From: a virus
Virus record (IMG/VR): IMGVR_UViG_3300028374_000012
Span: 5,696-69,695 of that record
Length of the DNA: 64,000 bases
Strand: one strand, 5' to 3'
A program made the position numbers and the translations under genes. The notes beneath the pieces are model-generated. The model worked only from the letters and a program-made list of their open reading frames with translations. It made no database searches and was not told the DNA's origin. Positions 1 through 64,000 of the stretch are shown piece by piece (the stretch's first letter is position 1; each line of letters starts with the position of its first letter).

Positions 1-2631
1 TTCCAGAGAGTGATCTCCTCAGGAAAAAGCTGTGTCCCAATCAGAGTTATTATATCCTGTGATTGCTGTAGTCCCGCTGAAAAAATTATTAACTTCCGTC
101 TGAGAATATTGAGCTACGTTTAGTACAGCGGATAACCCGACGTCTGATTTATCCAGTGTGACAATGCCTGTTTTGCCAGCTACTGAATCAACTAAATTAA
201 CTTCTGCACCAGCTTCTATGCCTGCAAGCTTACTTTGTTCACTATCAGTATAAGCATTAGTATTTAGATTAGACTCATAAGCTGTTTTAATTTCTGAAGG
301 AGATTGGTCTTCGGTTGCATTTCATTCAATGCTAATTAATTTGTTTTTTTCGGTAAGAGTATAGTCTTCCGAAGACAACCCTTTTCCTGCTACTTTATCT
401 ACTTTATCATCTAAAGCGGATACTAAATCAGCTTGGTCAGTTATAGTTCCTAGTATCTCTCCCCAAGAAGTTCCTGTTCCTACGCTGAATTGTGTTCAAT
501 CAGAGCCAGTATACAGATGTATAGAATCATTTCCAACTATTTCAATAACATAAGCATCGCCAGCCGATGGGTTAGCAGGAAGATCCCCTATTGAGGCAAG
601 GCGGTTAATTACATTAATACCCTGTATAGCTAAACCTGCAGCAGTTTCTGCATCAATCTTAAATACTTCTGCTTGATCTCTGTATCCCATTGATTGGGTA
701 GCATACCCGCTAGATCATAAAGAAGAGGTTTCAGCATTATCAGCATAAGTAGAGGCAGCGTTTCTATAACCTAGGGCACTTGTCATATATTGTTCTGAGA
801 GGTCCCTAGCCGCCTCGGATTCATTCTTCGCAGTTACGGACCCGTCTCTTGCTAATTCAGAAGCTGTCTGGGCAGATTCGGAAGCCTGGCGGGCAATGAT
901 AGCCAGGTCTTTCTCTGCTGTAGCTAATAAAGCAGAGTCTTCGGACTTGGCTGCATGATGAAGGGAAGAATATTTACCGGTTACAACTTCTACATCTTCG
1001 AGCTCTTCTGCTCAATCTTGTGACAAATCCCGGGCGGTTTCAGATTGATTCTTTGCCGTTACTGATCCATCTCTTGCCAACTCGGAAGCGGACTGTGCCG
1101 ACTGAGAATCGTCTCTTGCAGTTTCAGATGCTAGTTGAGCTGTTTGGGAAGCATCTCTTGCAGTTTCAGATGCTAGTCGAGCTGCAACTGCTCCGTCCTC
1201 CGCTGTTTCAGATTGTATTCGAGAAGTATTAGCTACAGAGGCAAACGAAGACGCGGCGGACTCACTATTAGAAGCGTTGGTCTCGCTGGTTGCTGCATTT
1301 GATTCACTGGTGGCTGCATTTGATTCAGAGGTAGAGGCGGCGCCGGCAGATGAAGCAGCATTAGTTTCACTTAGAGCTGCTGCACTTGCAGACTCCTGAG
1401 CTTTAGCTGAATGGTGTAAAGCAGAGTATTTACCAGCTTCTACTTCACTGTCTTCAAGTTCTTCTGCTCATTTCTCAGCTTTATACTGGCTTAATAAGGC
1501 TGCTGTTTCGCTATCCACTGCATTAGATTCAGATAAAGAAGCTGCACTTGCAGATGATGCAGCGTTAGTCTTACTAATTGCGGCAGCTGTTTCGCTTGTT
1601 GCGGCGGCTGATTCAGATAAAGAAGCTGCACTTGCAGATGATGCAGCGTTAGACTCACTGGTTGCAGCATTAGACTCGCTGGTTGCTGCGGCTAATTCAC
1701 TTGCTGCTGCGGCTGTTTCGCTTAGAGCCGCTGCATTAGCAGAAGCGTCTGCAGCTGTTTCTGAAGCAGATGCTTCGGATGCACTGAGGGCAGAAGCTGT
1801 TTCACTTGCTGCTGCATTAGACTCGCTGGTTGCTGCCTCGGAAGCTTTAGTAGAAGAAATGTCTGCAGAGTCTTGGGAGTCTTGTGCACTTTGTTCTGAT
1901 TGTGCTGCAAAATGTAAAGCCGAGAACTGGCCGGGCTCTACCTCAATTCCTTCGGGGTTGTTGGCTCATTCAGATGCTTTAGTAACAAATGATTCCAAAG
2001 AAGAAATATCTCTGATATCCCCGGCCAGTGTTATATCTGTTACATACCCTGTTGAACTTAGATAGACCTCTATATTAGGCTTGTCTCCTTCAGCTCCGGG
2101 ACCTACCCAATCAGCAACTTTTAAAACTCTACGTTCCCCATCAGCTACAATAGCTAAATGAGGAGAAAATCCACTAATTCCAATAGGCCCCGTAGGCCCA
2201 CGGTAGTCCATGCCTTCTCCCTGATCTGGAAAAGATGAGCCTCCTCAGGTGTATAATTGTCCATCTTCTTCTACAAAATAGGCCTGGCCGCTATCTTCAA
2301 TATCAAGGTCAGCTGGAAGATCCTGGTATGTATTAACATTCCCTTGTATAACTACAGATCCGCCTAATTGGCCTAATTTTTCATATTCATCACCTGTCCA
2401 CGTCCATAAGTAATTTTGAATAACATAAGAGTCTCCTACTTGCCCGGTACCCGGCAGCTCTGATGAATCGGCAAGCCAGCCTATAACCTTTATACCCGAG
2501 GCTGAAGATTCAAATTGTAAAAAAGAACCTACCTCCGCTTCAAGCTCTTTTCCCAGCCTCATTACTAGCTTAGTATCTCTTTTAAAAAACTTTAAGTTTT
2601 TTAAGATTTCTCTTAAATCAATTGTATTCAT
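1..2631 (-). CDS. Tail fibre / receptor-binding fibre protein (partial, runs off left edge; TGA=Trp)
   Basis: One frame from ATG 2631 to the window edge, interrupted only by 8 TGA codons (2245, 1966, 1468, 1012, 715, 496, 322, 19). Ser/Ala/Glu coiled-coil repeats (SESNAAT), three W-A-E/N...VE.G.(Y/F)S.LH modules, LP...G..Y.....Y.W.G repeats and WDTAFSWGDH are typical of phage fibres. Confidence 0.8.
1526..1652. repeat. Exact 43-bp direct repeat (1526-1568 and 1610-1652) within the fibre coiled-coil
   Basis: gattcagataaagaagctgcacttgcagatgatgcagcgttag occurs twice, in frame, among shorter degenerate repeats. Confidence 0.9.
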
Positions 2632-2637
2632 AACTTG

Positions 2638-3555
2638 CTAGTATATAACGTATCTTGTCTGGTTGTAAATTACAAATCGCTGTCCTGGCTGTAAATCTTT
2701 TAAACTCACGGATGCTACAAAAGGTTCTATAGAATAATCATATATTTCATCATCAATGTGGACTAGACTTAGTTGGCCTTGCTGCTCTATAGGGGCTCCA
2801 AGCATCTCTAATGTTCTAGTCCTTTGTACTGAATATCGTTTACTTTTTTCAGGATCTACAATAATGTCTCCAGGCTCCAAAGGTGGTCTATTTAGCATAG
2901 ATAAAACAATATCGCTTGGATAAAATTCACCCCAAATAGATATGTCCTTGGCACGAGGATTTGGGGTTACCATGCCGGCCATGGGTATGGGCTTATAAAA
3001 GCCATTTCTCCACCCAGTTCCATAAGGATCTTCTGCGGACGTTTCTCCTGTTGGGGTCATTAATATTGGGTCCCAAGTATCCGGGTCGCGCTCTCCTCAA
3101 CTTCTTTTCTTTAATAACATAAAAAGCCTACCGGACTTTTTTAGGCCAAGAACTTTATGATTGTATATCTTTAACCATTTACGGTTTGGGATCCGGTCAT
3201 TAAGATAAGTATAATCGCTTATAATAAAATTTTCAGGGCTAGCAACTTCTTTGACTTTTACTTTGTAATACCAAGTACGTGTTCCGTGTTGTAAGCCTAG
3301 TAAACTAGAGTCAGTATAAGTATATTGGGTTGGGTCAAAATTTTCCTCAATCAGTTCATACTCGTCTAAATCATCCTCATTGGGAGCTTGGCTTCTATAG
3401 ATATCGATAGCTAATAAAGTCAAATCAAAGCCTGGAAGCTCTGTTTCATCTGTAGAAAACTCTCAATGTAAATCAATTATAGAGGATGCAAATCGGGTAA
3501 CCTTTAAACTTTTTAAGGTTACATTAGTGCCCGCTATTGTTAAAGTAGTACTCAC
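2638..3555 (-). CDS. Putative neck / head-closure protein with N-terminal Fn3-like region (TGA=Trp)
   Basis: GTG at 3555 has GGAGG 8 nt upstream. Joins ORFs 3097-3423 and 2638-3060 through TGA at 3463 and 3097. Motifs KKRSWGE..YGTGW..GFY.P and PPLEPGDII; lies between capsid and tail genes. Confidence 0.6.
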
Positions 3556-4009
3556 TGTGGCTTCCTCCGTATGCTCCGTTTATATTCATCGATCTTTTAT
3601 AAGCTTGAGCCCCCCGTCGGTATTGTGCTATTAGCATATTAAATAATGCCATATATCTTCCATATACATCTTGATCTTTAACGGTAATGCCGCCACTATC
3701 ATTATAGGACAAAACATTTCGAGCGCTTAATATGCTTTGGGAAACTAGTACATTTAAAACAGCTCCCTGTCTTAATATTGACCATGGGATTCTGGAAAAA
3801 TGGCTTGTATGTAAGTCTACTGGCTCAAACTCATTGTTTACTTGATCCCACGTATCTATTAAGGCGTTAAATAATTCTAAATCAGTACTTTCTTCAACGC
3901 CTAGTAATTCGTTAGATTCAGTAAAATCTTCCAAGTATCTGCGAAGTCTTAATACATACTTATTAGCTTCTTCCGGAACTTCATTCAAAAATAAATAATC
4001 ATCAATCAT
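3524..4009 (-). CDS. Putative head-tail adaptor / head completion protein
   Basis: 161 aa helical ORF with a YNDSGGITV motif, positioned downstream of the capsid operon. Confidence 0.5.
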   Translation of the reverse strand: MIDDYLFLNEVPEEANKYVLRLRRYLEDFTESNELLGVEESTDLELFNALIDTWDQVNNEFEPVDLHTSHFSRIPWSILRQGAVLNVLVSQSILSARNVLSYNDSGGITVKDQDVYGRYMALFNMLIAQYRRGAQAYKRSMNINGAYGGSHSEYYFNNSGH

Positions 4010-4036
4010 AAATAAAATATATTCATTTACCGCAGA

Positions 4037-6379
4037 TTAGTCAAACTTATTATAGAATTCATCTCTTGGTATTTTCGCTATATAAATACCCGCTGTAAAA
4101 TTCCAATCACCTTCATAATGAATATCGTCTCTGTACCCATAGAACAGGTACATAAACCCATCTTTCTCTATAACGCTAAATGGTGAAGTTTGTCCGACCT
4201 CTACACAATCTTTACATGTTGCGTTTGGAACTTCACCTGGAGTTTTTCTTTCATGAAATTCAGGGGGGATTATACTTTTATTATCTAATAATTGGACTTT
4301 ACCGTCTTTAAATATCCCAGGAACCAAGATTGTTTCCCCAGTAAAACGAAATCTTCTGCTAAATGGGTAGTCTTTATTCCCCGCTTCGCGCTCTATAATC
4401 CTACCTTTTTCTTTTTTGTAAAGCTTTATTACTATTCTATTTTTATCGATAAGTATAGAAGAATAAAAGTCTGCAATTCCATTTTCATTTTCATTTGTCC
4501 ATCCGGCTGTTTCTTTTGTATCATACCACTTTGGATCCGCAATTATCTTTCCATCGCTCCAGGTCTTGCCCCCATCTTTAGAGGTATGTGAAGAAATCCC
4601 TCTTCTATCTTTAAGGGTTTCATCTATAACCCTCTCATCTAACCAGTCAGGTGCATATTTTTTAAAGGCTTCTTTAATTTGTGGAATATCTTTAACATTA
4701 GGGTACTTAGGCATATCATCGCCTCATCCCCCTACTTCTTTAGATCTATTACCCCTGACCCGACCAGTAGCATAAATAGTACCATTTATTTCATTGAGTA
4801 AAAGAGCTCCATCTAATTTTCAGTCATAGGATCCTTTAAAAGTTAGCTTTGTAAGGTCATCGGAAACATCAAAAAACTTAATTTGATCCCCAGACTCGCT
4901 TTTGAGTTTTTCTCTATAGAAGAGCACTTCCCCATTAGGTCGTTGATAGTAATGTCCACGTTCTTGTATACTAGATTTTCGTGGCCCGGACCAGCTTTCT
5001 AAATCACTGCTTTCGAAATAAACCATTTCAGAAGACTTTCGGTCCCAGCCGTATGATCTTCATTTTCCTTTATAATTAATAACTCCATTTACAGCTGGGG
5101 TGTAAACTCCATTCTTGTTATCTTCATGAATAGTTATCTTCTCTACCTTATCTGTAGGTTCTGGCTCAGGATCAGATTTCTCAACCGTAACTATTGGAGT
5201 GGCAAAACTGCCTGCGGTCATTTGTATTACATACTTCTTAGAGACGTCTACCCCTCCTATAATATATTCCCCACTATCTTTTTCTACAGGGGCCGGAGTA
5301 TACTTGGTGTTTTCAATCATGTCAATAATTGATATTCAGGATTTTCCTTCTTTTTTAAACCGTAAGTCTACGAACTCCTCTGTGTTAGCAGTTCATGTAA
5401 CTTTAATCTTATTACCATCCCAGTAAGCCCTTAAATTCCCAATAGGGTTTGGTTCGGGTTCTATCACATCATTGTTTGTTATAGCATCAATCCAAGCTTT
5501 TTCTAACTCGGGCATTTCATTTAATCCTACCCAATTAGTAGATGTTTCTCATTCCCAAAATAATATTCCTACAACGTCACTGCGTTCTCGCGCATATCTC
5601 ATATACCATTCAGGTGATTCTAATGGGGGCTTTCTCCAAGGATTCCCACCTGCACCTTCTTTTGTATAAAATGTTTGAGCTGTGATAACAATTTGAGGAT
5701 TATCAATTGTTTCTCGTACATTTTTATATACAGCATCAGCATGGTCTCTGAATTCTTCATAGTTATTAATCTGAATATAACCTTCAGGAGCGTCTTTATC
5801 GAAAAATGGATACAGATTATTACCAACGTGTTTTAAATTTTTAGGAAACTGATTTCTCAACAGCATCCCCCTTGTAAATGTAAAGGTATATGGAAGATCT
5901 CCATATTGTTTGCCCGCTTCATCTACAATATTATACATCTGCTGTTCTGATAGTTTTGTTGGCTCATCTCTAAGAATAACAAACTTTATATTTTCGTGAC
6001 CTACAGTATTAAACCCATTTACATACCAACCAATTCTTTTTCTATGGTCATATTCACTTTCATCGGGTTCAAATCCACCAATACTTGGAATAACTTTTAA
6101 TCCACTATCAACAACTGGTTTCATAAGTTTTACGTTAGCAGAGCGAGATTGGCCGGCTGTGCATAAAGCTTTTAGTGGGTTGTCATCAGGTACTTCTTCA
6201 GAATACCAAAATCCAAAAAATAAATCCGATGTTGGTTCTGGTATTGGTTCGGGGTCGGGTGTTGGTTCTGGTATTGGTTCTGGTTCCCCAGTCATCTTAT
6301 ATAACTCTTCAACTTTTGCTGAAGCGTTGTTCAAGTTATATTCTAATTCGTCAAGTAATTCTTTTATTGTTTTGCTCAT
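4037..6379 (-). CDS. Modular glycoside-hydrolase-like protein, 780 aa (TIM-barrel-like + Fn3-like + Asp-box beta-propeller; TGA=Trp)
   Basis: Four track ORFs lie in one frame, joined by 6 TGAs (5549, 5393, 5336, 5060, 4820, 4724). Pro-Glu linkers separate domains. ILRDEP resembles a GH-A acid/base motif; SSDLESW and SKDGGKTW are Asp-boxes. Confidence 0.6.
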
Positions 6380-6552
6380 AATTATATAATTATTTTAAAG
6401 TTTTTAAAGTATGCGTTCATATTATCTTTTTTTAGGGGAGCTAGGGACTAGCTTTTCCCTGAGTTCATTAACTAGTTGTTTTGACTGATTAATTTGCTCT
6501 TTAATATAGTCTAATTGATTTTTCCTATATTAATATATTACTTAATATATCA

Positions 6553-7107
6553 CTAATCAAGAGAAGTTAGTAAACCAAAACCCTCAGTTAAAACAATATT
6601 GTCAGAAAAAGATGTATTTATAAATAAATCAGCAGTTTTGGGATTGAACAGAAATTTAAACTTAAAGTCTGCTATCCTTAGAATACGGATAAGTGGATCC
6701 CCGGTGGGCTTAATATTTGTTTCATCTAAAAGCTCGGGGTCTCTAAGAAAGGATGGAGTAGTATAAAAATAAAACCCCTTACATCGGGAGTCTATTTGAA
6801 CAAAGTCAATAATATAATTTAATGTATCTGGCTGTATTTTGTCAGCATCGTCAATATATAGATAATAATTAGATAAACCTCTTAAGCTTATTTTAGCTTG
6901 ATCGGGGTTGACTGACTGTACTGGGCCTTTATTAAGGCCGAGTCTTTGTAATTTTATTTCTATATTTCTATAATAAGGTGAAACAACTACTTGAGGTAAA
7001 CGCGATTGTTTAGAATAATTTAGATGTAGATCTTTAAATAAGCTATCAGTTTTTCCAGACCCTCTATTTCCTAATGTAATATCTAAAATACTTGTCATGG
7101 AAACCAA
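6553..7107 (-). CDS. Small P-loop NTPase-like protein
   Basis: Walker A GNRGSGKT and Walker B LYIDDAD in 184 aa. Confidence 0.6.
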   Translation of the reverse strand: MVSMTSILDITLGNRGSGKTDSLFKDLHLNYSKQSRLPQVVVSPYYRNIEIKLQRLGLNKGPVQSVNPDQAKISLRGLSNYYLYIDDADKIQPDTLNYIIDFVQIDSRCKGFYFYTTPSFLRDPELLDETNIKPTGDPLIRILRIADFKFKFLFNPKTADLFINTSFSDNIVLTEGFGLLTSLD

Positions 7108-7114
7108 TATACAT

Positions 7115-7148
7115 AAAAAAAGGCAAGGTTACAATAACCTCGCCTTTT
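7115..7148 (-). terminator. Intrinsic terminator after major capsid gene
   Basis: Minus-strand hairpin AAAAGGCGAGGTTA-ttg-TAACCTTGCCTTTT running into a U tract. Confidence 0.8.
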
Positions 7149-7170
7149 AATTTTTTAGCTGAGTGCTATA

Positions 7171-8073
7171 TTATGACAGTGTCAATTTAGCCACGCCATT
7201 AGCATTTGCTATGATCATTCCTACAGTTTCATATGCACTGAAAGAAATGAGATTTCGTTTTTTCTCAATATCAAACTTAGTGTCGTTAAGAACACAAAAT
7301 TCGCCCATGAAGTGCGGAGCAGCAAAAGCGTAGATTTTGTTGTCTAACAAGTCAGTTTTGTTAGTAACAATAAGTTTACGGCCATACAAAGTACCATGTC
7401 CATATCCTTTTACAGCAATTTCGCCTTTGAGGGCATCGTCACCGAAAGTACCGTTCGTGTTGTTATCAACAACAAGGCGGTTAAACATAGTGTTACTCAT
7501 AAGAAGAGTTTCACTTTGTAGACGTTTTCCGTCGATTTTGTCAAAAAGCTCTCGGAAAGAAGCTTCAGGTACAGCATTGTTTGTGTAACTGCCAGTAACC
7601 GCGTTTCCGCTAACTGTAATAGCTGCATCTACGTGGCCAATAAAGGCGGTATCTTCAATTTCTTGAATATCCAATACTGAGTTCTGCTCAATGATTTGAG
7701 TCAGGGGCATGCGGTATGCCAAAAGCTCTTCTTCTACTTTCTGAAATTCTTCAGATGAAATAGAGTGGAACGGAAGTTCTACTCGTTTCCCTTCAATGTA
7801 GTTTGTTGAAGGCTTGTCTCTGAAGTTAACAACCATCGCTTTGGAATCTGGTTCCAATTCGATCATTTTAATTACGCCGTCATGATTTACCGAAGGCTGA
7901 AGATCAGCTTGGGTAACATATTGAGGGGGTAAAATTTGTCTCGCAAAAGATACCTCACGAAGTCGTCTACGTACAAACGCAGCGCCCTCCATGGCTACTT
8001 TTTGCATCCCTTCTTCCGTATCGAGTCGTTTCAGAAAAAGGTCATTTACTGTTCTTGCGTCTAATGATTCCAT
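7171..8073 (-). CDS. Major capsid protein (HK97-like fold)
   Basis: 300 aa, GGAGG upstream, last gene of the protease-scaffold-decoration operon, followed by a terminator. Pattern SFARQILPP...G.LYG.K.IVT...YETVGM.I.N..GVA. Confidence 0.8.
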   Translation of the reverse strand: MESLDARTVNDLFLKRLDTEEGMQKVAMEGAAFVRRRLREVSFARQILPPQYVTQADLQPSVNHDGVIKMIELEPDSKAMVVNFRDKPSTNYIEGKRVELPFHSISSEEFQKVEEELLAYRMPLTQIIEQNSVLDIQEIEDTAFIGHVDAAITVSGNAVTGSYTNNAVPEASFRELFDKIDGKRLQSETLLMSNTMFNRLVVDNNTNGTFGDDALKGEIAVKGYGHGTLYGRKLIVTNKTDLLDNKIYAFAAPHFMGEFCVLNDTKFDIEKKRNLISFSAYETVGMIIANANGVAKLTLS

Positions 8074-8095
8074 TTTATATTATTTATCCTCCTTA

Positions 8096-8557
8096 TTACA
8101 GCGTTGCAAATTCTATCATTGTAGTGTCAGCATCCAGGTGGTTCTCTGCATAAGGTTCCTTAGTACATACAGCAACAGCTACAGAAGTAGCGGCCAGTGT
8201 ATCACCAGTCCCATCATCAATTACTGCTAGGTTACCAGCAGCATTTACACCAAGTGTGTCTCCGGCTACAGGGGTGCCATCATACCGATCGGTAGCAGCA
8301 ATATATTTCCCATGAAGTGCGGTTAGTCGAGTATTGGGGGAAGCGCTCGCTTGTGGAGCCCATCCAGCAGTACCGTCTCTATTTGATTCTGTGAAAATCT
8401 GGAAAGCACCAGCTACACCATCGTCAGGCAGTTCAAAAAGATCGTTGGTTTTAACAACCCATGATCCCTGAGCTACATCCGTTCCGGCAGCCAAAGCTCC
8501 TTCCACATTTGCACCAAATCGTACGATTTGATTTAAATCAGATTTAATTCGAAGCAT
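8096..8557 (-). CDS. Putative capsid decoration/cement protein
   Basis: 153 aa Gly/Ala-rich beta-type ORF (YDGTPVAGDTLGV...AVAVC) directly upstream of the MCP gene. Confidence 0.6.
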   Translation of the reverse strand: MLRIKSDLNQIVRFGANVEGALAAGTDVAQGSWVVKTNDLFELPDDGVAGAFQIFTESNRDGTAGWAPQASASPNTRLTALHGKYIAATDRYDGTPVAGDTLGVNAAGNLAVIDDGTGDTLAATSVAVAVCTKEPYAENHLDADTTMIEFATL

Positions 8558-8584
8558 TTATATTTTTCTCCTTTTTATTGTTTA

Positions 8585-8941
8585 TTAATCTAGTAAACTT
8601 GATATGAAGCGTTCCTCAGCGGTGCCGCTTCCTTGGCTGGGCGTTTCGCTTAACTTTCCTAGTGAGTTGAAATCAAAAGATCCCGCCCCGATTAGTTCCG
8701 CAGCCTTTTCGAAAGTTTCTAGCTCTTCAGTAGATTTCTCATTAAATTTATTAAAATGTTCTTCAAAGTCCTCTATAGGGAATGCCCCCATTTTCATTAG
8801 CTTTAAAGACAATTCACGAGCAAAAGATATTTTTTCTAACTCAGCTCTTGTACTTTCAAGTTCTGAACTAAGTTCTTTATTTTTATTATCTAACTCTTTG
8901 ATTGCCAAAGAAGCTTTTTTTATAAGACTTTTTATTTTCAT
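8585..8941 (-). CDS. Putative scaffolding protein
   Basis: Coiled-coil, acidic, several K-x-A/S motifs, in the head operon. Confidence 0.55.
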   Translation of the reverse strand: MKIKSLIKKASLAIKELDNKNKELSSELESTRAELEKISFARELSLKLMKMGAFPIEDFEEHFNKFNEKSTEELETFEKAAELIGAGSFDFNSLGKLSETPSQGSGTAEERFISSLLD

Positions 8942-8968
8942 TTTATTTAATTAAAAACTGAACAACTA

Positions 8969-9280
8969 TTAATCTTCGTCGGCCTCAGCAGCAGCTTTAA
9001 AACCACTATACATGATTTGGCCCATTTCATAAGCTTCTGCTACTTTCTCACGTTGCATATGCTCGTAAGTATCTTCTTCAATTTTAGCAGATGCTAGTTT
9101 GGTTACATCTTCTTCAGTGTAATTTCCTTCGCCCTTGTTCTCAATAAGCATATCTTCGGCCCATTCGGCGTATTTGTTGAGAATTTCCATCTCTTCATTT
9201 ACTTCGTTTTGGCTTTCGGGTGCTACTTCTTGTGATTGAGCTTCTTTTTGCATTTCATTAAAAGTGTCTAAAAGACTCAT
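8969..9280 (-). CDS. Acidic scaffold / inner-head protein
   Basis: Glu-rich 103 aa with QKEA, NKYA, TKLA, EKVA motifs. Confidence 0.5.
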   Translation of the reverse strand: MSLLDTFNEMQKEAQSQEVAPESQNEVNEEMEILNKYAEWAEDMLIENKGEGNYTEEDVTKLASAKIEEDTYEHMQREKVAEAYEMGQIMYSGFKAAAEADED

Positions 9281-9285
9281 TTAAG

Positions 9286-9825
9286 TTAATCCTCCGGATA
9301 AATTTTGTTATATAGTTCTTGTAAAACACCAGGCGTTATCTTGCTGGCTTTCTTGTTCATTTGACGTCTAACGTCATAAGCATCATGACCAGCTGCTTCC
9401 TGATAAGCAGCGTCGGCTGCAACAGTTACAGGTGATTCGCTTGGTAGGGATACTGTGCTGATTGGTGGCACAACCATATCCTTATTAGTAGGGGGCATGA
9501 TACCCAAGGCTACTAGTTCAGAATAAAAGGTATGTGCGGCAATTCGGCCCATATCCATAGCTCTTTGTGCATCTTGTTTGTCTTTCTTTTCAGCAGTTGC
9601 CTCAGTTTCAGTAGACTCTTCTACTTTTTCTTCGGTTTCCGCCTCTTCAGCTTTAGTTTCTTCTACTTCTTCTGCTACTTTTTCTTCAGTTTCAGCTGTT
9701 TCATCTACTTCAGTAGACTCAGCAACCTTCTCTTCGGTTTTAGTAACTTCATCAATAAAAGAATCTTCCGCTGTTTTTTCTGCTCCTTCGAGCTCAGAAA
9801 GAAGTTCATCTATGTTAATTGGCAT
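9286..9825 (-). CDS. Acidic scaffold / inner-head protein
   Basis: Repeated TEEKVAE low-complexity tract; GGAGG upstream; shares an A..MG.I....F motif with the downstream ORF. Confidence 0.55.
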   Translation of the reverse strand: MPINIDELLSELEGAEKTAEDSFIDEVTKTEEKVAESTEVDETAETEEKVAEEVEETKAEEAETEEKVEESTETEATAEKKDKQDAQRAMDMGRIAAHTFYSELVALGIMPPTNKDMVVPPISTVSLPSESPVTVAADAAYQEAAGHDAYDVRRQMNKKASKITPGVLQELYNKIYPED

Positions 9826-9838
9826 TTAATTCGACCTC

Positions 9839-10009
9839 CTAGGAAGTTAGTTCTTTAAAATTAAATTTATTGTTTCTTTGTGAACTACCCGCCCACAGCA
9901 GAGCTAATGGGTTGGCTTCTGACTTCACAGACTTGTGCTTCTTTACAGAAGTCTTATTTATGTCTCCACCAGTGTTATCGAGCGTCCCACCCGATATTAT
10001 TTTAAACAT
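9839..10009 (-). CDS. Possible small ORF (56 aa)
   Basis: Open ATG-TAG frame fills the gap between the protease and scaffold genes; no recognisable motif. Confidence 0.25.
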   Translation of the reverse strand: MFKIISGGTLDNTGGDINKTSVKKHKSVKSEANPLALLWAGSSQRNNKFNFKELTS

Positions 10010-10012
10010 TGT

Positions 10013-13000
10013 TTATCTGTTAAAATTTTTGCTTTTATGGAAATCTTTAAATGCGTTGGTCTTTGGCTGTTTTAGTCCTTTCCTTATTAAGGATTTACTA
10101 ATACTGGACCCGGCCCTACCTAAGGCTAACCCACCGACCAGTGCGGTTACAAATGGATTTTTTCTTACAGCGTTTTCAATATTATCTAAAGGCTCACCAC
10201 GTCTTGCTTTTACTTCAGCTTTGGCAGAAGTATAATAGGATAGTGGTGCGGCTATAGCAAAACCAGCAGGGTAAGCTGCGGTTTTTTCATTTGTGTCGTT
10301 TATAGTATTTTTCTGCATCTTTGTTATTCCTAACGCTAGTCCACCACTAATTACTGGTGCCACCCATGGGTGGGTTTTTATAAACTTAGCAAAATGTGAC
10401 GCGTTTGCAGTATTACCAAAAATTTGAGCGTATCCTGCATACATTGTACCAAGTAACGTAAAGGGTACAACAGGGTTTTTAACCCCGCTATCATTCGGCA
10501 TAACTGTTGGCTCATCAAAAAATACCTTTTTAAGAAAACTTCGTTCTCTTTGTTGTGGTGTTTCTTCAATAGGCTCATCAAAATTAGCCTGCTTAGTAAT
10601 TCTATTAATAATTAATGGCTTTGTCAAGGAAATATCTGAAATTTCTTCTTTTATTTCATTGGCAATTTTTTCATTAGCTCTGTCAAGGGACACATTTTCA
10701 AGCTCTTCAGGCATTATAGTTGGATCTACAGAAAACACATGTCCAGTTTTTTCAAGCTCTTGTGCTAATTCATATTGGCCCGCTTTATACAAAGCAAGCT
10801 TTTGAAAATCATTTCTTGTTGGTAAAATTCTTAATCCTAAAAAAGTTGATAAAACATCGTTGATAGGATATTCTGCTAATTTTTTTAGAGTCTCATCTTT
10901 TATAGGTGCCTGGGAATTTAGTATAATATTTCCCGGATCTTCAACAATTCAATCTATATCGCCTTGAATCTTTTTATTGATCTGGCCGTGCTTATCTTCG
11001 GCAACCTTTTCAATTCCAAAAACTTTCATAAAGGATGAGACGGGGTCAGCTGGAATTGTTACCAATGATATATCAAAAAAGGTAGGCTTGGTATTTATTG
11101 CATATACTTTCCGGCCATCACTTAAAACCTGATTCATTTGGTTTTTTAAATAAGAAGAATACTGTGCACGGGTCTTTGCTTTTTTCTTTGTTATAGAACA
11201 GTTGTGTACAATATATTCATTAGCTTGGTATGTTTCTGTTTTTGATACCTGTAAATTTTTAACTTTTAATTTTTTGTCAATTCTTTTATTTTCTATAATT
11301 GGTATTAAAACATAATTGTCATATATAAAAATTCTAGAAGACTTCTTTGGTTTTTTTTGAATATTTATTTTGTGACAATAATCCTGCAATGAATATGAAT
11401 CATATTTAGAAATAAAACCAATATAAGTGTACATATTTTTAGACCAGGTTGTGTCTATTGTTCTTTTATGTAAAGAACATCCAATACCAATTGTAAAGCA
11501 TAATCTACGTAAATCTCTAGATAGATACTCTGAAACAGTACAAAACCTAGAAGATTGCACCTTTGAATCAAATGAACCATCTCCATCCAGATAAGAGCCT
11601 AATAAAGATTTCAAAAATTCATCATTATGATCCAAAATTCTGGGGTGTATAAATTTACCGTTTGAATATTCTCCAAAATTTTCTAAAATTATATTAGCCA
11701 AATCCGATGAATAAGCCCTGCAAGATATTTCATATTTAGCTTCATTAATATAATATTTAAAAGTAGTCCCAATTTTTAAAGCACACTTTTTCAAATCTTG
11801 TACTAAATGATCTTCGTCTAATGAAAAAGAAAAGGACATACCAGAATACTTACCATTTCTTTCTTTTATAAAAGAACCTTCTGCTAACCAATATCCGAAA
11901 AATTTGGCGTGCTCTTTTGTATAAATATTCTTTCTATTTACGCTTCTATAAAATGCTAAGTAATCGCCGACTTTTAATTTTTCTGCTTCTTTAAATTCTA
12001 ATTCCGCTTCTGGTAAAGAAGTGAAATAAATTTTAGAATTATTCCCTTTGTTGCTTTCCTTAAATTTATTAGAATCTATTGATAAAAAGGGGTGTTCCTT
12101 TGTTACTTTTAATTCTTTGAAATCTCCAAATAAGGATAGTTGGTGATAAGAATCTACTTCCCTAATATTATCTTTGATTACTTCAGGTTTTTGGTGGTAC
12201 TCATCATAAACTTTATCACCTATATGAACATCTTTTAATTTTTTATAACCAGTTTCTGTATAAATATCAGTATCTAAACTAAAACAAACATCGTATGGAA
12301 CTCTGCAATTATGTACGGCGTACCCCGCTTCAACTAAATAAGACTGGTCATCTTCTACTTCAAAATTAAAGACTGCTCCTTTAAATCCAATTTCTTCGAT
12401 CTCGGAAATTGTATAATACCCGGCGGTTTTATTTTTAGGAAACTTAGGAATTATTAATTTATCTCCTTTTTTAACATCTTGTGCCTTAAGCCAAACTTCT
12501 TCTTTTTTACGAATTACTCGTATTGGGTGTTCTTCGGTACAGGTTAGATCTGGCATAGTTTTTCCAGGTACCTTAAAAGTTAAAAGGCGGCCATTATATA
12601 TTCTTGGTTCTAGAGAGATAACTTTTTTAACATTGCCTAAATGTGTTCTAACCTCGTCACCTATCTTAATATCTTCAATATTTTTTAAAGTTCCATTATC
12701 TAATACAACCTTTGTGCCGGCTGTAAAACATCCCATACTTGTTTTAATTACCTGTCCTTCTGAAATTTTTCTAAGTGTGTTAACAACATCGGGGTGATCT
12801 GCTTTTAGTTTAACAACAATTTCAACCCTCTTCATATTATCATTATAATGAGAGAAGATAACACGGCCCATTGATTTTTTAGGATCCTTGTTAACATGGT
12901 GCTTATAAACATACCCACCGTCTTGAAAAGTGTGATGGCGTGCTTTTAAAGCTTCTTCGGGAAAGTAATCGCCATTCTTGTTGGAGCCATAATATTCCCC

Positions 13001-13180
13001 AGCAGTAAGTGCATTAATAAGTGCATAAAGATATCCATTCTCCCGCTCTAACGAGTTAATATAATTCTCAACTTCTGAAGCATACCCAGCAGTTTTAACC
13101 ATACCTTTTTCTTTATCAAGTATGGTAAAAATACTAGGCTCTTGTGGATTCTGGATGTACTCTGCTACTTTTTCTATCAT
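10013..13180 (-). CDS. Prohead maturation protease with two inteins and a C-terminal extension (1055 aa precursor; TGA=Trp)
   Basis: Motifs NKNGDYF, YKHHVNKD, SMG-C.VPYDV-CSI and FFDISLV..PAD. One TGA at 10949 joins the two track ORFs in frame. First large gene upstream of scaffold and capsid genes. Confidence 0.75.
11201..12286 (-). mobile_element. Intein with LAGLIDADG homing endonuclease (362 aa)
   Basis: Begins CFSLDTDI, has VTKEHPF and LAGLIDADG-like FFGYWLAEG and LLGSYLDGDG, ends YIVHN followed by Cys. Confidence 0.9.
12308..12730 (-). mobile_element. Mini-intein (141 aa, no endonuclease)
   Basis: Begins CFTAGTKV, has block B T.EHP, ends VFNFEV...VHN followed by Cys. Confidence 0.9.
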
Positions 13181-13777
13181 TTAAGCAAAACCGCCTGCGG
13201 TTAGAGCGCCTGTAATTAATGGTGCTGTATCAGGTGCACTACCACTTTCATTACTTTGTATGTCTTTTTCAATTCCGGATAAGGTTTTATAAGTGTCAAT
13301 AGGTGGTCCACCATAATCGTCAACATAACCTCCTTGTAAATTCTGTGCTATAAAAGCTCCGGCGGCTACCGGGTCACTAGCCAGATGTGGGCTTGTGCGA
13401 TATAATGTGCTCCACAATTTAATAACGTTCTTTTCTTCAGCTTCTAATAGCTGTGGATTTTCTTCGAGCATCTCTTTATAATATTTAGGCTCCATTAATT
13501 TTACGCCCATTTGTCGGCCAACGTCAATCATATTTTTAATAAACTGATTTATAATCACCGCTCCTGCAACAACACCTAAAAGTCCTACAGGTGACATATT
13601 AAATGCTTTTGTAGTATCTTTTGCGACCGTAACCCCTGTCTTACCTACTGCCTGAGGTTTGAATAAATTTTTTAAACCTTTAAGAAAATTTGCTCGTTTC
13701 TCTAGGTCTACTTGTGTTTGTGATTTGATGATTGCGCGTCTAGCTGCAATATCTAAAGCTTGAGCTTTTTTGTCCAT
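13181..13777 (-). CDS. Putative virion protein with hydrophobic helix
   Basis: 198 aa; N-terminal segment ends at LEKRA; hydrophobic PVGLLGVVAGAVII. Confidence 0.5.
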   Translation of the reverse strand: MDKKAQALDIAARRAIIKSQTQVDLEKRANFLKGLKNLFKPQAVGKTGVTVAKDTTKAFNMSPVGLLGVVAGAVIINQFIKNMIDVGRQMGVKLMEPKYYKEMLEENPQLLEAEEKNVIKLWSTLYRTSPHLASDPVAAGAFIAQNLQGGYVDDYGGPPIDTYKTLSGIEKDIQSNESGSAPDTAPLITGALTAGGFA

Positions 13778-13779
13778 TG

Positions 13780-14772
13780 CTAGTTATAACTCCTTTTTAC
13801 TCTATTTGGATTCCAATTTTTGGTTAAAGCCTTTCCCGGAGGATTTTCTTTTCCGGCCTGGTGAACAGTTCCAGCAACAAAAGGTACAGAAAAAGCTGCC
13901 ACTGTTTTCTTTTTATTTTTAGAAACCCATCTAAGGGCTCCGGCAGTCTTGTTACCCATGTATACTTCTTCGGCTTTGGCCACCTTTTGTAGGGGGTGGT
14001 CATCACTAATGTCTTCTTGTAATTTCTTTATTTCTTGTGCAGTCTTAACAATCTCTGCAGCAATGTTATTGAACTTAATAACCTTCTTGGCTAAGTCACT
14101 ATTAAAGTTAATTTCTTTTTGAGCTCTTTTTGTAAATTCTTCTTCTGAAACTTCAAGACATATTCTGTCTTTTTCTAAATCTTTATTTAATTCTTCAACA
14201 AGATAGTCTCCAAAAGGCGCAGCTTCTTTTATAATATAGGTGATATCATTAATATCTGATCCACCGAGAACTGCTTGTTTTACCATATTGTATATAGGGG
14301 GAATTCGTGTTTCAAGGCTTATAGAACTTTCAATAATTTTGTTTTCATAACTGGCAAGTTTTCGTCTAACGTCAGCAGCCTCGTTATATTTCTCTGTAGC
14401 TGACTTTTCTTTTGTATACTCTGCTACCTTTTCAAAAAGATAGTCAGGGGTTTCAGTAATTGAATCACGATTAGGGGCTTGCCGATAATCATATATGTCA
14501 GAAGCAGCGGCTGTTTTTTCAGGCTCTACATTTGAGATTTGAGAAGGGTCTGCAACATCAAAAACAATATACGCATCATCTCCGGATGCTGTTTTAAGCA
14601 TGTTTAAATGGGTGTTAATATTGGCTACCTCCGCTACTCTATGAATTTGGTGTTGGTTTAAACCATAATCTTCAGCAACCTTTGTAAGGCCGTCTGTAAG
14701 GGGGATTCCCTTTGATATATAGTCGTCTGAAATTTCTTCGCCGAGTTTTTTTAGTTTTTCTACTTTTAACAT
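13780..14772 (-). CDS. Putative inner-head/core protein rich in K-x-A motifs
   Basis: 330 aa with TKVA, LKTA, EKTA, EKVA, TKRA, VKTA, QKVA, NKTA; first gene of the head operon. Confidence 0.55.
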   Translation of the reverse strand: MLKVEKLKKLGEEISDDYISKGIPLTDGLTKVAEDYGLNQHQIHRVAEVANINTHLNMLKTASGDDAYIVFDVADPSQISNVEPEKTAAASDIYDYRQAPNRDSITETPDYLFEKVAEYTKEKSATEKYNEAADVRRKLASYENKIIESSISLETRIPPIYNMVKQAVLGGSDINDITYIIKEAAPFGDYLVEELNKDLEKDRICLEVSEEEFTKRAQKEINFNSDLAKKVIKFNNIAAEIVKTAQEIKKLQEDISDDHPLQKVAKAEEVYMGNKTAGALRWVSKNKKKTVAAFSVPFVAGTVHQAGKENPPGKALTKNWNPNRVKRSYN

Positions 14773-14781
14773 GATGTTTTA

Positions 14782-14810
14782 AATATATTCTTTAAGTTAT
14801 TTACTGTCAA
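14782..14810 (-). promoter_or_regulatory. Sigma70-like promoter for head operon
   Basis: TTGACA-17 bp-TATATT, 9 nt before ATG 14772. Confidence 0.8.
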
Positions 14811-14813
14811 GTT

Positions 14814-17303
14814 TTACTGCAAAATTTCTCCTAAATCATAAAACATTATAGCTGCAATAGAACCAAACAGGCTAGAATGTACAAAATCATCGGGACCTAC
14901 GTTCGTAAACTTCTGTGTATTTTTGTCCTCATCATACTCAATAATAACGTTTCTAGCATCTGAGGCTAAATGCGAGATGTCCTCCCATCTTGGTAATCTT
15001 AATTTACCGTTTTTTATTAATTCAAAATATTTATTCATTATATAATTTTTGTTCATTGTATATGCTCTCATTTTAGCATTATACTTGATGGGTTCTTTTT
15101 GTGCGCCAAGATGTTGAAAAGCTAATACCTTTTCTACGCCCAATCTTTTTCTAAATTCACTGTTTGGTGCTTCGCCCATTCCATAATCAGCAGCTAATAT
15201 ATTACAATTTCATTCTTTAAATATTCTGGGAACTTCTTCATGAATAAAAGAATAGTCGCTTTCCTTGCCTACAAATCGTTTAGCATAAGCAACCTGAAGC
15301 CTTCCATCTATTACTTGAATTATTGATATAACTGTGTAAGAGTTTTCACTATTTACCGGCCCATAATCAATTCCCATAATAGACGGCCGAGTTCTATAAC
15401 CTTTATGTGGTTTAGAAGACATCTCAAAATCTTCTTTACAAGCTGCCATTAATTCAGCTTTTGTAATCGGTATAGATCCACTATCATATTCTAAGCCAAG
15501 TGTCTCATTATAGAATAAGGCTGTAGAAGTATTCTCCATTTTATAAATAACATCCTTTTCCCAATCGACCCAGGGAGAGTGTGCAAAGTGAAGCAAGCAG
15601 ACTCTGTATCCTTCCATATCCGGCATCTTATCAGGGTCGTCATATGTTGAGACCCATTCTCCTTTAGCTGTCCTTAAATCTAATTTCTCGCCGCATTTAC
15701 TACAAGCTAATCCGGTTAAAGCAATATTATCTGGTCCTAAAATATTCCAGTGGTTGCAAGCATTACACTTAATTACATATTCATATTGAGTACTCTTGAA
15801 CCATAAGTCTGCAAGGGTGCCTTTTGTTCGCTTAGGAGTTCCGGCATAAACTGACTTTTTAATTAAAGATCTAGACATTGTTTCTTGGATAACTGTGATA
15901 ACGTCTTTCTTTAAATCCTGGCAGTTACCAACAACAACGGGACCTTTTGAGTCCTGGTGTCTTACAATTAAAGTACCGTTAGGAACAGTAGCACAATACA
16001 CCTTACCTTTATAATGCTCTGTAAAAGGTTCATTATTTTCATTATTAAGTACTCTTATACTTCTTTTTGAAACCTTTACAATGTACTCAGGATTCCCATA
16101 CCTAGTTTTTTGGGTTATAACATTGCTGGGATTGCCCCCTATTAAACGAACTGCTTGAAGGTCATCTGCCAGTTGTTTGTCTTGGGTTCTAAAATGTGTC
16201 CATTGTACTGTAGCATTAAAAAAGTCTTCTGTGTAATCTCTATATTCAATAAAAGTTTCTAAAGGAATACGATTGTTCAGCCCCATTACATATTCTTTAA
16301 AATCCGGATCTGTTATAACATAAACATCTCTTGCGGAATCTTTCTTAGGTTTAACCCAATGTGATAATCCTAGATTTTCTAGGGATGTATGAAAGCTTGA
16401 AGAAAATCTATTTTCTTTAACATAGATATGTATTTTACCAGTATCATCATCAACTTCCCCTCTTGCAAAAAACCAACCCAAAAATGTAAAAAAGTCTTTG
16501 GCCGGATAACCCATAAATGTTTCCGGGGATTTCTTTTCTATAGGTTGTGGGTGAGTAAGCATCCGAAACTGCACATCAGTAGTTTCCTCAGCTTTCAAAA
16601 AGCCCCAGGTTTTTTCGTCCTGTATGTTTGCATATAAATTATGTCCGGGAGTTGTTTTTAAAAGCATGCTTTGGCTTTGGAAATTATAAACTTCTCCCTC
16701 GTAATCTTTTTGGATAATACGGGTTGGCTCTTGAAATTCTAATTGTTGGTGAGCATTTACAGTTGCAAAAATATCATCTTCGGTAATCCGGGATACATTT
16801 TTTCATCCCTTTTTTGTTAGTACTTCCATATCATCTGTAAAGCACTCATCAAAATAGTTATAATCTGCAGAAATACCACGAATACGATCAGCGTTTAATA
16901 AAGCATACCTTAAGTTAATTACGCTACCATTTATAAATTCTTTTTTATAAACATTCTGAACAAGGCGGGAATCAATGTAATGGTTTTGGATTAACGGCGA
17001 GTTTTTAATAACCGGCTCTAATTTATCACGTGCTCATTCTTGAGTCTGGGCTACAGCGGGTGAAACATATAATTGTTTTATATTACCCTCCATTAAAGCT
17101 CGGGACATAACTATATTTGCTAGCGATACGCTTTTCGATGTTTGTCGTGAGAACTTCATAACAACATCCTGGGCGGAGCTGTTATAGATTCTACGCATGT
17201 GGGGGTAATCATCCAGGGAAAGGGGCTTTCCCTGGAGATATAAGAAATTTTCTGAAAAGTCACTGAGCGTTAGCTCGACTGTTTCCTTTTTATTTTTTGC
17301 CAT
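14814..17303 (-). CDS. terL: Terminase large subunit, GpA-like, with intein (829 aa precursor; TGA=Trp)
   Basis: Walker A-like FSRQTSKS, RIRGISAD..YFDE Walker B, AGTPK, Zn-ribbon CNAC/CSKC, FYNETLG, MGIDYG nuclease motif, DDFVHS. Joined through TGA at 17034, 16803 and 15210. Confidence 0.9.
15924..16844 (-). mobile_element. Intein in terminase (307 aa, degenerate LAGLIDADG region)
   Basis: Inserted right after Walker B DE. Begins CFTDDMEVLTKKG(W)K, has TPGHNL, ends VYCATVPNG...VVGN followed by Cys. Confidence 0.9.
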
Positions 17304-17464
17304 CTAACTGCTTCTTTTCTTTTCTCACGTTTTATTTCTGAGGGCTTTTTAAAAAATTGACGCTCTCGGTATTCCTCGAGGATACCAGCTGCTTGTACTT
17401 TCTTTTTGAAAGCTATTAGTGCGCCTTCTAGGTTATTGTTTCTTACTGTGACTTTTACTGACAT
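17270..17464 (-). CDS. rpsU: Phage-encoded ribosomal protein bS21
   Basis: V.VRNNNLEGAL..FKKKV..AGILEEYRERQFFKKPSE.KR is the bS21 signature; overlaps the terminase start. Confidence 0.92.
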   Translation of the reverse strand: MSVKVTVRNNNLEGALIAFKKKVQAAGILEEYRERQFFKKPSEIKREKRKEAVRWQKIKRKQSS

Positions 17465-17512
17465 ATATAATATTTTAGTTTAAGAGTGGGTGATAAATTT
17501 AGAAATATAAGT

Positions 17513-17710
17513 TTACTTTCCAAAATTTTTGTTTGTTGAAATTTGTCCTACTCTATAATCTTTAATCTTAATAGCTTTTACTCTCTTAGGAGGCAGGGTT
17601 TTTTCAGTTGCTCTTTCAATTGACCCGAAACTTTTTCCTATGTCATCGGGGTCAGTCCCCCTTAACCTTTTTAAATGTCTTTGTATTTGTTTAACTGGTA
17701 CTTTAGTCAT
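17513..17710 (-). CDS. Hypothetical basic protein
   Basis: 65 aa ORF overlapping the upstream stop, in operon. Confidence 0.5.
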   Translation of the reverse strand: MTKVPVKQIQRHLKRLRGTDPDDIGKSFGSIERATEKTLPPKRVKAIKIKDYRVGQISTNKNFGK

Positions 17711-18530
17711 TGTTAATTAAATCATTTAGATGTTTTGGTTTTTCAGAAACCTCTACATTGGTTTTTATTTTAAATTCATAATTTTCTAAAAAATTAGCTG
17801 CGCTTTTTTGGTCTTCTTTTTGCAACGAATCAATCCGGTCAGTTAATTTAATAGCCAAACCTGCCCAGCGTTGTGCAACGGCCGGCTTTATTTTGCTTTG
17901 TTCTTTAAAATTGTAATAAGAATCATTTACCATGTCCCGGAGCATTTCTCCAAAATCTTTTTCAGGGGCGGCCCCAAGCTTCCATAACAAATAATCCTTG
18001 TCGCCTTTCAGAGCCATTTTATAATACTTGTTTAGCTCAGGATCTTCAATATTATTTACATACTGCTGACGCTCGGACAAAGTCCAATCGGACACATTGA
18101 AAAAATATTTTAAAAATAACTCAATATCTTCCGCAGCGTATTCTACGTTAAATTTTCCATTAGAGATCATATCAATGTCCTGATCGTCTATTCTGGCCAG
18201 GGCCAGGGCTGTTACCAGTCGGTACATTAATGGATCACTTATAAGTTGGAAAGCTTTTTTAGGAGAAATAAAATCTCCATTTATGTGGAATCCGGTTAAA
18301 TGAGAAAACATTTCTTGAATACCCATAGCTTCTATCCAATCAGGATCTGCTGGGTCCGGATCAACGGGATCAAAATAAGAAGGGTTGCTATCCTTAATAG
18401 TATTGATAATGATAGCAATAGCTTTATCGGGAATCGTTAAATTATATTTTTCAAGCTCTTCCAGAATTTGTTCTAGAGTTTTTCTCGATACAACTAATGA
18501 CTCTATATACTTAATGTGTGGTATTAACAT
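17703..18530 (-). CDS. Hypothetical helical protein (possible terminase small subunit)
   Basis: 275 aa, GGAGG upstream, two ORFs upstream of terL; function inferred from position only. Confidence 0.4.
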   Translation of the reverse strand: MLIPHIKYIESLVVSRKTLEQILEELEKYNLTIPDKAIAIIINTIKDSNPSYFDPVDPDPADPDWIEAMGIQEMFSHLTGFHINGDFISPKKAFQLISDPLMYRLVTALALARIDDQDIDMISNGKFNVEYAAEDIELFLKYFFNVSDWTLSERQQYVNNIEDPELNKYYKMALKGDKDYLLWKLGAAPEKDFGEMLRDMVNDSYYNFKEQSKIKPAVAQRWAGLAIKLTDRIDSLQKEDQKSAANFLENYEFKIKTNVEVSEKPKHLNDLINND

Positions 18531-18539
18531 TTATACCTC

Positions 18540-18773
18540 CTAGGATGCTAATGATAAATATAATTTTAAACTATCTAAGTCCGGTGCAACAGTGGTGGAA
18601 AAAATATCTGCGCCTTCTTCTGTTAGCACAGATAACTTTCCATTATTTTTACCTATAATAGTTTCTGTTTCAAAACCTAAATCCTCTTCAATCATTAAAC
18701 GTACCTTTTCCGAAAGTTCAGTAAAACTTTTATCTCCAGGATGTTCAATTAAAAATTTAGGTATTCCGTCCAT
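18540..18773 (-). CDS. Hypothetical protein
   Basis: 77 aa ORF tightly packed in operon. Confidence 0.55.
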   Translation of the reverse strand: MDGIPKFLIEHPGDKSFTELSEKVRLMIEEDLGFETETIIGKNNGKLSVLTEEGADIFSTTVAPDLDSLKLYLSLAS

Positions 18774-18776
18774 TAC

Positions 18777-19055
18777 TTAATCTTTTAAAGCAATAGCGCC
18801 TGTGCCAGTTACTGCGACTCCACCCGCAGCGCCTATTCCAAGGGCTCCTTTATTTTTCTTTGTATAATCAAGAGCTTTGTCTGACACCTCTCTTAAAGAT
18901 TTGCCTATTGATTCAGCGTCTTTTGCAGGCTTTCCTTTTTTAAATCCTGTAAAAAATTTCCTACCCTTTGCTACTATTCCGGTTCCAATAAATTTTGCGT
19001 CTTTTTCTAGTTCGTCCTTAAAACCTTGTACAAGGTATGTATCTAAATTTTCCAT
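18777..19055 (-). CDS. Putative virion cargo protein: leader peptide + basic region + Gly-rich C-terminal helix
   Basis: MENLDTYLVQGFKDELEKDA leader; C-terminal ALGIGAAGGVAVTGTGAIAL. Confidence 0.6.
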   Translation of the reverse strand: MENLDTYLVQGFKDELEKDAKFIGTGIVAKGRKFFTGFKKGKPAKDAESIGKSLREVSDKALDYTKKNKGALGIGAAGGVAVTGTGAIALKD

Positions 19056-19086
19056 TTGTTTAATTTAATTTATTTTTTGTGTTTAG

Positions 19087-19950
19087 TTATTTTTTGTTAG
19101 ATAACATGAGATATCCGCCAACCCCAAGAGCAGTTCCAGCTCCACCAAGCGCTCCACCTGTTAGTACTTTCGGGCTTTTAAGATACTTGAGAGCCTTAGA
19201 CCCGATCGATGTAGTTTTCCCAGCCTCGGGTGCTACCTTAGCAGCTGCTTGTGCAGTTTCTTTAACTTTTTGAGTTTCTTGAACTCCGGCTTTTGCATTC
19301 TCTATAAATGTAATAACCTCATCACTAAAACCTTGACGCAATTTAGGATTTTTTAGAAAATTATCCAACTTATCAACAATAGTTGAATTTTTAAATTTAC
19401 GTACATCCACTTTATGGTTTACTTTTTGTTGGCGTAATTTACGTGCTTTAGCTTTTTCGTCTGCAATAATTCTGTTTGCTTTTTCGGCCTCTGCAATTTC
19501 AGCGTCGGTTACTGCTGCATTCTTGGATAGTAAATGATACCCACCGGCTCCTACAGCTGTACTAACCCCAGCCAGTGCTAATACTTTTGGATTCTTTAAG
19601 TATTTAAGTGTGTTAGCTCCAAGGGGGGTTTTCTTGGTAACCTTTGCTGCTTCTTCTGCAGCAACCCTCGCTGCTTCTTGTTCTGCTTTTCTTTGAGCTC
19701 AACGGGTTGTCACTGCTTCTTTGCCTGCTTTTTGTACATCCTTATTTGTTAAAAAGTCTTTAGTACTACTAAGTATACTTTTTTTACTACCATCTAATGA
19801 CTGCGGAGGTATAAAACTTTCCATAGCTGCTGTTTGTATGTTTGGATTGTGGACTGCATCTAAAACTACTTCTTTTGCTGTCCTAGCCGCGGCTTCTTTT
19901 TCTATTCCGTGTTTAATTCCTTGTATAAGATATATGTCTAAATTTTCCAT
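19087..19950 (-). CDS. Putative virion cargo polyprotein with two paralogous Gly-rich membrane modules (287 aa; TGA=Trp)
   Basis: TGA at 19699 joins two track ORFs. Leader MENLDIYLIQGIKHGIEKEA. Two copies of LKYLK.PKVL...GGY, separated by SKNA. Confidence 0.65.
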
Positions 19951-19955
19951 TGTTT

Positions 19956-20609
19956 TTAAAAATTGTTAAATGATGGTTGATTATATGGTTTTAATTTTGT
20001 TTGCTCTTTAACAGCACTAGTTAGTTTTGAAACTTTGTGAGGTTTGTAAGCTGAAAAGGCTCCTATGCTAGTTCCGGCGCCTAATTTAGCCGACTTACCT
20101 TTCCATGCTGTTCCGGCAAGTCCCTTTAAAAACCTCATCCCCCTTATTCCTAATGCAAAAGAAGCTGTTTTTTCATTTTCTCTTTTTATTAAAGCTTGTG
20201 CGCCTGTGAAAAGGGGGTAACCTACCGCTCCGGCAATCATTGTTTTTTTAATTCGGCCGCTTAGTCCTGAAAAAGGCGCTCCGGTTGTTTTGGATCCAGC
20301 TTGTTGACGGATAGTTTTTGTATCTAATGGCTGTGTAATAAGTGCAACGCCTGCACCACTAACTCCACCAGCTGTAGTATCAATTACATAATCTTTTAAA
20401 AATTCTTTTATTTCTTCTTTGTCTGCTTTCTGTGATGCTACTGCAACTCCCCCGGTAAGGGCCGCCGCCGTTCCTGATCCTAGAGTTTTATAAGGATTCT
20501 CATTAGCATAATCTTTAGCGTAATTTAAAACCTTTTTAAGTTTTGGGGGTTTGGCAAAAGAAGTTTTTACCATCTCGTCTTTAAACCCCGCTGTTATATA
20601 TTTGTTCAT
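19956..20609 (-). CDS. Putative virion cargo polyprotein containing one mitochondrial-carrier-like repeat
   Basis: Leader MNKYITAGFKDEMVKTS; AGGVSGAGVALITQPLDTKTIRQQ...FSGL...AGAVGYPLF; then NEKTAS. Confidence 0.5.
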   Translation of the reverse strand: MNKYITAGFKDEMVKTSFAKPPKLKKVLNYAKDYANENPYKTLGSGTAAALTGGVAVASQKADKEEIKEFLKDYVIDTTAGGVSGAGVALITQPLDTKTIRQQAGSKTTGAPFSGLSGRIKKTMIAGAVGYPLFTGAQALIKRENEKTASFALGIRGMRFLKGLAGTAWKGKSAKLGAGTSIGAFSAYKPHKVSKLTSAVKEQTKLKPYNQPSFNNF

Positions 20610-20612
20610 ATC

Positions 20613-20963
20613 TTAATTGTTGTAATATCTAAATTCCATTTTCTGATCCCATGAGCTTACATCAGTAAATGTTTTTTGTTTAAAAATCCCTAAAGCTTCC
20701 AACCACTTAATTTTGAATGTTAAAAAATCATCTATAGCTGTTAACAAATCTCCATCTTTTAAATAAACATCCGTCCAATTGGAGTTATATACCGATGGTA
20801 TAATTCTACTAATTTCAGTAGCATCCATTGTAATTGGTAATTCCTTTTGGGGAAGCTCATTAGCATTTTCCATAAATTCATAAAAATCCTCTTTGTCATC
20901 TATTTCTTCGAAATCATGTTCCAGTGATATAAAATCTATTAATTTCATTATTTTGGCTTCCAT
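20613..20963 (-). CDS. Hypothetical acidic protein
   Basis: 116 aa ORF in operon. Confidence 0.55.
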   Translation of the reverse strand: MEAKIMKLIDFISLEHDFEEIDDKEDFYEFMENANELPQKELPITMDATEISRIIPSVYNSNWTDVYLKDGDLLTAIDDFLTFKIKWLEALGIFKQKTFTDVSSWDQKMEFRYYNN

Positions 20964-21736
20964 AGAGATCTAGACTCTATGAGTTTTTTAATTTTTGGGT
21001 TACGTAAATAACCATAATTTGTAACTAAAACTGGTGCACCTCCCACCAAAGCGCCTACTCCTACTGAGGTCGCAATGTTAGATGCACTATTCTCGGTTTC
21101 TTTATCAGTTAAAACTCTGGTAGCTCCTACAGTCCCGCCGGCCGCTGCTAACATTCCTGTTAATCCCAGAACCTCTTTGTTTGAAAAAGCGGAGGGCACT
21201 AATGCGGCTTCTTTTTTAAATACATTTTTAGCTAGAACAGCTGGTATTGATACTGCTGCTCCTCGGGATCCCCAGGTAAGTGCTCGTTCTTTAAAACGTT
21301 CTTTTTTTAGACTATCCAGTTTATTGACTTGTTGTTTTTGTTTCTTACTGGTTGCTCTAAAAATTTTGTTTTTAGAATTTTTACCAATTGTTGATGTCAG
21401 AGATTTAATTTCAGTACTAAGCTCTTTTGCACGAGTTCCTTTTAAAAGCTGGAGAAGACGGCTTGCAGCATTTTTTTCTAAAAATTTTGCTCCACCATAA
21501 ACTACAGGAAGAGCCAAGCCTGTTCTGGCCAGACCTAGGTTCATTTTCTGTCGGCTATATTCAGTATCCAAATCTTTTAAATTATCAACTTGCCTTTTGT
21601 AACCTTCCGGATCTAAGTAGTTTTTACTAAAATAAGGAAAATCTCGGACCCTTCGTTGTTGAGCTACTCCTGCTCTTTCTAGTTGTCGTAGATTTTCTCC
21701 TCGTATATATTTTATGAAATTTTTTGCTGTGCTCAT
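20948..21736 (-). CDS. Putative three-module virion cargo polyprotein
   Basis: Three basic + hydrophobic-helix modules separated by LEKNA and FKKEA. Confidence 0.6.
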   Translation of the reverse strand: MSTAKNFIKYIRGENLRQLERAGVAQQRRVRDFPYFSKNYLDPEGYKRQVDNLKDLDTEYSRQKMNLGLARTGLALPVVYGGAKFLEKNAASRLLQLLKGTRAKELSTEIKSLTSTIGKNSKNKIFRATSKKQKQQVNKLDSLKKERFKERALTWGSRGAAVSIPAVLAKNVFKKEAALVPSAFSNKEVLGLTGMLAAAGGTVGATRVLTDKETENSASNIATSVGVGALVGGAPVLVTNYGYLRNPKIKKLIESRSLWKPK

Positions 21737-22056
21737 TATAATCTAATTTTTTCTCTGAAAGGTTGTAAATAACTTCCCAACAAGCTTTCGTCAATTCCCA
21801 TTTCTTTTAAAACTTTATTCCTGTTAATTGCTCTACTTGTTAAATAGTTAGCAAATCCAATTGCGCCGCTGGTCCCTAAACTTCCAGCAAGTACTGCCTT
21901 AGCTGGAGAAGCTGTTAGTTTGGATATTAAAGGAGCAGCAATAGACATCCCCACAGCTGTGGGTATTGCGGCACTTAAGATATCATCACGCCGGTGTCGT
22001 ATTTCAGCATTTGGGTTTTCTATGTAATAGTCTTTTATAATTTTTTGCTTGTCCAT
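21736..22056 (-). CDS. Small two-helix membrane protein
   Basis: Two Gly/Ala-rich hydrophobic segments; first gene after a promoter. Confidence 0.6.
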   Translation of the reverse strand: MDKQKIIKDYYIENPNAEIRHRRDDILSAAIPTAVGMSIAAPLISKLTASPAKAVLAGSLGTSGAIGFANYLTSRAINRNKVLKEMGIDESLLGSYLQPFREKIRL

Positions 22057-22062
22057 GTCTAA

Positions 22063-22091
22063 AGTATATTCAACTTTTTATTTTAAGTCAA
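22063..22091 (-). promoter_or_regulatory. Sigma70-like promoter
   Basis: TTGACT-17 bp-TATACT, 6 nt before ATG 22056. Confidence 0.8.
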
Positions 22092-22096
22092 ATTTT

Positions 22097-22112
22097 GGTA
22101 TAAGAATATTGT
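22097..22112 (+). promoter_or_regulatory. Phage plus-strand promoter motif, copy 1
   Basis: GGTATAAGAATATTGT; one of 8 intergenic copies, all on + at the start of + units. Confidence 0.75.
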
Positions 22113-22151
22113 AAATGTTTAATATTAACCGAAAAAGGAGATCTTTTACAG

Positions 22152-22511
22152 ATGGCAATCATACTAGAAAAAGATGTTAAGCACATAGTCCTGTCAGACC
22201 GGTCTAATAAAAAGGTGATAGGGTGGTTGGAAAATGCAACCAAACAATGCATTGGTCCATATCTATATAGTAAGGATAATGTTGAGATGACACTAATCGG
22301 AAATAAGGTAAAAATTTTATTAGGGGAAATACCTACTAATAAACATATAATAACGGGATTCCAAAAACTAATCCGAAGAGCGCATAGAAAAGGATTAAAA
22401 ACTTTCCCTTCTATAAAGTTCCAACTAGAGAGCGGTACTATTGTAACCTCTGGTCAGATTCTAACTCTTTCAGACTACGATAGCTTACTTTCTTGGAACC
22501 CAAGCGTTTAA
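22152..22511 (+). CDS. Hypothetical protein (isolated plus-strand gene)
   Basis: 119 aa after the promoter motif and AAGGAG; shares KHI..SDRSNK with 46992-47339. Confidence 0.6.
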   Translation: MAIILEKDVKHIVLSDRSNKKVIGWLENATKQCIGPYLYSKDNVEMTLIGNKVKILLGEIPTNKHIITGFQKLIRRAHRKGLKTFPSIKFQLESGTIVTSGQILTLSDYDSLLSWNPSV

Positions 22512-23382
22512 TATTCAAGCTTCCTTCTCGGATCTTTCTCTTTAAATAAGCCTTCTTTAATAGAACATCTTCTTCCTCATTAAACTTTTTATAAAAATGA
22601 GAAAAAGAACTATTAGCAGGTAGCTTATCTTTAACAAAGTAAATTCCTTTAACCTCATCTCGAGTAGGATAAAGAGATCTACGTTTTAAAGAAGAGGTAG
22701 GTTTATTAGATTTCCACCTTGACAACCATTCTGCGTGGCCTTTATTTATTTCAGATAAAGCCTGAGATTGCGGTTTAGGTGTATAATCTTCGGGAAGTCA
22801 TTTTTGAATATATTCTTTATTGGGGTCAAGACGTTTAGTGGCGGTAAGGGGATTGCTTTTCCTAAAGTAGGGCTCAGCAAAATTACTGCCACTCGCGGCA
22901 CTAGTTACATTGAATGTGGTTAGTACAGGATCATAATCCTTAAACTTACCACCAAGTCATTTAGCTATTACCTCGGGATCAATATTTAAATTCCTAGTCC
23001 CATATCGAGCTAAAAGCAGCCGGGCCCTATTATGGGGTTTACCGGTTTCCTCTAGTTCTCTAACGGCAGCATCGACCAAAGGAATTCCCGTTTCTCCTTT
23101 TTTTAGCTTAAGAAATTCTTTAGAGTTTTCGTCTTTGGCCCCGGGCAACTCTTTGTAGTCTTGTTGTTCGATAGCGCTTCTGGCAAACTCTCTAAATACT
23201 AGCTGTCTTTTAATTTGTGAAAGATAATCTTGCTCATCATCTGTTAGCTTTGAATTTTCCAGCTGAGTGTTCACAGCTTTAATAACATCTACAGGGTGTA
23301 TGTCTCCCTTGGCTAGCTGTTCAGATAAGCCTGTGGAATAATTAGTTAAAATATTCCTATTTATTTCTTTAGGCTGGATCAT
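22438..23382 (-). CDS. Divergent photolyase/cryptochrome FAD-binding-domain protein (314 aa; TGA=Trp)
   Basis: QLVFREF, GETGIPLVDAAVRELEETG..HNR.R, DYD and PYFR..NP.....LDP...YIQK(W)LPE; TGA at 22957 and 22798. Confidence 0.8.
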
Positions 23383-24238
23383 CTAATTTTTTTAAATTAA
23401 GTTTTGACTCAACCAAATCAAGATCAATGTCCTCTACTCGCTCCGGAAGTTCAAAATTTGAAGCTGCTTCAAAGATGTCTCTATATACAGAATAAGATAA
23501 CATTTTATAATTAACGTTGGCCCCGGTTAGTCTGGGAATTCCCCAATCCAGCGAGTATCTGTGGTGTCGCTCTATATAAGCGGTATAAGCAATGTCGACA
23601 AGTTGCTTCCACGCAACTTGCGCCTTTCTCTTTAAATAGGTTGAAATTTGAGAGCTGTAGTTTGGATTTGTGATTCGGCCACCCTCATAATTTTTATATT
23701 GTCGCTTTGCTTCTTTAAATCTTGAAACAATTTTATTAAATTCTTTTACTTTATTTCTAGCTACAACAAGCTCACCAAAATATTTTTGCTCTGGGGTTAC
23801 CGGCGGTTTAGAAATGTTTGGCTGGATTAACCATTCATCTGCTTTTAAATCATACACACCAAAGTCTCTTTCATACAAACCTCTTTTTGTATGTTTATTC
23901 CAAGGTACTACATAATACTGGTATGTTCTGCTACTTAGGGGTGAACGGAAATGTTTATGGGATATATCTCCCACAAGTTCACTTTTCATGCTACCGGTTC
24001 ACTCAGGTTTTGGGTTATCTAAATATACTGTAATATCAACATCGCTGGTATCATTATAACGTAAACCAGTTAATGAGCCTCCTAGTATAATCATAGGAAT
24101 ATCATCTAGCGGAATCTTCTTACTTATATTTTCCAGAAGCTCTAGCCGAATATCAGAGTGAAGTTTATTGTATTGATTAAATAAATCCGGGGCTAGCCTG
24201 TCTTTTGCTTTGTCTAATATGCCTGCTAATTTTTTCAT
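23369..24238 (-). CDS. Pol-beta-superfamily nucleotidyltransferase (289 aa; TGA=Trp)
   Basis: GGSLTG.RY...SDVDI motif; TGA at 23999 joins two in-frame ORFs; begins MKKLA. Confidence 0.7.
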
Positions 24239-24239
24239 T

Positions 24240-25382
24240 TTAATATTGAGAGTAAGGGTACTGGTTTATACTTCTATTTCTTTTATTTTTCGAATGATTA
24301 TAATACATTGCACCACCTCCAGCTAAAGTAGCGCCGCCGGCCAGCATATACATTTTATTTTTTGTGCTTAGTCCTTTTTCAACATTTTCACTAACTTCGG
24401 GTGTTTTGGGAATACGCTTACCTGCTGCAATATCCATATCTTTTTGTATGGTTTTTACCTTTTTAAAAGCATAAGGATTTTTTGTGTTTAACAGTGCTTG
24501 CTGTTGCTTTAACTGTTGCCCAACTACACTTTGTAATTTTTTAGAATTAGGTAAGTATTTTAGTGCTACTGATTGCCAAGAAGAATACTTTCGCATTTTA
24601 TCTGTTTGCTTTTTTAACTCTTTTACTACTTCTTTTAATTTTTGACCTTCATCTAAATTTTTAAAGTCTGATTTTTCGGCCTTCTTTGTTCTGTATTTTT
24701 TACCAGCATCATACTGAGCTCCAGCCGAAATAGCACTGATGCCCGCTGCAGTGGTACCACCAACAAGACCAGAAACAACCCCGACGCCTTCTTCAAAAGT
24801 TTCAGAAATTGATTTTTTATTTTTAGATTCAAAAGCCTTTACTAATTTTTCATTAGCAGCGTACTCGTCAGCTAAACCTTTCCAAGTTTTAGCTTTATCG
24901 GTATTAATTTTTAGATTTTTTAAACCAGTTGTAAGATCATCTATGGACCTTACATTTTTTAAATTCTTTAATCCTGACAACGACTCCTGGATACCATCCA
25001 TAGAAACTTTGGACTTTTCTAAGAATTTTTTTTGTTTTAAGGCGATAGGAGAAGCTTCGCCTACTCTTTTTAAGGCTTTATAATTATACCATGGAGAAAT
25101 TGCCCTCATGGATGATTTTCCAGCCCTGCCTAAAGATTCGCCTAATAAAGAAGTGGGATTTCTTCTTCTTGCTAGTGCAGCTCCTGCGCGTAGAGCTAGG
25201 CCCGTTGCAACAGTTCCTGTTAAATAACCACCAAGCGCTCCACCTGCTGAAGCAATTGCTTTATTCTTGGAATCTGCTTTAGTATTTTTATTTTTATGAG
25301 CCTGATCAATAGTTCATTTCCCGGTTGGCTCTACTCCGGCCAGAAATGTTTTGTATGCTGGTGTTTCTTTTTCTTTTGACAT
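24240..25382 (-). CDS. Basic virion-cargo-like protein with three Gly-rich helices (380 aa; TGA=Trp)
   Basis: ATG 25382, TGA at 25314, continuous with track ORF 24240-25109. Confidence 0.6.
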
Positions 25383-25390
25383 GATATATT

Positions 25391-25419
25391 ATTATATGAA
25401 ATTAAGAGGACTCTTTCAA
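25391..25419 (-). promoter_or_regulatory. Sigma70-like promoter
   Basis: TTGAAA-17 bp-TATAAT, 8 nt before ATG 25382. Confidence 0.7.
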
Positions 25420-26781
25420 GGCCTGCAGGAATTGATTATTTAATTTTTGTTTTTTGTCTGCGATCTGATATAAATATTCATCAGTAGATCTTTTTCGTTT
25501 GGCTCCTAAGAACTTTCTAAACTTGGACGGTTCCGGAGTAGTACTTATATATTTTTTAACGCGCACATTTCTTTCATTTTCTGGTAAGTGAGCATGAGAA
25601 TTAAGTCTGGCCGCCCTACCTATTGTTTGCTTTATGCGTGCTGTATTCCAATGAGGTTCAGTTATCTGTACAAATTTGGTGCCTTTTAAGTCCAGGCCCT
25701 CACTACCGGCCCCACTAAGAAGCAGGTGTCTTACCTTGCCCTGGTTATAATCTTTTATTATTTTTGTTCTATCCTTTTTGCTTGTTTCTCCTGAAAAAGT
25801 TCTATAAGGTATTTTTGAATTTTTTAATTGATTGTCTATAGAGGAAATACCAGAGCCCAGATAATTAGAATATGTTATACCCTTGTAATTAGGATCCTTT
25901 TTATAATTTCTTTTAATATCACTTACAATCTTTTTAACCTTAGGGCTAACATTATTTCCCCGAACATCATAAGATGATGGGGTATTAGAAATCTGCCGAG
26001 TCGCATTTAAAAATGCATTCATCTGGGGACTTTCGGCTTTACTTGCCGGAATGCCTTTTCTTATTTTATAAGCAAGAGAAGGAGACTTTTTTAAAGCTGT
26101 ATTATAAACTTCAAGTTGGCGCTTGCCCATTGGGACTTCTATAATTTCTTTTTTAATTTTAGGAAATGAGTCTGAGTTTGACTTCTGATAATCTACCTTT
26201 CCTTTTAAGTGTCGCTTTAATACATGAAGATTTTTTGCATGATATTCGGTTCCTGGTTTTACTCCTTTTATGTATTTGGCTCATAAACCTGGATTAACTT
26301 TTTTCTCTTGTATAAAGAACTCGTTAAACTTTTTACTATTCCTGGGAATATCGATATCCAGCCCTCTTAGCAGGGGGATAAGTTCTGAGGGGTGATTACG
26401 TATAGGAGTTCCTGTAAGTAGGATCTGTTTATCAGCTTTAAACTTATCCGGGTAACGACTTCGTTGGCTTGAAAGTCGACCAGTGCGATGAGCTTCATCA
26501 TATATTAAAAGAGGGTAACGTTTTCCTTTTCTAGCATTCGGTTTTGTATAAGATGAGTAATCAACTTTTGATTTAATCTTATGTTTTTTAGCCTCTTCTT
26601 CAAAGTTTCCTTTAAGTGATGCCGGGCCAATTACTTTAGCAGGGGCTTTAAACTTTTCTGCAATTGATAAAGCTGCAAGGGTCTTACCCGTCCCCAACCC
26701 CCAATATAAAAGTTGTTTATCATTCTTTTCTAGTTTTTTTAAAACCCGCTTTTGATGGGGTTGTAGCTCTGTTTTAGACAT
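25402..26781 (-). CDS. SNF2-like superfamily 2 helicase (459 aa; TGA=Trp)
   Basis: LQPHQ, GLGTGKT, DEAH, LTGTP, AGSEGLDL, EPHWN, QTIGRAAR; N and C halves joined through TGA at 26281. Confidence 0.88.
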
Positions 26782-26890
26782 TATAGTAACTTTTTATATT
26801 TTCTAATGATGAGAAACATTCTTGCATTCCTGCAAATTCATTATTGGGTATATATTTATGATCTTTACATCTATTTTGTAAGTCTTTTTC
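26774..26890 (-). pseudogene. Possible C-terminal remnant of a GIY-YIG (T5orf172/MUG113-like) homing endonuclease
   Basis: Start-less intergenic frame EKDLQNRCKDHKYIPNNEFAGMQECF resembles the E..L.......Y.P...F.G..ECF tail of that family. Confidence 0.35.
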
Positions 26891-28162
26891 TTATCCGGCA
26901 TTGTTTTCCTTTTCTTTTTTCTTAAAGTAATCTAAAGCTGCCTTTCTTTTTAAGTTTACTCGAATAACTGGAATTTGGTCTAGTATTCCAATAGAAGCTT
27001 TCCACCTATGGTGTCCGTCTATTATATAACCATCTTTAGATATCCAGATTGGTTTAAAATTTTCCGGGCTTTCTTGTAAATTCTTTTTAATGTTTTTTAC
27101 CTTATCAGAATTAAAGTAATCCTGTGAAGGCGTTAAGCTTTTTGGGCTTGTATTAAATCTTTCCTTTTTCAGATTTACCTCTTTAGGGTGAGGAAGCTGA
27201 GGCATACTTTTTCTTTTTCGGGTTAGTTTAGCTTTTTTAATTAAGCTGCTTCCTGCCCCTGCAGCGGCGGATGAGACTCCACTTAAGAGAGCTATAGGTA
27301 GGTGCTTTTTAGATTTTGCCATCATACTTAAGAAAGCTCCAGGGGCAAAACCAGCTGAGCCTCATATTAATCCATTTTTCAAGGCTACTTTGCTTTTTTG
27401 CTTCATTGCTCTTTTATGCATTCAATCCAAATCTCTTTCTTGGGCCCAGGTTTTAACTTCTGAAAATGCTTGAGGATCCTCTGAGGTTCTTTTAGCTAAT
27501 GAGTGCCAGTCAGATAAAATTTCTTTACGTACGTTTGGCGAAAGTTTTTCAAGAGATACTGGGTCATTTTTTCGTTTATATGCATGATGATCTCGACTAC
27601 CTACATGCCGATCTGCAGCTTCTCTGAAACGCTGGGCTATCTCCGGGGATACTGCTTCTCGGGACCCTAGAGCACGCACCCCTTCAGGGCCAAACCAATA
27701 GTCACGGTAAGGAGTTCAGTTGTTGGGCTTAAACTTGTCTCAGTCATGAGCAAGTAACTGAAGACGCGGAGCATCAAGCTGCCGGCCGCTTTGATAAACA
27801 TCTTTTTTATGTTTAACTAAATATTTTAGTTGCTCCCAATCTGCCTTCCTGTCTTCCAGAAAAGAAGCTTGTTTTATAACACCAGCATTTTTTAATTTTA
27901 TTCACTCGCCTAATCTATCCAGTTTTTCATTTCTGCTCCTAGCTCTATAAGCGCCTAACCCGGCTCCTACTGCTGCACCGGCTGTTCCTCAAGCTCCAAT
28001 AGATTTCAATAAGGGCTTGCCCTTGATTCCACTAAGACCTTCACCAATACCGGTAAGTGCTCCCACAGTAGTTCCAGAGACGGCTGCTTGCTCGGCCATA
28101 CTCTTGATAGTGTTTTTTCTTTTATATTTACGAATTACTTTATCTATTTCTTTATTAGTCAT
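26891..28162 (-). CDS. Polyprotein: Gly-zipper / DUF5662 HD-like domain / Gly-zipper / ParB-Srx domain (423 aa; TGA=Trp)
   Basis: Single frame with 6 TGAs. HK..V...LLAHD(W)DKF...H....HH...EILSDW; KPIWISKDGYIIDGHHRW; modules bounded by IKQA, HKRA, IKKA. Confidence 0.72.
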
Positions 28163-28170
28163 AGGTAGGT

Positions 28171-28737
28171 TTATCTAATAGACTCCCATTTTGCTGGTTG
28201 GAGATTATCCTTTATTAACCTTTCATATGTTTCAGAATTTTTATCTTTAAGCTGGGATAGAATTCCGCGAAGAAGATTAACGCGGTCTCGTTTAGGTTTT
28301 TTTATACTTTGCGGCCCTCTTGCTTTAGTTAAATGTCTTGCTCCTAGACCTCCTATCATAGCTCCTCCTGCTCCTCCGGCAATAAATCCTAAAGGTTTGT
28401 TCCTGAGTGTTATTCCCATTCCTACTGCTCCTGCTAATCCACCTAACATGGACCCACCAACGGCGCTATCATTTACTGCAGAAGAAAATTCTTCTGGTGT
28501 TTGAATATCTCCGGCCGCGTAACGCTTATAGGTATTTAAATAATCTTTTGCTTCTCCATCTATGATATTATTAACAATTTGCTCGATTCGCTTTTCTGCT
28601 TTTTCAGAATCATTGTATTTAATAGCACGTTTATATTGCTCATCATCTTGTAGCTGTTTAGAAATCTCATCAAGAGTTCTTAGATAGTTGGCTACTTTTG
28701 TTATGTATGCTTGCGTTGTTTTATTCATTACTTTCAT
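28171..28737 (-). CDS. Virion-cargo-like protein with Gly-zipper hairpin
   Basis: Leader MNKTTQAYITKVA (true start may be 28728); GGSMLGGLAGAVG / AGGAGGAMIGGLG. Confidence 0.6.
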   Translation of the reverse strand: MKVMNKTTQAYITKVANYLRTLDEISKQLQDDEQYKRAIKYNDSEKAEKRIEQIVNNIIDGEAKDYLNTYKRYAAGDIQTPEEFSSAVNDSAVGGSMLGGLAGAVGMGITLRNKPLGFIAGGAGGAMIGGLGARHLTKARGPQSIKKPKRDRVNLLRGILSQLKDKNSETYERLIKDNLQPAKWESIR

Positions 28738-28831
28738 TCTTTTTAATTGTTTTTGTGTTACTTTATTATAAGAGTTTCGTATCTTTCCTAGTTCAGGTAC
28801 AGCACCATGGCGGCCAATAATATACTCGTAA

Positions 28832-30697
28832 CTAACGTTTTAGAGTTACTTTCTTTTTATTAAGTTCTCGTAGTAAATTTCGAGTTGCCCCAAAGTTAAA
28901 GCTATTTTTTTCAAAATCCGCTTTTTTATTTAACATTGCTAATAATTCTTCTTTTGATTTACCTTCAACCTTGTCTTTATAAGGCCTAATTAATTGTTTT
29001 TTACCAATAGGTAACCCTAGTATCTTTTTCCTTTTTCTTTCTGAATAATATTTAAGAGTGTTAGAAAGAGTATCTTTATCCAAATTTTTTGTTTTCTTTT
29101 TAATTGCTACATAACCTTCCATTCCCTTTTCAGGGTCAAAGGACTTTAGTTTTTTTCGAACTTCGCCAATGATTCCTTTACTAACTTCTAACTTAGTATG
29201 ACCTCCTTTTGCTACTTCATAAAGGACAGGAGTCTTATCTTTATAAGGAGATAGATACATTAAAGCCGATTGCGGAGAACGTCTAGTTCAGCTGTGGTGT
29301 TGGGTTACATATTTTTTATCTTTTGATAAAGAACTGTCGCTTAAATCAAATGCTATTTTTTCAAATTTATCCATTCTTATTCTTTTAAATATTGGTGCTT
29401 GGTGCATTCCAGAGGTGTGCCGGCGCTGACTTTTAAACTCGGCCCACTCTCCTATATACTTTTCGGGGTTCTGATATGCGTCTCTTCTAAGTTGGTCGTC
29501 GAGTCCGGAACCTACTTTTAATTTAATATTACTATTTTCCGGCTTAACTATAAAACCGCCAATTCCATTATTATGATATTTGCTATCAGGGGCGGCTGGG
29601 AATACTCCTACAATTTCTGCGTCCCAATCGAGCCGTTTTTTGCTCTTACGCGGCGTCGGACTATCTAAGTCATACACCACTATGCCTTCGTCGGTTAGCG
29701 GGTGTCTCTGTTCAAATATGGCCTTCTGGAGCTCTTCTTTTTCCTCTTTTGTTCTTGCAAAAGGAGGAACCCCAATTGTATTTAATTTTCTTTTAATTTC
29801 ATCAAGCATTGGAAGCTTTTCGGAGAAAGGCAGATCTTCTACATTTTTTCCTTTCCATTTTACAACATCGAACGCAGCTACGCTAAGCGGCCTGCTTTCT
29901 TTGCTTTGGATTTCCCGGGATTTCCAAACATTAGAATTTAGTAGCCGGGCCGTTTGTTCACCGGGGTGGCCGGGAGTATAAAGCTCTCCTCTTAATATTG
30001 TTTTCTTAAATTCTTCTGGTATTACTTCTTTATAAGCTTCGGTTCGATACGTGTGATCTATCCTTTCGGGGCCTCTTCGTGATTTGCGATATGAGAATAT
30101 ATCAGGTGTTTTACCACCTCTTAATACTATAAGATTATGGGCCCCATCAAGTTTAGGAGCCCAAACCTCTTTATCCTGTCTGTGGGCCGGGTCTAGTTTT
30201 TCCAGCTTTACTGTTTTATAACTTTTTTTAGAGTCTGGAACATCCTGGAATACTTTAGTTTCTTCAGTTGGGGTGTAATTATAAAAAAGAAAGTTATCTG
30301 TCCCGGGCTTTCTAAGAAGAATATATCTTTGTGTGTCTCGGCCGGTATATCTATTAAATTCTACTTTGTTTGGAGTGGCTTTTAAAACTTCTACAGGTTC
30401 TTGGGTTAAAGACTTAACAGTTCCTTTACCATAGCCCTTTTCGATTGTTCCAGAAAAGCCCATGTAATCACGGGTATGAAGATCGACATTTATGGCCGTT
30501 GTCTTCTGGCCGGGCTCGGGTAGTTTCTTTGAAGCTCAAGAGTATGCTTTTTGGGAGCCTTTTGGGGATAAGCGGATATCTAGATGCCTTCCAGCTCGCT
30601 CAGCGAGGTGCTCTTGGATATTAAGATCCCATTGCGCATTCTGTGCGGTAGGGATTGTTCCTTTATATTTTCTTTTTGGGATTCCGGGTGCGTCCAT
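28832..30697 (-). CDS. LigD-type 3'-phosphoesterase + ATP-dependent DNA ligase + C-terminal module (621 aa; TGA=Trp)
   Basis: QEH.A.R...H.DIRL...S(W)A...H...Y..F.G.I..GYG.G.V (PE domain). Ligase motifs KLDG, LRGELY, FDVV, EGIVV, KVGSG, APIFKRIR. TGA at 30536 and 29288. Confidence 0.85.
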
Positions 30698-30702
30698 TGT
30701 TA

Positions 30703-30731
30703 ATTATATTAGATTATTTAATAATTTGCAA
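30703..30731 (-). promoter_or_regulatory. Sigma70-like promoter
   Basis: TTGCAA-17 bp-TATAAT, 5 nt before ATG 30697. Confidence 0.7.
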
Positions 30732-30736
30732 ATTTT

Positions 30737-30752
30737 GGTATAAGAATAATGA
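30737..30752 (+). promoter_or_regulatory. Phage plus-strand promoter motif, copy 2
   Basis: GGTATAAGAATAATGA followed by hairpin AAGAAGAT-ctaa-ATCTTCTT. Confidence 0.78.
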
Positions 30753-30816
30753 AGAAGATCTAAATCTTCTTTACTGAGCAATAATGCTCGATAAAAGTAA
30801 ACAAACGGTGAATAAA

Positions 30817-31197
30817 ATGGATTATTTAATAATTGTGTTAGCAATAGCTTGTGCAATAGGGATAATATACCTTGTAGATAGAAAGCATCAAAAAAGGATG
30901 CAAGAAGCGCACGATCAGGGTGTACGGTTAAGGATGGCGAAGGAAGCCTGCTGCGCAGTAGATTTTGGTTGCCTAATGCAAAACGTGGAGAGAGTAAAAC
31001 ATCTTTTGGAAAAAGATAACCTCAAGTATTCTGAATGGATGACAGCAAGGAGATACATTACTTCATGCAGGCAGGATATAAGATATCTAAGAGATGAAAA
31101 CTTTCAACTAGACATCTTAAGTGAGCTTGAGGTAGATTTGGACGCTTATGAAAAAGCGTCTGAAGGCATCAAGTTTACTGAAAAAGAGGGGAGTTAA
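30817..31197 (+). CDS. N-terminally anchored membrane protein
   Basis: MDYLIIVLAIACAIGIIYLV TM helix; the upstream ATG 30784 lies inside a conserved leader hairpin. Confidence 0.65.
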   Translation: MDYLIIVLAIACAIGIIYLVDRKHQKRMQEAHDQGVRLRMAKEACCAVDFGCLMQNVERVKHLLEKDNLKYSEWMTARRYITSCRQDIRYLRDENFQLDILSELEVDLDAYEKASEGIKFTEKEGS

Positions 31198-31210
31198 ACT
31201 CCTCTTTTTT
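31181..31210. terminator. Bidirectional intrinsic terminator
   Basis: AAAAAGAGGGGAGTT-a-AACTCCTCTTTTTT between convergent genes. Confidence 0.75.
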
Positions 31211-31349
31211 AGCTTAAGATTTTTTTATTTTTTTCTAGTAATTTTTTAAGAGCCTTTTGCCCAGCGGGGCCCATTCCTACAAAGGGGACATGAGCTTTTA
31301 AATTACCCCAGCCGCTTTGATCGGCCCGATAAGCACTCTTTCTGGTCAT
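31209..31349 (-). CDS. Possible small ORF (46 aa)
   Basis: ATG immediately follows the TAG of the glycosyltransferase gene, same frame. Confidence 0.3.
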   Translation of the reverse strand: MTRKSAYRADQSGWGNLKAHVPFVGMGPAGQKALKKLLEKNKKILS

Positions 31350-33413
31350 CTACTTGCCACTATTTTTAAATGCATTATATGCTGCTACTCCACCCCAACC
31401 TGCTGCTGCTCCATAGAATGGTAATTTTAGGTATTTTGGCATTTTGTATAATCTGTTAGTTGTGACTGAGGTATCTGAGATTATCTTTTTAGCAGCGTTC
31501 TCTCTTATTACTTTTGAAGCATCATTTGCTTTAGATTTATAATTATCCAGATTATCAAGAACTTCAGATAATGAACTTTTAAGAGAATCTTTCTCATCTA
31601 AAATAACTGTTGGAGTTCCTTGCACTTTTGAGAAATGTTTTGCATTTCCTACCATATGCGGTGCATAAGAATCTTTTACGCGGTTTGTAACAACCGGCAA
31701 AACAGGCTTTCCTTTAGCAATTGCTTCGGTTGTACTTATCCCATGTGGCCGGGCCAAGACAACATCTGCTGAGTCGATAACTTTTTCATAATTTTTTTCG
31801 AATCCTTGGGCAATAACTCCTTTATATTTAGACATGTTTTTACGAACATTCTCATTTTTACCACTGATTCCAATAACTTGTATGTCCTTTCTTCCAGACT
31901 CGGCCAGCTGACGTGTTACCTCGTCAACGTCGAACCCAGTAGTACCGCCTGTTACTGCTATTAATTTCTTTTTAGGATCAAGCTTTACTTTCTTTCCGGT
32001 GGCGTTACCTTTATTATCAAACATTTGGATTTCTTTCAGCTTAGCTCTTCTCTTTTTAGGGGTTTTCATGAATTTAGAAGAGATGGGCACAGAAGGTATA
32101 TCCGTCATTGGGATATTTACATGTGAAAATATCCCTTTTGCTTCGGCAGAAGGCGTATAAATTCTGCTTATGGATTTTTTATCTTTTCCGTCTAAACCAA
32201 AAGATGAATACCAAAATCCTTTTGATCCGGGTGTATCAACACCATAATCAGTCATTACCATTTCTGGCTTGATACCCATAGGTTTAATAAAATTAGTAGC
32301 ATCGGGTTGTGTAACAATAACTCGCCCGGCTCCTTTTAATTCTTTTTGTAATTTTCTTTTTTGGGTGTTACGCATAGGGCCCATTCCTAAAACGAACCCT
32401 AGATAATTTCTATACCTTTTAGGGCTGGGGGTAGAGGGCGCAGTCATCGTGTCATAGCGAGACTTATTGAATTTAGAAAGATATTTGTTTCTGAACCGAG
32501 AATAATCAGTAAAGTTAATAGCTTTAGCCGACCCTTTGCCATTTAATTTCTCGTGCTCTTCTACTAAAGACTTTGCTACAGCAGCGTGTCCGCCGCCTCC
32601 CGGGTTATGTTTGCCGCCTTCAGTTACAACAACCAGCTTATTACTTTTTGGGTCAATATTGTTTTGGAATTGTTGTAAATATTTTTCTCGGATAGTTGGC
32701 GTTGCCAGGGATCCGGCCGCTACCGCTGCAGGGAATGCTACAGGCTTATCTTTTTTCTTATTTTCTTTTGCTAATTTTCTAAACCCGTCGGCTGCTAAAG
32801 CTGTTCCCCCTAGCCCTGCAGCTCCCATTGTTGCAACAATGGCTGGGTAAGTTTTATTTCCTGGTGTATTTTTTTCTGCTCTATATAATTTTAACATGGC
32901 TCTACTTTCTGGTTTGGTAACATTTTCTAATCCTTTTTCTTTTACTTCTTTTAAAAATACGTCTAATGTTTTTTGGAGTCGTTTTAATCTTCTAGGAGTG
33001 CTATTACGCTTCATGGCTCGGTTCCCTATAACCTCTGATCCCCAAAATTTTAAAACATCATTTGGCTTTCCTGCAAACTCGGTGTAATGAGTAGACATAA
33101 AGGGGTTCTTTTTAGGAGCTCTTATAATTGTATTTCCAAAAACTTTTTCTGAAATTGTTGCTTTTCCTAGAGATGGGTCTAATTTCTTTTTATGGTATCT
33201 AATAGCTGATTTTCCGGGCGCAAACTTATTTAACATGTTGTCTGAAAACTTAAGATAATTTTTTACTCAAGAAGCGTGATCACTTTTTGATAACATTGGG
33301 TTCTTAAGTATTGGCGCGCCTCGATATGCTACCGCTCCGCCTAAAACTGCTAGTGGTAGTCCTATTGCTATTTTTGCTTTTTGTCGTGCTGAGTTTTGCT
33401 TATCAGTTCCCAT
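31350..33413 (-). CDS. Polyprotein with GT-B / GT28-like (MGDG synthase / UgtP-like) glycosyltransferase (687 aa; TGA=Trp)
   Basis: GGGGH..VA.SL, VTGGTTG, GF..N......ADVV..RP.G.STTEA...GKP; ATG 33413, TGA 33267; flanking Gly-rich helices; FRKLA junction. Confidence 0.78.
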
Positions 33414-33421
33414 AGATAATT

Positions 33422-33450
33422 AATATATTCTCCAAAACTCGATAAGTCAA
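33422..33450 (-). promoter_or_regulatory. Sigma70-like promoter
   Basis: TTGACT-17 bp-TATATT, 8 nt before ATG 33413. Confidence 0.78.
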
Positions 33451-33478
33451 GAAATTGATTCAGAAAGTGTCAAATTTT

Positions 33479-33494
33479 GGTATAAGAATAGTGT
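33479..33494 (+). promoter_or_regulatory. Phage plus-strand promoter motif, copy 3
   Basis: GGTATAAGAATAGTGT followed by hairpin TGTAGA-aag-TCTACA. Confidence 0.78.
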
Positions 33495-33535
33495 AGAAAG
33501 TCTACATATAACACATATAAACAAATAGGAGGCTT

Positions 33536-33946
33536 GTGGAAAATATTGTTATTATCTTAACTGTGATTCTGTTAAGTGTCATGATTATAGATTATGGCTT
33601 ATTTAGATGGAATAACAGAATAAACAACCCGGATATTATTCCTGGGTTGAGGGCTTGGTTATTAAAAACAAAACTCCGGGGAAATTTAAACCTCGAGGAA
33701 AAAGTCGAGGTCCGTCGGCTCATTAGAAAGGTCTACAAAAACAAATACATTATTGAAATAGAAGATCTAGAATATGAGCTGGGGGTTATGGACTTTGCAG
33801 TATACTTAGAGCAAGGGTGTGAGTTGCCGCTTTATGAAATAATCTCCATTATGGAGGAATTAGGTAAAGAGCCAAAGACTTACAATCTTTGTCATGGAGA
33901 TTTAAAAATCTGGGTCAAACATAGTTATTATTATGAGAAAATATAA
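33536..33946 (+). CDS. N-terminally anchored membrane protein
   Basis: AGGAGG-GTG start; N-terminal TM helix. Confidence 0.65.
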   Translation: MENIVIILTVILLSVMIIDYGLFRWNNRINNPDIIPGLRAWLLKTKLRGNLNLEEKVEVRRLIRKVYKNKYIIEIEDLEYELGVMDFAVYLEQGCELPLYEIISIMEELGKEPKTYNLCHGDLKIWVKHSYYYEKI

Positions 33947-34112
33947 ATTCAACGTCCACTTTCATGACGGAAAAGTTGTGCGAGTAGACGCCACGCATTT
34001 TGACCATGCAGTAATTAAAGCTTGTAATGAGCATGATAATAATAGCCTCCCCGAGCATATTGAGCGGGAAGATGGATCATCTTATTCACTTAAGATGATA
34101 AAAGTAACGTAA
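33933..34112 (+). CDS. Small hypothetical protein (59 aa)
   Basis: ATG overlaps the upstream gene end; MRKYKFNVHFHDG... Confidence 0.5.
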   Translation: MRKYKFNVHFHDGKVVRVDATHFDHAVIKACNEHDNNSLPEHIEREDGSSYSLKMIKVT

Positions 34113-34157
34113 AAACAATAACCCGGGCTTCAATTATTGAAGCTTGATAAAAGTAAA

Positions 34158-34697
34158 ATGGTGAGTAACATGGAAACAGTAAAAATTTATACGCATATTC
34201 CCGGAAAGAATATGCATGTTGTAGGAGAAGATGGAGAGGAGATTATTCTTCCAACTTCTAACCCTATAAGGGTTAAGATGAAAAAAAGACTCCATGGAGA
34301 AATTCATGGTGTCAAAATAGTTCGCGACGAGGTTATGGATATTTTTGGTCTTGAAGAAAATGAGCCACAGGAAGGAGTTCTTCATGTGGTGACATACTTT
34401 GTAGCCCAAGCTGTAACAAAGCTTGGATTAGCAAGGAAGGATTTGCTGATAACCGGGGAAACCTGGGAGATTAATTCTACTACAATTGGGTGTGAGCACT
34501 TAGTTGTGGGTCATAAACTTGACAATAAATATTTTGACTCTGCAAATAAGTGGAAGATTGGCGGGCATCCGTGCCCACATTGTAATGCCATTGACTGGGA
34601 TTATGATGATCCTGATTGTAGTTACCATCGCGACTCTTTAAAAGTTGGTGACAAGCAATATCTGGAAAGTTTTGAGATGCGTCGAGATGAAAAATAA
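34158..34697 (+). CDS. Hypothetical protein with C-terminal CxxC
   Basis: ORF after a leader hairpin; CPHC motif. Confidence 0.6.
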   Translation: MVSNMETVKIYTHIPGKNMHVVGEDGEEIILPTSNPIRVKMKKRLHGEIHGVKIVRDEVMDIFGLEENEPQEGVLHVVTYFVAQAVTKLGLARKDLLITGETWEINSTTIGCEHLVVGHKLDNKYFDSANKWKIGGHPCPHCNAIDWDYDDPDCSYHRDSLKVGDKQYLESFEMRRDEK

Positions 34698-35001
34698 AGA
34701 AGAACAAATTAAGATTGTCTTGGATCTACTTGATCCAGGGCAGCTTATTGAACCTAAAGTAGGGGGGATACTTACGTTTGTAAGAAGACTCCCAATTAAA
34801 GGGAAGTACTATTCAAACGTCTTAATTGAAACATTTGCAGAAGAGGTATTTGAGGAATACCGTAAGCATTTGAATAAACTAACTTTAAAGGAGTTGATTA
34901 TATTGGAAAAGCATTTAAAATGCCCAACAATGGTTAACTTCTTAAATACAACCTTCCCAGACATACTAGAAGGGCTAAGTGAAATAAAAGATAAACAATA
35001 G
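34687..35001 (+). CDS. Hypothetical protein
   Basis: Overlapping ATG, operon packing. Confidence 0.55.
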   Translation: MKNKEEQIKIVLDLLDPGQLIEPKVGGILTFVRRLPIKGKYYSNVLIETFAEEVFEEYRKHLNKLTLKELIILEKHLKCPTMVNFLNTTFPDILEGLSEIKDKQ

Positions 35002-35016
35002 ACTTCGGAGGATTGG

Positions 35017-35463
35017 GTGAAGAGAAGGAGAAAATTCAAATTTGAATTAAATACACTACTATCAGAAGATTTTGAAAAAAGTAATCTGGTAGGATTGAAG
35101 TTGTACTCGGAAAGGGGCCGCTTCAAATTCGTAAAACACAGGAAAAATCTTTTTCCTATGTATCAAAAGGACAGTACAGGTTGCCCTAGTAGCGATCTGG
35201 CTAGATATTTAGGAGTTCCACATCACAGCAAAGTTGTTGCACATAGTTTGTGCTTTGACTTTGAAAAGGTATGGACTGCTAAAACAAAAAATTTACATAT
35301 TATACAATCATGCAAGGCAGTGTGGTTACTGCATGGCTTTATTGATTATAATAATGTAAATTGTAAAATGAGCACCCAGTATAAGAATTTACAAAACTGG
35401 AAGAAGCTCGAGTTAAACCAAAAGAAGGGCTTGGTACGTCTGATTGAGTCCCTCTTGAATTAA
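35017..35463 (+). CDS. Hypothetical protein
   Basis: GGAGG-GTG start, 148 aa. Confidence 0.55.
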   Translation: MKRRRKFKFELNTLLSEDFEKSNLVGLKLYSERGRFKFVKHRKNLFPMYQKDSTGCPSSDLARYLGVPHHSKVVAHSLCFDFEKVWTAKTKNLHIIQSCKAVWLLHGFIDYNNVNCKMSTQYKNLQNWKKLELNQKKGLVRLIESLLN

Positions 35464-35475
35464 ACCAAACAAATA

Positions 35476-35862
35476 ATGAAAAAAGCAGCAAGGGTTAATA
35501 AAAGAAAGGTTTTGGTAGAAGAGATTCCTTTGCTAATTCAATTAGCGGAAGTCTTGTACCGTTACCGGAACGAGGACCTCCAAAGTATGAAAGTAAAAAA
35601 TTTAAACCCGGAAAAAAGTTATGAAGGGTTCATAATTATTACTTTCCATGGGGAGGATATCCCAGAGCCAGTATTAAACACAGCCGATATTGTAAGGTTT
35701 ATTAATGCTGGTATACCAATAACCAAGGAAACAACTCTTGGTGAAATAATTACGCCCGGTACTAGGTGGAAAAAATGGGACAAACTATTAGGTAAGTTTG
35801 TCGACGACTTTGATAGCCTCTTGGCAAAACAAGAAATGTTAGCCGGGGGGTGTCATGGATAA
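35476..35862 (+). CDS. Hypothetical protein
   Basis: 128 aa ORF in operon. Confidence 0.55.
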   Translation: MKKAARVNKRKVLVEEIPLLIQLAEVLYRYRNEDLQSMKVKNLNPEKSYEGFIIITFHGEDIPEPVLNTADIVRFINAGIPITKETTLGEIITPGTRWKKWDKLLGKFVDDFDSLLAKQEMLAGGCHG

Positions 35863-35999
35863 AAATCACCCTACTAAGGAAGAAATCCTGGAGTTTATCC
35901 AGGAAAACGAAGAAGAAACATCCAATGAGGATGAATAACTAAAGGCCTCTACAACACTGTGGGGGCCTTTCATAAAAGTAAATAAATAGGAAATAAAAT

Positions 36000-36674
36000 A
36001 TGAATCTACGAAGAATAAAAAGTTTTTCAGATCATAATATTAAAAAGGCTGAAAAGTTAAAAATTTATCTGACAAGGGAAAATGTACTTATCGTAAAATA
36101 TACGTATGCTGGAGGTAAGCATATAATGCCCTTTCCGCTCAACAAAAAAGAACGACCCTACAACAAAACTCTCGAGTTTGCTATTGCGTATGCAAGCTGG
36201 TTAAGAGGGAATATAGGAAAGTCGGTGGCAAAAATCCATATTTTTGATAAGCCGGCTCAAAAAAGAACCCGAGGTGGGGGAAGAGGTAAAGCTCATCCTT
36301 ACTCGTTTCCCGGGGCTACTTACTATGAAAACGGGGGCAACCCTTATTATCAGGCTCGTACTGAGATAAAGGGCGTAAAGCTTCCTAATGGGAATCCTCA
36401 CATTGTAACAGAGACATTCAAAGTTTCTGAGTATGTTGAAAGGAAACGCTTTAAGACGCATCGACAAATGTTAATGCACCTGCGAAAAACTATTGAAAGA
36501 TGGATTGGGTGGACATTTATTGGAAAGCCTGTAATAATCGACGGGTCTCGTGTTCTTTTGAGATTTGTTCCGCGACATCATGCACTTAAAATGATAGGAA
36601 AAGAAGGATGGGAGGACGTTTATGGAGGGAAATGCAAGCACAGCAAAGGCTATTCAGACCTTGAAAGACTCTGA
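36000..36674 (+). CDS. Basic hypothetical protein, possible AP2-like DNA-binding region
   Basis: 224 aa; YYQARTEIKG...TFKVSEY; ends in TGA. Confidence 0.5.
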   Translation: MNLRRIKSFSDHNIKKAEKLKIYLTRENVLIVKYTYAGGKHIMPFPLNKKERPYNKTLEFAIAYASWLRGNIGKSVAKIHIFDKPAQKRTRGGGRGKAHPYSFPGATYYENGGNPYYQARTEIKGVKLPNGNPHIVTETFKVSEYVERKRFKTHRQMLMHLRKTIERWIGWTFIGKPVIIDGSRVLLRFVPRHHALKMIGKEGWEDVYGGKCKHSKGYSDLERL

Positions 36675-36795
36675 GTTCCATCCAAGCTTTCAAGATTATG
36701 TTCGTATAGCTGTTGACGTAGGCATCTTTCTATCGGAAGATAAGGAAGACTTGATGCGTTTGGCTGCTAAAGTAGATGGCAATCATGGGAAATAA
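36622..36795 (+). CDS. Small hypothetical protein (57 aa)
   Basis: GGAGG upstream of ATG 36622. Confidence 0.45.
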   Translation: MEGNASTAKAIQTLKDSEFHPSFQDYVRIAVDVGIFLSEDKEDLMRLAAKVDGNHGK

Positions 36796-36949
36796 ACCTA
36801 AAGAGGGCGAGGACTATTATTTTAATAGTTCTGGCCTAGTTGTTATGACTAAAAAGTACCTCTTGAAGAGAGGGTTTTGCTGTGGAAACGGTTGTTTTCA
36901 TTGCCCTTACGATGGTAAGAAAGGATCGAAAACAGTTAAAAATAGCTAG
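36785..36949 (+). CDS. DUF5522-like Cys-rich protein (54 aa)
   Basis: DYY....G.VVMT..YLLKRGFCCGNGCFHCPY; below the ORF-track cutoff. Confidence 0.75.
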   Translation: MGNKPKEGEDYYFNSSGLVVMTKKYLLKRGFCCGNGCFHCPYDGKKGSKTVKNS

Positions 36950-36964
36950 TTTTTTCTAAAAATT

Positions 36965-36980
36965 GGTATAAGAATAATGA
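36965..36980 (+). promoter_or_regulatory. Phage plus-strand promoter motif, copy 4
   Basis: GGTATAAGAATAATGA followed by a hairpin. Confidence 0.78.
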
Positions 36981-37045
36981 GGACAATATAAATGTATTGT
37001 TTCTCACTGGGCAATAATGTCCGATAAAAGTAAATTATAAAAACC

Positions 37046-37183
37046 ATGTTATATAAAAAAAGAAATAATACAACAACAAAAGAGGACTACCAAAAGTTGT
37101 CCTCAATCTTCTTGATGGTTGGTGCATACTTTATGGTGTATGCCGCAGGATGTGCATTAAAAGCACACGAGAAGGAGGATTAA
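37046..37183 (+). CDS. Small membrane protein (45 aa)
   Basis: One hydrophobic helix; lies between promoter and terminator. Confidence 0.55.
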   Translation: MLYKKRNNTTTKEDYQKLSSIFLMVGAYFMVYAAGCALKAHEKED

Positions 37184-37187
37184 CTTG

Positions 37188-37216
37188 GAAGGGGCTTTAT
37201 GCCCCCTCTTTTTTTT
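37188..37216 (+). terminator. Intrinsic terminator
   Basis: GGGGC-tttat-GCCCC hairpin then T tract. Confidence 0.7.
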
Positions 37217-37270
37217 ATTAAACCTTTAACTAACCTTAGGAAAACTATGCTTTTTCTAGAAAAAATTATA

Positions 37271-37462
37271 ATGGCTAAAAAGCCCATAATCCCAATAATA
37301 AGTATATTTGGAGTACTTGGCTTTACCACGATGATTGTTGGTATGTTTGCAATATCTGAAAAAGCCTGGGACGATAAATCTGTTCAGATCCTTAAACCTT
37401 CTGGGGATGTCTTCTACTATCATGAAAAGTTGGGCATACAAACGTGCTTTACAAAAAAGTAA
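37271..37462 (+). CDS. Small membrane protein
   Basis: TM helix IIPIISIFGVLGFTTMIVGMFAI; start uncertain. Confidence 0.5.
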   Translation: MAKKPIIPIISIFGVLGFTTMIVGMFAISEKAWDDKSVQILKPSGDVFYYHEKLGIQTCFTKK

Positions 37463-37688
37463 AATAGTGTTCACTAAGGAATGCCTGGATTTGACTAGTG
37501 ATTTCGAAAATTGGTGCAAAATTATTAGTAGTTCAAAGCGGATTGCTGATTGTAAAATAACGGGGAGGAAAGGCGATTCTTTCTACATAACCGTGGAATA
37601 CAAATTTGGTAATGCCATAAACAGAAACATTAATATATTAATCAAAATAAATAAAAAAGAATGGATACAAAAACAAGAAACAAAATAA
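37335..37688 (+). CDS. Hypothetical protein (start uncertain)
   Basis: Fills operon gap; true start probably further downstream. Confidence 0.4.
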   Translation: MLVCLQYLKKPGTINLFRSLNLLGMSSTIMKSWAYKRALQKSKIVFTKECLDLTSDFENWCKIISSSKRIADCKITGRKGDSFYITVEYKFGNAINRNINILIKINKKEWIQKQETK

Positions 37689-37879
37689 TGAAGCTGACGG
37701 CTGTTATTATCTGGACGAGTTGTTTGTGGGTGTTTGTGAGCGTTGTCTTTCAAACATTTGTAAATGATACCTCAATAATTAGTGGAGTTCTTGCTGGGCT
37801 TGACTGGCTCTTATTCTTTATCATCATGATAATAGCTGTTTTCGGTTCCATGGAGCTGTGGGATAAAAGTAAATATTAA
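37661..37879 (+). CDS. Two-TM membrane protein
   Basis: Two hydrophobic helices in 72 aa. Confidence 0.65.
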   Translation: MDTKTRNKIMKLTAVIIWTSCLWVFVSVVFQTFVNDTSIISGVLAGLDWLLFFIIMIIAVFGSMELWDKSKY

Positions 37880-37892
37880 TAATGGAGGATAA

Positions 37893-38369
37893 ATGTATTC
37901 TTTAGTAGCATTAATAGTAATCTACTCAACACTTGGAGTAATTCTTTGTTGGAGACTAATTAAATTTGGAATCCGGAGAATAAGATACAAAAAGATGGGG
38001 GATGAGGAAAAGCATGAGGACTTCCAGCGATGGCGTACCGGGGATAACATTGAGTTTCAATTAAATCTCAATGATTCTCAAATAGGTTATCTATATGGCC
38101 TGACTGATGAGTTTCTTATGCTAGAGATAATGACGACACGTGGATCAAACCAAGTTGTGAAAGTTGAACCTTTTCAAGTTATAGAAAACCGAACCAATGA
38201 AGTGCGAAAGGACTATGTTTCATTGAACAAATTTTCACAAAACACGAAAGACACACTATCAATTATTGATAAATGGTCTGAGGAAGACTTTGCTTTTAAA
38301 AATACTAAAAGTCTTTCTGAGCTAAAAGATAAGCATTATATTAATCCCATTCATGAAAGAAGAGTTTAA
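37893..38369 (+). CDS. N-terminally anchored membrane protein
   Basis: GGAGG upstream; N-terminal TM helix. Confidence 0.65.
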   Translation: MYSLVALIVIYSTLGVILCWRLIKFGIRRIRYKKMGDEEKHEDFQRWRTGDNIEFQLNLNDSQIGYLYGLTDEFLMLEIMTTRGSNQVVKVEPFQVIENRTNEVRKDYVSLNKFSQNTKDTLSIIDKWSEEDFAFKNTKSLSELKDKHYINPIHERRV

Positions 38370-38400
38370 ATCCCCTTCTTTTTTTTTGGCTTGAGATTTT

Positions 38401-38416
38401 GGTATAAGAATAGTGA
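38401..38416 (+). promoter_or_regulatory. Phage plus-strand promoter motif, copy 5
   Basis: GGTATAAGAATAGTGA; no sizeable ORF follows. Confidence 0.7.
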
Positions 38417-38760
38417 GGATAATGGTTTAAAATCCTGCCATTATAGAACAAATCTAGCTTAATAATTAAAGCTGGTGAAAAAATCTTAGATATGGCCTTA
38501 AAAAATTAGGCAAAAAAATATATGGATTTACTTTTTTAATCTAAAAAAAATAAAAACAAAAACGAAGTTTAACCCTACTAAAAATAAATAACTTATATCT
38601 CACACCGTGTATCAAAAAGGTGGGGGGTCGATTAGGAGTCCCAAAAGGCAAGATTAAGTTTAACCCATTTAATTATGAATCATAAAGACACACTACAAGT
38701 AATGCGAGTAGAGTTAAATATTATAAGAATATGATAAAATGGCGCCGGGGGGCCGTCAGG

Positions 38761-38832
38761 CCCTCAAACAATCTCCGCTAACCACAAACACCCTTAAACA
38801 ATCTCCGCTAACCACAAACACCCTTAAACAAC
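38761..38832. repeat. 30-bp tandem repeat (2 full copies + partial) in non-coding region
   Basis: ccct(c/t)aaacaatctccgctaaccacaaaca at 38761 and 38791, partial at 38821. Confidence 0.9.
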
Positions 38833-39019
38833 CCCCTAACACCTGTAGAAAACTACAAGACCTCCAAAAACACCCTATTATTATGAAGTACAACCCAGTT
38901 ATAGTACTAACCCGTTAAACCGTTAAACCGTGGAGAGCTATGTTAATTATACGAGCCCCCAGACGGTACACCGGTGAAACGGTAAGACGGAGGAGAATCT
39001 ATGAATAGTTATGGGTTTA

Positions 39020-39241
39020 TTAGTCTCTAAACTCTTTTGGTGTCTTACAAGTCTTTAACCATAGTGTTATAATGTCGAGTGGCATAGTTCCATACATTTC
39101 ATTGCAAGAACATTTCATCATACAACCTTCAGATGTTCCTGCATAGATATGTACGTATGCACCGGCACGATTACACTCGCTACAAGGTTTTCTTGGACCA
39201 CATTTGGCCCCAAATAGCACTTCTTGGGCTTTATTAGGCAT
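39020..39241 (-). CDS. Small Cys-rich protein
   Basis: CSEC, CSC motifs, 73 aa. Confidence 0.5.
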   Translation of the reverse strand: MPNKAQEVLFGAKCGPRKPCSECNRAGAYVHIYAGTSEGCMMKCSCNEMYGTMPLDIITLWLKTCKTPKEFRD

Positions 39242-39451
39242 ATTATTTGGTGGATTTTTTTAATGTTGGGTTTTAATTTGGACTCTTGGCTTTAATACAG
39301 GGTACGGGCTACATATTTAGACAGAGACGGCTTATCTTTTATTCTGGCTTGTCGCCGCCCTCCGGAGCAAGTGAAACGCTGTCAAAGCCAATCTGAAGAG
39401 ATTTTATAATGTCTCTGTCAACTTTATCCCAATATGTATAATCAGCAGTTT

Positions 39452-39778
39452 TTACACTGGTTGTCTTTGTTTGAATCGGTCTTGAACAGTGTCATAGTAC
39501 CAATTATTTTCTGTTGAGAGCTCGTAAGCACTTTTGCCTGTAATTTTCATGACTTCTGTGTGTGAAAACAGCGAAAAGACTATATTTTTCAATACTGTAC
39601 CGACTTTTGAGTTTTCAATCTCTGAAAAGTCTAATACTTTGTATTTAGGGGTGGGTGTGTGCCAGCCCATTGAAATATGTCTTGTGGTGTATGGTTGTGC
39701 AGAAGTGCCAGAACTAGTTATTAAATGGGAGGGTACATTCCATGTACTATAAAGTTTCTTGCTTTTTTTCTTATCCAT
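39452..39778 (-). CDS. Hypothetical protein
   Basis: 108 aa after a sigma70-like promoter. Confidence 0.5.
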   Translation of the reverse strand: MDKKKSKKLYSTWNVPSHLITSSGTSAQPYTTRHISMGWHTPTPKYKVLDFSEIENSKVGTVLKNIVFSLFSHTEVMKITGKSAYELSTENNWYYDTVQDRFKQRQPV

Positions 39779-39810
39779 TGTTTTGTCATATTTAATTCAC
39801 TTGGTTCATT

Positions 39811-39839
39811 AATATACTAAGACTTTTTCCTATTTACAA
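39811..39839 (-). promoter_or_regulatory. Sigma70-like promoter
   Basis: TTGTAA-17 bp-TATATT. Confidence 0.6.
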
Positions 39840-39849
39840 CCCTTTTTTT

Positions 39850-39865
39850 GGTATAAGAATAGTGA
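39850..39865 (+). promoter_or_regulatory. Phage plus-strand promoter motif, copy 6
   Basis: GGTATAAGAATAGTGA followed by hairpin AGAGAAT-ataa-ATTCTCT. Confidence 0.78.
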
Positions 39866-39912
39866 AGAGAATATAAATTCTCTGTAATTTTTAATAAGGA
39901 GTAATTAATCTT

Positions 39913-40281
39913 ATGGAACCAATTACACTTACGGTCTTAATCGGGCTTACTACTGTACTTATTGCAATCTTTTTCATATGGCAAATAGAGAAAGATAGCA
40001 AACAGGAAGAAGAGGCAGGAAAAGCTCAACTAAAGCATAGCATAAGACATAGATACTATGTTGCTAAAGATTTATGGCATACTAAAGTATTCACCATGAT
40101 GGATGTAGGGGAATACTATCTAAGTCTATCTCATCTATGGTTTGATATCATAATGTACGAGGATCTTTTTGCAAATCAAAAAGAAGACTACAAAGCTATG
40201 AAAGCTGAAGTGTATGAGATCAAACAAGAAACGTTTGTTCTGTATGTACAAGAGAAACCCCCAATTAATATAGATAAATGA
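39913..40281 (+). CDS. N-terminally anchored membrane protein
   Basis: N-terminal TM; ends in TGA 4 nt before the next ATG. Confidence 0.65.
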   Translation: MEPITLTVLIGLTTVLIAIFFIWQIEKDSKQEEEAGKAQLKHSIRHRYYVAKDLWHTKVFTMMDVGEYYLSLSHLWFDIIMYEDLFANQKEDYKAMKAEVYEIKQETFVLYVQEKPPINIDK

Positions 40282-40285
40282 TCTC

Positions 40286-40495
40286 ATGAAAATAGAACTT
40301 CAAAGTTATGAATTTCTCGCAAAGTATAAATCTACAGATAATGCCCGGGTGTGGTCACAAACTGTGACTGGTGCAGTAGCAGAAGCTTATGCTGCCCGAG
40401 GCGAAATGCCTATAATAATAACATTACTAAAAGATCAGAAAACCTGGTCTGTTAACTTTAACCTAAGGGAGATACCGCCAAATGTGTCAATTTAA
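40286..40495 (+). CDS. Hypothetical protein
   Basis: 69 aa in operon. Confidence 0.55.
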   Translation: MKIELQSYEFLAKYKSTDNARVWSQTVTGAVAEAYAARGEMPIIITLLKDQKTWSVNFNLREIPPNVSI

Positions 40496-40832
40496 ATGGG
40501 GAAGTATTGTAATTGTTCAGCTCTTTATGCTAGTAGTTCTACTAGCTGGGCGAGGTAATAACAATGATCAGGCCACGGCGGCCATGGTTACAGAAGTATC
40601 ACAGCAGTGGGATGATGCCTCTGGCATGCAGAGATTTGAACTGCACGGTGTTTCTAATAATATCGTGCAAGAGTTCACAGCGGAGATGTCTAATGCTATG
40701 ATTCCAGGACTTATAATCTTGAATAATTATGGAAACATGACAACTTTTGAGTACAGATCATCAAACGGCCTGTACTTAATTGAACTGGTACAATTCCACG
40801 ATTTTGTGGAGATAAAAGTCATAAAACAATAA
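40482..40832 (+). CDS. Putative exported/membrane protein
   Basis: N-terminal hydrophobic segment. Confidence 0.55.
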   Translation: MCQFKWGSIVIVQLFMLVVLLAGRGNNNDQATAAMVTEVSQQWDDASGMQRFELHGVSNNIVQEFTAEMSNAMIPGLIILNNYGNMTTFEYRSSNGLYLIELVQFHDFVEIKVIKQ

Positions 40833-40836
40833 TACT

Positions 40837-41493
40837 ATGAAATATTTATTAATAATACTTATATCTTTATCTGCATTAGCTTGCAGCGGACCAGAATATC
40901 ATGAAGTTATTCGTGAGCTGGATCTCGACGGCGTGATTGTTACTGAAAGACGAGCTCCCGCCTTAGGGCATAAATATAATGTTAGTTCATTATATATTGA
41001 GCAGAAGTTGGATGAAAAGGGTATTTCCTTCAGAAAAACAGCATATGGCGAATATAAACTTCGCGGTGGGACATATTTATATGTTAGGACAGATGGATTA
41101 AACTTGCGTATAAAAGCTTATCCGGAACAAATGGATAGTGAGTTGAAGCGAAATATCCAAGATCAAGGCCGTACAGAAACAATAATAAGATTTGTACGCA
41201 TACTTAGTGACTTAATGGGAATGGACGACCCTGACTTTGAAATAATTGCTTCTGCTGAGGAAGGTTGGGTATTTCATTTTCCATCAACACCTCCAAACAA
41301 GTTTAGAGCTGCTTTGGAAGCTCTAAGGAGAACTAACAGTTTAACTATCATACATGATGCTTATGAAGTAGATGATGAGGATCTTGTTAGTTCTTACGGA
41401 GTACTTAACAGGGTAGGAGGGGAAGATACAATAACACGATTTGCGTTATTGGAAAATGGCAAATACGGAAGTTCTCTTATATTTGCTGAGTAA
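40837..41493 (+). CDS. Putative lipoprotein
   Basis: MKYLLIILISLSALA-C lipobox. Confidence 0.65.
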   Translation: MKYLLIILISLSALACSGPEYHEVIRELDLDGVIVTERRAPALGHKYNVSSLYIEQKLDEKGISFRKTAYGEYKLRGGTYLYVRTDGLNLRIKAYPEQMDSELKRNIQDQGRTETIIRFVRILSDLMGMDDPDFEIIASAEEGWVFHFPSTPPNKFRAALEALRRTNSLTIIHDAYEVDDEDLVSSYGVLNRVGGEDTITRFALLENGKYGSSLIFAE

Positions 41494-41495
41494 TA

Positions 41496-41532
41496 TAAAA
41501 AGAGCCCTCCCGATTAGGAGGCTCTTTTTTTT
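41496..41532. terminator. Bidirectional intrinsic terminator
   Basis: A tract, GAGCCCTCC...GGAGGCTC hairpin, T tract between convergent genes. Confidence 0.78.
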
Positions 41533-43658
41533 TAGTTTACCTTTTTTATTGTTGCCTGTAGCTGGTATAGTTGTTCAACCACTTCACTTAAACCTGTCAT
41601 TGCATTTTTTACTGCATCCGGAGACGTAGACTGTAACCCAAGTCTTGAGGCAATCAGTAACTTTGACAAGTTTGTCAAAGCTTCCTCATAAATAGGTAGT
41701 GCATCAATATATTCTGTAACATTCCTGGTTCTCAGTAAATTCAGTGAGAGCACTGCATCAACAGATGTTTTATCTGTTAAAGTAGCTGCTTCTTTTACAA
41801 GCAGCCGAGAAACTTTCATTTTATGTGAAGCTGTCTTCTCAAACTCTTCAGAGATAATCTCATCTAAGTTATTTAAGCTCATGGGTGCCTTTAATTGACC
41901 TTCCACTTCAAATGATCTATTAAACTCAAGGCCTGCAAACTTTTCAAGGTCCTCTTCAACACCACCGCAATGGACAAGCGCCCATTTAGCGTCAAGTTCA
42001 CTTAAATTACGTACTGGATGTTCTTGTGCATACTTTGTGAACTCAGGGCCGCTTAGGTTATATAGTCCTGCTTTATCTCGAAAAACTTGGTGATTATTTA
42101 ATAATGAGTTAGCATTTTTAATAATTTCACCAGATTTTTGGTCTTCAACCATAAGAAAGTCATCTGCATTGATTAAATAAACAGCTTCTTTTTCAAGCCA
42201 TGTCGCCGGCGATTCTTGGTCAGTTAAATAGAATGCAACCTTATCAAACCCATTTAATCCTTCTACTTTTATTTTAGCTTCAAAATTCTTTAAATTAGCT
42301 AGTTTTTCATTGTTTTTATCTAATTTGATCCATTTAGCATTCTTAGGTACATAAAACCCTGTTTTTTCGGTTTCGTGTTGCTCAAAACCTTCATTTTCAA
42401 CCTTGACTGGATAAAATGCCAGCTTAGAAAAGAATTCTCCTTCTCCTTCAATTGTCCAGTTGCCCGGTCCGGCCACTTTAGACATCTTAGTGATTGTAAC
42501 AGGTGCAGTTGCAGTTTTTTCAGTTACAAATATGCCATGATCACCAATTTTTGGCTCTGATCCTTCAAAATCATCAAAATTAGCAGTGCCTTCAAGTTCA
42601 GAGGCTGTTTTTACATATTCTCCACTAGTTGTAACTGTCAGTCGCTCAGAACCACCAGTATCAATCCGCCAGTTTGCAAATTTAGGTCGATCTGCTACTT
42701 TTTCAATATTTGTAATCATTAATTCTACTAAAGGGGAAAATTCACCCTCTTTTACCGTTCCAATTTCACCAAAAGCGCCTTTTTCTGATCTAATTGGTTT
42801 TTTTTCTGTTTTAGAGGCAATTTTCTCTAATTTTGGTCGAGATTGCTTATTTAGAAGCATTTCTTCTTGTTCTTGCGACTCAAGAGTAGAAATCTTGGTT
42901 GTCCAGGTCTTATTGAAGCGTGAGTTGGCCTGTTTAATAAAATGTTGGCCATTTTTGTCTCTATATGTAAGCTGGCGATCAATCTCTAAATTTCTTACAT
43001 AGTCATCAAGCGAAGCAGTTTTAGTGCTTTGCTTGCTCTTGTCTACTAATTTCTTTATCAGATCTAAATGTCCGTTCTTTTCAAATGCTTTCTTGACGAT
43101 AGGATCTTTTAACTCTTCTAAAATTTCCATAACATCATCTCTGTGAACAAATGAAAGTTTGTCGATTACACTAGCCACTTTCACAGCATCACGCGTTGTT
43201 CTGTTGGAGCCTGAAGCTGAACCATAATTGTCAGTGGGGCTATATTGTAGGTGATTGCTCCCACCAAACAAGTTCTCCATCACAGACTTGCGATCCATCC
43301 GTACTCCTTTAAATGCGTCAGGCTTGTTATAAATTTGTTTCAAGAAAAAGTCATTTAGTGGTACAATAGCTTCCGGAAGTATCATTACATCCATTGGACT
43401 AAGTCGGAATTCTTTGATAATGACCGGAACACTAACATCAATAACTTCCAGGCTGCCTACTGCATAACCTTTTTCTGGATCTTTCTTGGTCCAGGATATT
43501 GACATTGCTTCTTCTTGTAGATATGGAAATTGTTCTAGGAAATAACTTACAATTTCTTTAATCCACTTTGTGTGGTCTTGGTTAAGGAAAAAGGAATAAG
43601 ACTCAGCCGTCTTTTCGAGCTGAATCTGGGGTGTCTCTTCAACAAATAGATCTTTCAT
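41532..43658 (-). CDS. Large putative inner-head/core protein with about 17 K-x-A motifs
   Basis: 708 aa; EKTA x3, VKVA, TKTA, IKQA, EKIA, EKVA, VKTA, SKVA, EKLA, DKVA, EKEA, IKNA, TKYA, EKFA, VKEA. Confidence 0.6.
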   Translation of the reverse strand: MKDLFVEETPQIQLEKTAESYSFFLNQDHTKWIKEIVSYFLEQFPYLQEEAMSISWTKKDPEKGYAVGSLEVIDVSVPVIIKEFRLSPMDVMILPEAIVPLNDFFLKQIYNKPDAFKGVRMDRKSVMENLFGGSNHLQYSPTDNYGSASGSNRTTRDAVKVASVIDKLSFVHRDDVMEILEELKDPIVKKAFEKNGHLDLIKKLVDKSKQSTKTASLDDYVRNLEIDRQLTYRDKNGQHFIKQANSRFNKTWTTKISTLESQEQEEMLLNKQSRPKLEKIASKTEKKPIRSEKGAFGEIGTVKEGEFSPLVELMITNIEKVADRPKFANWRIDTGGSERLTVTTSGEYVKTASELEGTANFDDFEGSEPKIGDHGIFVTEKTATAPVTITKMSKVAGPGNWTIEGEGEFFSKLAFYPVKVENEGFEQHETEKTGFYVPKNAKWIKLDKNNEKLANLKNFEAKIKVEGLNGFDKVAFYLTDQESPATWLEKEAVYLINADDFLMVEDQKSGEIIKNANSLLNNHQVFRDKAGLYNLSGPEFTKYAQEHPVRNLSELDAKWALVHCGGVEEDLEKFAGLEFNRSFEVEGQLKAPMSLNNLDEIISEEFEKTASHKMKVSRLLVKEAATLTDKTSVDAVLSLNLLRTRNVTEYIDALPIYEEALTNLSKLLIASRLGLQSTSPDAVKNAMTGLSEVVEQLYQLQATIKKVN

Positions 43659-43698
43659 TTTTTTTGTCTGTGTTTATTTAAATGTGTAATCGAGTTTT

Positions 43699-43727
43699 AA
43701 TATATTTTATAATGTTTATATAGTCAA
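43699..43727 (-). promoter_or_regulatory. Sigma70-like promoter
   Basis: TTGACT-17 bp-TATATT. Confidence 0.75.
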
Positions 43728-43738
43728 ATATGATTTTA

Positions 43739-45400
43739 CTAATTAGTCTTTAGGTTAGGAAGTTTGAGCTGTGTAACTAAAGCAGGGAAAGGGGGCTCTG
43801 GTGTTCCCGGGGCAGATCCCATGGTCCATGTTGGTGCATTTGCAAGAGTTGTGATTAAGTCTTCAAAAACTAATGCCTTCCCATTGAATGTTAAACCTTT
43901 CGGTGTAATCTTAAATGTACTTCCACCTGATTTAAGGATAATATCATCACCATCTAAGTTTAACTTAGCGCCGGAGCTATTCTCAATCTCAACATTAGAC
44001 GATTCAACTTTTATGCTTTCCTTTTTGCCATTCTTTTCAAAAGTAACGCTTAATTTATCTTTCTCTAGTTGGTGTGTATACTTGGTAGAACCTGATTCAA
44101 TTTCTTGTAAAAATAAACTATCACCCTCGACGACTTCTTGGAAGCTTGTGTTTTCATTATTAACTTTGCGTACATAAAGGGAGTCCGGTCCGCCTATAAT
44201 CTTGTCTGATACAATGGAACCGTGTGCTAAATGATAATTTAGTGAATACTTCCCACCTACAATAGTAGTTCTTAGCAAGTCGGCGTCTTTAGCCCAGGTA
44301 AATTCTCTATGTATAGAGTTTTTATAATCTTCAGTTCCGCTATTTAGTTTTCCAAAGCTATGTATATACTTGTAATTATGTTGTTTACTATATTTTACTC
44401 CCCAGCCCTTGCCTTCTCCTGTTGGATCAGTTATTTGACTACCATAAGCTTTATTACTATCTGTTCCCTCATAAACATATAAACCTAGGATTTCTCCTCG
44501 ATCAACAGAGTTTGCATTATCACTTTTTAGCTTACCATATCTGAACTTAAATAATCCTGTATCTCCTTGAATATTCTTTTTAGCTGAAAGTTCTACTAAA
44601 CTACCTTCTGCATACTGTAATCCATCAAATCTTTCATGTTTTTCTTGAAAGCCCATCAAAGCATTGGTTACTACAGTCTTATCTTGTGAATTTATATTAT
44701 GAGAGCTTTGTCGCGTCTGAATTTCATATAAATGGGTTCTTCCGGGTATATGTCCGGCCAATACGATGGCTTTATCAACATATTTGTACTGAGATGGGAA
44801 CTTAGGTAGTAATTGAGCATATCCTTTCTCTATTCGCTTATCTGAATCAGTAAATCCTGGGTTTTCTTTGTGCTTATAAAAAACAGCTCTATATTGTGTT
44901 TCTTTGCTATCTTTATCATATAAATAATGCTGTGAACCTCCAAGTGCCTCAATTTTAGCTGTTTTGCCCTTTAAGAGTACTTCGCCTTTATCTCCATCAA
45001 CACTAACTTGTGCAAAAAGGCTTGAAAACATGGAAATTTGCCCATTTTTACCTAAAATAAGAGAAGCTGGCTTCAATCCACCCGCTGTAAGTGTTGTGGA
45101 GCCTTCTGAAAGCTGTTGAGGTATTAATTGGCCATAAGGAGAGGCATTTCGGGGCCTTGTGTATGATAATATCTGTCTTTGGCCGGCTTCTTCGAAAACA
45201 ATACATTCTTGACCTATTTCAGGGTAAGAAATAACACCTGCGCCATATTTTGACGTTGGGATAGGTGTTGGAGGGTTTGCAACCCATGATTGTACATTAA
45301 AATCAGTATAAGGGTATGGAGTAACATATATTTTACGTTGTTGTTCCCCATTATTGTCCGGAATTGATATTTTTGTAACTTTTGCTCTAAAAACTTTCAT
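43739..45400 (-). CDS. Putative baseplate central spike (gp5/VgrG/GpV-like)
   Basis: N-terminal OB-fold-like FRAKVT...YPEIGQECIV; C-terminal run of short beta-strand repeats. Confidence 0.55.
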   Translation of the reverse strand: MKVFRAKVTKISIPDNNGEQQRKIYVTPYPYTDFNVQSWVANPPTPIPTSKYGAGVISYPEIGQECIVFEEAGQRQILSYTRPRNASPYGQLIPQQLSEGSTTLTAGGLKPASLILGKNGQISMFSSLFAQVSVDGDKGEVLLKGKTAKIEALGGSQHYLYDKDSKETQYRAVFYKHKENPGFTDSDKRIEKGYAQLLPKFPSQYKYVDKAIVLAGHIPGRTHLYEIQTRQSSHNINSQDKTVVTNALMGFQEKHERFDGLQYAEGSLVELSAKKNIQGDTGLFKFRYGKLKSDNANSVDRGEILGLYVYEGTDSNKAYGSQITDPTGEGKGWGVKYSKQHNYKYIHSFGKLNSGTEDYKNSIHREFTWAKDADLLRTTIVGGKYSLNYHLAHGSIVSDKIIGGPDSLYVRKVNNENTSFQEVVEGDSLFLQEIESGSTKYTHQLEKDKLSVTFEKNGKKESIKVESSNVEIENSSGAKLNLDGDDIILKSGGSTFKITPKGLTFNGKALVFEDLITTLANAPTWTMGSAPGTPEPPFPALVTQLKLPNLKTN

Positions 45401-45408
45401 TATCTCCT

Positions 45409-45437
45409 AATATAAACTACAAACTCACTAAATTCAA
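45409..45437 (-). promoter_or_regulatory. Sigma70-like promoter
   Basis: TTGAAT-17 bp-TATATT, 8 nt before ATG 45400. Confidence 0.65.
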
Positions 45438-45444
45438 ATTAAAT

Positions 45445-45460
45445 GGTATAAGAACAGTGA
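45445..45460 (+). promoter_or_regulatory. Phage plus-strand promoter motif, copy 7
   Basis: GGTATAAGAACAGTGA. Confidence 0.72.
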
Positions 45461-45484
45461 ACAAATCCAATTTATTTTTACATT

Positions 45485-46465
45485 ATGAAAATACGTAACC
45501 TAGGCTATGCGTGTGAGAATTACCAACTACGCAACCAAGACGAAATTATCCGTACCAGTAGAACTATGCGAAAGCGCACATTTAAAACAAGAGGTATGAA
45601 ATATGTCAACGAACTGTGTGAAGCTAATCTGCAAGATCTTTTAAAGATACTTAAATGGAATCATGAGAACGGCGTAAAGTTATTTCGTATATCATCAGAT
45701 ATCCTGCCATGGAAATCTCACTGGCGGTGGGATCAACTCCCGGACAATAGTAAAGTCTTAAATTTACTCTCTGATGTTGGTGGGTATGCAAGACTAAGCG
45801 GCCAAAGATTAACCTTTCATCCGGACCACTTTGTAAAACTGGCGAGCCCTGATAAGAAAGTGGCTCAAAATAGCATTGACGATCTTATAGAACATGACAA
45901 TATTTTGAATGCAATGTTTGGAACAACTATCACTCAAAACCATTACAATACTGTTAACATACATATTGGAGCAGCTTATGGTAATAAATTTAGAACTTTA
46001 GACAGATTTCTACTTAGATTTAGAAATGAGCTGCCTAGCACGCTGCGCTGTCGATTAACTATAGAGAATGACGACAAGCCCGCCCTGTATCATACCAGAG
46101 AGCTTTTCAACTATTTTGTGGGCAGAGAAGTGATACCTATAATGTTTGATTTTCATCATTACAGAGTAAACCCAGATCCAAAAGCCAGTGAAAAGTATTC
46201 AGCAAAGCTTGCAGAGCTAACCTGGCCCGTATTAAGTACTATTCCTATATTTCATTGGAGTGAGAGCCGGCGAAAAGAGCAAGGCGATGATAAGATACGG
46301 AAAAATGCCCATAGCGATCTATGTTATGGTCCATTACCTACATATAAATTAGATAGGCCAGTTGACCTAATGATCGAAGCAAAGCATAAAGAACAATCAA
46401 TAAATTTAATTAAATACGCAAATGGAAGAAAAGTCCATTCAACACCAAAGAGAGTACCCCATTGA
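45485..46465 (+). CDS. uvsE: UV damage endonuclease (UvsE/UVDE)
   Basis: LGYAC, FRISS, RLTFHP.HF, NIHIG, LTIENDD, FDFHH, HWSE, AHSD, MIEAK.KE; ends in TGA. Confidence 0.92.
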   Translation: MKIRNLGYACENYQLRNQDEIIRTSRTMRKRTFKTRGMKYVNELCEANLQDLLKILKWNHENGVKLFRISSDILPWKSHWRWDQLPDNSKVLNLLSDVGGYARLSGQRLTFHPDHFVKLASPDKKVAQNSIDDLIEHDNILNAMFGTTITQNHYNTVNIHIGAAYGNKFRTLDRFLLRFRNELPSTLRCRLTIENDDKPALYHTRELFNYFVGREVIPIMFDFHHYRVNPDPKASEKYSAKLAELTWPVLSTIPIFHWSESRRKEQGDDKIRKNAHSDLCYGPLPTYKLDRPVDLMIEAKHKEQSINLIKYANGRKVHSTPKRVPH

Positions 46466-46856
46466 TGTGAATAAAAAATGGGGAGTAAGAGCCGAGCTTG
46501 ATATGAGTAATGATGATAAAAACCCAACAGATAAAGCAATACTTGTAGGGTGGCTGAACAATATTGAGTCAATACCAGAACTAGAAAACATACTGGTTAT
46601 GGTTATAAACTTTACTCAAGCTGTATACGGTAGCGAGAACAACATAAATAAAATACTAGAACTACCTCCTAATAAGCATATATTTACCTGTTATTTTCCA
46701 ATATTTAACCCAAAAGCAACTTCAGAGGAAATTGAAAAGGAAGTTTGTAAAGCTTCAGGGGGTTTGCTACATAATTTTAAACTAAAATCATTTAATACTA
46801 AAAGCGATTTAATAAAATGGGTTTTAAACATAAAACAGAAAACGGAACCGGAATAA
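46422..46856 (+). CDS. Hypothetical protein
   Basis: 144 aa overlapping the uvsE end. Confidence 0.55.
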   Translation: MEEKSIQHQREYPIDVNKKWGVRAELDMSNDDKNPTDKAILVGWLNNIESIPELENILVMVINFTQAVYGSENNINKILELPPNKHIFTCYFPIFNPKATSEEIEKEVCKASGGLLHNFKLKSFNTKSDLIKWVLNIKQKTEPE

Positions 46857-46991
46857 TAACCGATCCGGCTAGCTCAATAAATTATGAAGGCATTGGTAAA
46901 TCATTAGTAAAAGTTATTTTTGATTTTATAAAACCACAATCAATGTTGGAAATGTACGAAGTTGACTTTTTAAAATTTAAAGCTTTATATA

Positions 46992-47339
46992 ATGCGAGAG
47001 ATTTCATACTTTAATACTGATCTTTTTTGGGCTCTACATTTAGGCGACAATATTTATATCCAAAACAAAGTAGTAAAGCACATAATCCGGTCAGACCGGT
47101 CAAATAAAATAGGTGTTGTTTTTACTAGATGGGGTCGGGTCAAGTACGACTTTGGGATTATATTTTCAATTCCTATATCCCAAGGCAATAAACTTCCTAT
47201 TAGTACTTTAATTGATGATATTCGAAATTCGGACCAAGTAGATGGAAGCTTAAAGAGCCCAATAATTAAACTAAAACCATTCATATTTAAAAAAGACATG
47301 ATAGAATATGCAAATAAACAGAAACCTTTGAAAATTTAA
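46992..47339 (+). CDS. Hypothetical protein
   Basis: 115 aa; shares KHI..SDRSNK with 22152-22511. Confidence 0.55.
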   Translation: MREISYFNTDLFWALHLGDNIYIQNKVVKHIIRSDRSNKIGVVFTRWGRVKYDFGIIFSIPISQGNKLPISTLIDDIRNSDQVDGSLKSPIIKLKPFIFKKDMIEYANKQKPLKI

Positions 47340-47353
47340 ATACCTGATATATA

Positions 47354-49798
47354 ATGAGTAATGACAAAAGAATCTCGTATATTGAAGCTCCGATAACTAA
47401 TAAATCTCCTAGAGATGTTGTGTCATTAGAAACGATAGCAACTGCTATAAAAACAAATGAGCATTACAAGAGAATAACCCAGGAGTATAGAGAGCTAAAA
47501 CAAGACGGGGACGCAGAAGAAAAAGAGAAGCGCAAAAAGAAAGTAGAATCTTTTGATTATGTAACAATGAGTGGTGAGTTCAGTTATGTAAGCAACAAAA
47601 ACCTGATCAAACATAGTGGGTACATTTGTATTGACATTGACAAGATTGAGTCAAAGAAAAAGCTTTCAAAAATCAAAACCACTCTGGTTAATGATGAATT
47701 TTTAGATACTGCATTAATATTTGTTTCACCCGGCGGCTACGGCCTTAAGTGGATAATACCAATCGATGTAAAAAGTGTTCAAGACCATGAGGATTATTTT
47801 TATGCTATTGAATCTTACCTTTGGAATCAGTACAACATAGAAATAGATGCTGCATGTAAAGACGTAGCAAGGGCCTGCTTTTTATCATATGATGAGAATG
47901 CAATGTTTAATCCACGGGCCCGAGTAGCCGGTCATAGTTTTCTCAAAGAATGGAAAAGCAATGAGCCTTCCGTAGATAACAAACAAAAAAGTAATTTAAA
48001 TTCTAGCGGAGATACTCCCTGGGATGAGTATAATGCAAAAGGTGATCTAGGTAAGTTACTACTTGAGCACGGTTATACTTTTGTTCGTAGCGATAATATG
48101 GCTGATAAATATTTAAGACCTAACCCAAGCGGTGGTAGTGAATATTCAATTGTTGTTTATAGAGACACCGGAATGGGTTATGTACACTCATCTGAATGTA
48201 CGCCACTACCAATGGGATCTATTACACCAGCCAAGGCATTCTGCCTTCTTGAGGGTCGAGGTGATTGGAAGGAAGCAGCCAAACTATTAAAAGCTGAAGG
48301 TTATGGAAATGATAGTAGCCCAAAGCGAACGTTAAACCTAAAAGCAAATATGGAGCTTTCTGCATCGATTGTACCTTTCTGGGAAATATCTAAGTCAGGT
48401 AAGTGTGAGATATCAATAAACAAATTTATTGAGTTCTTGGAAAATGGTTTGAATCTATGTGTGCTTAGCTCAGAAGATAAAGGAGTTAACTATCTTGTTC
48501 AAAATGAGAAGCAAGTACTGATTGAGATAGACAAGGTTCAAATTGGATCTATGGTGCGAAATTATCTGCTAGAGCATGTTCTGCCTTACAATGCAGAGTT
48601 CTATGAAGTAATTACAAATGCTTTTCTTGAGTTTTGGATTACCGGGCAGAAATATAAGTTATTAGATGTTCTAACCAAAGTTGAAGCAGAGATGATTGAG
48701 GAAACAACAGACACCTCATATTTGTATTACAGAAATGGTTATTTAAAAGTTACAAAAGACGATTTTGAATTCTTGCCATATATCACGCTAGATAATTATA
48801 TATGGGAACGAGATATTCTTGACAGAGATTTTATTGACTTTGTAGATTATTCAAATTTCAACTTCAATAACTTTTGTATGAAAGTATCCGGAGATGATGA
48901 AAAACGATATAGTGCTTTGCGGAAAGCTTATGGGTACTTGATTCACTCTTTTAAGGATCCATCAATTGTTAAAGCTGTGATTCTTACAGATGAGTACTTG
49001 GGAGAAGATTTGCAAGTAGATGCAGGTGGTACCGGTAAAAGTATTGCTGCAAAAGCTTTATCTTTTATGAGACCAACAAAAGAGATAGCCGGTAAGCAGT
49101 TCGACCCGGAAAAATCATTTGCGTTTGCTGATGTAGAAGCAGGAGACAAGATACTATACATAGATGACGTTCACACTAGTTTAGATTTCCGCACCCTTTA
49201 TAATGTTCTTTCAAACAATTTTAAAGTTGAGAAGAAATATCAGAATCCGCAAACAATACCATTCGAGAAATCTCCTAAAATGATCATGACTACAAACCAT
49301 GCTTTAAAAGGGAACTCGAATTCTTTTCACAGAAGACAGTTAATTATTGAATTTGCTGAATACTTTGGTCCGGAGCATACTGTTAGTGATGAATACAACG
49401 AGCTGTTCTATACAGATTGGGAAACAAAGGACTGGCAACTCTTTGATTCATTTATGATAGATTGTTTACAATTATACTTAAAAGATGGATTATCTGAGAA
49501 GCTAATCAATTATCACAAAAAGCAGGTTCTACAAACTACCGGACCTGAGTTGTTTGACTATTTTGAAGAAACAATAACAGAACCAGGATTTTACCCAACA
49601 AGGGAACTTCTGAACGGTAGAACACCTCGGGACTCAATCAGGGGTTTCAGGATTGAATACCCTGAATATAAGCTGGGTGCGAAGGCTCTTGGTCCTCGAC
49701 TAGATACCTGGGCAAAGTACAAAGGTTACAAGATTAAAAGAGGCAGACAAGGACAAATTCGAGGCTATGATATAGAAATAAAAAAGCCTGAATCTTAA
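47354..49798 (+). CDS. Primase-helicase (BT4734/VirE-N-like AEP primase + SF3 helicase)
   Basis: SG.F......HSGYICIDID, FVSPGG.GLK, D.ACKDVARACFLSYD; GGTGKS Walker A, ILYIDD Walker B, MTTNH. Confidence 0.88.
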   Translation: MSNDKRISYIEAPITNKSPRDVVSLETIATAIKTNEHYKRITQEYRELKQDGDAEEKEKRKKKVESFDYVTMSGEFSYVSNKNLIKHSGYICIDIDKIESKKKLSKIKTTLVNDEFLDTALIFVSPGGYGLKWIIPIDVKSVQDHEDYFYAIESYLWNQYNIEIDAACKDVARACFLSYDENAMFNPRARVAGHSFLKEWKSNEPSVDNKQKSNLNSSGDTPWDEYNAKGDLGKLLLEHGYTFVRSDNMADKYLRPNPSGGSEYSIVVYRDTGMGYVHSSECTPLPMGSITPAKAFCLLEGRGDWKEAAKLLKAEGYGNDSSPKRTLNLKANMELSASIVPFWEISKSGKCEISINKFIEFLENGLNLCVLSSEDKGVNYLVQNEKQVLIEIDKVQIGSMVRNYLLEHVLPYNAEFYEVITNAFLEFWITGQKYKLLDVLTKVEAEMIEETTDTSYLYYRNGYLKVTKDDFEFLPYITLDNYIWERDILDRDFIDFVDYSNFNFNNFCMKVSGDDEKRYSALRKAYGYLIHSFKDPSIVKAVILTDEYLGEDLQVDAGGTGKSIAAKALSFMRPTKEIAGKQFDPEKSFAFADVEAGDKILYIDDVHTSLDFRTLYNVLSNNFKVEKKYQNPQTIPFEKSPKMIMTTNHALKGNSNSFHRRQLIIEFAEYFGPEHTVSDEYNELFYTDWETKDWQLFDSFMIDCLQLYLKDGLSEKLINYHKKQVLQTTGPELFDYFEETITEPGFYPTRELLNGRTPRDSIRGFRIEYPEYKLGAKALGPRLDTWAKYKGYKIKRGRQGQIRGYDIEIKKPES

Positions 49799-50340
49799 CA
49801 CAAAATAAAGCCCAAAAACAGCACAATTTTATAAACCCTTATTTTATATGGGTTTATAGGATTTCCTGTCAGCAAAAAAAAAGCTTGTCAGCGTAAAAAA
49901 CAGCAGAACCTATTATTTTTACTAATCTTAAGTAGGTTGGTGCTCCAAAAACACTTAACCATACTCTCTCCTATATATTTTTACTCTGTTCTATTACAAC
50001 ACTCTCTCTTACTCTCTCTTTTACTTTCTTTTTTAGGGAAAATAGTGGAAAAGATATATAACTAACTAATATATATAGAGTTAGAGATTTTTTTTGCTGG
50101 TTTAAACGTGTCATTTTATTACACTTGCTGGCTATCTTCCGGTGTTTATTAGACTTATAGCTGGGGTAAAAAACGTCGAGTTTTATTTGGAAATCAACAA
50201 ACTGAAGCTTTTAAAGTAAACATACCTTTCAACTTAAATTATTTAGGACACTAAATATTAAAGAATTTTAACCAACTAAATTCAAACATTAAAACTTTTT
50301 AATTATTACTACACTAAACATTAGAAATCTCTAATTAATA

Positions 50341-50356
50341 GGTATAAGAATAATGA
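50341..50356 (+). promoter_or_regulatory. Phage plus-strand promoter motif, copy 8
   Basis: GGTATAAGAATAATGA. Confidence 0.75.
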
Positions 50357-50381
50357 TAAAGACGAAAACTTAAATTAAATT

Positions 50382-51170
50382 ATGGACAACATATCAGAAT
50401 CAATTAGAAAACTAAAGCGAAGTTTATTTTTAAATGAGGATTTAGAGGATAACATGAAATTTCTGGATAACCTTAATTCACAGTTCTCACAGAAAGTTGT
50501 CGCTGTAAGAGGGGTAGGGACTTTAGGTCCTTTATATAACTTAAAGGTTGGCAAATATTCTACCGATCGAGAGTGCCAGGCAGTAGTCAATATGGTTAAT
50601 GAAATAATTGAGCATATAGAGCAAACTATGCTGGATGATGCTTTCGCCGGTAGAGTACTATATAACAAAAATCTAGAGGATAGTAATGTGGAAAAGCGGC
50701 GAGAGTTTCTTGCATTATATATATTGCACTATATAATGGATAGATCAGATCTGGGTAACCCCAAGTATTCAGAGTCTACAGTTTTAGCAAATAAAGAGTT
50801 TGCAGAAACTACAATAATTTTGGATACTGGAGATAAAGTCTTAGTTAGCACTAATAATCCTTCATTTAGGACTAATAATATAATTACTTATTATAATGAT
50901 GACTACAATTTCAAATTTAAAACTGATTTTAATGACAAGCGGTATGATGCTTTGGCCAACGAGGCCCAAAAAATACTCAACAACCATAATGAAACAGTAC
51001 GCGCCTTACCTTTCTCGCCTTTATTATACCACTCATCATCTAATATTGTAAACCAACGAATGAAAAATGCTTTCGAAGGCTACACAGACTTTCTAGAAGC
51101 TTTAATAATATATGCTCAAAATCAGCACAACTTTTTAATTAAAACAGATAAACCTAAAACAAATGATTAA
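50382..51170 (+). CDS. Hypothetical protein
   Basis: 262 aa after promoter. Confidence 0.65.
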   Translation: MDNISESIRKLKRSLFLNEDLEDNMKFLDNLNSQFSQKVVAVRGVGTLGPLYNLKVGKYSTDRECQAVVNMVNEIIEHIEQTMLDDAFAGRVLYNKNLEDSNVEKRREFLALYILHYIMDRSDLGNPKYSESTVLANKEFAETTIILDTGDKVLVSTNNPSFRTNNIITYYNDDYNFKFKTDFNDKRYDALANEAQKILNNHNETVRALPFSPLLYHSSSNIVNQRMKNAFEGYTDFLEALIIYAQNQHNFLIKTDKPKTND

Positions 51171-51499
51171 TGGCACTGCAATATTTTGAGAACCACCCAG
51201 AACCTGATAAACCTTATTGGAGCATCCTGGTAAATCAGGATAGAGATCAAACTCCAACAATGTTTAAAAAGATGGCAACTACAAACAACATGGGAGATAA
51301 TTCCTATGGTTATGTAGTTTACAACAAAGCGGGCGATGTTATAGCTTTCCAAATGCTGGATGAGCCTACAATCAAAGCTCCGGAGATTCCTAAAGACCCT
51401 AAAAAGGGTATGAAGGTTAATATAAAGGTACCAAGTCAATTCGGGATATTCCCGCCGTATAAAGTATTAAAATCAATCTTAAAAGACCAGAATAAATAA
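51170..51499 (+). CDS. Hypothetical protein
   Basis: TAATG-coupled to upstream gene. Confidence 0.65.
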   Translation: MALQYFENHPEPDKPYWSILVNQDRDQTPTMFKKMATTNNMGDNSYGYVVYNKAGDVIAFQMLDEPTIKAPEIPKDPKKGMKVNIKVPSQFGIFPPYKVLKSILKDQNK

Positions 51500-51500
51500 T

Positions 51501-51992
51501 ATGAGCATACTGACCGATATTCGAAAAGAGTACAAAGAAAGATTTTTTCAGACACCACTATGGTATCTAACAGATCTTGAGTGGGCTTGGTTAAAAGAGT
51601 CCTCAATTAAAACTTTGAAAAAGTTTCTAACTAACCCTAAAACTCCATTTGGCATCGGCAAACTTCTAGAGCTTTCATTATATTCCCAAACAACGTGTAT
51701 TTATGGTACACAGATAAATGGGAAAGAAATAAATGTTCAGCAATACGTCCACAATGATATCACAATTGTAGAAGAGTATTCTGACCGTTTAATTTTTAAA
51801 TTAAGAGGCTCGGAAGATCCATCCCCTAAACAGCTCGAAAAACATGTTATATCATTTTTTAATGTAATGGTCTTGATCTGGGGAACTCAAAAAGTTGCAG
51901 AGCACATGCAGATACCAGAAGGTGAGTTACTTTCCGTAACTTCCAACATCACTTTCGAGGATGGATTAATGGTTGAAAGCATGACAAACTAA
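51501..51992 (+). CDS. Hypothetical protein
   Basis: 163 aa in operon. Confidence 0.65.
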   Translation: MSILTDIRKEYKERFFQTPLWYLTDLEWAWLKESSIKTLKKFLTNPKTPFGIGKLLELSLYSQTTCIYGTQINGKEINVQQYVHNDITIVEEYSDRLIFKLRGSEDPSPKQLEKHVISFFNVMVLIWGTQKVAEHMQIPEGELLSVTSNITFEDGLMVESMTN

Positions 51993-52003
51993 ATAAACTA
52001 AGT

Positions 52004-52027
52004 AAACAAACAAACAAACAAACAAAC
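52004..52027 (+). repeat. (AAAC)6 microsatellite in a gene leader
   Basis: Six perfect units, 11 nt before ATG 52039. Confidence 0.85.
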
Positions 52028-52038
52028 GAAAACGTATT

Positions 52039-53655
52039 ATGGGAAATCCCGCACCAACGAAAACTAAAACAGACGTGAAACAACGAGATATAGGATTATT
52101 TCCAGTATTTGATTATCCAGACATTATAACCCAAACCAACCCGCTAACCTCAGAAGCTATCGAGCTAATGAGGCCATTCCATGAAACTCTTCTTGAGTTC
52201 TGTGGCCGCAACGAGATAAAACTTCAAAAAGCTTTCTTTGCCGGAGAGGGGACATCTACCGAAGAAGGTTTAAAAAACTTTACAGCTTACTTTGGTGGCC
52301 ACCGGATTAAAGTAAGGGATCTGGTTAATACAGATAAATTAAAAGAAATAGGTTATCGCAGACAATGCTGGGATATGCTAACACGCATTCGGACCCAAGG
52401 TAAACTCAACAGCTTTACTTATGAGAATCTATCGTTTGCACTGCCCATTACCCCAATAATTGAGTCAACCGAAACCACATCATATGACCTAAGAGAAACC
52501 GAAGCCACAAAGGTTACGCAACACCCGGCCACAGACGGTAAAATTTATGAGAAGCGAGAGCATCACATGAAATACCAGGTCCAGTTGTGGCACGAAAAGG
52601 ACGCAGCAAATGATGTAGGCTACGTGCCAAAGCACAAGCTTCCATTACGCGCCAAAGTATATGAGGTAGAGACCAAAGGCGGTTATACTAAAAAAGTAGA
52701 TATTATCAAAAAGATAAAATCTATGGGCGGTGATCATTATGAAGCAATGGAGCTACTACAGGACCCTAAAACAGACCCTACTGATTTAGACAAGCTGGTA
52801 AAAGATAGCATTACACAAGCAGCTAAAAAGTTTAAATCTGACCACGGAAAAGATTATGAGAAAACTGTTAAAGAGTTAGCCAGGCGTTATCCATTGTTAA
52901 CAGAAGATCAAATCCGCGATGCAATCAGAAGGTTGTATAATAAAGATGGGAATAAAGTACGAGACCTAGATTCTTTGGAAAGGGGCCTGGCTATTGCCCA
53001 AGGAAGATTAAAGCCTGTATGGCTTTGGAATATTCATACCCTGGAAGTAACAGAGTATATGGGAACCATAGTTCTTTCAGAGAAATTAGGGTATAGTTAT
53101 CCAGCTCATATCTCGCAATTGAAAGTAGAAGAAACAGTGATACAGAAAACTTATCTGATAACAGACGCTGGAAAGATTCCAGAAAGTTTGTTATCGAAAA
53201 TAGATGAGAAAATCAATATCATGCAACTTATTAACACACTCAGACCTCTGCTGGAAGACGCTATGTCAGCAAAGGATATTGAGATTATTACCCACAAGTT
53301 ACTCCACAGAAACTTGCAAAAAACCGCAGAATACTTTAAATTGCAGCCTAGTGTTATATCTCAGAAATGGGAAATGGCATTGGTGAATATATCAATGAAA
53401 GTAAAATCCGGTTTAAAGCATGAAACAACGGGATCTATCTCTGTGGTACCAATACAAGGCAGCGATGAAGAACGCATCAAAAATCTTGACAAACGACTCT
53501 CAACGAATGAAGACAATGCAACATCTGCAAAATCTTCAAGCTCAGAGTCAGGGAAACAGCCCCGTCAAAGCAAACCTGTATCGTTTGAGGACATCATTAT
53601 TCTCCGGACTGGATCCGAGAGAGATGGCGCATCTGATAATACATCTACACAGTAA
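52039..53655 (+). CDS. Hypothetical protein with possible C-terminal HTH motifs
   Basis: 538 aa; NUMOD1-like PVWLWN...LSEKLGY and sigma region-4-like MSAKDIEII...LQKTAEYFKL..SVISQ. Confidence 0.5.
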   Translation: MGNPAPTKTKTDVKQRDIGLFPVFDYPDIITQTNPLTSEAIELMRPFHETLLEFCGRNEIKLQKAFFAGEGTSTEEGLKNFTAYFGGHRIKVRDLVNTDKLKEIGYRRQCWDMLTRIRTQGKLNSFTYENLSFALPITPIIESTETTSYDLRETEATKVTQHPATDGKIYEKREHHMKYQVQLWHEKDAANDVGYVPKHKLPLRAKVYEVETKGGYTKKVDIIKKIKSMGGDHYEAMELLQDPKTDPTDLDKLVKDSITQAAKKFKSDHGKDYEKTVKELARRYPLLTEDQIRDAIRRLYNKDGNKVRDLDSLERGLAIAQGRLKPVWLWNIHTLEVTEYMGTIVLSEKLGYSYPAHISQLKVEETVIQKTYLITDAGKIPESLLSKIDEKINIMQLINTLRPLLEDAMSAKDIEIITHKLLHRNLQKTAEYFKLQPSVISQKWEMALVNISMKVKSGLKHETTGSISVVPIQGSDEERIKNLDKRLSTNEDNATSAKSSSSESGKQPRQSKPVSFEDIIILRTGSERDGASDNTSTQ

Positions 53656-53717
53656 ATAGTTTAAGGCCGGGCCCAGCGCCCGGCTTACTATTTTAAACCT
53701 AGTAAAAGATAAATACA

Positions 53718-53906
53718 ATGGAAGATAAGAAAGATAAAGAGGAGTTTGATGAACAAGCCTACTGGGAAACAATAACATCCAAGCCCGAGGTCGTCAAGCT
53801 ATTTAAACAACGAGAAAATATCGAACGGAAAATAAGAAAACTAGATAAAAAATCACTAGTATTATATGAGCTCCAAGCATTAATGGACTCAGAACAAAGC
53901 AAATAA
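53718..53906 (+). CDS. Small hypothetical protein
   Basis: 62 aa. Confidence 0.55.
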   Translation: MEDKKDKEEFDEQAYWETITSKPEVVKLFKQRENIERKIRKLDKKSLVLYELQALMDSEQSK

Positions 53907-53916
53907 AAAAAGAGAG

Positions 53917-54696
53917 ATGTTTAAGCAGAATGAAATAGAATTAAACGAGGAGAAACATACTTATACAGTAAAGGGAGCGGAACATTTAAAATTTACTTCT
54001 GCAACAACATTTATAGGGGATCATTTTAAACCATTCAATGCAGAAGAGATAGCCAAAGACCTCATTAAAAAGTATGATAAATACAAAAACAAAACGCCTG
54101 AGCAAATACTTAATGGCTGGAACCACATAGCTCAGCTTGGCACTGAGGTCCACAAAGAGATTGAAGATTGGATTATACTTTGGTCAAAAATGAGTGAAGA
54201 TGATTATGAACCAATACATAATAAATCTCGCCACGGCATTCTTTGGCTACAAGAAAACCTTAGCAGGAAATATGAAGTTTTCCCAGAAGTAAAGTTATTT
54301 TCTATAAAGCTGCAATTAGCAGGAACAGTTGATTTAATTATAAGAGACCCCGAGTCAGGGCTTTTTGTAATGGTTGATTGGAAGACTAACAAGAAAATAA
54401 CCAACCGAGCATACATGGGCCAAAAAGGCACACATTATGCAACACGGTTTCTGGAAGATCATAAATTAAATAAGTATGCATTACAAATGAGTTTATACAC
54501 CTATTTACTTGAAAAGTATTATGGAATTAAAATTCACAAAAGACTGCTTATCCATTTAAGACCTAATCAAACAGCATATTACCCACTCGGCATAAAAGAG
54601 TATGAAACAGAATATCTAAAACCCAATATTATTAAAATGGTAGAAGAAAGATTACGGAAAAAGGAGAATAATGAGTTATTTAGGCAATATTCCTAA
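53917..54696 (+). CDS. PD-(D/E)XK exonuclease (RecB/Cas4-like phage family)
   Basis: HTY, SATT, GTEVH, PE, AGTVDL, DWKT, YALQMSLY. Confidence 0.85.
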   Translation: MFKQNEIELNEEKHTYTVKGAEHLKFTSATTFIGDHFKPFNAEEIAKDLIKKYDKYKNKTPEQILNGWNHIAQLGTEVHKEIEDWIILWSKMSEDDYEPIHNKSRHGILWLQENLSRKYEVFPEVKLFSIKLQLAGTVDLIIRDPESGLFVMVDWKTNKKITNRAYMGQKGTHYATRFLEDHKLNKYALQMSLYTYLLEKYYGIKIHKRLLIHLRPNQTAYYPLGIKEYETEYLKPNIIKMVEERLRKKENNELFRQYS

Positions 54697-55663
54697 AATA
54701 TATGACGAGGGCGATAACTTTGAGTGGGATACCGAAGCCCCGCCAAGCTTTTATGATGATTTATCAGACCCATCAAACCAAACAAGGATAATGAAAAATA
54801 AAGTAGAAAAGTCCTGGGTACATCTAGGAGATTCAGTATATAACTTATCTGGTAAACACGAAAACAAATTACCTCCCGGATATTATACACCAGAACTTAA
54901 TAATAGGACCAGGACAGTAGATTTCAAGAAAAAGGTTATACACACTGATGATTTAATGATACCCAATGATCCAACCTACAAGGAAATTTTAAAAGAAGTA
55001 AATCAGTTTTTTAAAAATGGAAAGAAGTTTAAAGAAAATGGGTTCATGCATTCACGTGGTTATATGCTCCACGGGCCTCCAGGATCGGGCAAGACAGCCT
55101 TAATCCAATTATTAATACAAGAGTATACCAAAGAAGGTTATCTAGTCTTAGACGGCTCGCGTCCCGAGTTTTTAATTGCAGCAATTGAAATAATAAGGCT
55201 AATTGAACCAATAAGACCATTACTTGTGATTTTTGAAGATATCGATGCATTGTTTGAGTATTACGGTGAAGAAGAAGTCATAAATTATCTTGATGGCACC
55301 ACGCAAACAAACCACGTACTTAATATAGCTACAACAAACTATCCTGAAAAATTAGATAGAAGAATTATCAATCGCCCACGGCGCTTTGATAGGGTTGTAA
55401 ATATAGGAATGCCTTCAGAGACAGTACGTCGTCAATATTTCCATGAATCTCACAATATAGCAAAAGAAGAACTAGATAAGTGGGTTAAGCTTACTAAAGG
55501 ATTCTCTTTTAGCGCAATGAGTGATGTAGTTATAAGTGTAAAGTGTTTTGATTACAAACTAGAGCATGCAGTAGAGAAATTAAAAGATTTACTATTTACA
55601 AAGAAAGATAGTAACAACTACAATAATGAATTTACAGAATCTGGAAAACACGTAGGATTTTAA
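54671..55663 (+). CDS. AAA+ ATPase
   Basis: GPPGSGKT, IFEDID, ATTNYPEKLD, RPRRFD. Confidence 0.9.
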   Translation: MSYLGNIPKIYDEGDNFEWDTEAPPSFYDDLSDPSNQTRIMKNKVEKSWVHLGDSVYNLSGKHENKLPPGYYTPELNNRTRTVDFKKKVIHTDDLMIPNDPTYKEILKEVNQFFKNGKKFKENGFMHSRGYMLHGPPGSGKTALIQLLIQEYTKEGYLVLDGSRPEFLIAAIEIIRLIEPIRPLLVIFEDIDALFEYYGEEEVINYLDGTTQTNHVLNIATTNYPEKLDRRIINRPRRFDRVVNIGMPSETVRRQYFHESHNIAKEELDKWVKLTKGFSFSAMSDVVISVKCFDYKLEHAVEKLKDLLFTKKDSNNYNNEFTESGKHVGF

Positions 55664-55686
55664 ATAAGCAAAATTAAACAGAAAAC

Positions 55687-58458
55687 ATGTCATTACAAGA
55701 AATCGAGAAAAGCCATATTAGAAGTGGCCAAGAAGGATTGGCAAGAGAAATTGACCAGTCCTCCCACAACATAATGCTTGATGTACTGCAAGTTAGCCAG
55801 TACACCAAGCCTATAGATTCAACAGTCCGTGAATTAGCATCCAACGCAGTTGATTCACAAAAAGAGAAAAAAATAGCAATTGAAATATTAACAGGCGAAT
55901 CAAAGCCTGAAAAATACTTTCACACACGTGAAGGTTCGCAGTATAAGGATTCTCGCTGGACTCCGGAGTATTACTCGTTAAACCATTTAGACATGGATAA
56001 CAATAATGTAGTACTTTCATATGAAGAAGGAACCGGCGTAGGATTTACTGATAAATTTATTGTAACAGATTTCGGTGTGGGACTAGGAATGCCACGCCTT
56101 AAAGGATATCTGTCATTAGGCTATTCTACTAAACGTAACAGCGCCAGTGCTTTTGGTGCCTATGGTTTAGGTGCAAAATCGTCGCTCTCGACCGGAGCTG
56201 ACTATTATACGGTGGAAACAGTCCATAATGGGAAAAAATTCAAGCTGAATTGTTTCGCATACAAGATTGATTCTATTATCCCAAAGTTTAATGTAGAAAA
56301 TAACAGAGTAAATAACTTTGTAAATATCGGGTCCGAGGAAAAACCTTATTATGCCTACTATGAGGAGACAGACTCGAAGAATTACACACGCATCATAACC
56401 CCGGTTAAAAGGCATAACCGGAAACGCTACAAATCAGCTGTAAAAACACAGCTATTATACTTCGACAATGTAATCTTTAACTATAAAGATGAAGATGGTC
56501 ATGAGACAACGGTACCATTTAAAGCTCGAGTACTATATAATAGTAACAACCTGCTTATAAGCGATACTATCCAGTTTCATCGCCCACACATTGTGGTAGT
56601 AAAAGAAAAGGGTTCCACGTTTGGAGTTACTTATGGAACAATAGATTTCCAGGAATTGGAAATGCAAACACTCAGCGGAACAATAGGATTTAAGTGTCCT
56701 ATCCGGAGTGTAGATAGAGACCCGGAAACGGGTGACGAGAAAGTATTACAAGAAGGCGTGACTGTGAATCCGAGTAGAGAGTCGGTAATCTGGGATAACC
56801 ATACAAGAAACTATATACAAACTATCATTAGTGCAGCACAAACTGAAGCATCTGATTTAATTTCTGAGCAATTAAAAGAAGAAGACTTTTATGCCTGGCT
56901 ACAAAAAGCCAACGAAATTATTAACAGAGCACAGAATCGGTACTCTCAAAACGCACTTGGTGAAATTTCAAAAATTGTAGATAGTACTAAGATTACCGCC
57001 AAATACCAGAAAGATAAGACTATTAAATTTTACCAAAACCCTGATGTATTCTTCTGGGGAATAAATCTGCGACTTATTCGCACCCAAAATGGTAAATGGG
57101 AAAGAGAAACAGGAACATATAAAAAAGAAATAAAACGACTACCCCTAGAATCATGGGGTTCCTTTTTTCCTGACCGGTTATATAAAATGGAAGGAGACGA
57201 CAAGTCTTCTCCAGTAAAAGATCGGTACCTAATAGAATACCACGGAGGCAGCTTTAATCAAATAAAGCTTCAAGATCGTGAAAGCTTAATTAAAGAAGCC
57301 AAAGAAAAGCATAAAGATTGGGAAGAAGATAAAGTTCTTGCATGGGTTGATAAAAGAATCAAAACAAGAGATAAGATCTATGGCTATCTTACAACAAATG
57401 AAAATGTTGAGGTTAAAGCTTATAATGGTGTGGAGGTTCCCGAGGACTTTGAGAAAAAAGTCTCTAAGGAAATTGAAGAAGGAAAAAAAATAGAAACTCT
57501 TTCCCCGGCCGAAAAGCGAGCACTACATGGAAAAGTAGTTTGTTATACCTATGAATACAAAGAAGGTTCCTATGGGAACCATGAATATAAGCTAAACAAA
57601 GAAGAACCTATTCTAGGTGAGCTTGACGATATCCAACATCCGGTTGTATATGGCACTCAGGCTGATGACCCTAAATTTAAAATGCTGGCCAACTTATTCC
57701 ACTACCGGCACAAGCAGTTCCAATACAAACCAAACTTCTTTCCTGTACAAAAGTTAAAAGAGGAAGATTATAATGGGGTAGCATTCGCCCGCTTCTCAAA
57801 GAGAAACACAAAACATGTAAAACAAAACCCTAATTTTATTCACGTGGACAAATATCTTTGGAATCATGACAAAAAATCGTATAATGTAGGTACAGCCTTC
57901 ATCCCATTATTCACCTCTATGTTTATATATAAAAGGCTCAGAAACTTGTCTTATTTGACAAATTTCAGTATATTTAATGAGGACATGTCTAAGGCTTACA
58001 ACCTTTTAGTTCAATACAAAAATGACTGTTATATTGATTCATCTTTAGGAAGAGTTGAGCATAACAGCATCTTTAAAGAGTTTAAAAAGAAGGCCCAAGA
58101 TCTTCAAGAGTTTCAATTGCTTCTAGAAGAAAACAAGGGTAATCTTGATGAGGTTGTAAGAAAACAGAAGTCTAAAGAACTAACCGGACATGAAGAACTA
58201 GAAAGTGCAACTGTATTAGATATGAGCATTGTTCACCTACTACAAGAGCTTGAAACATACAGCGAAAATATAAAAGATTTGTTTAACCATATCTCATTTT
58301 TAGAAGATGCTGACAGACAAATTCCAACTGAAGCACAACGATTGGTAACTGAAATTCTGCAGAATGAATCATTAGATTCCTTTAAGTTATCAGACAAATC
58401 TATCACCACTTTAGATAAATTAAGTGGTAAAAAACAAGAAGTAAATAATGACAACTAA
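55687..58458 (+). CDS. rIIA: rIIA-like protein (N-terminal GHKL ATPase)
   Basis: VRELASNAVDS, DFGVGL, STKRNS..FG.YGLGAKS, V.VNPSRES; paired with rIIB-like gene. Confidence 0.8.
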   Translation: MSLQEIEKSHIRSGQEGLAREIDQSSHNIMLDVLQVSQYTKPIDSTVRELASNAVDSQKEKKIAIEILTGESKPEKYFHTREGSQYKDSRWTPEYYSLNHLDMDNNNVVLSYEEGTGVGFTDKFIVTDFGVGLGMPRLKGYLSLGYSTKRNSASAFGAYGLGAKSSLSTGADYYTVETVHNGKKFKLNCFAYKIDSIIPKFNVENNRVNNFVNIGSEEKPYYAYYEETDSKNYTRIITPVKRHNRKRYKSAVKTQLLYFDNVIFNYKDEDGHETTVPFKARVLYNSNNLLISDTIQFHRPHIVVVKEKGSTFGVTYGTIDFQELEMQTLSGTIGFKCPIRSVDRDPETGDEKVLQEGVTVNPSRESVIWDNHTRNYIQTIISAAQTEASDLISEQLKEEDFYAWLQKANEIINRAQNRYSQNALGEISKIVDSTKITAKYQKDKTIKFYQNPDVFFWGINLRLIRTQNGKWERETGTYKKEIKRLPLESWGSFFPDRLYKMEGDDKSSPVKDRYLIEYHGGSFNQIKLQDRESLIKEAKEKHKDWEEDKVLAWVDKRIKTRDKIYGYLTTNENVEVKAYNGVEVPEDFEKKVSKEIEEGKKIETLSPAEKRALHGKVVCYTYEYKEGSYGNHEYKLNKEEPILGELDDIQHPVVYGTQADDPKFKMLANLFHYRHKQFQYKPNFFPVQKLKEEDYNGVAFARFSKRNTKHVKQNPNFIHVDKYLWNHDKKSYNVGTAFIPLFTSMFIYKRLRNLSYLTNFSIFNEDMSKAYNLLVQYKNDCYIDSSLGRVEHNSIFKEFKKKAQDLQEFQLLLEENKGNLDEVVRKQKSKELTGHEELESATVLDMSIVHLLQELETYSENIKDLFNHISFLEDADRQIPTEAQRLVTEILQNESLDSFKLSDKSITTLDKLSGKKQEVNNDN

Positions 58459-58478
58459 ATTTTTAAATAATTACATAT

Positions 58479-59702
58479 ATGTTAACATTCAACGTTATTA
58501 ATAACAACATCGTAGGAAGTATTGACGGAGAAGACTTTTCAACTCCATATAAAAAAGATACATGGGCCAGCCTTACAGAGGCCCAAGGGGCCTTCACCAA
58601 AGCCGAGTCTTTAGAAGATGCAAAGAATATTCTAAAAGATGTAAAGCCCCTTGTACTGGAAAGTGCAGAAGTAAACCTTGAAGACTTTTCAGATTTTCTT
58701 GTATTCAATAACAAGTTTAGAACATACCATCTTCGAAATGATGGTAAAGTATCGCCTATCTCCTTGCCGAAGAATCTGGTCGACAAAATGAAGTATGTCA
58801 TTGATAATGAGCTTCCCGTTGATCCTCTGGTAAAATTCACACTTCGAACACTCCGGAATCCAAATGTATTTGAAGCAGCATCAAGTGCCGCCGCAGCTTA
58901 TTTTCTCCACCAAGCCACCAATTATACTTTCCAAACATTCACCTCACCAAACTTGTTTAAAAAGTTTCACGAGGAAGAGGGACTATCTGAAGAGGTAGCC
59001 AGGGAAATGGCACAAGTGCCACAAACCCCAATTTCAATGGAAGGTTTAATGCTTACTAAGAAAGTAGTGCGTCCACTTTATGACAAGATGAGATATCGCT
59101 ATGAACTTGATGAGGATGGAAATCCCAGAAAAGTTCTGCGAGACAAGAGTGACAAGCAAATTGATCCGGAAACAGGAGAGATTACCTGGAAGTCACCAGA
59201 ATTTGCAGAAGACTTCATTATGCAGCCATATGTTATGAGAGGGGGCGGTGATGCGTTTTATTGTGGAGTTCCCGGAGAAGAAGGCACAACAAAAGGCCAT
59301 ATTATCCGAATTGGGCAACTGATGTCTCTAGAAAATTGGGACCAAGTTAATTGTGATCCGCAGCAAACCTGTCGACGGGGACTGCATGCCGGTAATTATG
59401 ATTATATAAATGGATTTGAACATTCTGAGTCGCTGACTCTGGAATGCTTAATGGATCCTCGTGATATTGGAGCAATTCCCCACCATGATATTAGTGGAGT
59501 TGTAAGAGGATTTAAAATGATGCCTTGTGCTTTTAAAGATAGAAGCATCGATAATAGAAACGTATATCACCCATCAACATATGCAGAGCTTTCTGATTCT
59601 CAGTGGGAAACAGAGCGCTTAGCAGTAATTGAAAATTATCAAGGTAAAGTTGATGAAGTACAAAAACAACTTGATGAAATCACAGTAAAAACTTCGTTCT
59701 AA
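58479..59702 (+). CDS. rIIB: rIIB-like protein
   Basis: PLVKF....LRNP, PI...G.....K.V, V.CDP.QTC..GLHAG...Y, DPRD..AIP; follows rIIA-like gene. Confidence 0.78.
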   Translation: MLTFNVINNNIVGSIDGEDFSTPYKKDTWASLTEAQGAFTKAESLEDAKNILKDVKPLVLESAEVNLEDFSDFLVFNNKFRTYHLRNDGKVSPISLPKNLVDKMKYVIDNELPVDPLVKFTLRTLRNPNVFEAASSAAAAYFLHQATNYTFQTFTSPNLFKKFHEEEGLSEEVAREMAQVPQTPISMEGLMLTKKVVRPLYDKMRYRYELDEDGNPRKVLRDKSDKQIDPETGEITWKSPEFAEDFIMQPYVMRGGGDAFYCGVPGEEGTTKGHIIRIGQLMSLENWDQVNCDPQQTCRRGLHAGNYDYINGFEHSESLTLECLMDPRDIGAIPHHDISGVVRGFKMMPCAFKDRSIDNRNVYHPSTYAELSDSQWETERLAVIENYQGKVDEVQKQLDEITVKTSF

Positions 59703-59735
59703 TGATTCCAATCACTAGTTAAGAGACAATATGGA

Positions 59736-59774
59736 ACCGGCCTTTTACTTAAGTGTAGGGGGCCGGTTTTTTTT
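59736..59774 (+). terminator. Intrinsic terminator
   Basis: AACCGGCC...GGCCGGTT hairpin then T tract. Confidence 0.8.
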
Positions 59775-59806
59775 ATTCAATACACAAAAAAAAATTTGGT
59801 TGAGAA

Positions 59807-60175
59807 ATGATAAATGAATTAAATAAATTAGAAGAAGCTTTTAATGAAATAATGGACAAAACAGGGCCAACACTGCTCCGAGAGTTTTATAAAATCAAAA
59901 GGTCCAACAAAAAAGGCTTTATAAGCGAGCCTAATCAATATGATATGTACATATTCACCGAAAATGACATAATCTATGAGTTGACAAACAGGATACCTCA
60001 ACAGGAAATGGTCCTTTATATAAGGAAACCAATGCAACCCCCAACAAGGTTTGTTTTTACATATATTTTTGGGATGTTTACCCAACCATATTCCAAACAT
60101 CAAATGTATATTAATTACTATCATGAATTAAAAACATTTTTACATGAATTTCACAAAAGACTACCCCAACCTTAA
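59807..60175 (+). CDS. Hypothetical protein
   Basis: 122 aa. Confidence 0.55.
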   Translation: MINELNKLEEAFNEIMDKTGPTLLREFYKIKRSNKKGFISEPNQYDMYIFTENDIIYELTNRIPQQEMVLYIRKPMQPPTRFVFTYIFGMFTQPYSKHQMYINYYHELKTFLHEFHKRLPQP

Positions 60176-60731
60176 TCCCGATGGGGTAACCCTCATTAAC
60201 TTAGATAAGGACAACTCTATAGCACAAAAATCAGGGTTTGCGCCTGGATTCTATATGATGACAAGAAAAAATAGGGCCCGCAGACGTGGAACCACTAACA
60301 AGCCAAGACAACCCACTGTATCTCTATACTACTATGGCGAGTTTTTCTTCTACAAACCTTTTTCATATTTTATAAATCCTGAGCTCCAGCCCTTTTACAG
60401 CTATCTTGGTGACCTTACTATAAACGACCAGCTAAGGGAATTAAAAATTTTAAACCAGTGCACCTCAACTTTTAACGATGATTTAGTAAATAAAAAAGAT
60501 TTTAAGACATCCATATTAAAGCTGATGCCTAATCGAGATGATTTCGCAATTGAAGAAATAAAAAAGCTTCCCCTAAAGAATAATTTTAACTTTATTTATA
60601 GAGTAACAATTCTTGATAAAGATAAATTTGCAACAGAAGTAAATGTAAACATAGGCTACTCAGGGTGTAAGACAGGATTAAAAAATTCTTTAAATAAAGA
60701 TTTGGACTTAAATAATAATTTTGTATATTGA
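60144..60731 (+). CDS. Hypothetical protein
   Basis: 195 aa; ends in TGA. Confidence 0.55.
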   Translation: MNFTKDYPNLNPDGVTLINLDKDNSIAQKSGFAPGFYMMTRKNRARRRGTTNKPRQPTVSLYYYGEFFFYKPFSYFINPELQPFYSYLGDLTINDQLRELKILNQCTSTFNDDLVNKKDFKTSILKLMPNRDDFAIEEIKKLPLKNNFNFIYRVTILDKDKFATEVNVNIGYSGCKTGLKNSLNKDLDLNNNFVY

Positions 60732-60764
60732 GAATGTTAAATTTAACATAATCAAAATTACAAG

Positions 60765-61259
60765 ATGAAAATTGAAAGTATCGATACTAATTATGCTGGT
60801 TACAACTTTCGTAGCCGGTTAGAAGCAAGATGGGCCGTATTCTTTAATGCGATGAATTGGGATTATCTATATGAACCACAAGGCTATACCCTGCCGAATG
60901 GTACTAAGTACCTACCAGACTTTTACTTACCAAAGTTTCAAACCTTTGCCGAGGTAAAATTTGATGTACTTGAAGTATTTGACTATAAGCGTGCACGCTC
61001 ACTTGTTGAATCCACAAGAATACCACTACTTATTCTGGATAGTGACCCATCATATAAATTTTTTACACAGATCACCGTTAATGATGATGACGAGATTGAA
61101 TTAAGAAAAATTAATCTTATTGAGGACAAAGACAGCCCTGGAAAACTCCTTATAAACCGAATGTTTGTAAGTGAAGAAGACTATCAAGAGTATGGAAATG
61201 TAGAACCAATTGCGTGTATTAAAGAAGCACGAAAGCATAGGTTCGGTATATTTGATTAA
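60765..61259 (+). CDS. Restriction-endonuclease-like PD-(D/E)XK nuclease
   Basis: FRSRLEARWAVFF...YEP.G..L....YLPDFYLP.....EVK. Confidence 0.8.
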   Translation: MKIESIDTNYAGYNFRSRLEARWAVFFNAMNWDYLYEPQGYTLPNGTKYLPDFYLPKFQTFAEVKFDVLEVFDYKRARSLVESTRIPLLILDSDPSYKFFTQITVNDDDEIELRKINLIEDKDSPGKLLINRMFVSEEDYQEYGNVEPIACIKEARKHRFGIFD

Positions 61260-61294
61260 GGAAATTAGTGTGTACTGCTAATATTGCTCCAGTC

Positions 61295-61326
61295 AGGCCT
61301 CCTTGTTAACTCAGGGAGGCCTTTTT
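61295..61326 (+). terminator. Intrinsic terminator
   Basis: AGGCCTCCTTG...CAGGGAGGCCT hairpin then TTTT. Confidence 0.7.
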
Positions 61327-61393
61327 AAATTCAACACTTCATATCTCTATCCACAATGGAGCAAATTCACCCGTAAAAAATAAAATATTACTA

Positions 61394-61660
61394 ATGAGCA
61401 CAAAAATTAAAAAAGTCACAGCAAAGTTTATAGCAGAGGATGAAATACAAATTAAAATTAAAACCTCTAAGAAATCAGAAGACATCCGAGTTACCTCCAA
61501 GATAACACAAGCTTCAAATAAAATCCGCTTTACCATTAATAATCCAGAAATAAACGAGCGCATATTATATGAGGGAATTGTAGAAGATAAAAAATTATAC
61601 TTGTACCCTCAGTATGGAGAGGGGGTGCTAACTGACAAACAACCTATAATTATAAAATAA
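61394..61660 (+). CDS. Hypothetical protein
   Basis: 88 aa, coupled to next gene. Confidence 0.55.
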   Translation: MSTKIKKVTAKFIAEDEIQIKIKTSKKSEDIRVTSKITQASNKIRFTINNPEINERILYEGIVEDKKLYLYPQYGEGVLTDKQPIIIK

Positions 61661-62091
61661 TGGCAATGATAACTGACAAATATTACATTATAGAGACCCG
61701 GTCCAGCCTATATCCCTCTAACATATACAGGCAACTCATAGCACACGTTACAGGTCATATAGGGCACAATGATGACACCTCAGCTTCAAGATATGTAGAT
61801 GAAGAAATAAAGGTTTGTTTTGAGGATGCTCTTCTGCCCGTTATCATGCAGAAGACAGGATGGGCGGCGCCGGGCGACCACGATAATAATTTTATAAACA
61901 TAAGATTTAAAAGCAGGCCAACCCAAAAACAAATGGAGATTATAAAAGCTCGGCTAAAAACATTTCCACAAGCATTTATGGCCAAAGATAAACTTGCTGA
62001 TTATATTGGATATATAACTGATATTGAGTTTGGCGAGCCAAGAATCTTTTTATTTATAACAGAAAAAACAGAGATAAGTTATGAAGGATAA
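61660..62091 (+). CDS. Hypothetical protein
   Basis: 143 aa, TAATG coupling. Confidence 0.6.
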   Translation: MAMITDKYYIIETRSSLYPSNIYRQLIAHVTGHIGHNDDTSASRYVDEEIKVCFEDALLPVIMQKTGWAAPGDHDNNFINIRFKSRPTQKQMEIIKARLKTFPQAFMAKDKLADYIGYITDIEFGEPRIFLFITEKTEISYEG

Positions 62092-62150
62092 ATCATGAAA
62101 TGGATAATATTAATAATATTTTTGACAACTTTCTTTAGAGGAATGTTAAA

Positions 62151-62684
62151 ATGAGCAGAAAACTTAGAGAAACTAATAATTCACAATTAAAAAGTATAAA
62201 AGGCTTGAACATCCCCTACTTACGGGAATATGTATTTAGGCCTTTTGTTCCACGTAAAGAAAACTTTTCTAGATATAAAGCTGGAGCCAGCCTTGGTGAT
62301 TATCCCTGCGATACCTGGGATTTTCTTTCAGGTGTGTTCAACCTTAACAGGCCACATATTGCTGACTTGCAAACTAAAGTTAAATACAAGTGCCCATTAA
62401 CAAACAATTTTTATTATGGAGCATATCCTGTAGCATACTTGGCCGAAAAGAAGCCTCGATTAAAAAAGGCCGAAAATGAATTTGAAGAATTTTTATTGGC
62501 TGAACTGAGCCGACCCTTTACCCCACAAGGTATACTACATGAAAATTTAATAACACAGACATTTATGGGCCATGGCTACAATGAACTTTTTAAACAATAT
62601 GATAGCCAGCCCGAAAAGAAATTCTTTATGTTAAAAATAAATAATAAAGAACACTTAATTTTTAATATATGGACAGAAATATAA
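62151..62684 (+). CDS. Hypothetical protein
   Basis: 177 aa. Confidence 0.6.
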   Translation: MSRKLRETNNSQLKSIKGLNIPYLREYVFRPFVPRKENFSRYKAGASLGDYPCDTWDFLSGVFNLNRPHIADLQTKVKYKCPLTNNFYYGAYPVAYLAEKKPRLKKAENEFEEFLLAELSRPFTPQGILHENLITQTFMGHGYNELFKQYDSQPEKKFFMLKINNKEHLIFNIWTEI

Positions 62685-62888
62685 TCGGATTAATAAAAAG
62701 AGTTTAGACGAGAATATTTTGCAGATTTTCAAATGTATCAAAGTTCCTTTCAAAGAATTAAAAATAAGTTTGTTGATGACCAATAGCACACAAAACTAGA
62801 AAAGCCAACAATAACTTCTAAAGTAGATGTAAAGATTTAATAACCAAAGAGGAAAAACTATTAATAGACTTAAACTATTTATAAAATT

Positions 62889-63182
62889 ATGAAAGATACT
62901 GTTATTACTGTAATATCATTTATTCTTATATGTTTACTAACATCACTTCTTGTATTAGAGATGCAAAAACAAGAAGAGCTCGCATCAGTCAACCCTCCAC
63001 AACAAACGCCCGACAGACATATCAAAGTATTAAATAAAGAGGTGGCCATGGCAGGTTGCCGGTATACACTGGCCCTGCGAGGATATGAGTATATTTATGA
63101 ACTCCGGACGGAAGAAAGGGTAGTAATAATTGATAGCTGTGATGCCTATCAAGAAGAAGACATATTAAGAATAATAAAATGA
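62889..63182 (+). CDS. N-terminally anchored membrane protein
   Basis: N-terminal TM; TGA stop overlaps next ATG (ATGA). Confidence 0.6.
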   Translation: MKDTVITVISFILICLLTSLLVLEMQKQEELASVNPPQQTPDRHIKVLNKEVAMAGCRYTLALRGYEYIYELRTEERVVIIDSCDAYQEEDILRIIK

Positions 63183-63454
63183 GTAAAGAAAAACAAAAAG
63201 AGTTTTCAATTAAAGCTATAAATAAAATGATGGGCCTGGCCGGCCATAATATTAATTATGAACAACTCGTGGCAGAGCAAGAAAAGGAGGATGCCCCCTT
63301 TTATGAAAAATACACCATGACCCAGAAACAACACACCAAATTTAAAGAATGGTATATAGAAAATTATAAACACAAATTCAAAGTAAGTAAAATCCGAGCT
63401 GAACATGCATTTAGCTGGTTTGATTTTGACCTTGTACTAAGGATAGAGGATTAG
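63179..63454 (+). CDS. Hypothetical protein
   Basis: 91 aa, ATGA-coupled. Confidence 0.6.
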   Translation: MSKEKQKEFSIKAINKMMGLAGHNINYEQLVAEQEKEDAPFYEKYTMTQKQHTKFKEWYIENYKHKFKVSKIRAEHAFSWFDFDLVLRIED

Positions 63455-63542
63455 CAATAATGTTGTTTTGAAAAAATACTATGAGTGAAGATATACGAAA
63501 AATGATTGATAAGGTTAAGAACTTTAAACAATTTATTAAAAC

Positions 63543-63761
63543 ATGGAGCATAACGTTATGAAACAGAAACCAATTAGAGTAGAAAAGGAAAAAGTTCATA
63601 AAGATATAGAATACCAAGTAGGCACATTTGAAGGACACCCAATAATGGCAGTGATGACTATTGAAGAACAGAAAGATATTGAGAAAGTAAAAGGCTTGAC
63701 CGTATCTGATGTAATTGATATGAATATTTCTTCTTATAGAGATTGGCAATGTGATTGTTAA
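63543..63761 (+). CDS. Hypothetical protein
   Basis: 72 aa. Confidence 0.5.
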   Translation: MEHNVMKQKPIRVEKEKVHKDIEYQVGTFEGHPIMAVMTIEEQKDIEKVKGLTVSDVIDMNISSYRDWQCDC

Positions 63762-63879
63762 TGGTATACAACGTGTTGTATAAACAGCGTTGAGAGGTAC
63801 GAACAATGATTTTTATATAGTGTTAACTACTGGCACGGTAAATTAAGTAGAAACTTTATTGATAATAAAAAAAATAGCG

Positions 63880-64000
63880 ATGGCAACTTACGAGATACCT
63901 GATAATGTAAAAGAATTATTTGAACAAGGCGAAAATAGTTATAGGATTATAGACTACGCTCCAGATATGAGTATGGATAATAAGCAAAGTATGGGTTATT
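63880..64000 (+). CDS. Partial hypothetical protein (runs off right edge)
   Basis: ATG 63880, open to the window end. Confidence 0.45.
   Translation, partial: MATYEIPDNVKELFEQGENSYRIIDYAPDMSMDNKQSMGY

What the first reader, a model, noticed from the sequence alone, without database searches (positions are those of the whole stretch)
1..33413. Two genetic codes split by strand: TGA=Trp in late genes, TGA=stop in early genes
Seen: 35 in-frame TGAs in 13 minus-strand genes. Several sit where the family has a conserved Trp: intein VLTKKG*K, LigD-PE S*A, photolyase YIQK*LPE, DUF5662 HD*DKF, fibre WDTAFS*GDH. After read-through, the minus-strand genes end in TAA/TAG. The long plus-strand genes (primase, rIIA, rIIB, uvsE) use only TGG, and five + genes end in TGA (36674, 40281, 46465, 60731, and 63182 as an ATGA stop/start overlap). 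Known: late-gene stop-codon reassignment occurs in some crAss-like and Lak-type phages. Inference: a standard-code host and a timed code switch that gates terminase, protease and fibre synthesis. No suppressor tRNA or release factor is visible in this window.
Basis: partly seen in the sequence, partly recalled or inferred. Interest (0 to 1): 0.88.

Follow-up and report, generated by a model that had tools for sequence, protein, structure and literature searches.

The report
Lake phage reads TGA as tryptophan
A fragment of a large lake-water phage writes its virion-building half in a code where the stop codon TGA means tryptophan, while its DNA-replication half keeps the standard code; this layout is already known from gut phages, but relatives of this phage carry an unusual suppressor tRNA that may explain how the trick works.

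Summary
The window holds exactly 35 in-frame TGAs in 13 minus-strand genes. Reading TGA as sense raises left-arm coding density from 0.837 to 0.972.

TGA means Trp. In 29 standard-code relatives, W fills 51 of 123 cells at TGA columns against a 1.1% background.

The TGAs are not errors. All 13 TGA codons in 22400-30700 lie unchanged in contigs from four other runs.

The right arm has 0 in-frame TGA against 102 TGG, and five of its genes end in TGA (Fisher 1.9e-12).

Block-wise TGA-to-Trp recoding of late genes is already published (Borges preprint; Mgcod). This is therefore a new member of a known kind.

The contig is about 38% of a roughly 200 kb genome. This explains why no suppressor tRNA is seen.

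TGA-recoded relatives carry a Trp-derived tRNA(UCA) between holin and endolysin. It has a second arm whose loop copies the Trp anticodon loop. I found no description of this tRNA in print.

The timing of a code switch and the host's code remain inferences.

The parts
1..2631 (-). 3' part of a 1,939-aa tail-fibre-like gene that runs beyond the window start. It has 8 in-frame TGAs in the window and 13 in the whole gene.
2638..3555 (-). Conserved virion-module gene with 2 in-frame TGAs (codons 31 and 153). Both columns are W in standard-code relatives.
   Evidence: W 10 of 11 and 10 of 18 cells
4037..6379 (-). 780-aa gene of unknown family with 6 in-frame TGAs. The public code-11 predictions of this gene are fragments cut at those TGAs.
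   Evidence: P0003, P0039, P0021, P0022; W commonest at 3 of 6 columns
7171..8073 (-). Major capsid protein. It has no TGA and no TGG (no Trp at all). Used as the marker for the clade.
   Evidence: phrog_2522, 3e-15
10013..13180 (-). Head-module protein with two inteins (Hint and LAGLIDADG) and 1 in-frame TGA at codon 744, in a variable column.
14814..17303 (-). Large terminase with an intein and 3 in-frame TGAs. Codon 698 is W in 22 of 24 standard-code relatives, codon 167 is W in 3 of 3, and codon 90 is F in 19 of 19.
19087..19950 (-). 287-aa gene of unknown function with 1 in-frame TGA.
22438..23382 (-). Photolyase-type FAD-binding protein with 2 in-frame TGAs. They align to W/Y and F/W in solved photolyases.
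23369..25382 (-). Two genes (a nucleotidyltransferase-like gene and an unknown gene), each with 1 in-frame TGA.
25402..26781 (-). SNF2-type helicase with 1 in-frame TGA inside the SNF2 domain match.
   Evidence: PF00176 residues 91-269 span codon 167
26891..28162 (-). DUF5662-containing protein with 6 in-frame TGAs.
28832..30697 (-). LigD-phosphoesterase plus ATP-dependent ligase, with 2 in-frame TGAs. Codon 54 is W in 3 of 3 solved LigD-PE domains.
31350..33413 (-). GT28-like protein with 1 in-frame TGA (codon 49). It is the first gene of the minus-strand arm.
33414..33535 (.). Divergent intergenic junction between the two arms. The cumulative GC skew turns here.
33536..63454 (+). Right arm of 37 called genes. 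It includes a BT4734-type primase, an rIIA-like ATPase, UvdE, a PD-(D/E)XK nuclease and an AAA ATPase. It has 0 in-frame TGA and 102 TGG.
36000..36674 (+). Gene ending in TGA. The next TAA lies 22 codons on.
39913..40281 (+). Gene ending in TGA, 4 nt before the next start at 40286. The next TAA lies 15 codons on.
45485..46465 (+). UvdE UV-endonuclease gene ending in TGA, with a TAA 2 codons later.
60144..60731 (+). Gene ending in TGA, with a TAA 2 codons later.
62889..63182 (+). Gene ending in TGA as an ATGA stop/start overlap with the gene that starts at 63179.
41532..45400 (-). Two large minus-strand genes of unknown function inside the right arm, with 0 TGA and 12 TGG.

Best explanation
The window is about a third of a roughly 200 kb lake-water tailed phage.

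Its virion and packaging arm, together with some attached repair enzymes, is written so that UGA must be decoded as tryptophan. This arm covers window 1-33413 on the minus strand and continues 5.7 kb upstream.

The replication and early-type arm (33.5-64 kb) contains no in-frame UGA and is readable by an unmodified standard-code host. There UGA still works as a terminator for five genes.

Decoding of UGA most likely depends on a phage-encoded opal-suppressor tRNA derived from tRNA-Trp, encoded in the part of the genome missing from this contig. In the recoded complete relatives this tRNA sits between the holin and endolysin genes.

Shown here: the recoding itself, its meaning (Trp), its block-wise distribution, its reality as DNA, and its presence across a clade that also has standard-code members.

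Inferred: that the host uses the standard code; that the suppressor accumulates only later in infection so that UGA gates late proteins; and that this phage carries the same tRNA as its relatives.
For: 1. Coding density in the left arm is 0.837 under code 11 and 0.972 with TGA as sense. In the right arm it is 0.908 and 0.922.

2. There are 35 TGAs in 13 genes in the window and 45 in the whole left arm, against 0 in the right arm. Fisher p = 1.9e-12. TGG+TGA is 1.20 per 100 codons on the left and TGG is 1.19 on the right.

3. Pfam domains span TGAs: SNF2, FAD_binding_7, LigD_N and DUF5662.

4. Meaning of TGA. In 29 standard-code relatives, W is the commonest residue at 7 of 11 covered TGA columns and fills 51 of 123 cells, with F in 23; background W is 1.1%. 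For gene 4037-6379, W is commonest at 3 of 6 columns and fills 44 of 89 cells. LigD-PE shows W in 3 of 3 solved chains. Photolyase shows W/Y and F/W. Reciprocally, TGAs in relatives align to this phage's TGG in 39 of 66 cases.

5. The TGAs are not errors. All 13 TGA codons in 22400-30700 lie inside contig pieces of four other runs, and no listed difference falls on them. The same TGA positions recur in independent relatives, for example TerL codon 698 in 4 loci.

6. Clade context. Of 65 related loci of at least 8 kb, 28 gain at least 0.04 in coding density with TGA as sense, 36 do not, and 1 is ambiguous. The set was not dereplicated.

7. The contig is 38% complete by CheckV's estimate.

8. 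Recoded complete relatives G008, G009 and G010 each hold one tRNA with anticodon UCA. The nearest tRNA in the same genome is tRNA-Trp(CCA). The tRNA(UCA) lies between a holin (PF11351, 3e-13) and an Amidase_2 endolysin (PF01510, 2e-19). Among 23 amidase loci it is present upstream in the recoded neighbourhoods: 8 by ARAGORN plus the G010 record by Rfam. It is absent from the 11 loci that show no gain under code 4.

9. G000 has no match to that lysis cassette and no tRNA.
Against: - No suppressor tRNA, release factor or TrpRS is in the contig. The decoding machinery for this phage is therefore inferred from relatives whose capsid proteins are only 49-58% identical.

- Of the 11 TGA columns covered, 3 are variable and one is F in 19 of 19 relatives. 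In one search, 2 of 6 columns had only 3 cells each and one favoured Y.

- TGA as a true terminator in the right arm rests on five ORF ends. In two of them a TAA follows after 2 codons, so either reading gives nearly the same protein. No homologue covered the extensions.

- Two large minus-strand genes lack TGA (P = 0.012 at the left-arm rate), so strand and code do not map one to one.

- Nothing here measures timing. In relatives the tRNA lies inside a late-looking lysis cassette, which fits poorly with a tRNA that must come before late translation.

- The host is unknown. The only hint is distant primase similarity to phages of Flavobacteriia.
Confidence: 0.8

Rival explanations
1. The whole phage, and its host, use code 4 uniformly, as phages of Mycoplasmatota do. 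On this view the right arm lacks TGA by chance or by codon bias.
For: All right-arm ORFs stay open under code 4, with extensions of only 2-22 codons. Two of the five TGA 'stops' are followed by TAA after 2 codons.
Against: At the left-arm TGA share of 0.308, the chance of 0 TGAs among 102 Trp codons is 4.8e-17. The right arm holds 576 off-frame TGAs, so the trinucleotide itself is not avoided. The ATGA overlap at 63179-63182 and the 4-nt gap at 40281/40286 fit TGA as a stop. The related contig G011 shows the same TGA-free arm, with TGAs only at ORF ends. About half of the clade uses standard code.
Confidence: 0.05
2. The TGAs are assembly or sequencing errors, or the genes are decaying pseudogenes.
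For: Under code 11 the genes look fragmented. Public protein predictions of this very gene are fragments.
Against: The TGA codons are identical in contigs from four other runs. The interruptions are always TGA, never TAA or TAG, with 0 in-frame TAA/TAG. TGA columns are enriched for W. The same pattern appears in many independent relatives.
Confidence: 0.01
3. TGA encodes something other than Trp: Gly (code 25), Ser via a long-arm tRNA, or Sec/Cys.
For: ARAGORN and Rfam label the relatives' tRNA(UCA) as tRNA-Sec. Its long extra arm and G73 are also features used by SerRS (recalled knowledge, plus the passages).
Against: At TGA columns the cells are W 51, F 23, G 6 (all in one variable column), S 2 and C 2 of 123. 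For G009 and G008, W is the commonest residue at 16 of 26 and 13 of 20 columns, and S at none. A phage tRNA-Ser scores higher (50.3 bits) on the tRNA-Sec model than the tRNA(UCA) does (48.5 bits), so that label is not diagnostic. The tRNA shares its acceptor, anticodon and T arms with the phage tRNA-Trp.
Confidence: 0.04
4. Recoding is real but is not a timer. The suppressor is present throughout infection, and the TGA-free state of the right arm reflects something else, such as different origin, recent exchange, or selection against costly read-through of abundant early proteins.
For: There are no timing data. In relatives the tRNA(UCA) lies within a late-type lysis cassette rather than in an early region. 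In G009, orthologues of the TGA-free genes 41532-45400 do carry TGAs, so TGA load varies with lineage. The 'late' arm also includes repair enzymes.
Against: The sharp boundary at the divergent junction, and the same block structure in G011, G001/G002, G008 and G009, match the published early/late pattern (passages seen).
Confidence: 0.15

Closest known systems
TGA-recoded gut phages (Agate and Jade clades) of Borges et al., bioRxiv 10.1101/2021.08.26.457843 (passages read)
   Same: In-frame TGA read as Trp in structural and lysis modules. Replication genes stay in standard code. Close relatives use standard code. Standard-code hosts are inferred. A suppressor tRNA lies next to the lysis cassette. 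Few genes end in TGA.
   Different: This phage comes from lake-water and salt-lake metagenomes (labels), not from guts. No TrpRS or RF1 module was found in G000 or in four near-complete relatives. The clade's suppressor is a 95-99 nt tRNA with a second, Trp-anticodon-like arm. The preprint passages I read describe no such tRNA. They report detectable TGA suppressors in only 35% of code-4 genomes and suspect non-canonical tRNAs. Their supplementary tables could not be opened.
crAss-like phages with code blocks, and the Mgcod tool (bioRxiv 10.1101/2022.06.29.495998; only the search listing and the start of the abstract were seen)
   Same: Genomes are divided into blocks that use a reassigned opal or amber codon and blocks that use the standard code.
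   Different: A different phage lineage. The capsid protein's nearest named relatives are about 29% identical and belong to roughly 180 kb Salmonella and Vibrio phages. The genome size class is about 200 kb.
Lak megaphages and TAG-recoded crAss-like phages (code 15), as summarised in the Borges preprint; proteomic validation in PMC9523058 (listing and abstract start only)
   Same: Late-gene stop-codon reassignment with phage suppressor tRNAs.
   Different: Those phages recode TAG to Gln and some encode RF2. Here the codon is TGA, read as Trp. Relatives G009 and G010 also carry a tRNA(CUA) without clear TAG recoding.
Bacterial tRNA-Sec and the allo-tRNAs of Mukai et al. (PMC5389517; listing and abstract start only)
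   Same: UCA anticodon, a long extra arm, and G73. ARAGORN and Rfam call the tRNA 'SeC'.
   Different: The acceptor/T arrangement is 7/5 in the consensus fold. The acceptor, anticodon and T arms match the phage's own tRNA-Trp. The extra-arm loop reads N-U-C-C-A-A-N. TGA columns are Trp, not Ser, Cys or Sec.

Membership tests
Phages with block-wise TGA-to-Trp recoding of late genes (code 4 blocks plus code 11 blocks) | In-frame TGAs that, when read as sense, restore full-length conserved genes in the structural module | tested here: met
   There are 35 TGAs in 13 genes. Coding density rises from 0.837 to 0.972. Pfam domains span the TGAs.
Phages with block-wise TGA-to-Trp recoding of late genes (code 4 blocks plus code 11 blocks) | TGA positions correspond to Trp in standard-code homologues | tested here: met
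   W in 51 of 123 cells and commonest at 7 of 11 columns. W in 44 of 89 cells and commonest at 3 of 6 columns. Searches agree. 19 of the 35 window TGAs had any homologue cover.
Phages with block-wise TGA-to-Trp recoding of late genes (code 4 blocks plus code 11 blocks) | A replication/early block free of in-frame TGA (standard-code compatible) | tested here: met
   0 TGA and 102 TGG in 8,593 codons. Five genes end in TGA.
Phages with block-wise TGA-to-Trp recoding of late genes (code 4 blocks plus code 11 blocks) | Phage-encoded suppressor tRNA with anticodon UCA | tested here: inconclusive
   None in the 69.7 kb contig, but the contig is 38% complete. Present in the recoded relatives G008, G009 and G010 and in further loci.
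Phages with block-wise TGA-to-Trp recoding of late genes (code 4 blocks plus code 11 blocks) | Host uses the standard code | not testable with these tools
   The host is unknown. The only hints are the TGA-free early arm and distant primase similarity to phages of Flavobacteriia.
Phages with block-wise TGA-to-Trp recoding of late genes (code 4 blocks plus code 11 blocks) | Temporal switch: the recoded genes are expressed late | not testable with these tools
   No RNA holder was listed. Gene content alone suggests the early/late classes.
Phage of a code-4 host (uniform TGA = Trp) | TGA used as a Trp codon across all gene classes | tested here: not met
   0 of 102 Trp codons in the right arm are TGA (P = 4.8e-17 at the left-arm rate).
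Code 25 phage (TGA = Gly, hosts in Gracilibacteria or Absconditabacteria) | TGA columns are Gly in homologues | tested here: not met
   G in 6 of 123 cells, all in one variable column. G in 0 of 89 cells.
tRNA-Sec / selenoprotein decoding | TGA columns are Cys or Sec in homologues, and the tRNA is a true tRNA-Sec | tested here: not met
   C fills 2 of 123 cells. A phage tRNA-Ser outscores the tRNA(UCA) on RF01852. The tRNA aligns best to tRNA-Trp. SECIS elements and SelA/SelB were not searched for.

The most novel reading that the evidence does not exclude
The opal suppressor of this phage clade, and of many other TGA-recoded phages in IMG/VR, is a tRNA-Trp derivative with two anticodon-type arms in tandem.

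The first arm carries UCA and reads the UGA codon. The second arm sits where a long variable arm would be. It keeps a 5-bp stem and a 7-nt loop reading N-U-C-C-A-A-N, which is the Trp anticodon loop.

The proposal is that the second arm presents the CCA identity element to the host TrpRS. The host enzyme would then charge a tRNA whose real anticodon has lost C34, and the phage would need no TrpRS of its own. The missing two-thirds of this phage's genome would carry such a gene between holin and endolysin.

This would be a natural way of separating tRNA identity from decoding. It could also explain why standard tools miss or mislabel (as 'SeC') the suppressors of many code-4 phages.
Probability: 0.2. 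Interest if true: 0.85.

Novelty: new member of a known kind. Interest (0 to 1): 0.55.

Why it matters
The recoding in the window extends a phenomenon described mainly in gut phages to a clade of roughly 200 kb lake-water phages. That clade holds both standard-code and TGA-recoded members (28 and 36 of 65 loci). It is therefore a good natural series for asking how a code change starts and spreads.

There is also a practical consequence. Public code-11 gene calls for this phage are fragments, so annotation pipelines need code-aware calling here.

The larger potential lies in the relatives' suppressor tRNA. If the second arm acts as a Trp identity decoy, it answers an open question raised in the Borges preprint: how host synthetases come to charge phage suppressors, and why suppressors go undetected in most code-4 phages. 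It would also offer a design principle for orthogonal suppressor tRNAs.

Tried and rejected
- The named-phage collection gave only distant relatives: capsid about 29% identical, and primase partial.
- The search for related loci with the rIIA-like protein found nothing.
- The search for homologous proteins with the DUF5662 protein, with TGA read as X, gave only 2 hits, too few to tally.
- PHROGs named only the capsid protein among 10 proteins. Pfam gave nothing for 41532-45400.
- The promoter/terminator scan of 30500-37000 gave consensus hits only modestly above the shuffles: 28 against 17.6 for promoters and 14 against 5.1 for terminators. I draw no conclusion from it.
- No RNA holder was listed for 22400-30700.
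- A release-factor domain (PF00472) and a TrpRS/TyrRS domain (PF00579) were sought in G000, G006, G008, G009 and G010. There were 0 matches in 5 records each.
- A protein search of five further tRNA-bearing records with the DUF5662 protein found nothing. An apparent link through equal contig length was a coincidence.
- TAG recoding in G008 and G009 was considered because G009 and G010 carry a tRNA(CUA). Coding density gave no clear support.
- I tried to test read-through extensions of TGA-ended genes against G011. Only one pair aligned, and not at the C-terminus.
- Literature searches for a two-anticodon-arm or long-arm Trp opal suppressor found nothing relevant among the listings I saw. This is not proof that it is unpublished.

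Full report
WHAT THE WINDOW IS

The window is bases 5696-69695 of a single 69,695-bp virus record. IMG/VR classes the record as linear, and CheckV estimates it at 38% complete.

The major capsid protein (7171-8073) matches phrog_2522. Its nearest named relatives are about 29% identical and belong to roughly 180 kb Salmonella and Vibrio phages. A profile search of IMG/VR returned 80 related loci (45-76% capsid identity), including near-complete records of 180-210 kb. The contig is therefore about a third of a roughly 200 kb tailed phage.

Near-identical DNA is held by runs labelled lake-water and salt-lake metagenomes.

CHECKING THE OBSERVATION

Under table 11 the minus-strand half is broken into many short ORFs. 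Under table 4 these merge into long genes.

With a greedy longest-ORF rule of my own, left-arm coding density rises from 0.837 to 0.972 when TGA is sense. Right-arm density hardly changes, going from 0.908 to 0.922.

Ten more lie upstream of the window, in the rest of the fibre gene and in two further genes. All 35 left-arm genes end in TAA (27) or TAG (8).

The quoted motifs are all present. The five plus-strand genes that end in TGA are at the stated coordinates, including the ATGA overlap at 63179-63182.

The right arm has 0 in-frame TGA and 102 TGG in 8,593 codons, while holding 576 off-frame TGAs. The left arm has 45 TGA and 101 TGG in 12,154 codons (Fisher p = 1.9e-12). Trp-type codons per 100 codons are 0.83 on the left if only TGG counts and 1.20 with TGA added, against 1.19 on the right. 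TGA therefore fills the left arm's apparent tryptophan deficit almost exactly.

ARE THE TGAs REAL?

I laid contigs from four other runs on 22400-30700. All 13 TGA codons of that stretch lie inside listed pieces of at least one run: 12, 9, 7 and 4 of 13 for X2 to X5. None of the seven listed differences touches a TGA codon.

The interruptions are never TAA or TAG. The same TGA positions recur in independent relatives. Errors and pseudogenes are excluded.

WHAT DOES TGA MEAN?

I read TGA as X and asked what homologues have at those columns.

- In 29 relatives whose structural modules are open under table 11, W is the commonest residue at 7 of 11 covered columns. I dropped 4 near-duplicate loci and 3 borderline ones. 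W fills 51 of 123 cells and F fills 23, against a W background of 1.1%. One column is F in 19 of 19 relatives, and three columns are variable.
- For gene 4037-6379, an all-against-all HMMER search gave 69 hits. W is commonest at 3 of 6 TGA columns, Y at one, and two columns had only 3 cells each. W fills 44 of 89 cells.
- Solved structures show W at the LigD-PE position in 3 of 3 chains. At the two photolyase positions they show W/Y and F/W.
- In recoded relatives, their TGAs align to this phage's TGG in 39 of 66 cases, to its TGA in 9, to Y in 9 and to F in 5.
- Gly, Ser and Cys are negligible.

In total, 19 of the 35 window TGAs had any homologue cover.

WHERE THE SPLIT LIES

The split follows the two divergently oriented arms that meet at 33414-33535, where the cumulative GC skew also turns. 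It is not strictly a strand rule.

- The minus-strand genes 41532-43658 and 43739-45400 have no TGA among 12 Trp codons (P = 0.012 at the left-arm rate).
- Their orthologues carry 4 and 3 TGAs in the heavily recoded relative G009, and none in G008.
- The recoded arm is not purely structural. It also holds a photolyase-type protein, an SNF2 helicase, a LigD-like ligase, a DUF5662 protein and a GT28-like protein.
- The right arm holds a BT4734-type primase, UvdE, a PD-(D/E)XK nuclease, an AAA ATPase and an rIIA-like ATPase.

IS TGA A STOP IN THE RIGHT ARM?

The evidence is indirect. There is no internal TGA, and five ORFs have TGA as their first stop. At two junctions TGA as a stop gives a canonical arrangement: a 4-nt gap at 40281/40286 and the ATGA overlap at 63179. 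Two further ORFs have a TAA just 2 codons after the TGA.

The syntenic relative G011 shows the same pattern. Its right arm has TGAs only at ORF ends, followed by TAA or TAG within 0-8 codons. No homologue covered the extensions, so I could not test their conservation.

THE CLADE

Of 65 related loci of at least 8 kb, 28 gain at least 0.04 in coding density with TGA as sense, 36 do not, and 1 is ambiguous. The set was not dereplicated.

In the near-complete recoded relatives G008 and G009, TGA-dependent blocks alternate with standard-compatible blocks. Their TGA columns are W in standard-code relatives, being commonest at 13 of 20 and 16 of 26 columns respectively. Recoding is thus a variable trait of the lineage.

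THE MISSING MACHINERY

The contig has no tRNA. It also has no release-factor or TrpRS/TyrRS domain, and neither do four near-complete relatives.

The large relatives encode 20-27 tRNAs each in their arrays. Synteny places those arrays and the lysis cassette beyond the end of this contig.

Each recoded complete relative (G008, G009, G010) has one tRNA with anticodon UCA, lying away from the array.

- It sits between a 3-TM holin (PF11351, 3e-13) and an Amidase_2 endolysin (PF01510, 2e-19).
- I examined 23 loci that hold a homologue of that amidase. Eight have the tRNA(UCA) by ARAGORN, and the G010 record has it by Rfam. All of these show a gain under code 4.
- The 11 loci with no gain have no such tRNA.
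- Two loci are cut off at the amidase start. One (L189) was not examined separately.

AN UNUSUAL tRNA (a side finding in relatives, not in the window)

The tRNA(UCA) is 95-99 nt long. ARAGORN calls it 'SeC', and it reaches 48.5 bits on Rfam's tRNA-Sec model. A phage tRNA-Ser scores 50.3 bits on the same model, so that label only reflects the long extra arm.

In both G009 and G008, the most similar tRNA in the same genome is tRNA-Trp(CCA). The acceptor, anticodon and T arms align. The differences are C34 changed to U and an insertion of about 20 nt.

Five distinct sequences fold to a 7-bp acceptor stem, a 5-bp anticodon stem with the loop CUUCAAA, an extra arm and a 5-bp T stem. Of 25 pairs, 16 show compensatory changes. 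G73, G2-C71 and G3-C70 are invariant, and the first pair is A-U or G.U. According to the passages of a review I read, these are tryptophan identity positions: the discriminator, the anticodon and the first pair, with G73 in bacteria and the G2-C71, G3-C70 and G4-C69 pairs in B. subtilis (PMC9976931).

The extra-arm loop always contains UCCAA. I then scanned IMG/VR for the Trp-type UCA anticodon stem-loop followed by a T arm.

- 73 loci have an 18-46 nt insert, and 16 loci have a normal 3-10 nt variable region.
- Of 56 distinct long inserts, 34 contain UCCAA, against 1.4% of shuffled inserts. In 32 of those 34 the motif lies in the hairpin loop.
- The loop reads GUCCAAA (16 inserts), CUCCAAA (13), UUCCAAC (3) or a variant (2).
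- It is closed by five pairs that are formed in 28-34 of 34 sequences, with 4-6 pair types each. When the 3' partner is slid, only 6-24 of 34 pair.
- This is the shape and sequence of a tRNA-Trp anticodon arm.
- Of 37 such loci of at least 5 kb, 30 gain at least 0.04 in coding density with TGA as sense.
- The other 20 or so long inserts look like ordinary tRNA-Sec arms.
- Only loci of this clade have the amidase next to the tRNA (6 of 89 loci), so the design occurs in unrelated phages too.

I propose, as a hypothesis only, that the second arm offers the CCA identity element to the host TrpRS. Three full-text searches found no description of such a tRNA among the listings I saw. Supplementary tables were closed.

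COMPARISON WITH WHAT IS KNOWN

The Borges et al. preprint describes the following (passages read):

- TGA-to-Trp and TAG-to-Gln recoding in structural and lysis genes, with replication genes in standard code;
- very close standard-code relatives;
- few TGA stops;
- suppressor tRNAs, and in Jade phages a tRNA-TrpRS-RF1 module next to the lysis cassette;
- the idea of a mid-infection code switch.

It reports detectable TGA suppressors in only 35% of code-4 genomes and suspects non-canonical tRNAs.

The Mgcod preprint describes phage genomes divided into code blocks (listing and start of the abstract only). A 2026 survey of jumbo phages reports recoding in hallmark genes (passages).

The window is therefore a new member of a known kind, from a different habitat and lineage. 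It has no TrpRS or RF gene in sight, and relatives that carry a distinctive suppressor.

VERDICT

TGA = Trp in the left arm is well supported. TGA = stop in the right arm is likely. A standard-code host and a timed switch are reasonable inferences that remain untested.

I score interest at 0.55. The phenomenon itself is known, but the clade and its two-arm suppressor tRNA could make the question of how such suppressors get charged directly testable.

Noticed in passing
L178:1501-1597 (G009), L135:487-584 (G008), L136:461-559 (G010), L195:2797-2891, L197:2849-2947; also L204-L276: TGA-recoded relatives and many unrelated IMG/VR phages carry a 93-100 nt tRNA(UCA) derived from tRNA-Trp. It has a second arm whose 7-nt loop reads N-U-C-C-A-A-N, like the Trp anticodon loop. 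ARAGORN and Rfam label it tRNA-Sec. Long-insert forms (73 loci) outnumber canonical short forms (16 loci) for this anticodon stem.
   Followed up: partly
L178:857-2204 (G009 69150-72242): In this clade the tRNA(UCA) sits inside the lysis cassette: a 3-TM holin, a 76-aa ORF, the tRNA, and then an Amidase_2 endolysin. Standard-code relatives have the amidase without the tRNA.
   Followed up: yes
L128:7394-7470 (G009) and L130:9366-9440 (G010): Two TGA-recoded relatives also encode a normal-length tRNA with the amber anticodon CUA (called 'Pyl' by ARAGORN). Coding density gives no clear sign of TAG recoding.
   Followed up: partly
window 14814-17303 and 10013-13180: The large terminase carries one intein, and the neighbouring head-module protein carries two (Hint plus LAGLIDADG). 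Relatives align only to the flanking extein parts. Two of the three terminase TGAs lie outside the C-terminal extein.
   Followed up: no
window 19087-33413: Several proteins in the recoded arm combine an enzyme domain (photolyase-like, SNF2, DUF5662 with a ParB-like end, LigD-like, GT28-like) with Gly/Ala-rich hydrophobic or strongly basic termini. This raises the possibility that they are packaged or ejected virion proteins.
   Followed up: no
L156:2163-2547 (G012): A close capsid relative (75% identity) encodes a tmRNA next to tRNA-Lys(UUU) and tRNA-Met.
   Followed up: no
window 4037-6379: The public protein collections hold this gene only as four code-11 fragments (276, 40, 86 and 68 aa), cut at its TGAs.
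   Followed up: yes
window 21899-22511: This is the one unresolved spot in the left arm. Candidates are a 117-aa minus-strand ORF with 5 TGAs that looks non-coding and an overlapping 119-aa plus-strand ORF. Neither has a family match.
   Followed up: no
window 36674, 40281, 46465, 60731, 63182; L160 (G011) ORF ends: TGA terminators in the standard-code arm are followed by an in-frame TAA or TAG within 0-22 codons. These could be back-up stops that limit read-through once the suppressor is present. I did not test this against chance.
   Followed up: partly
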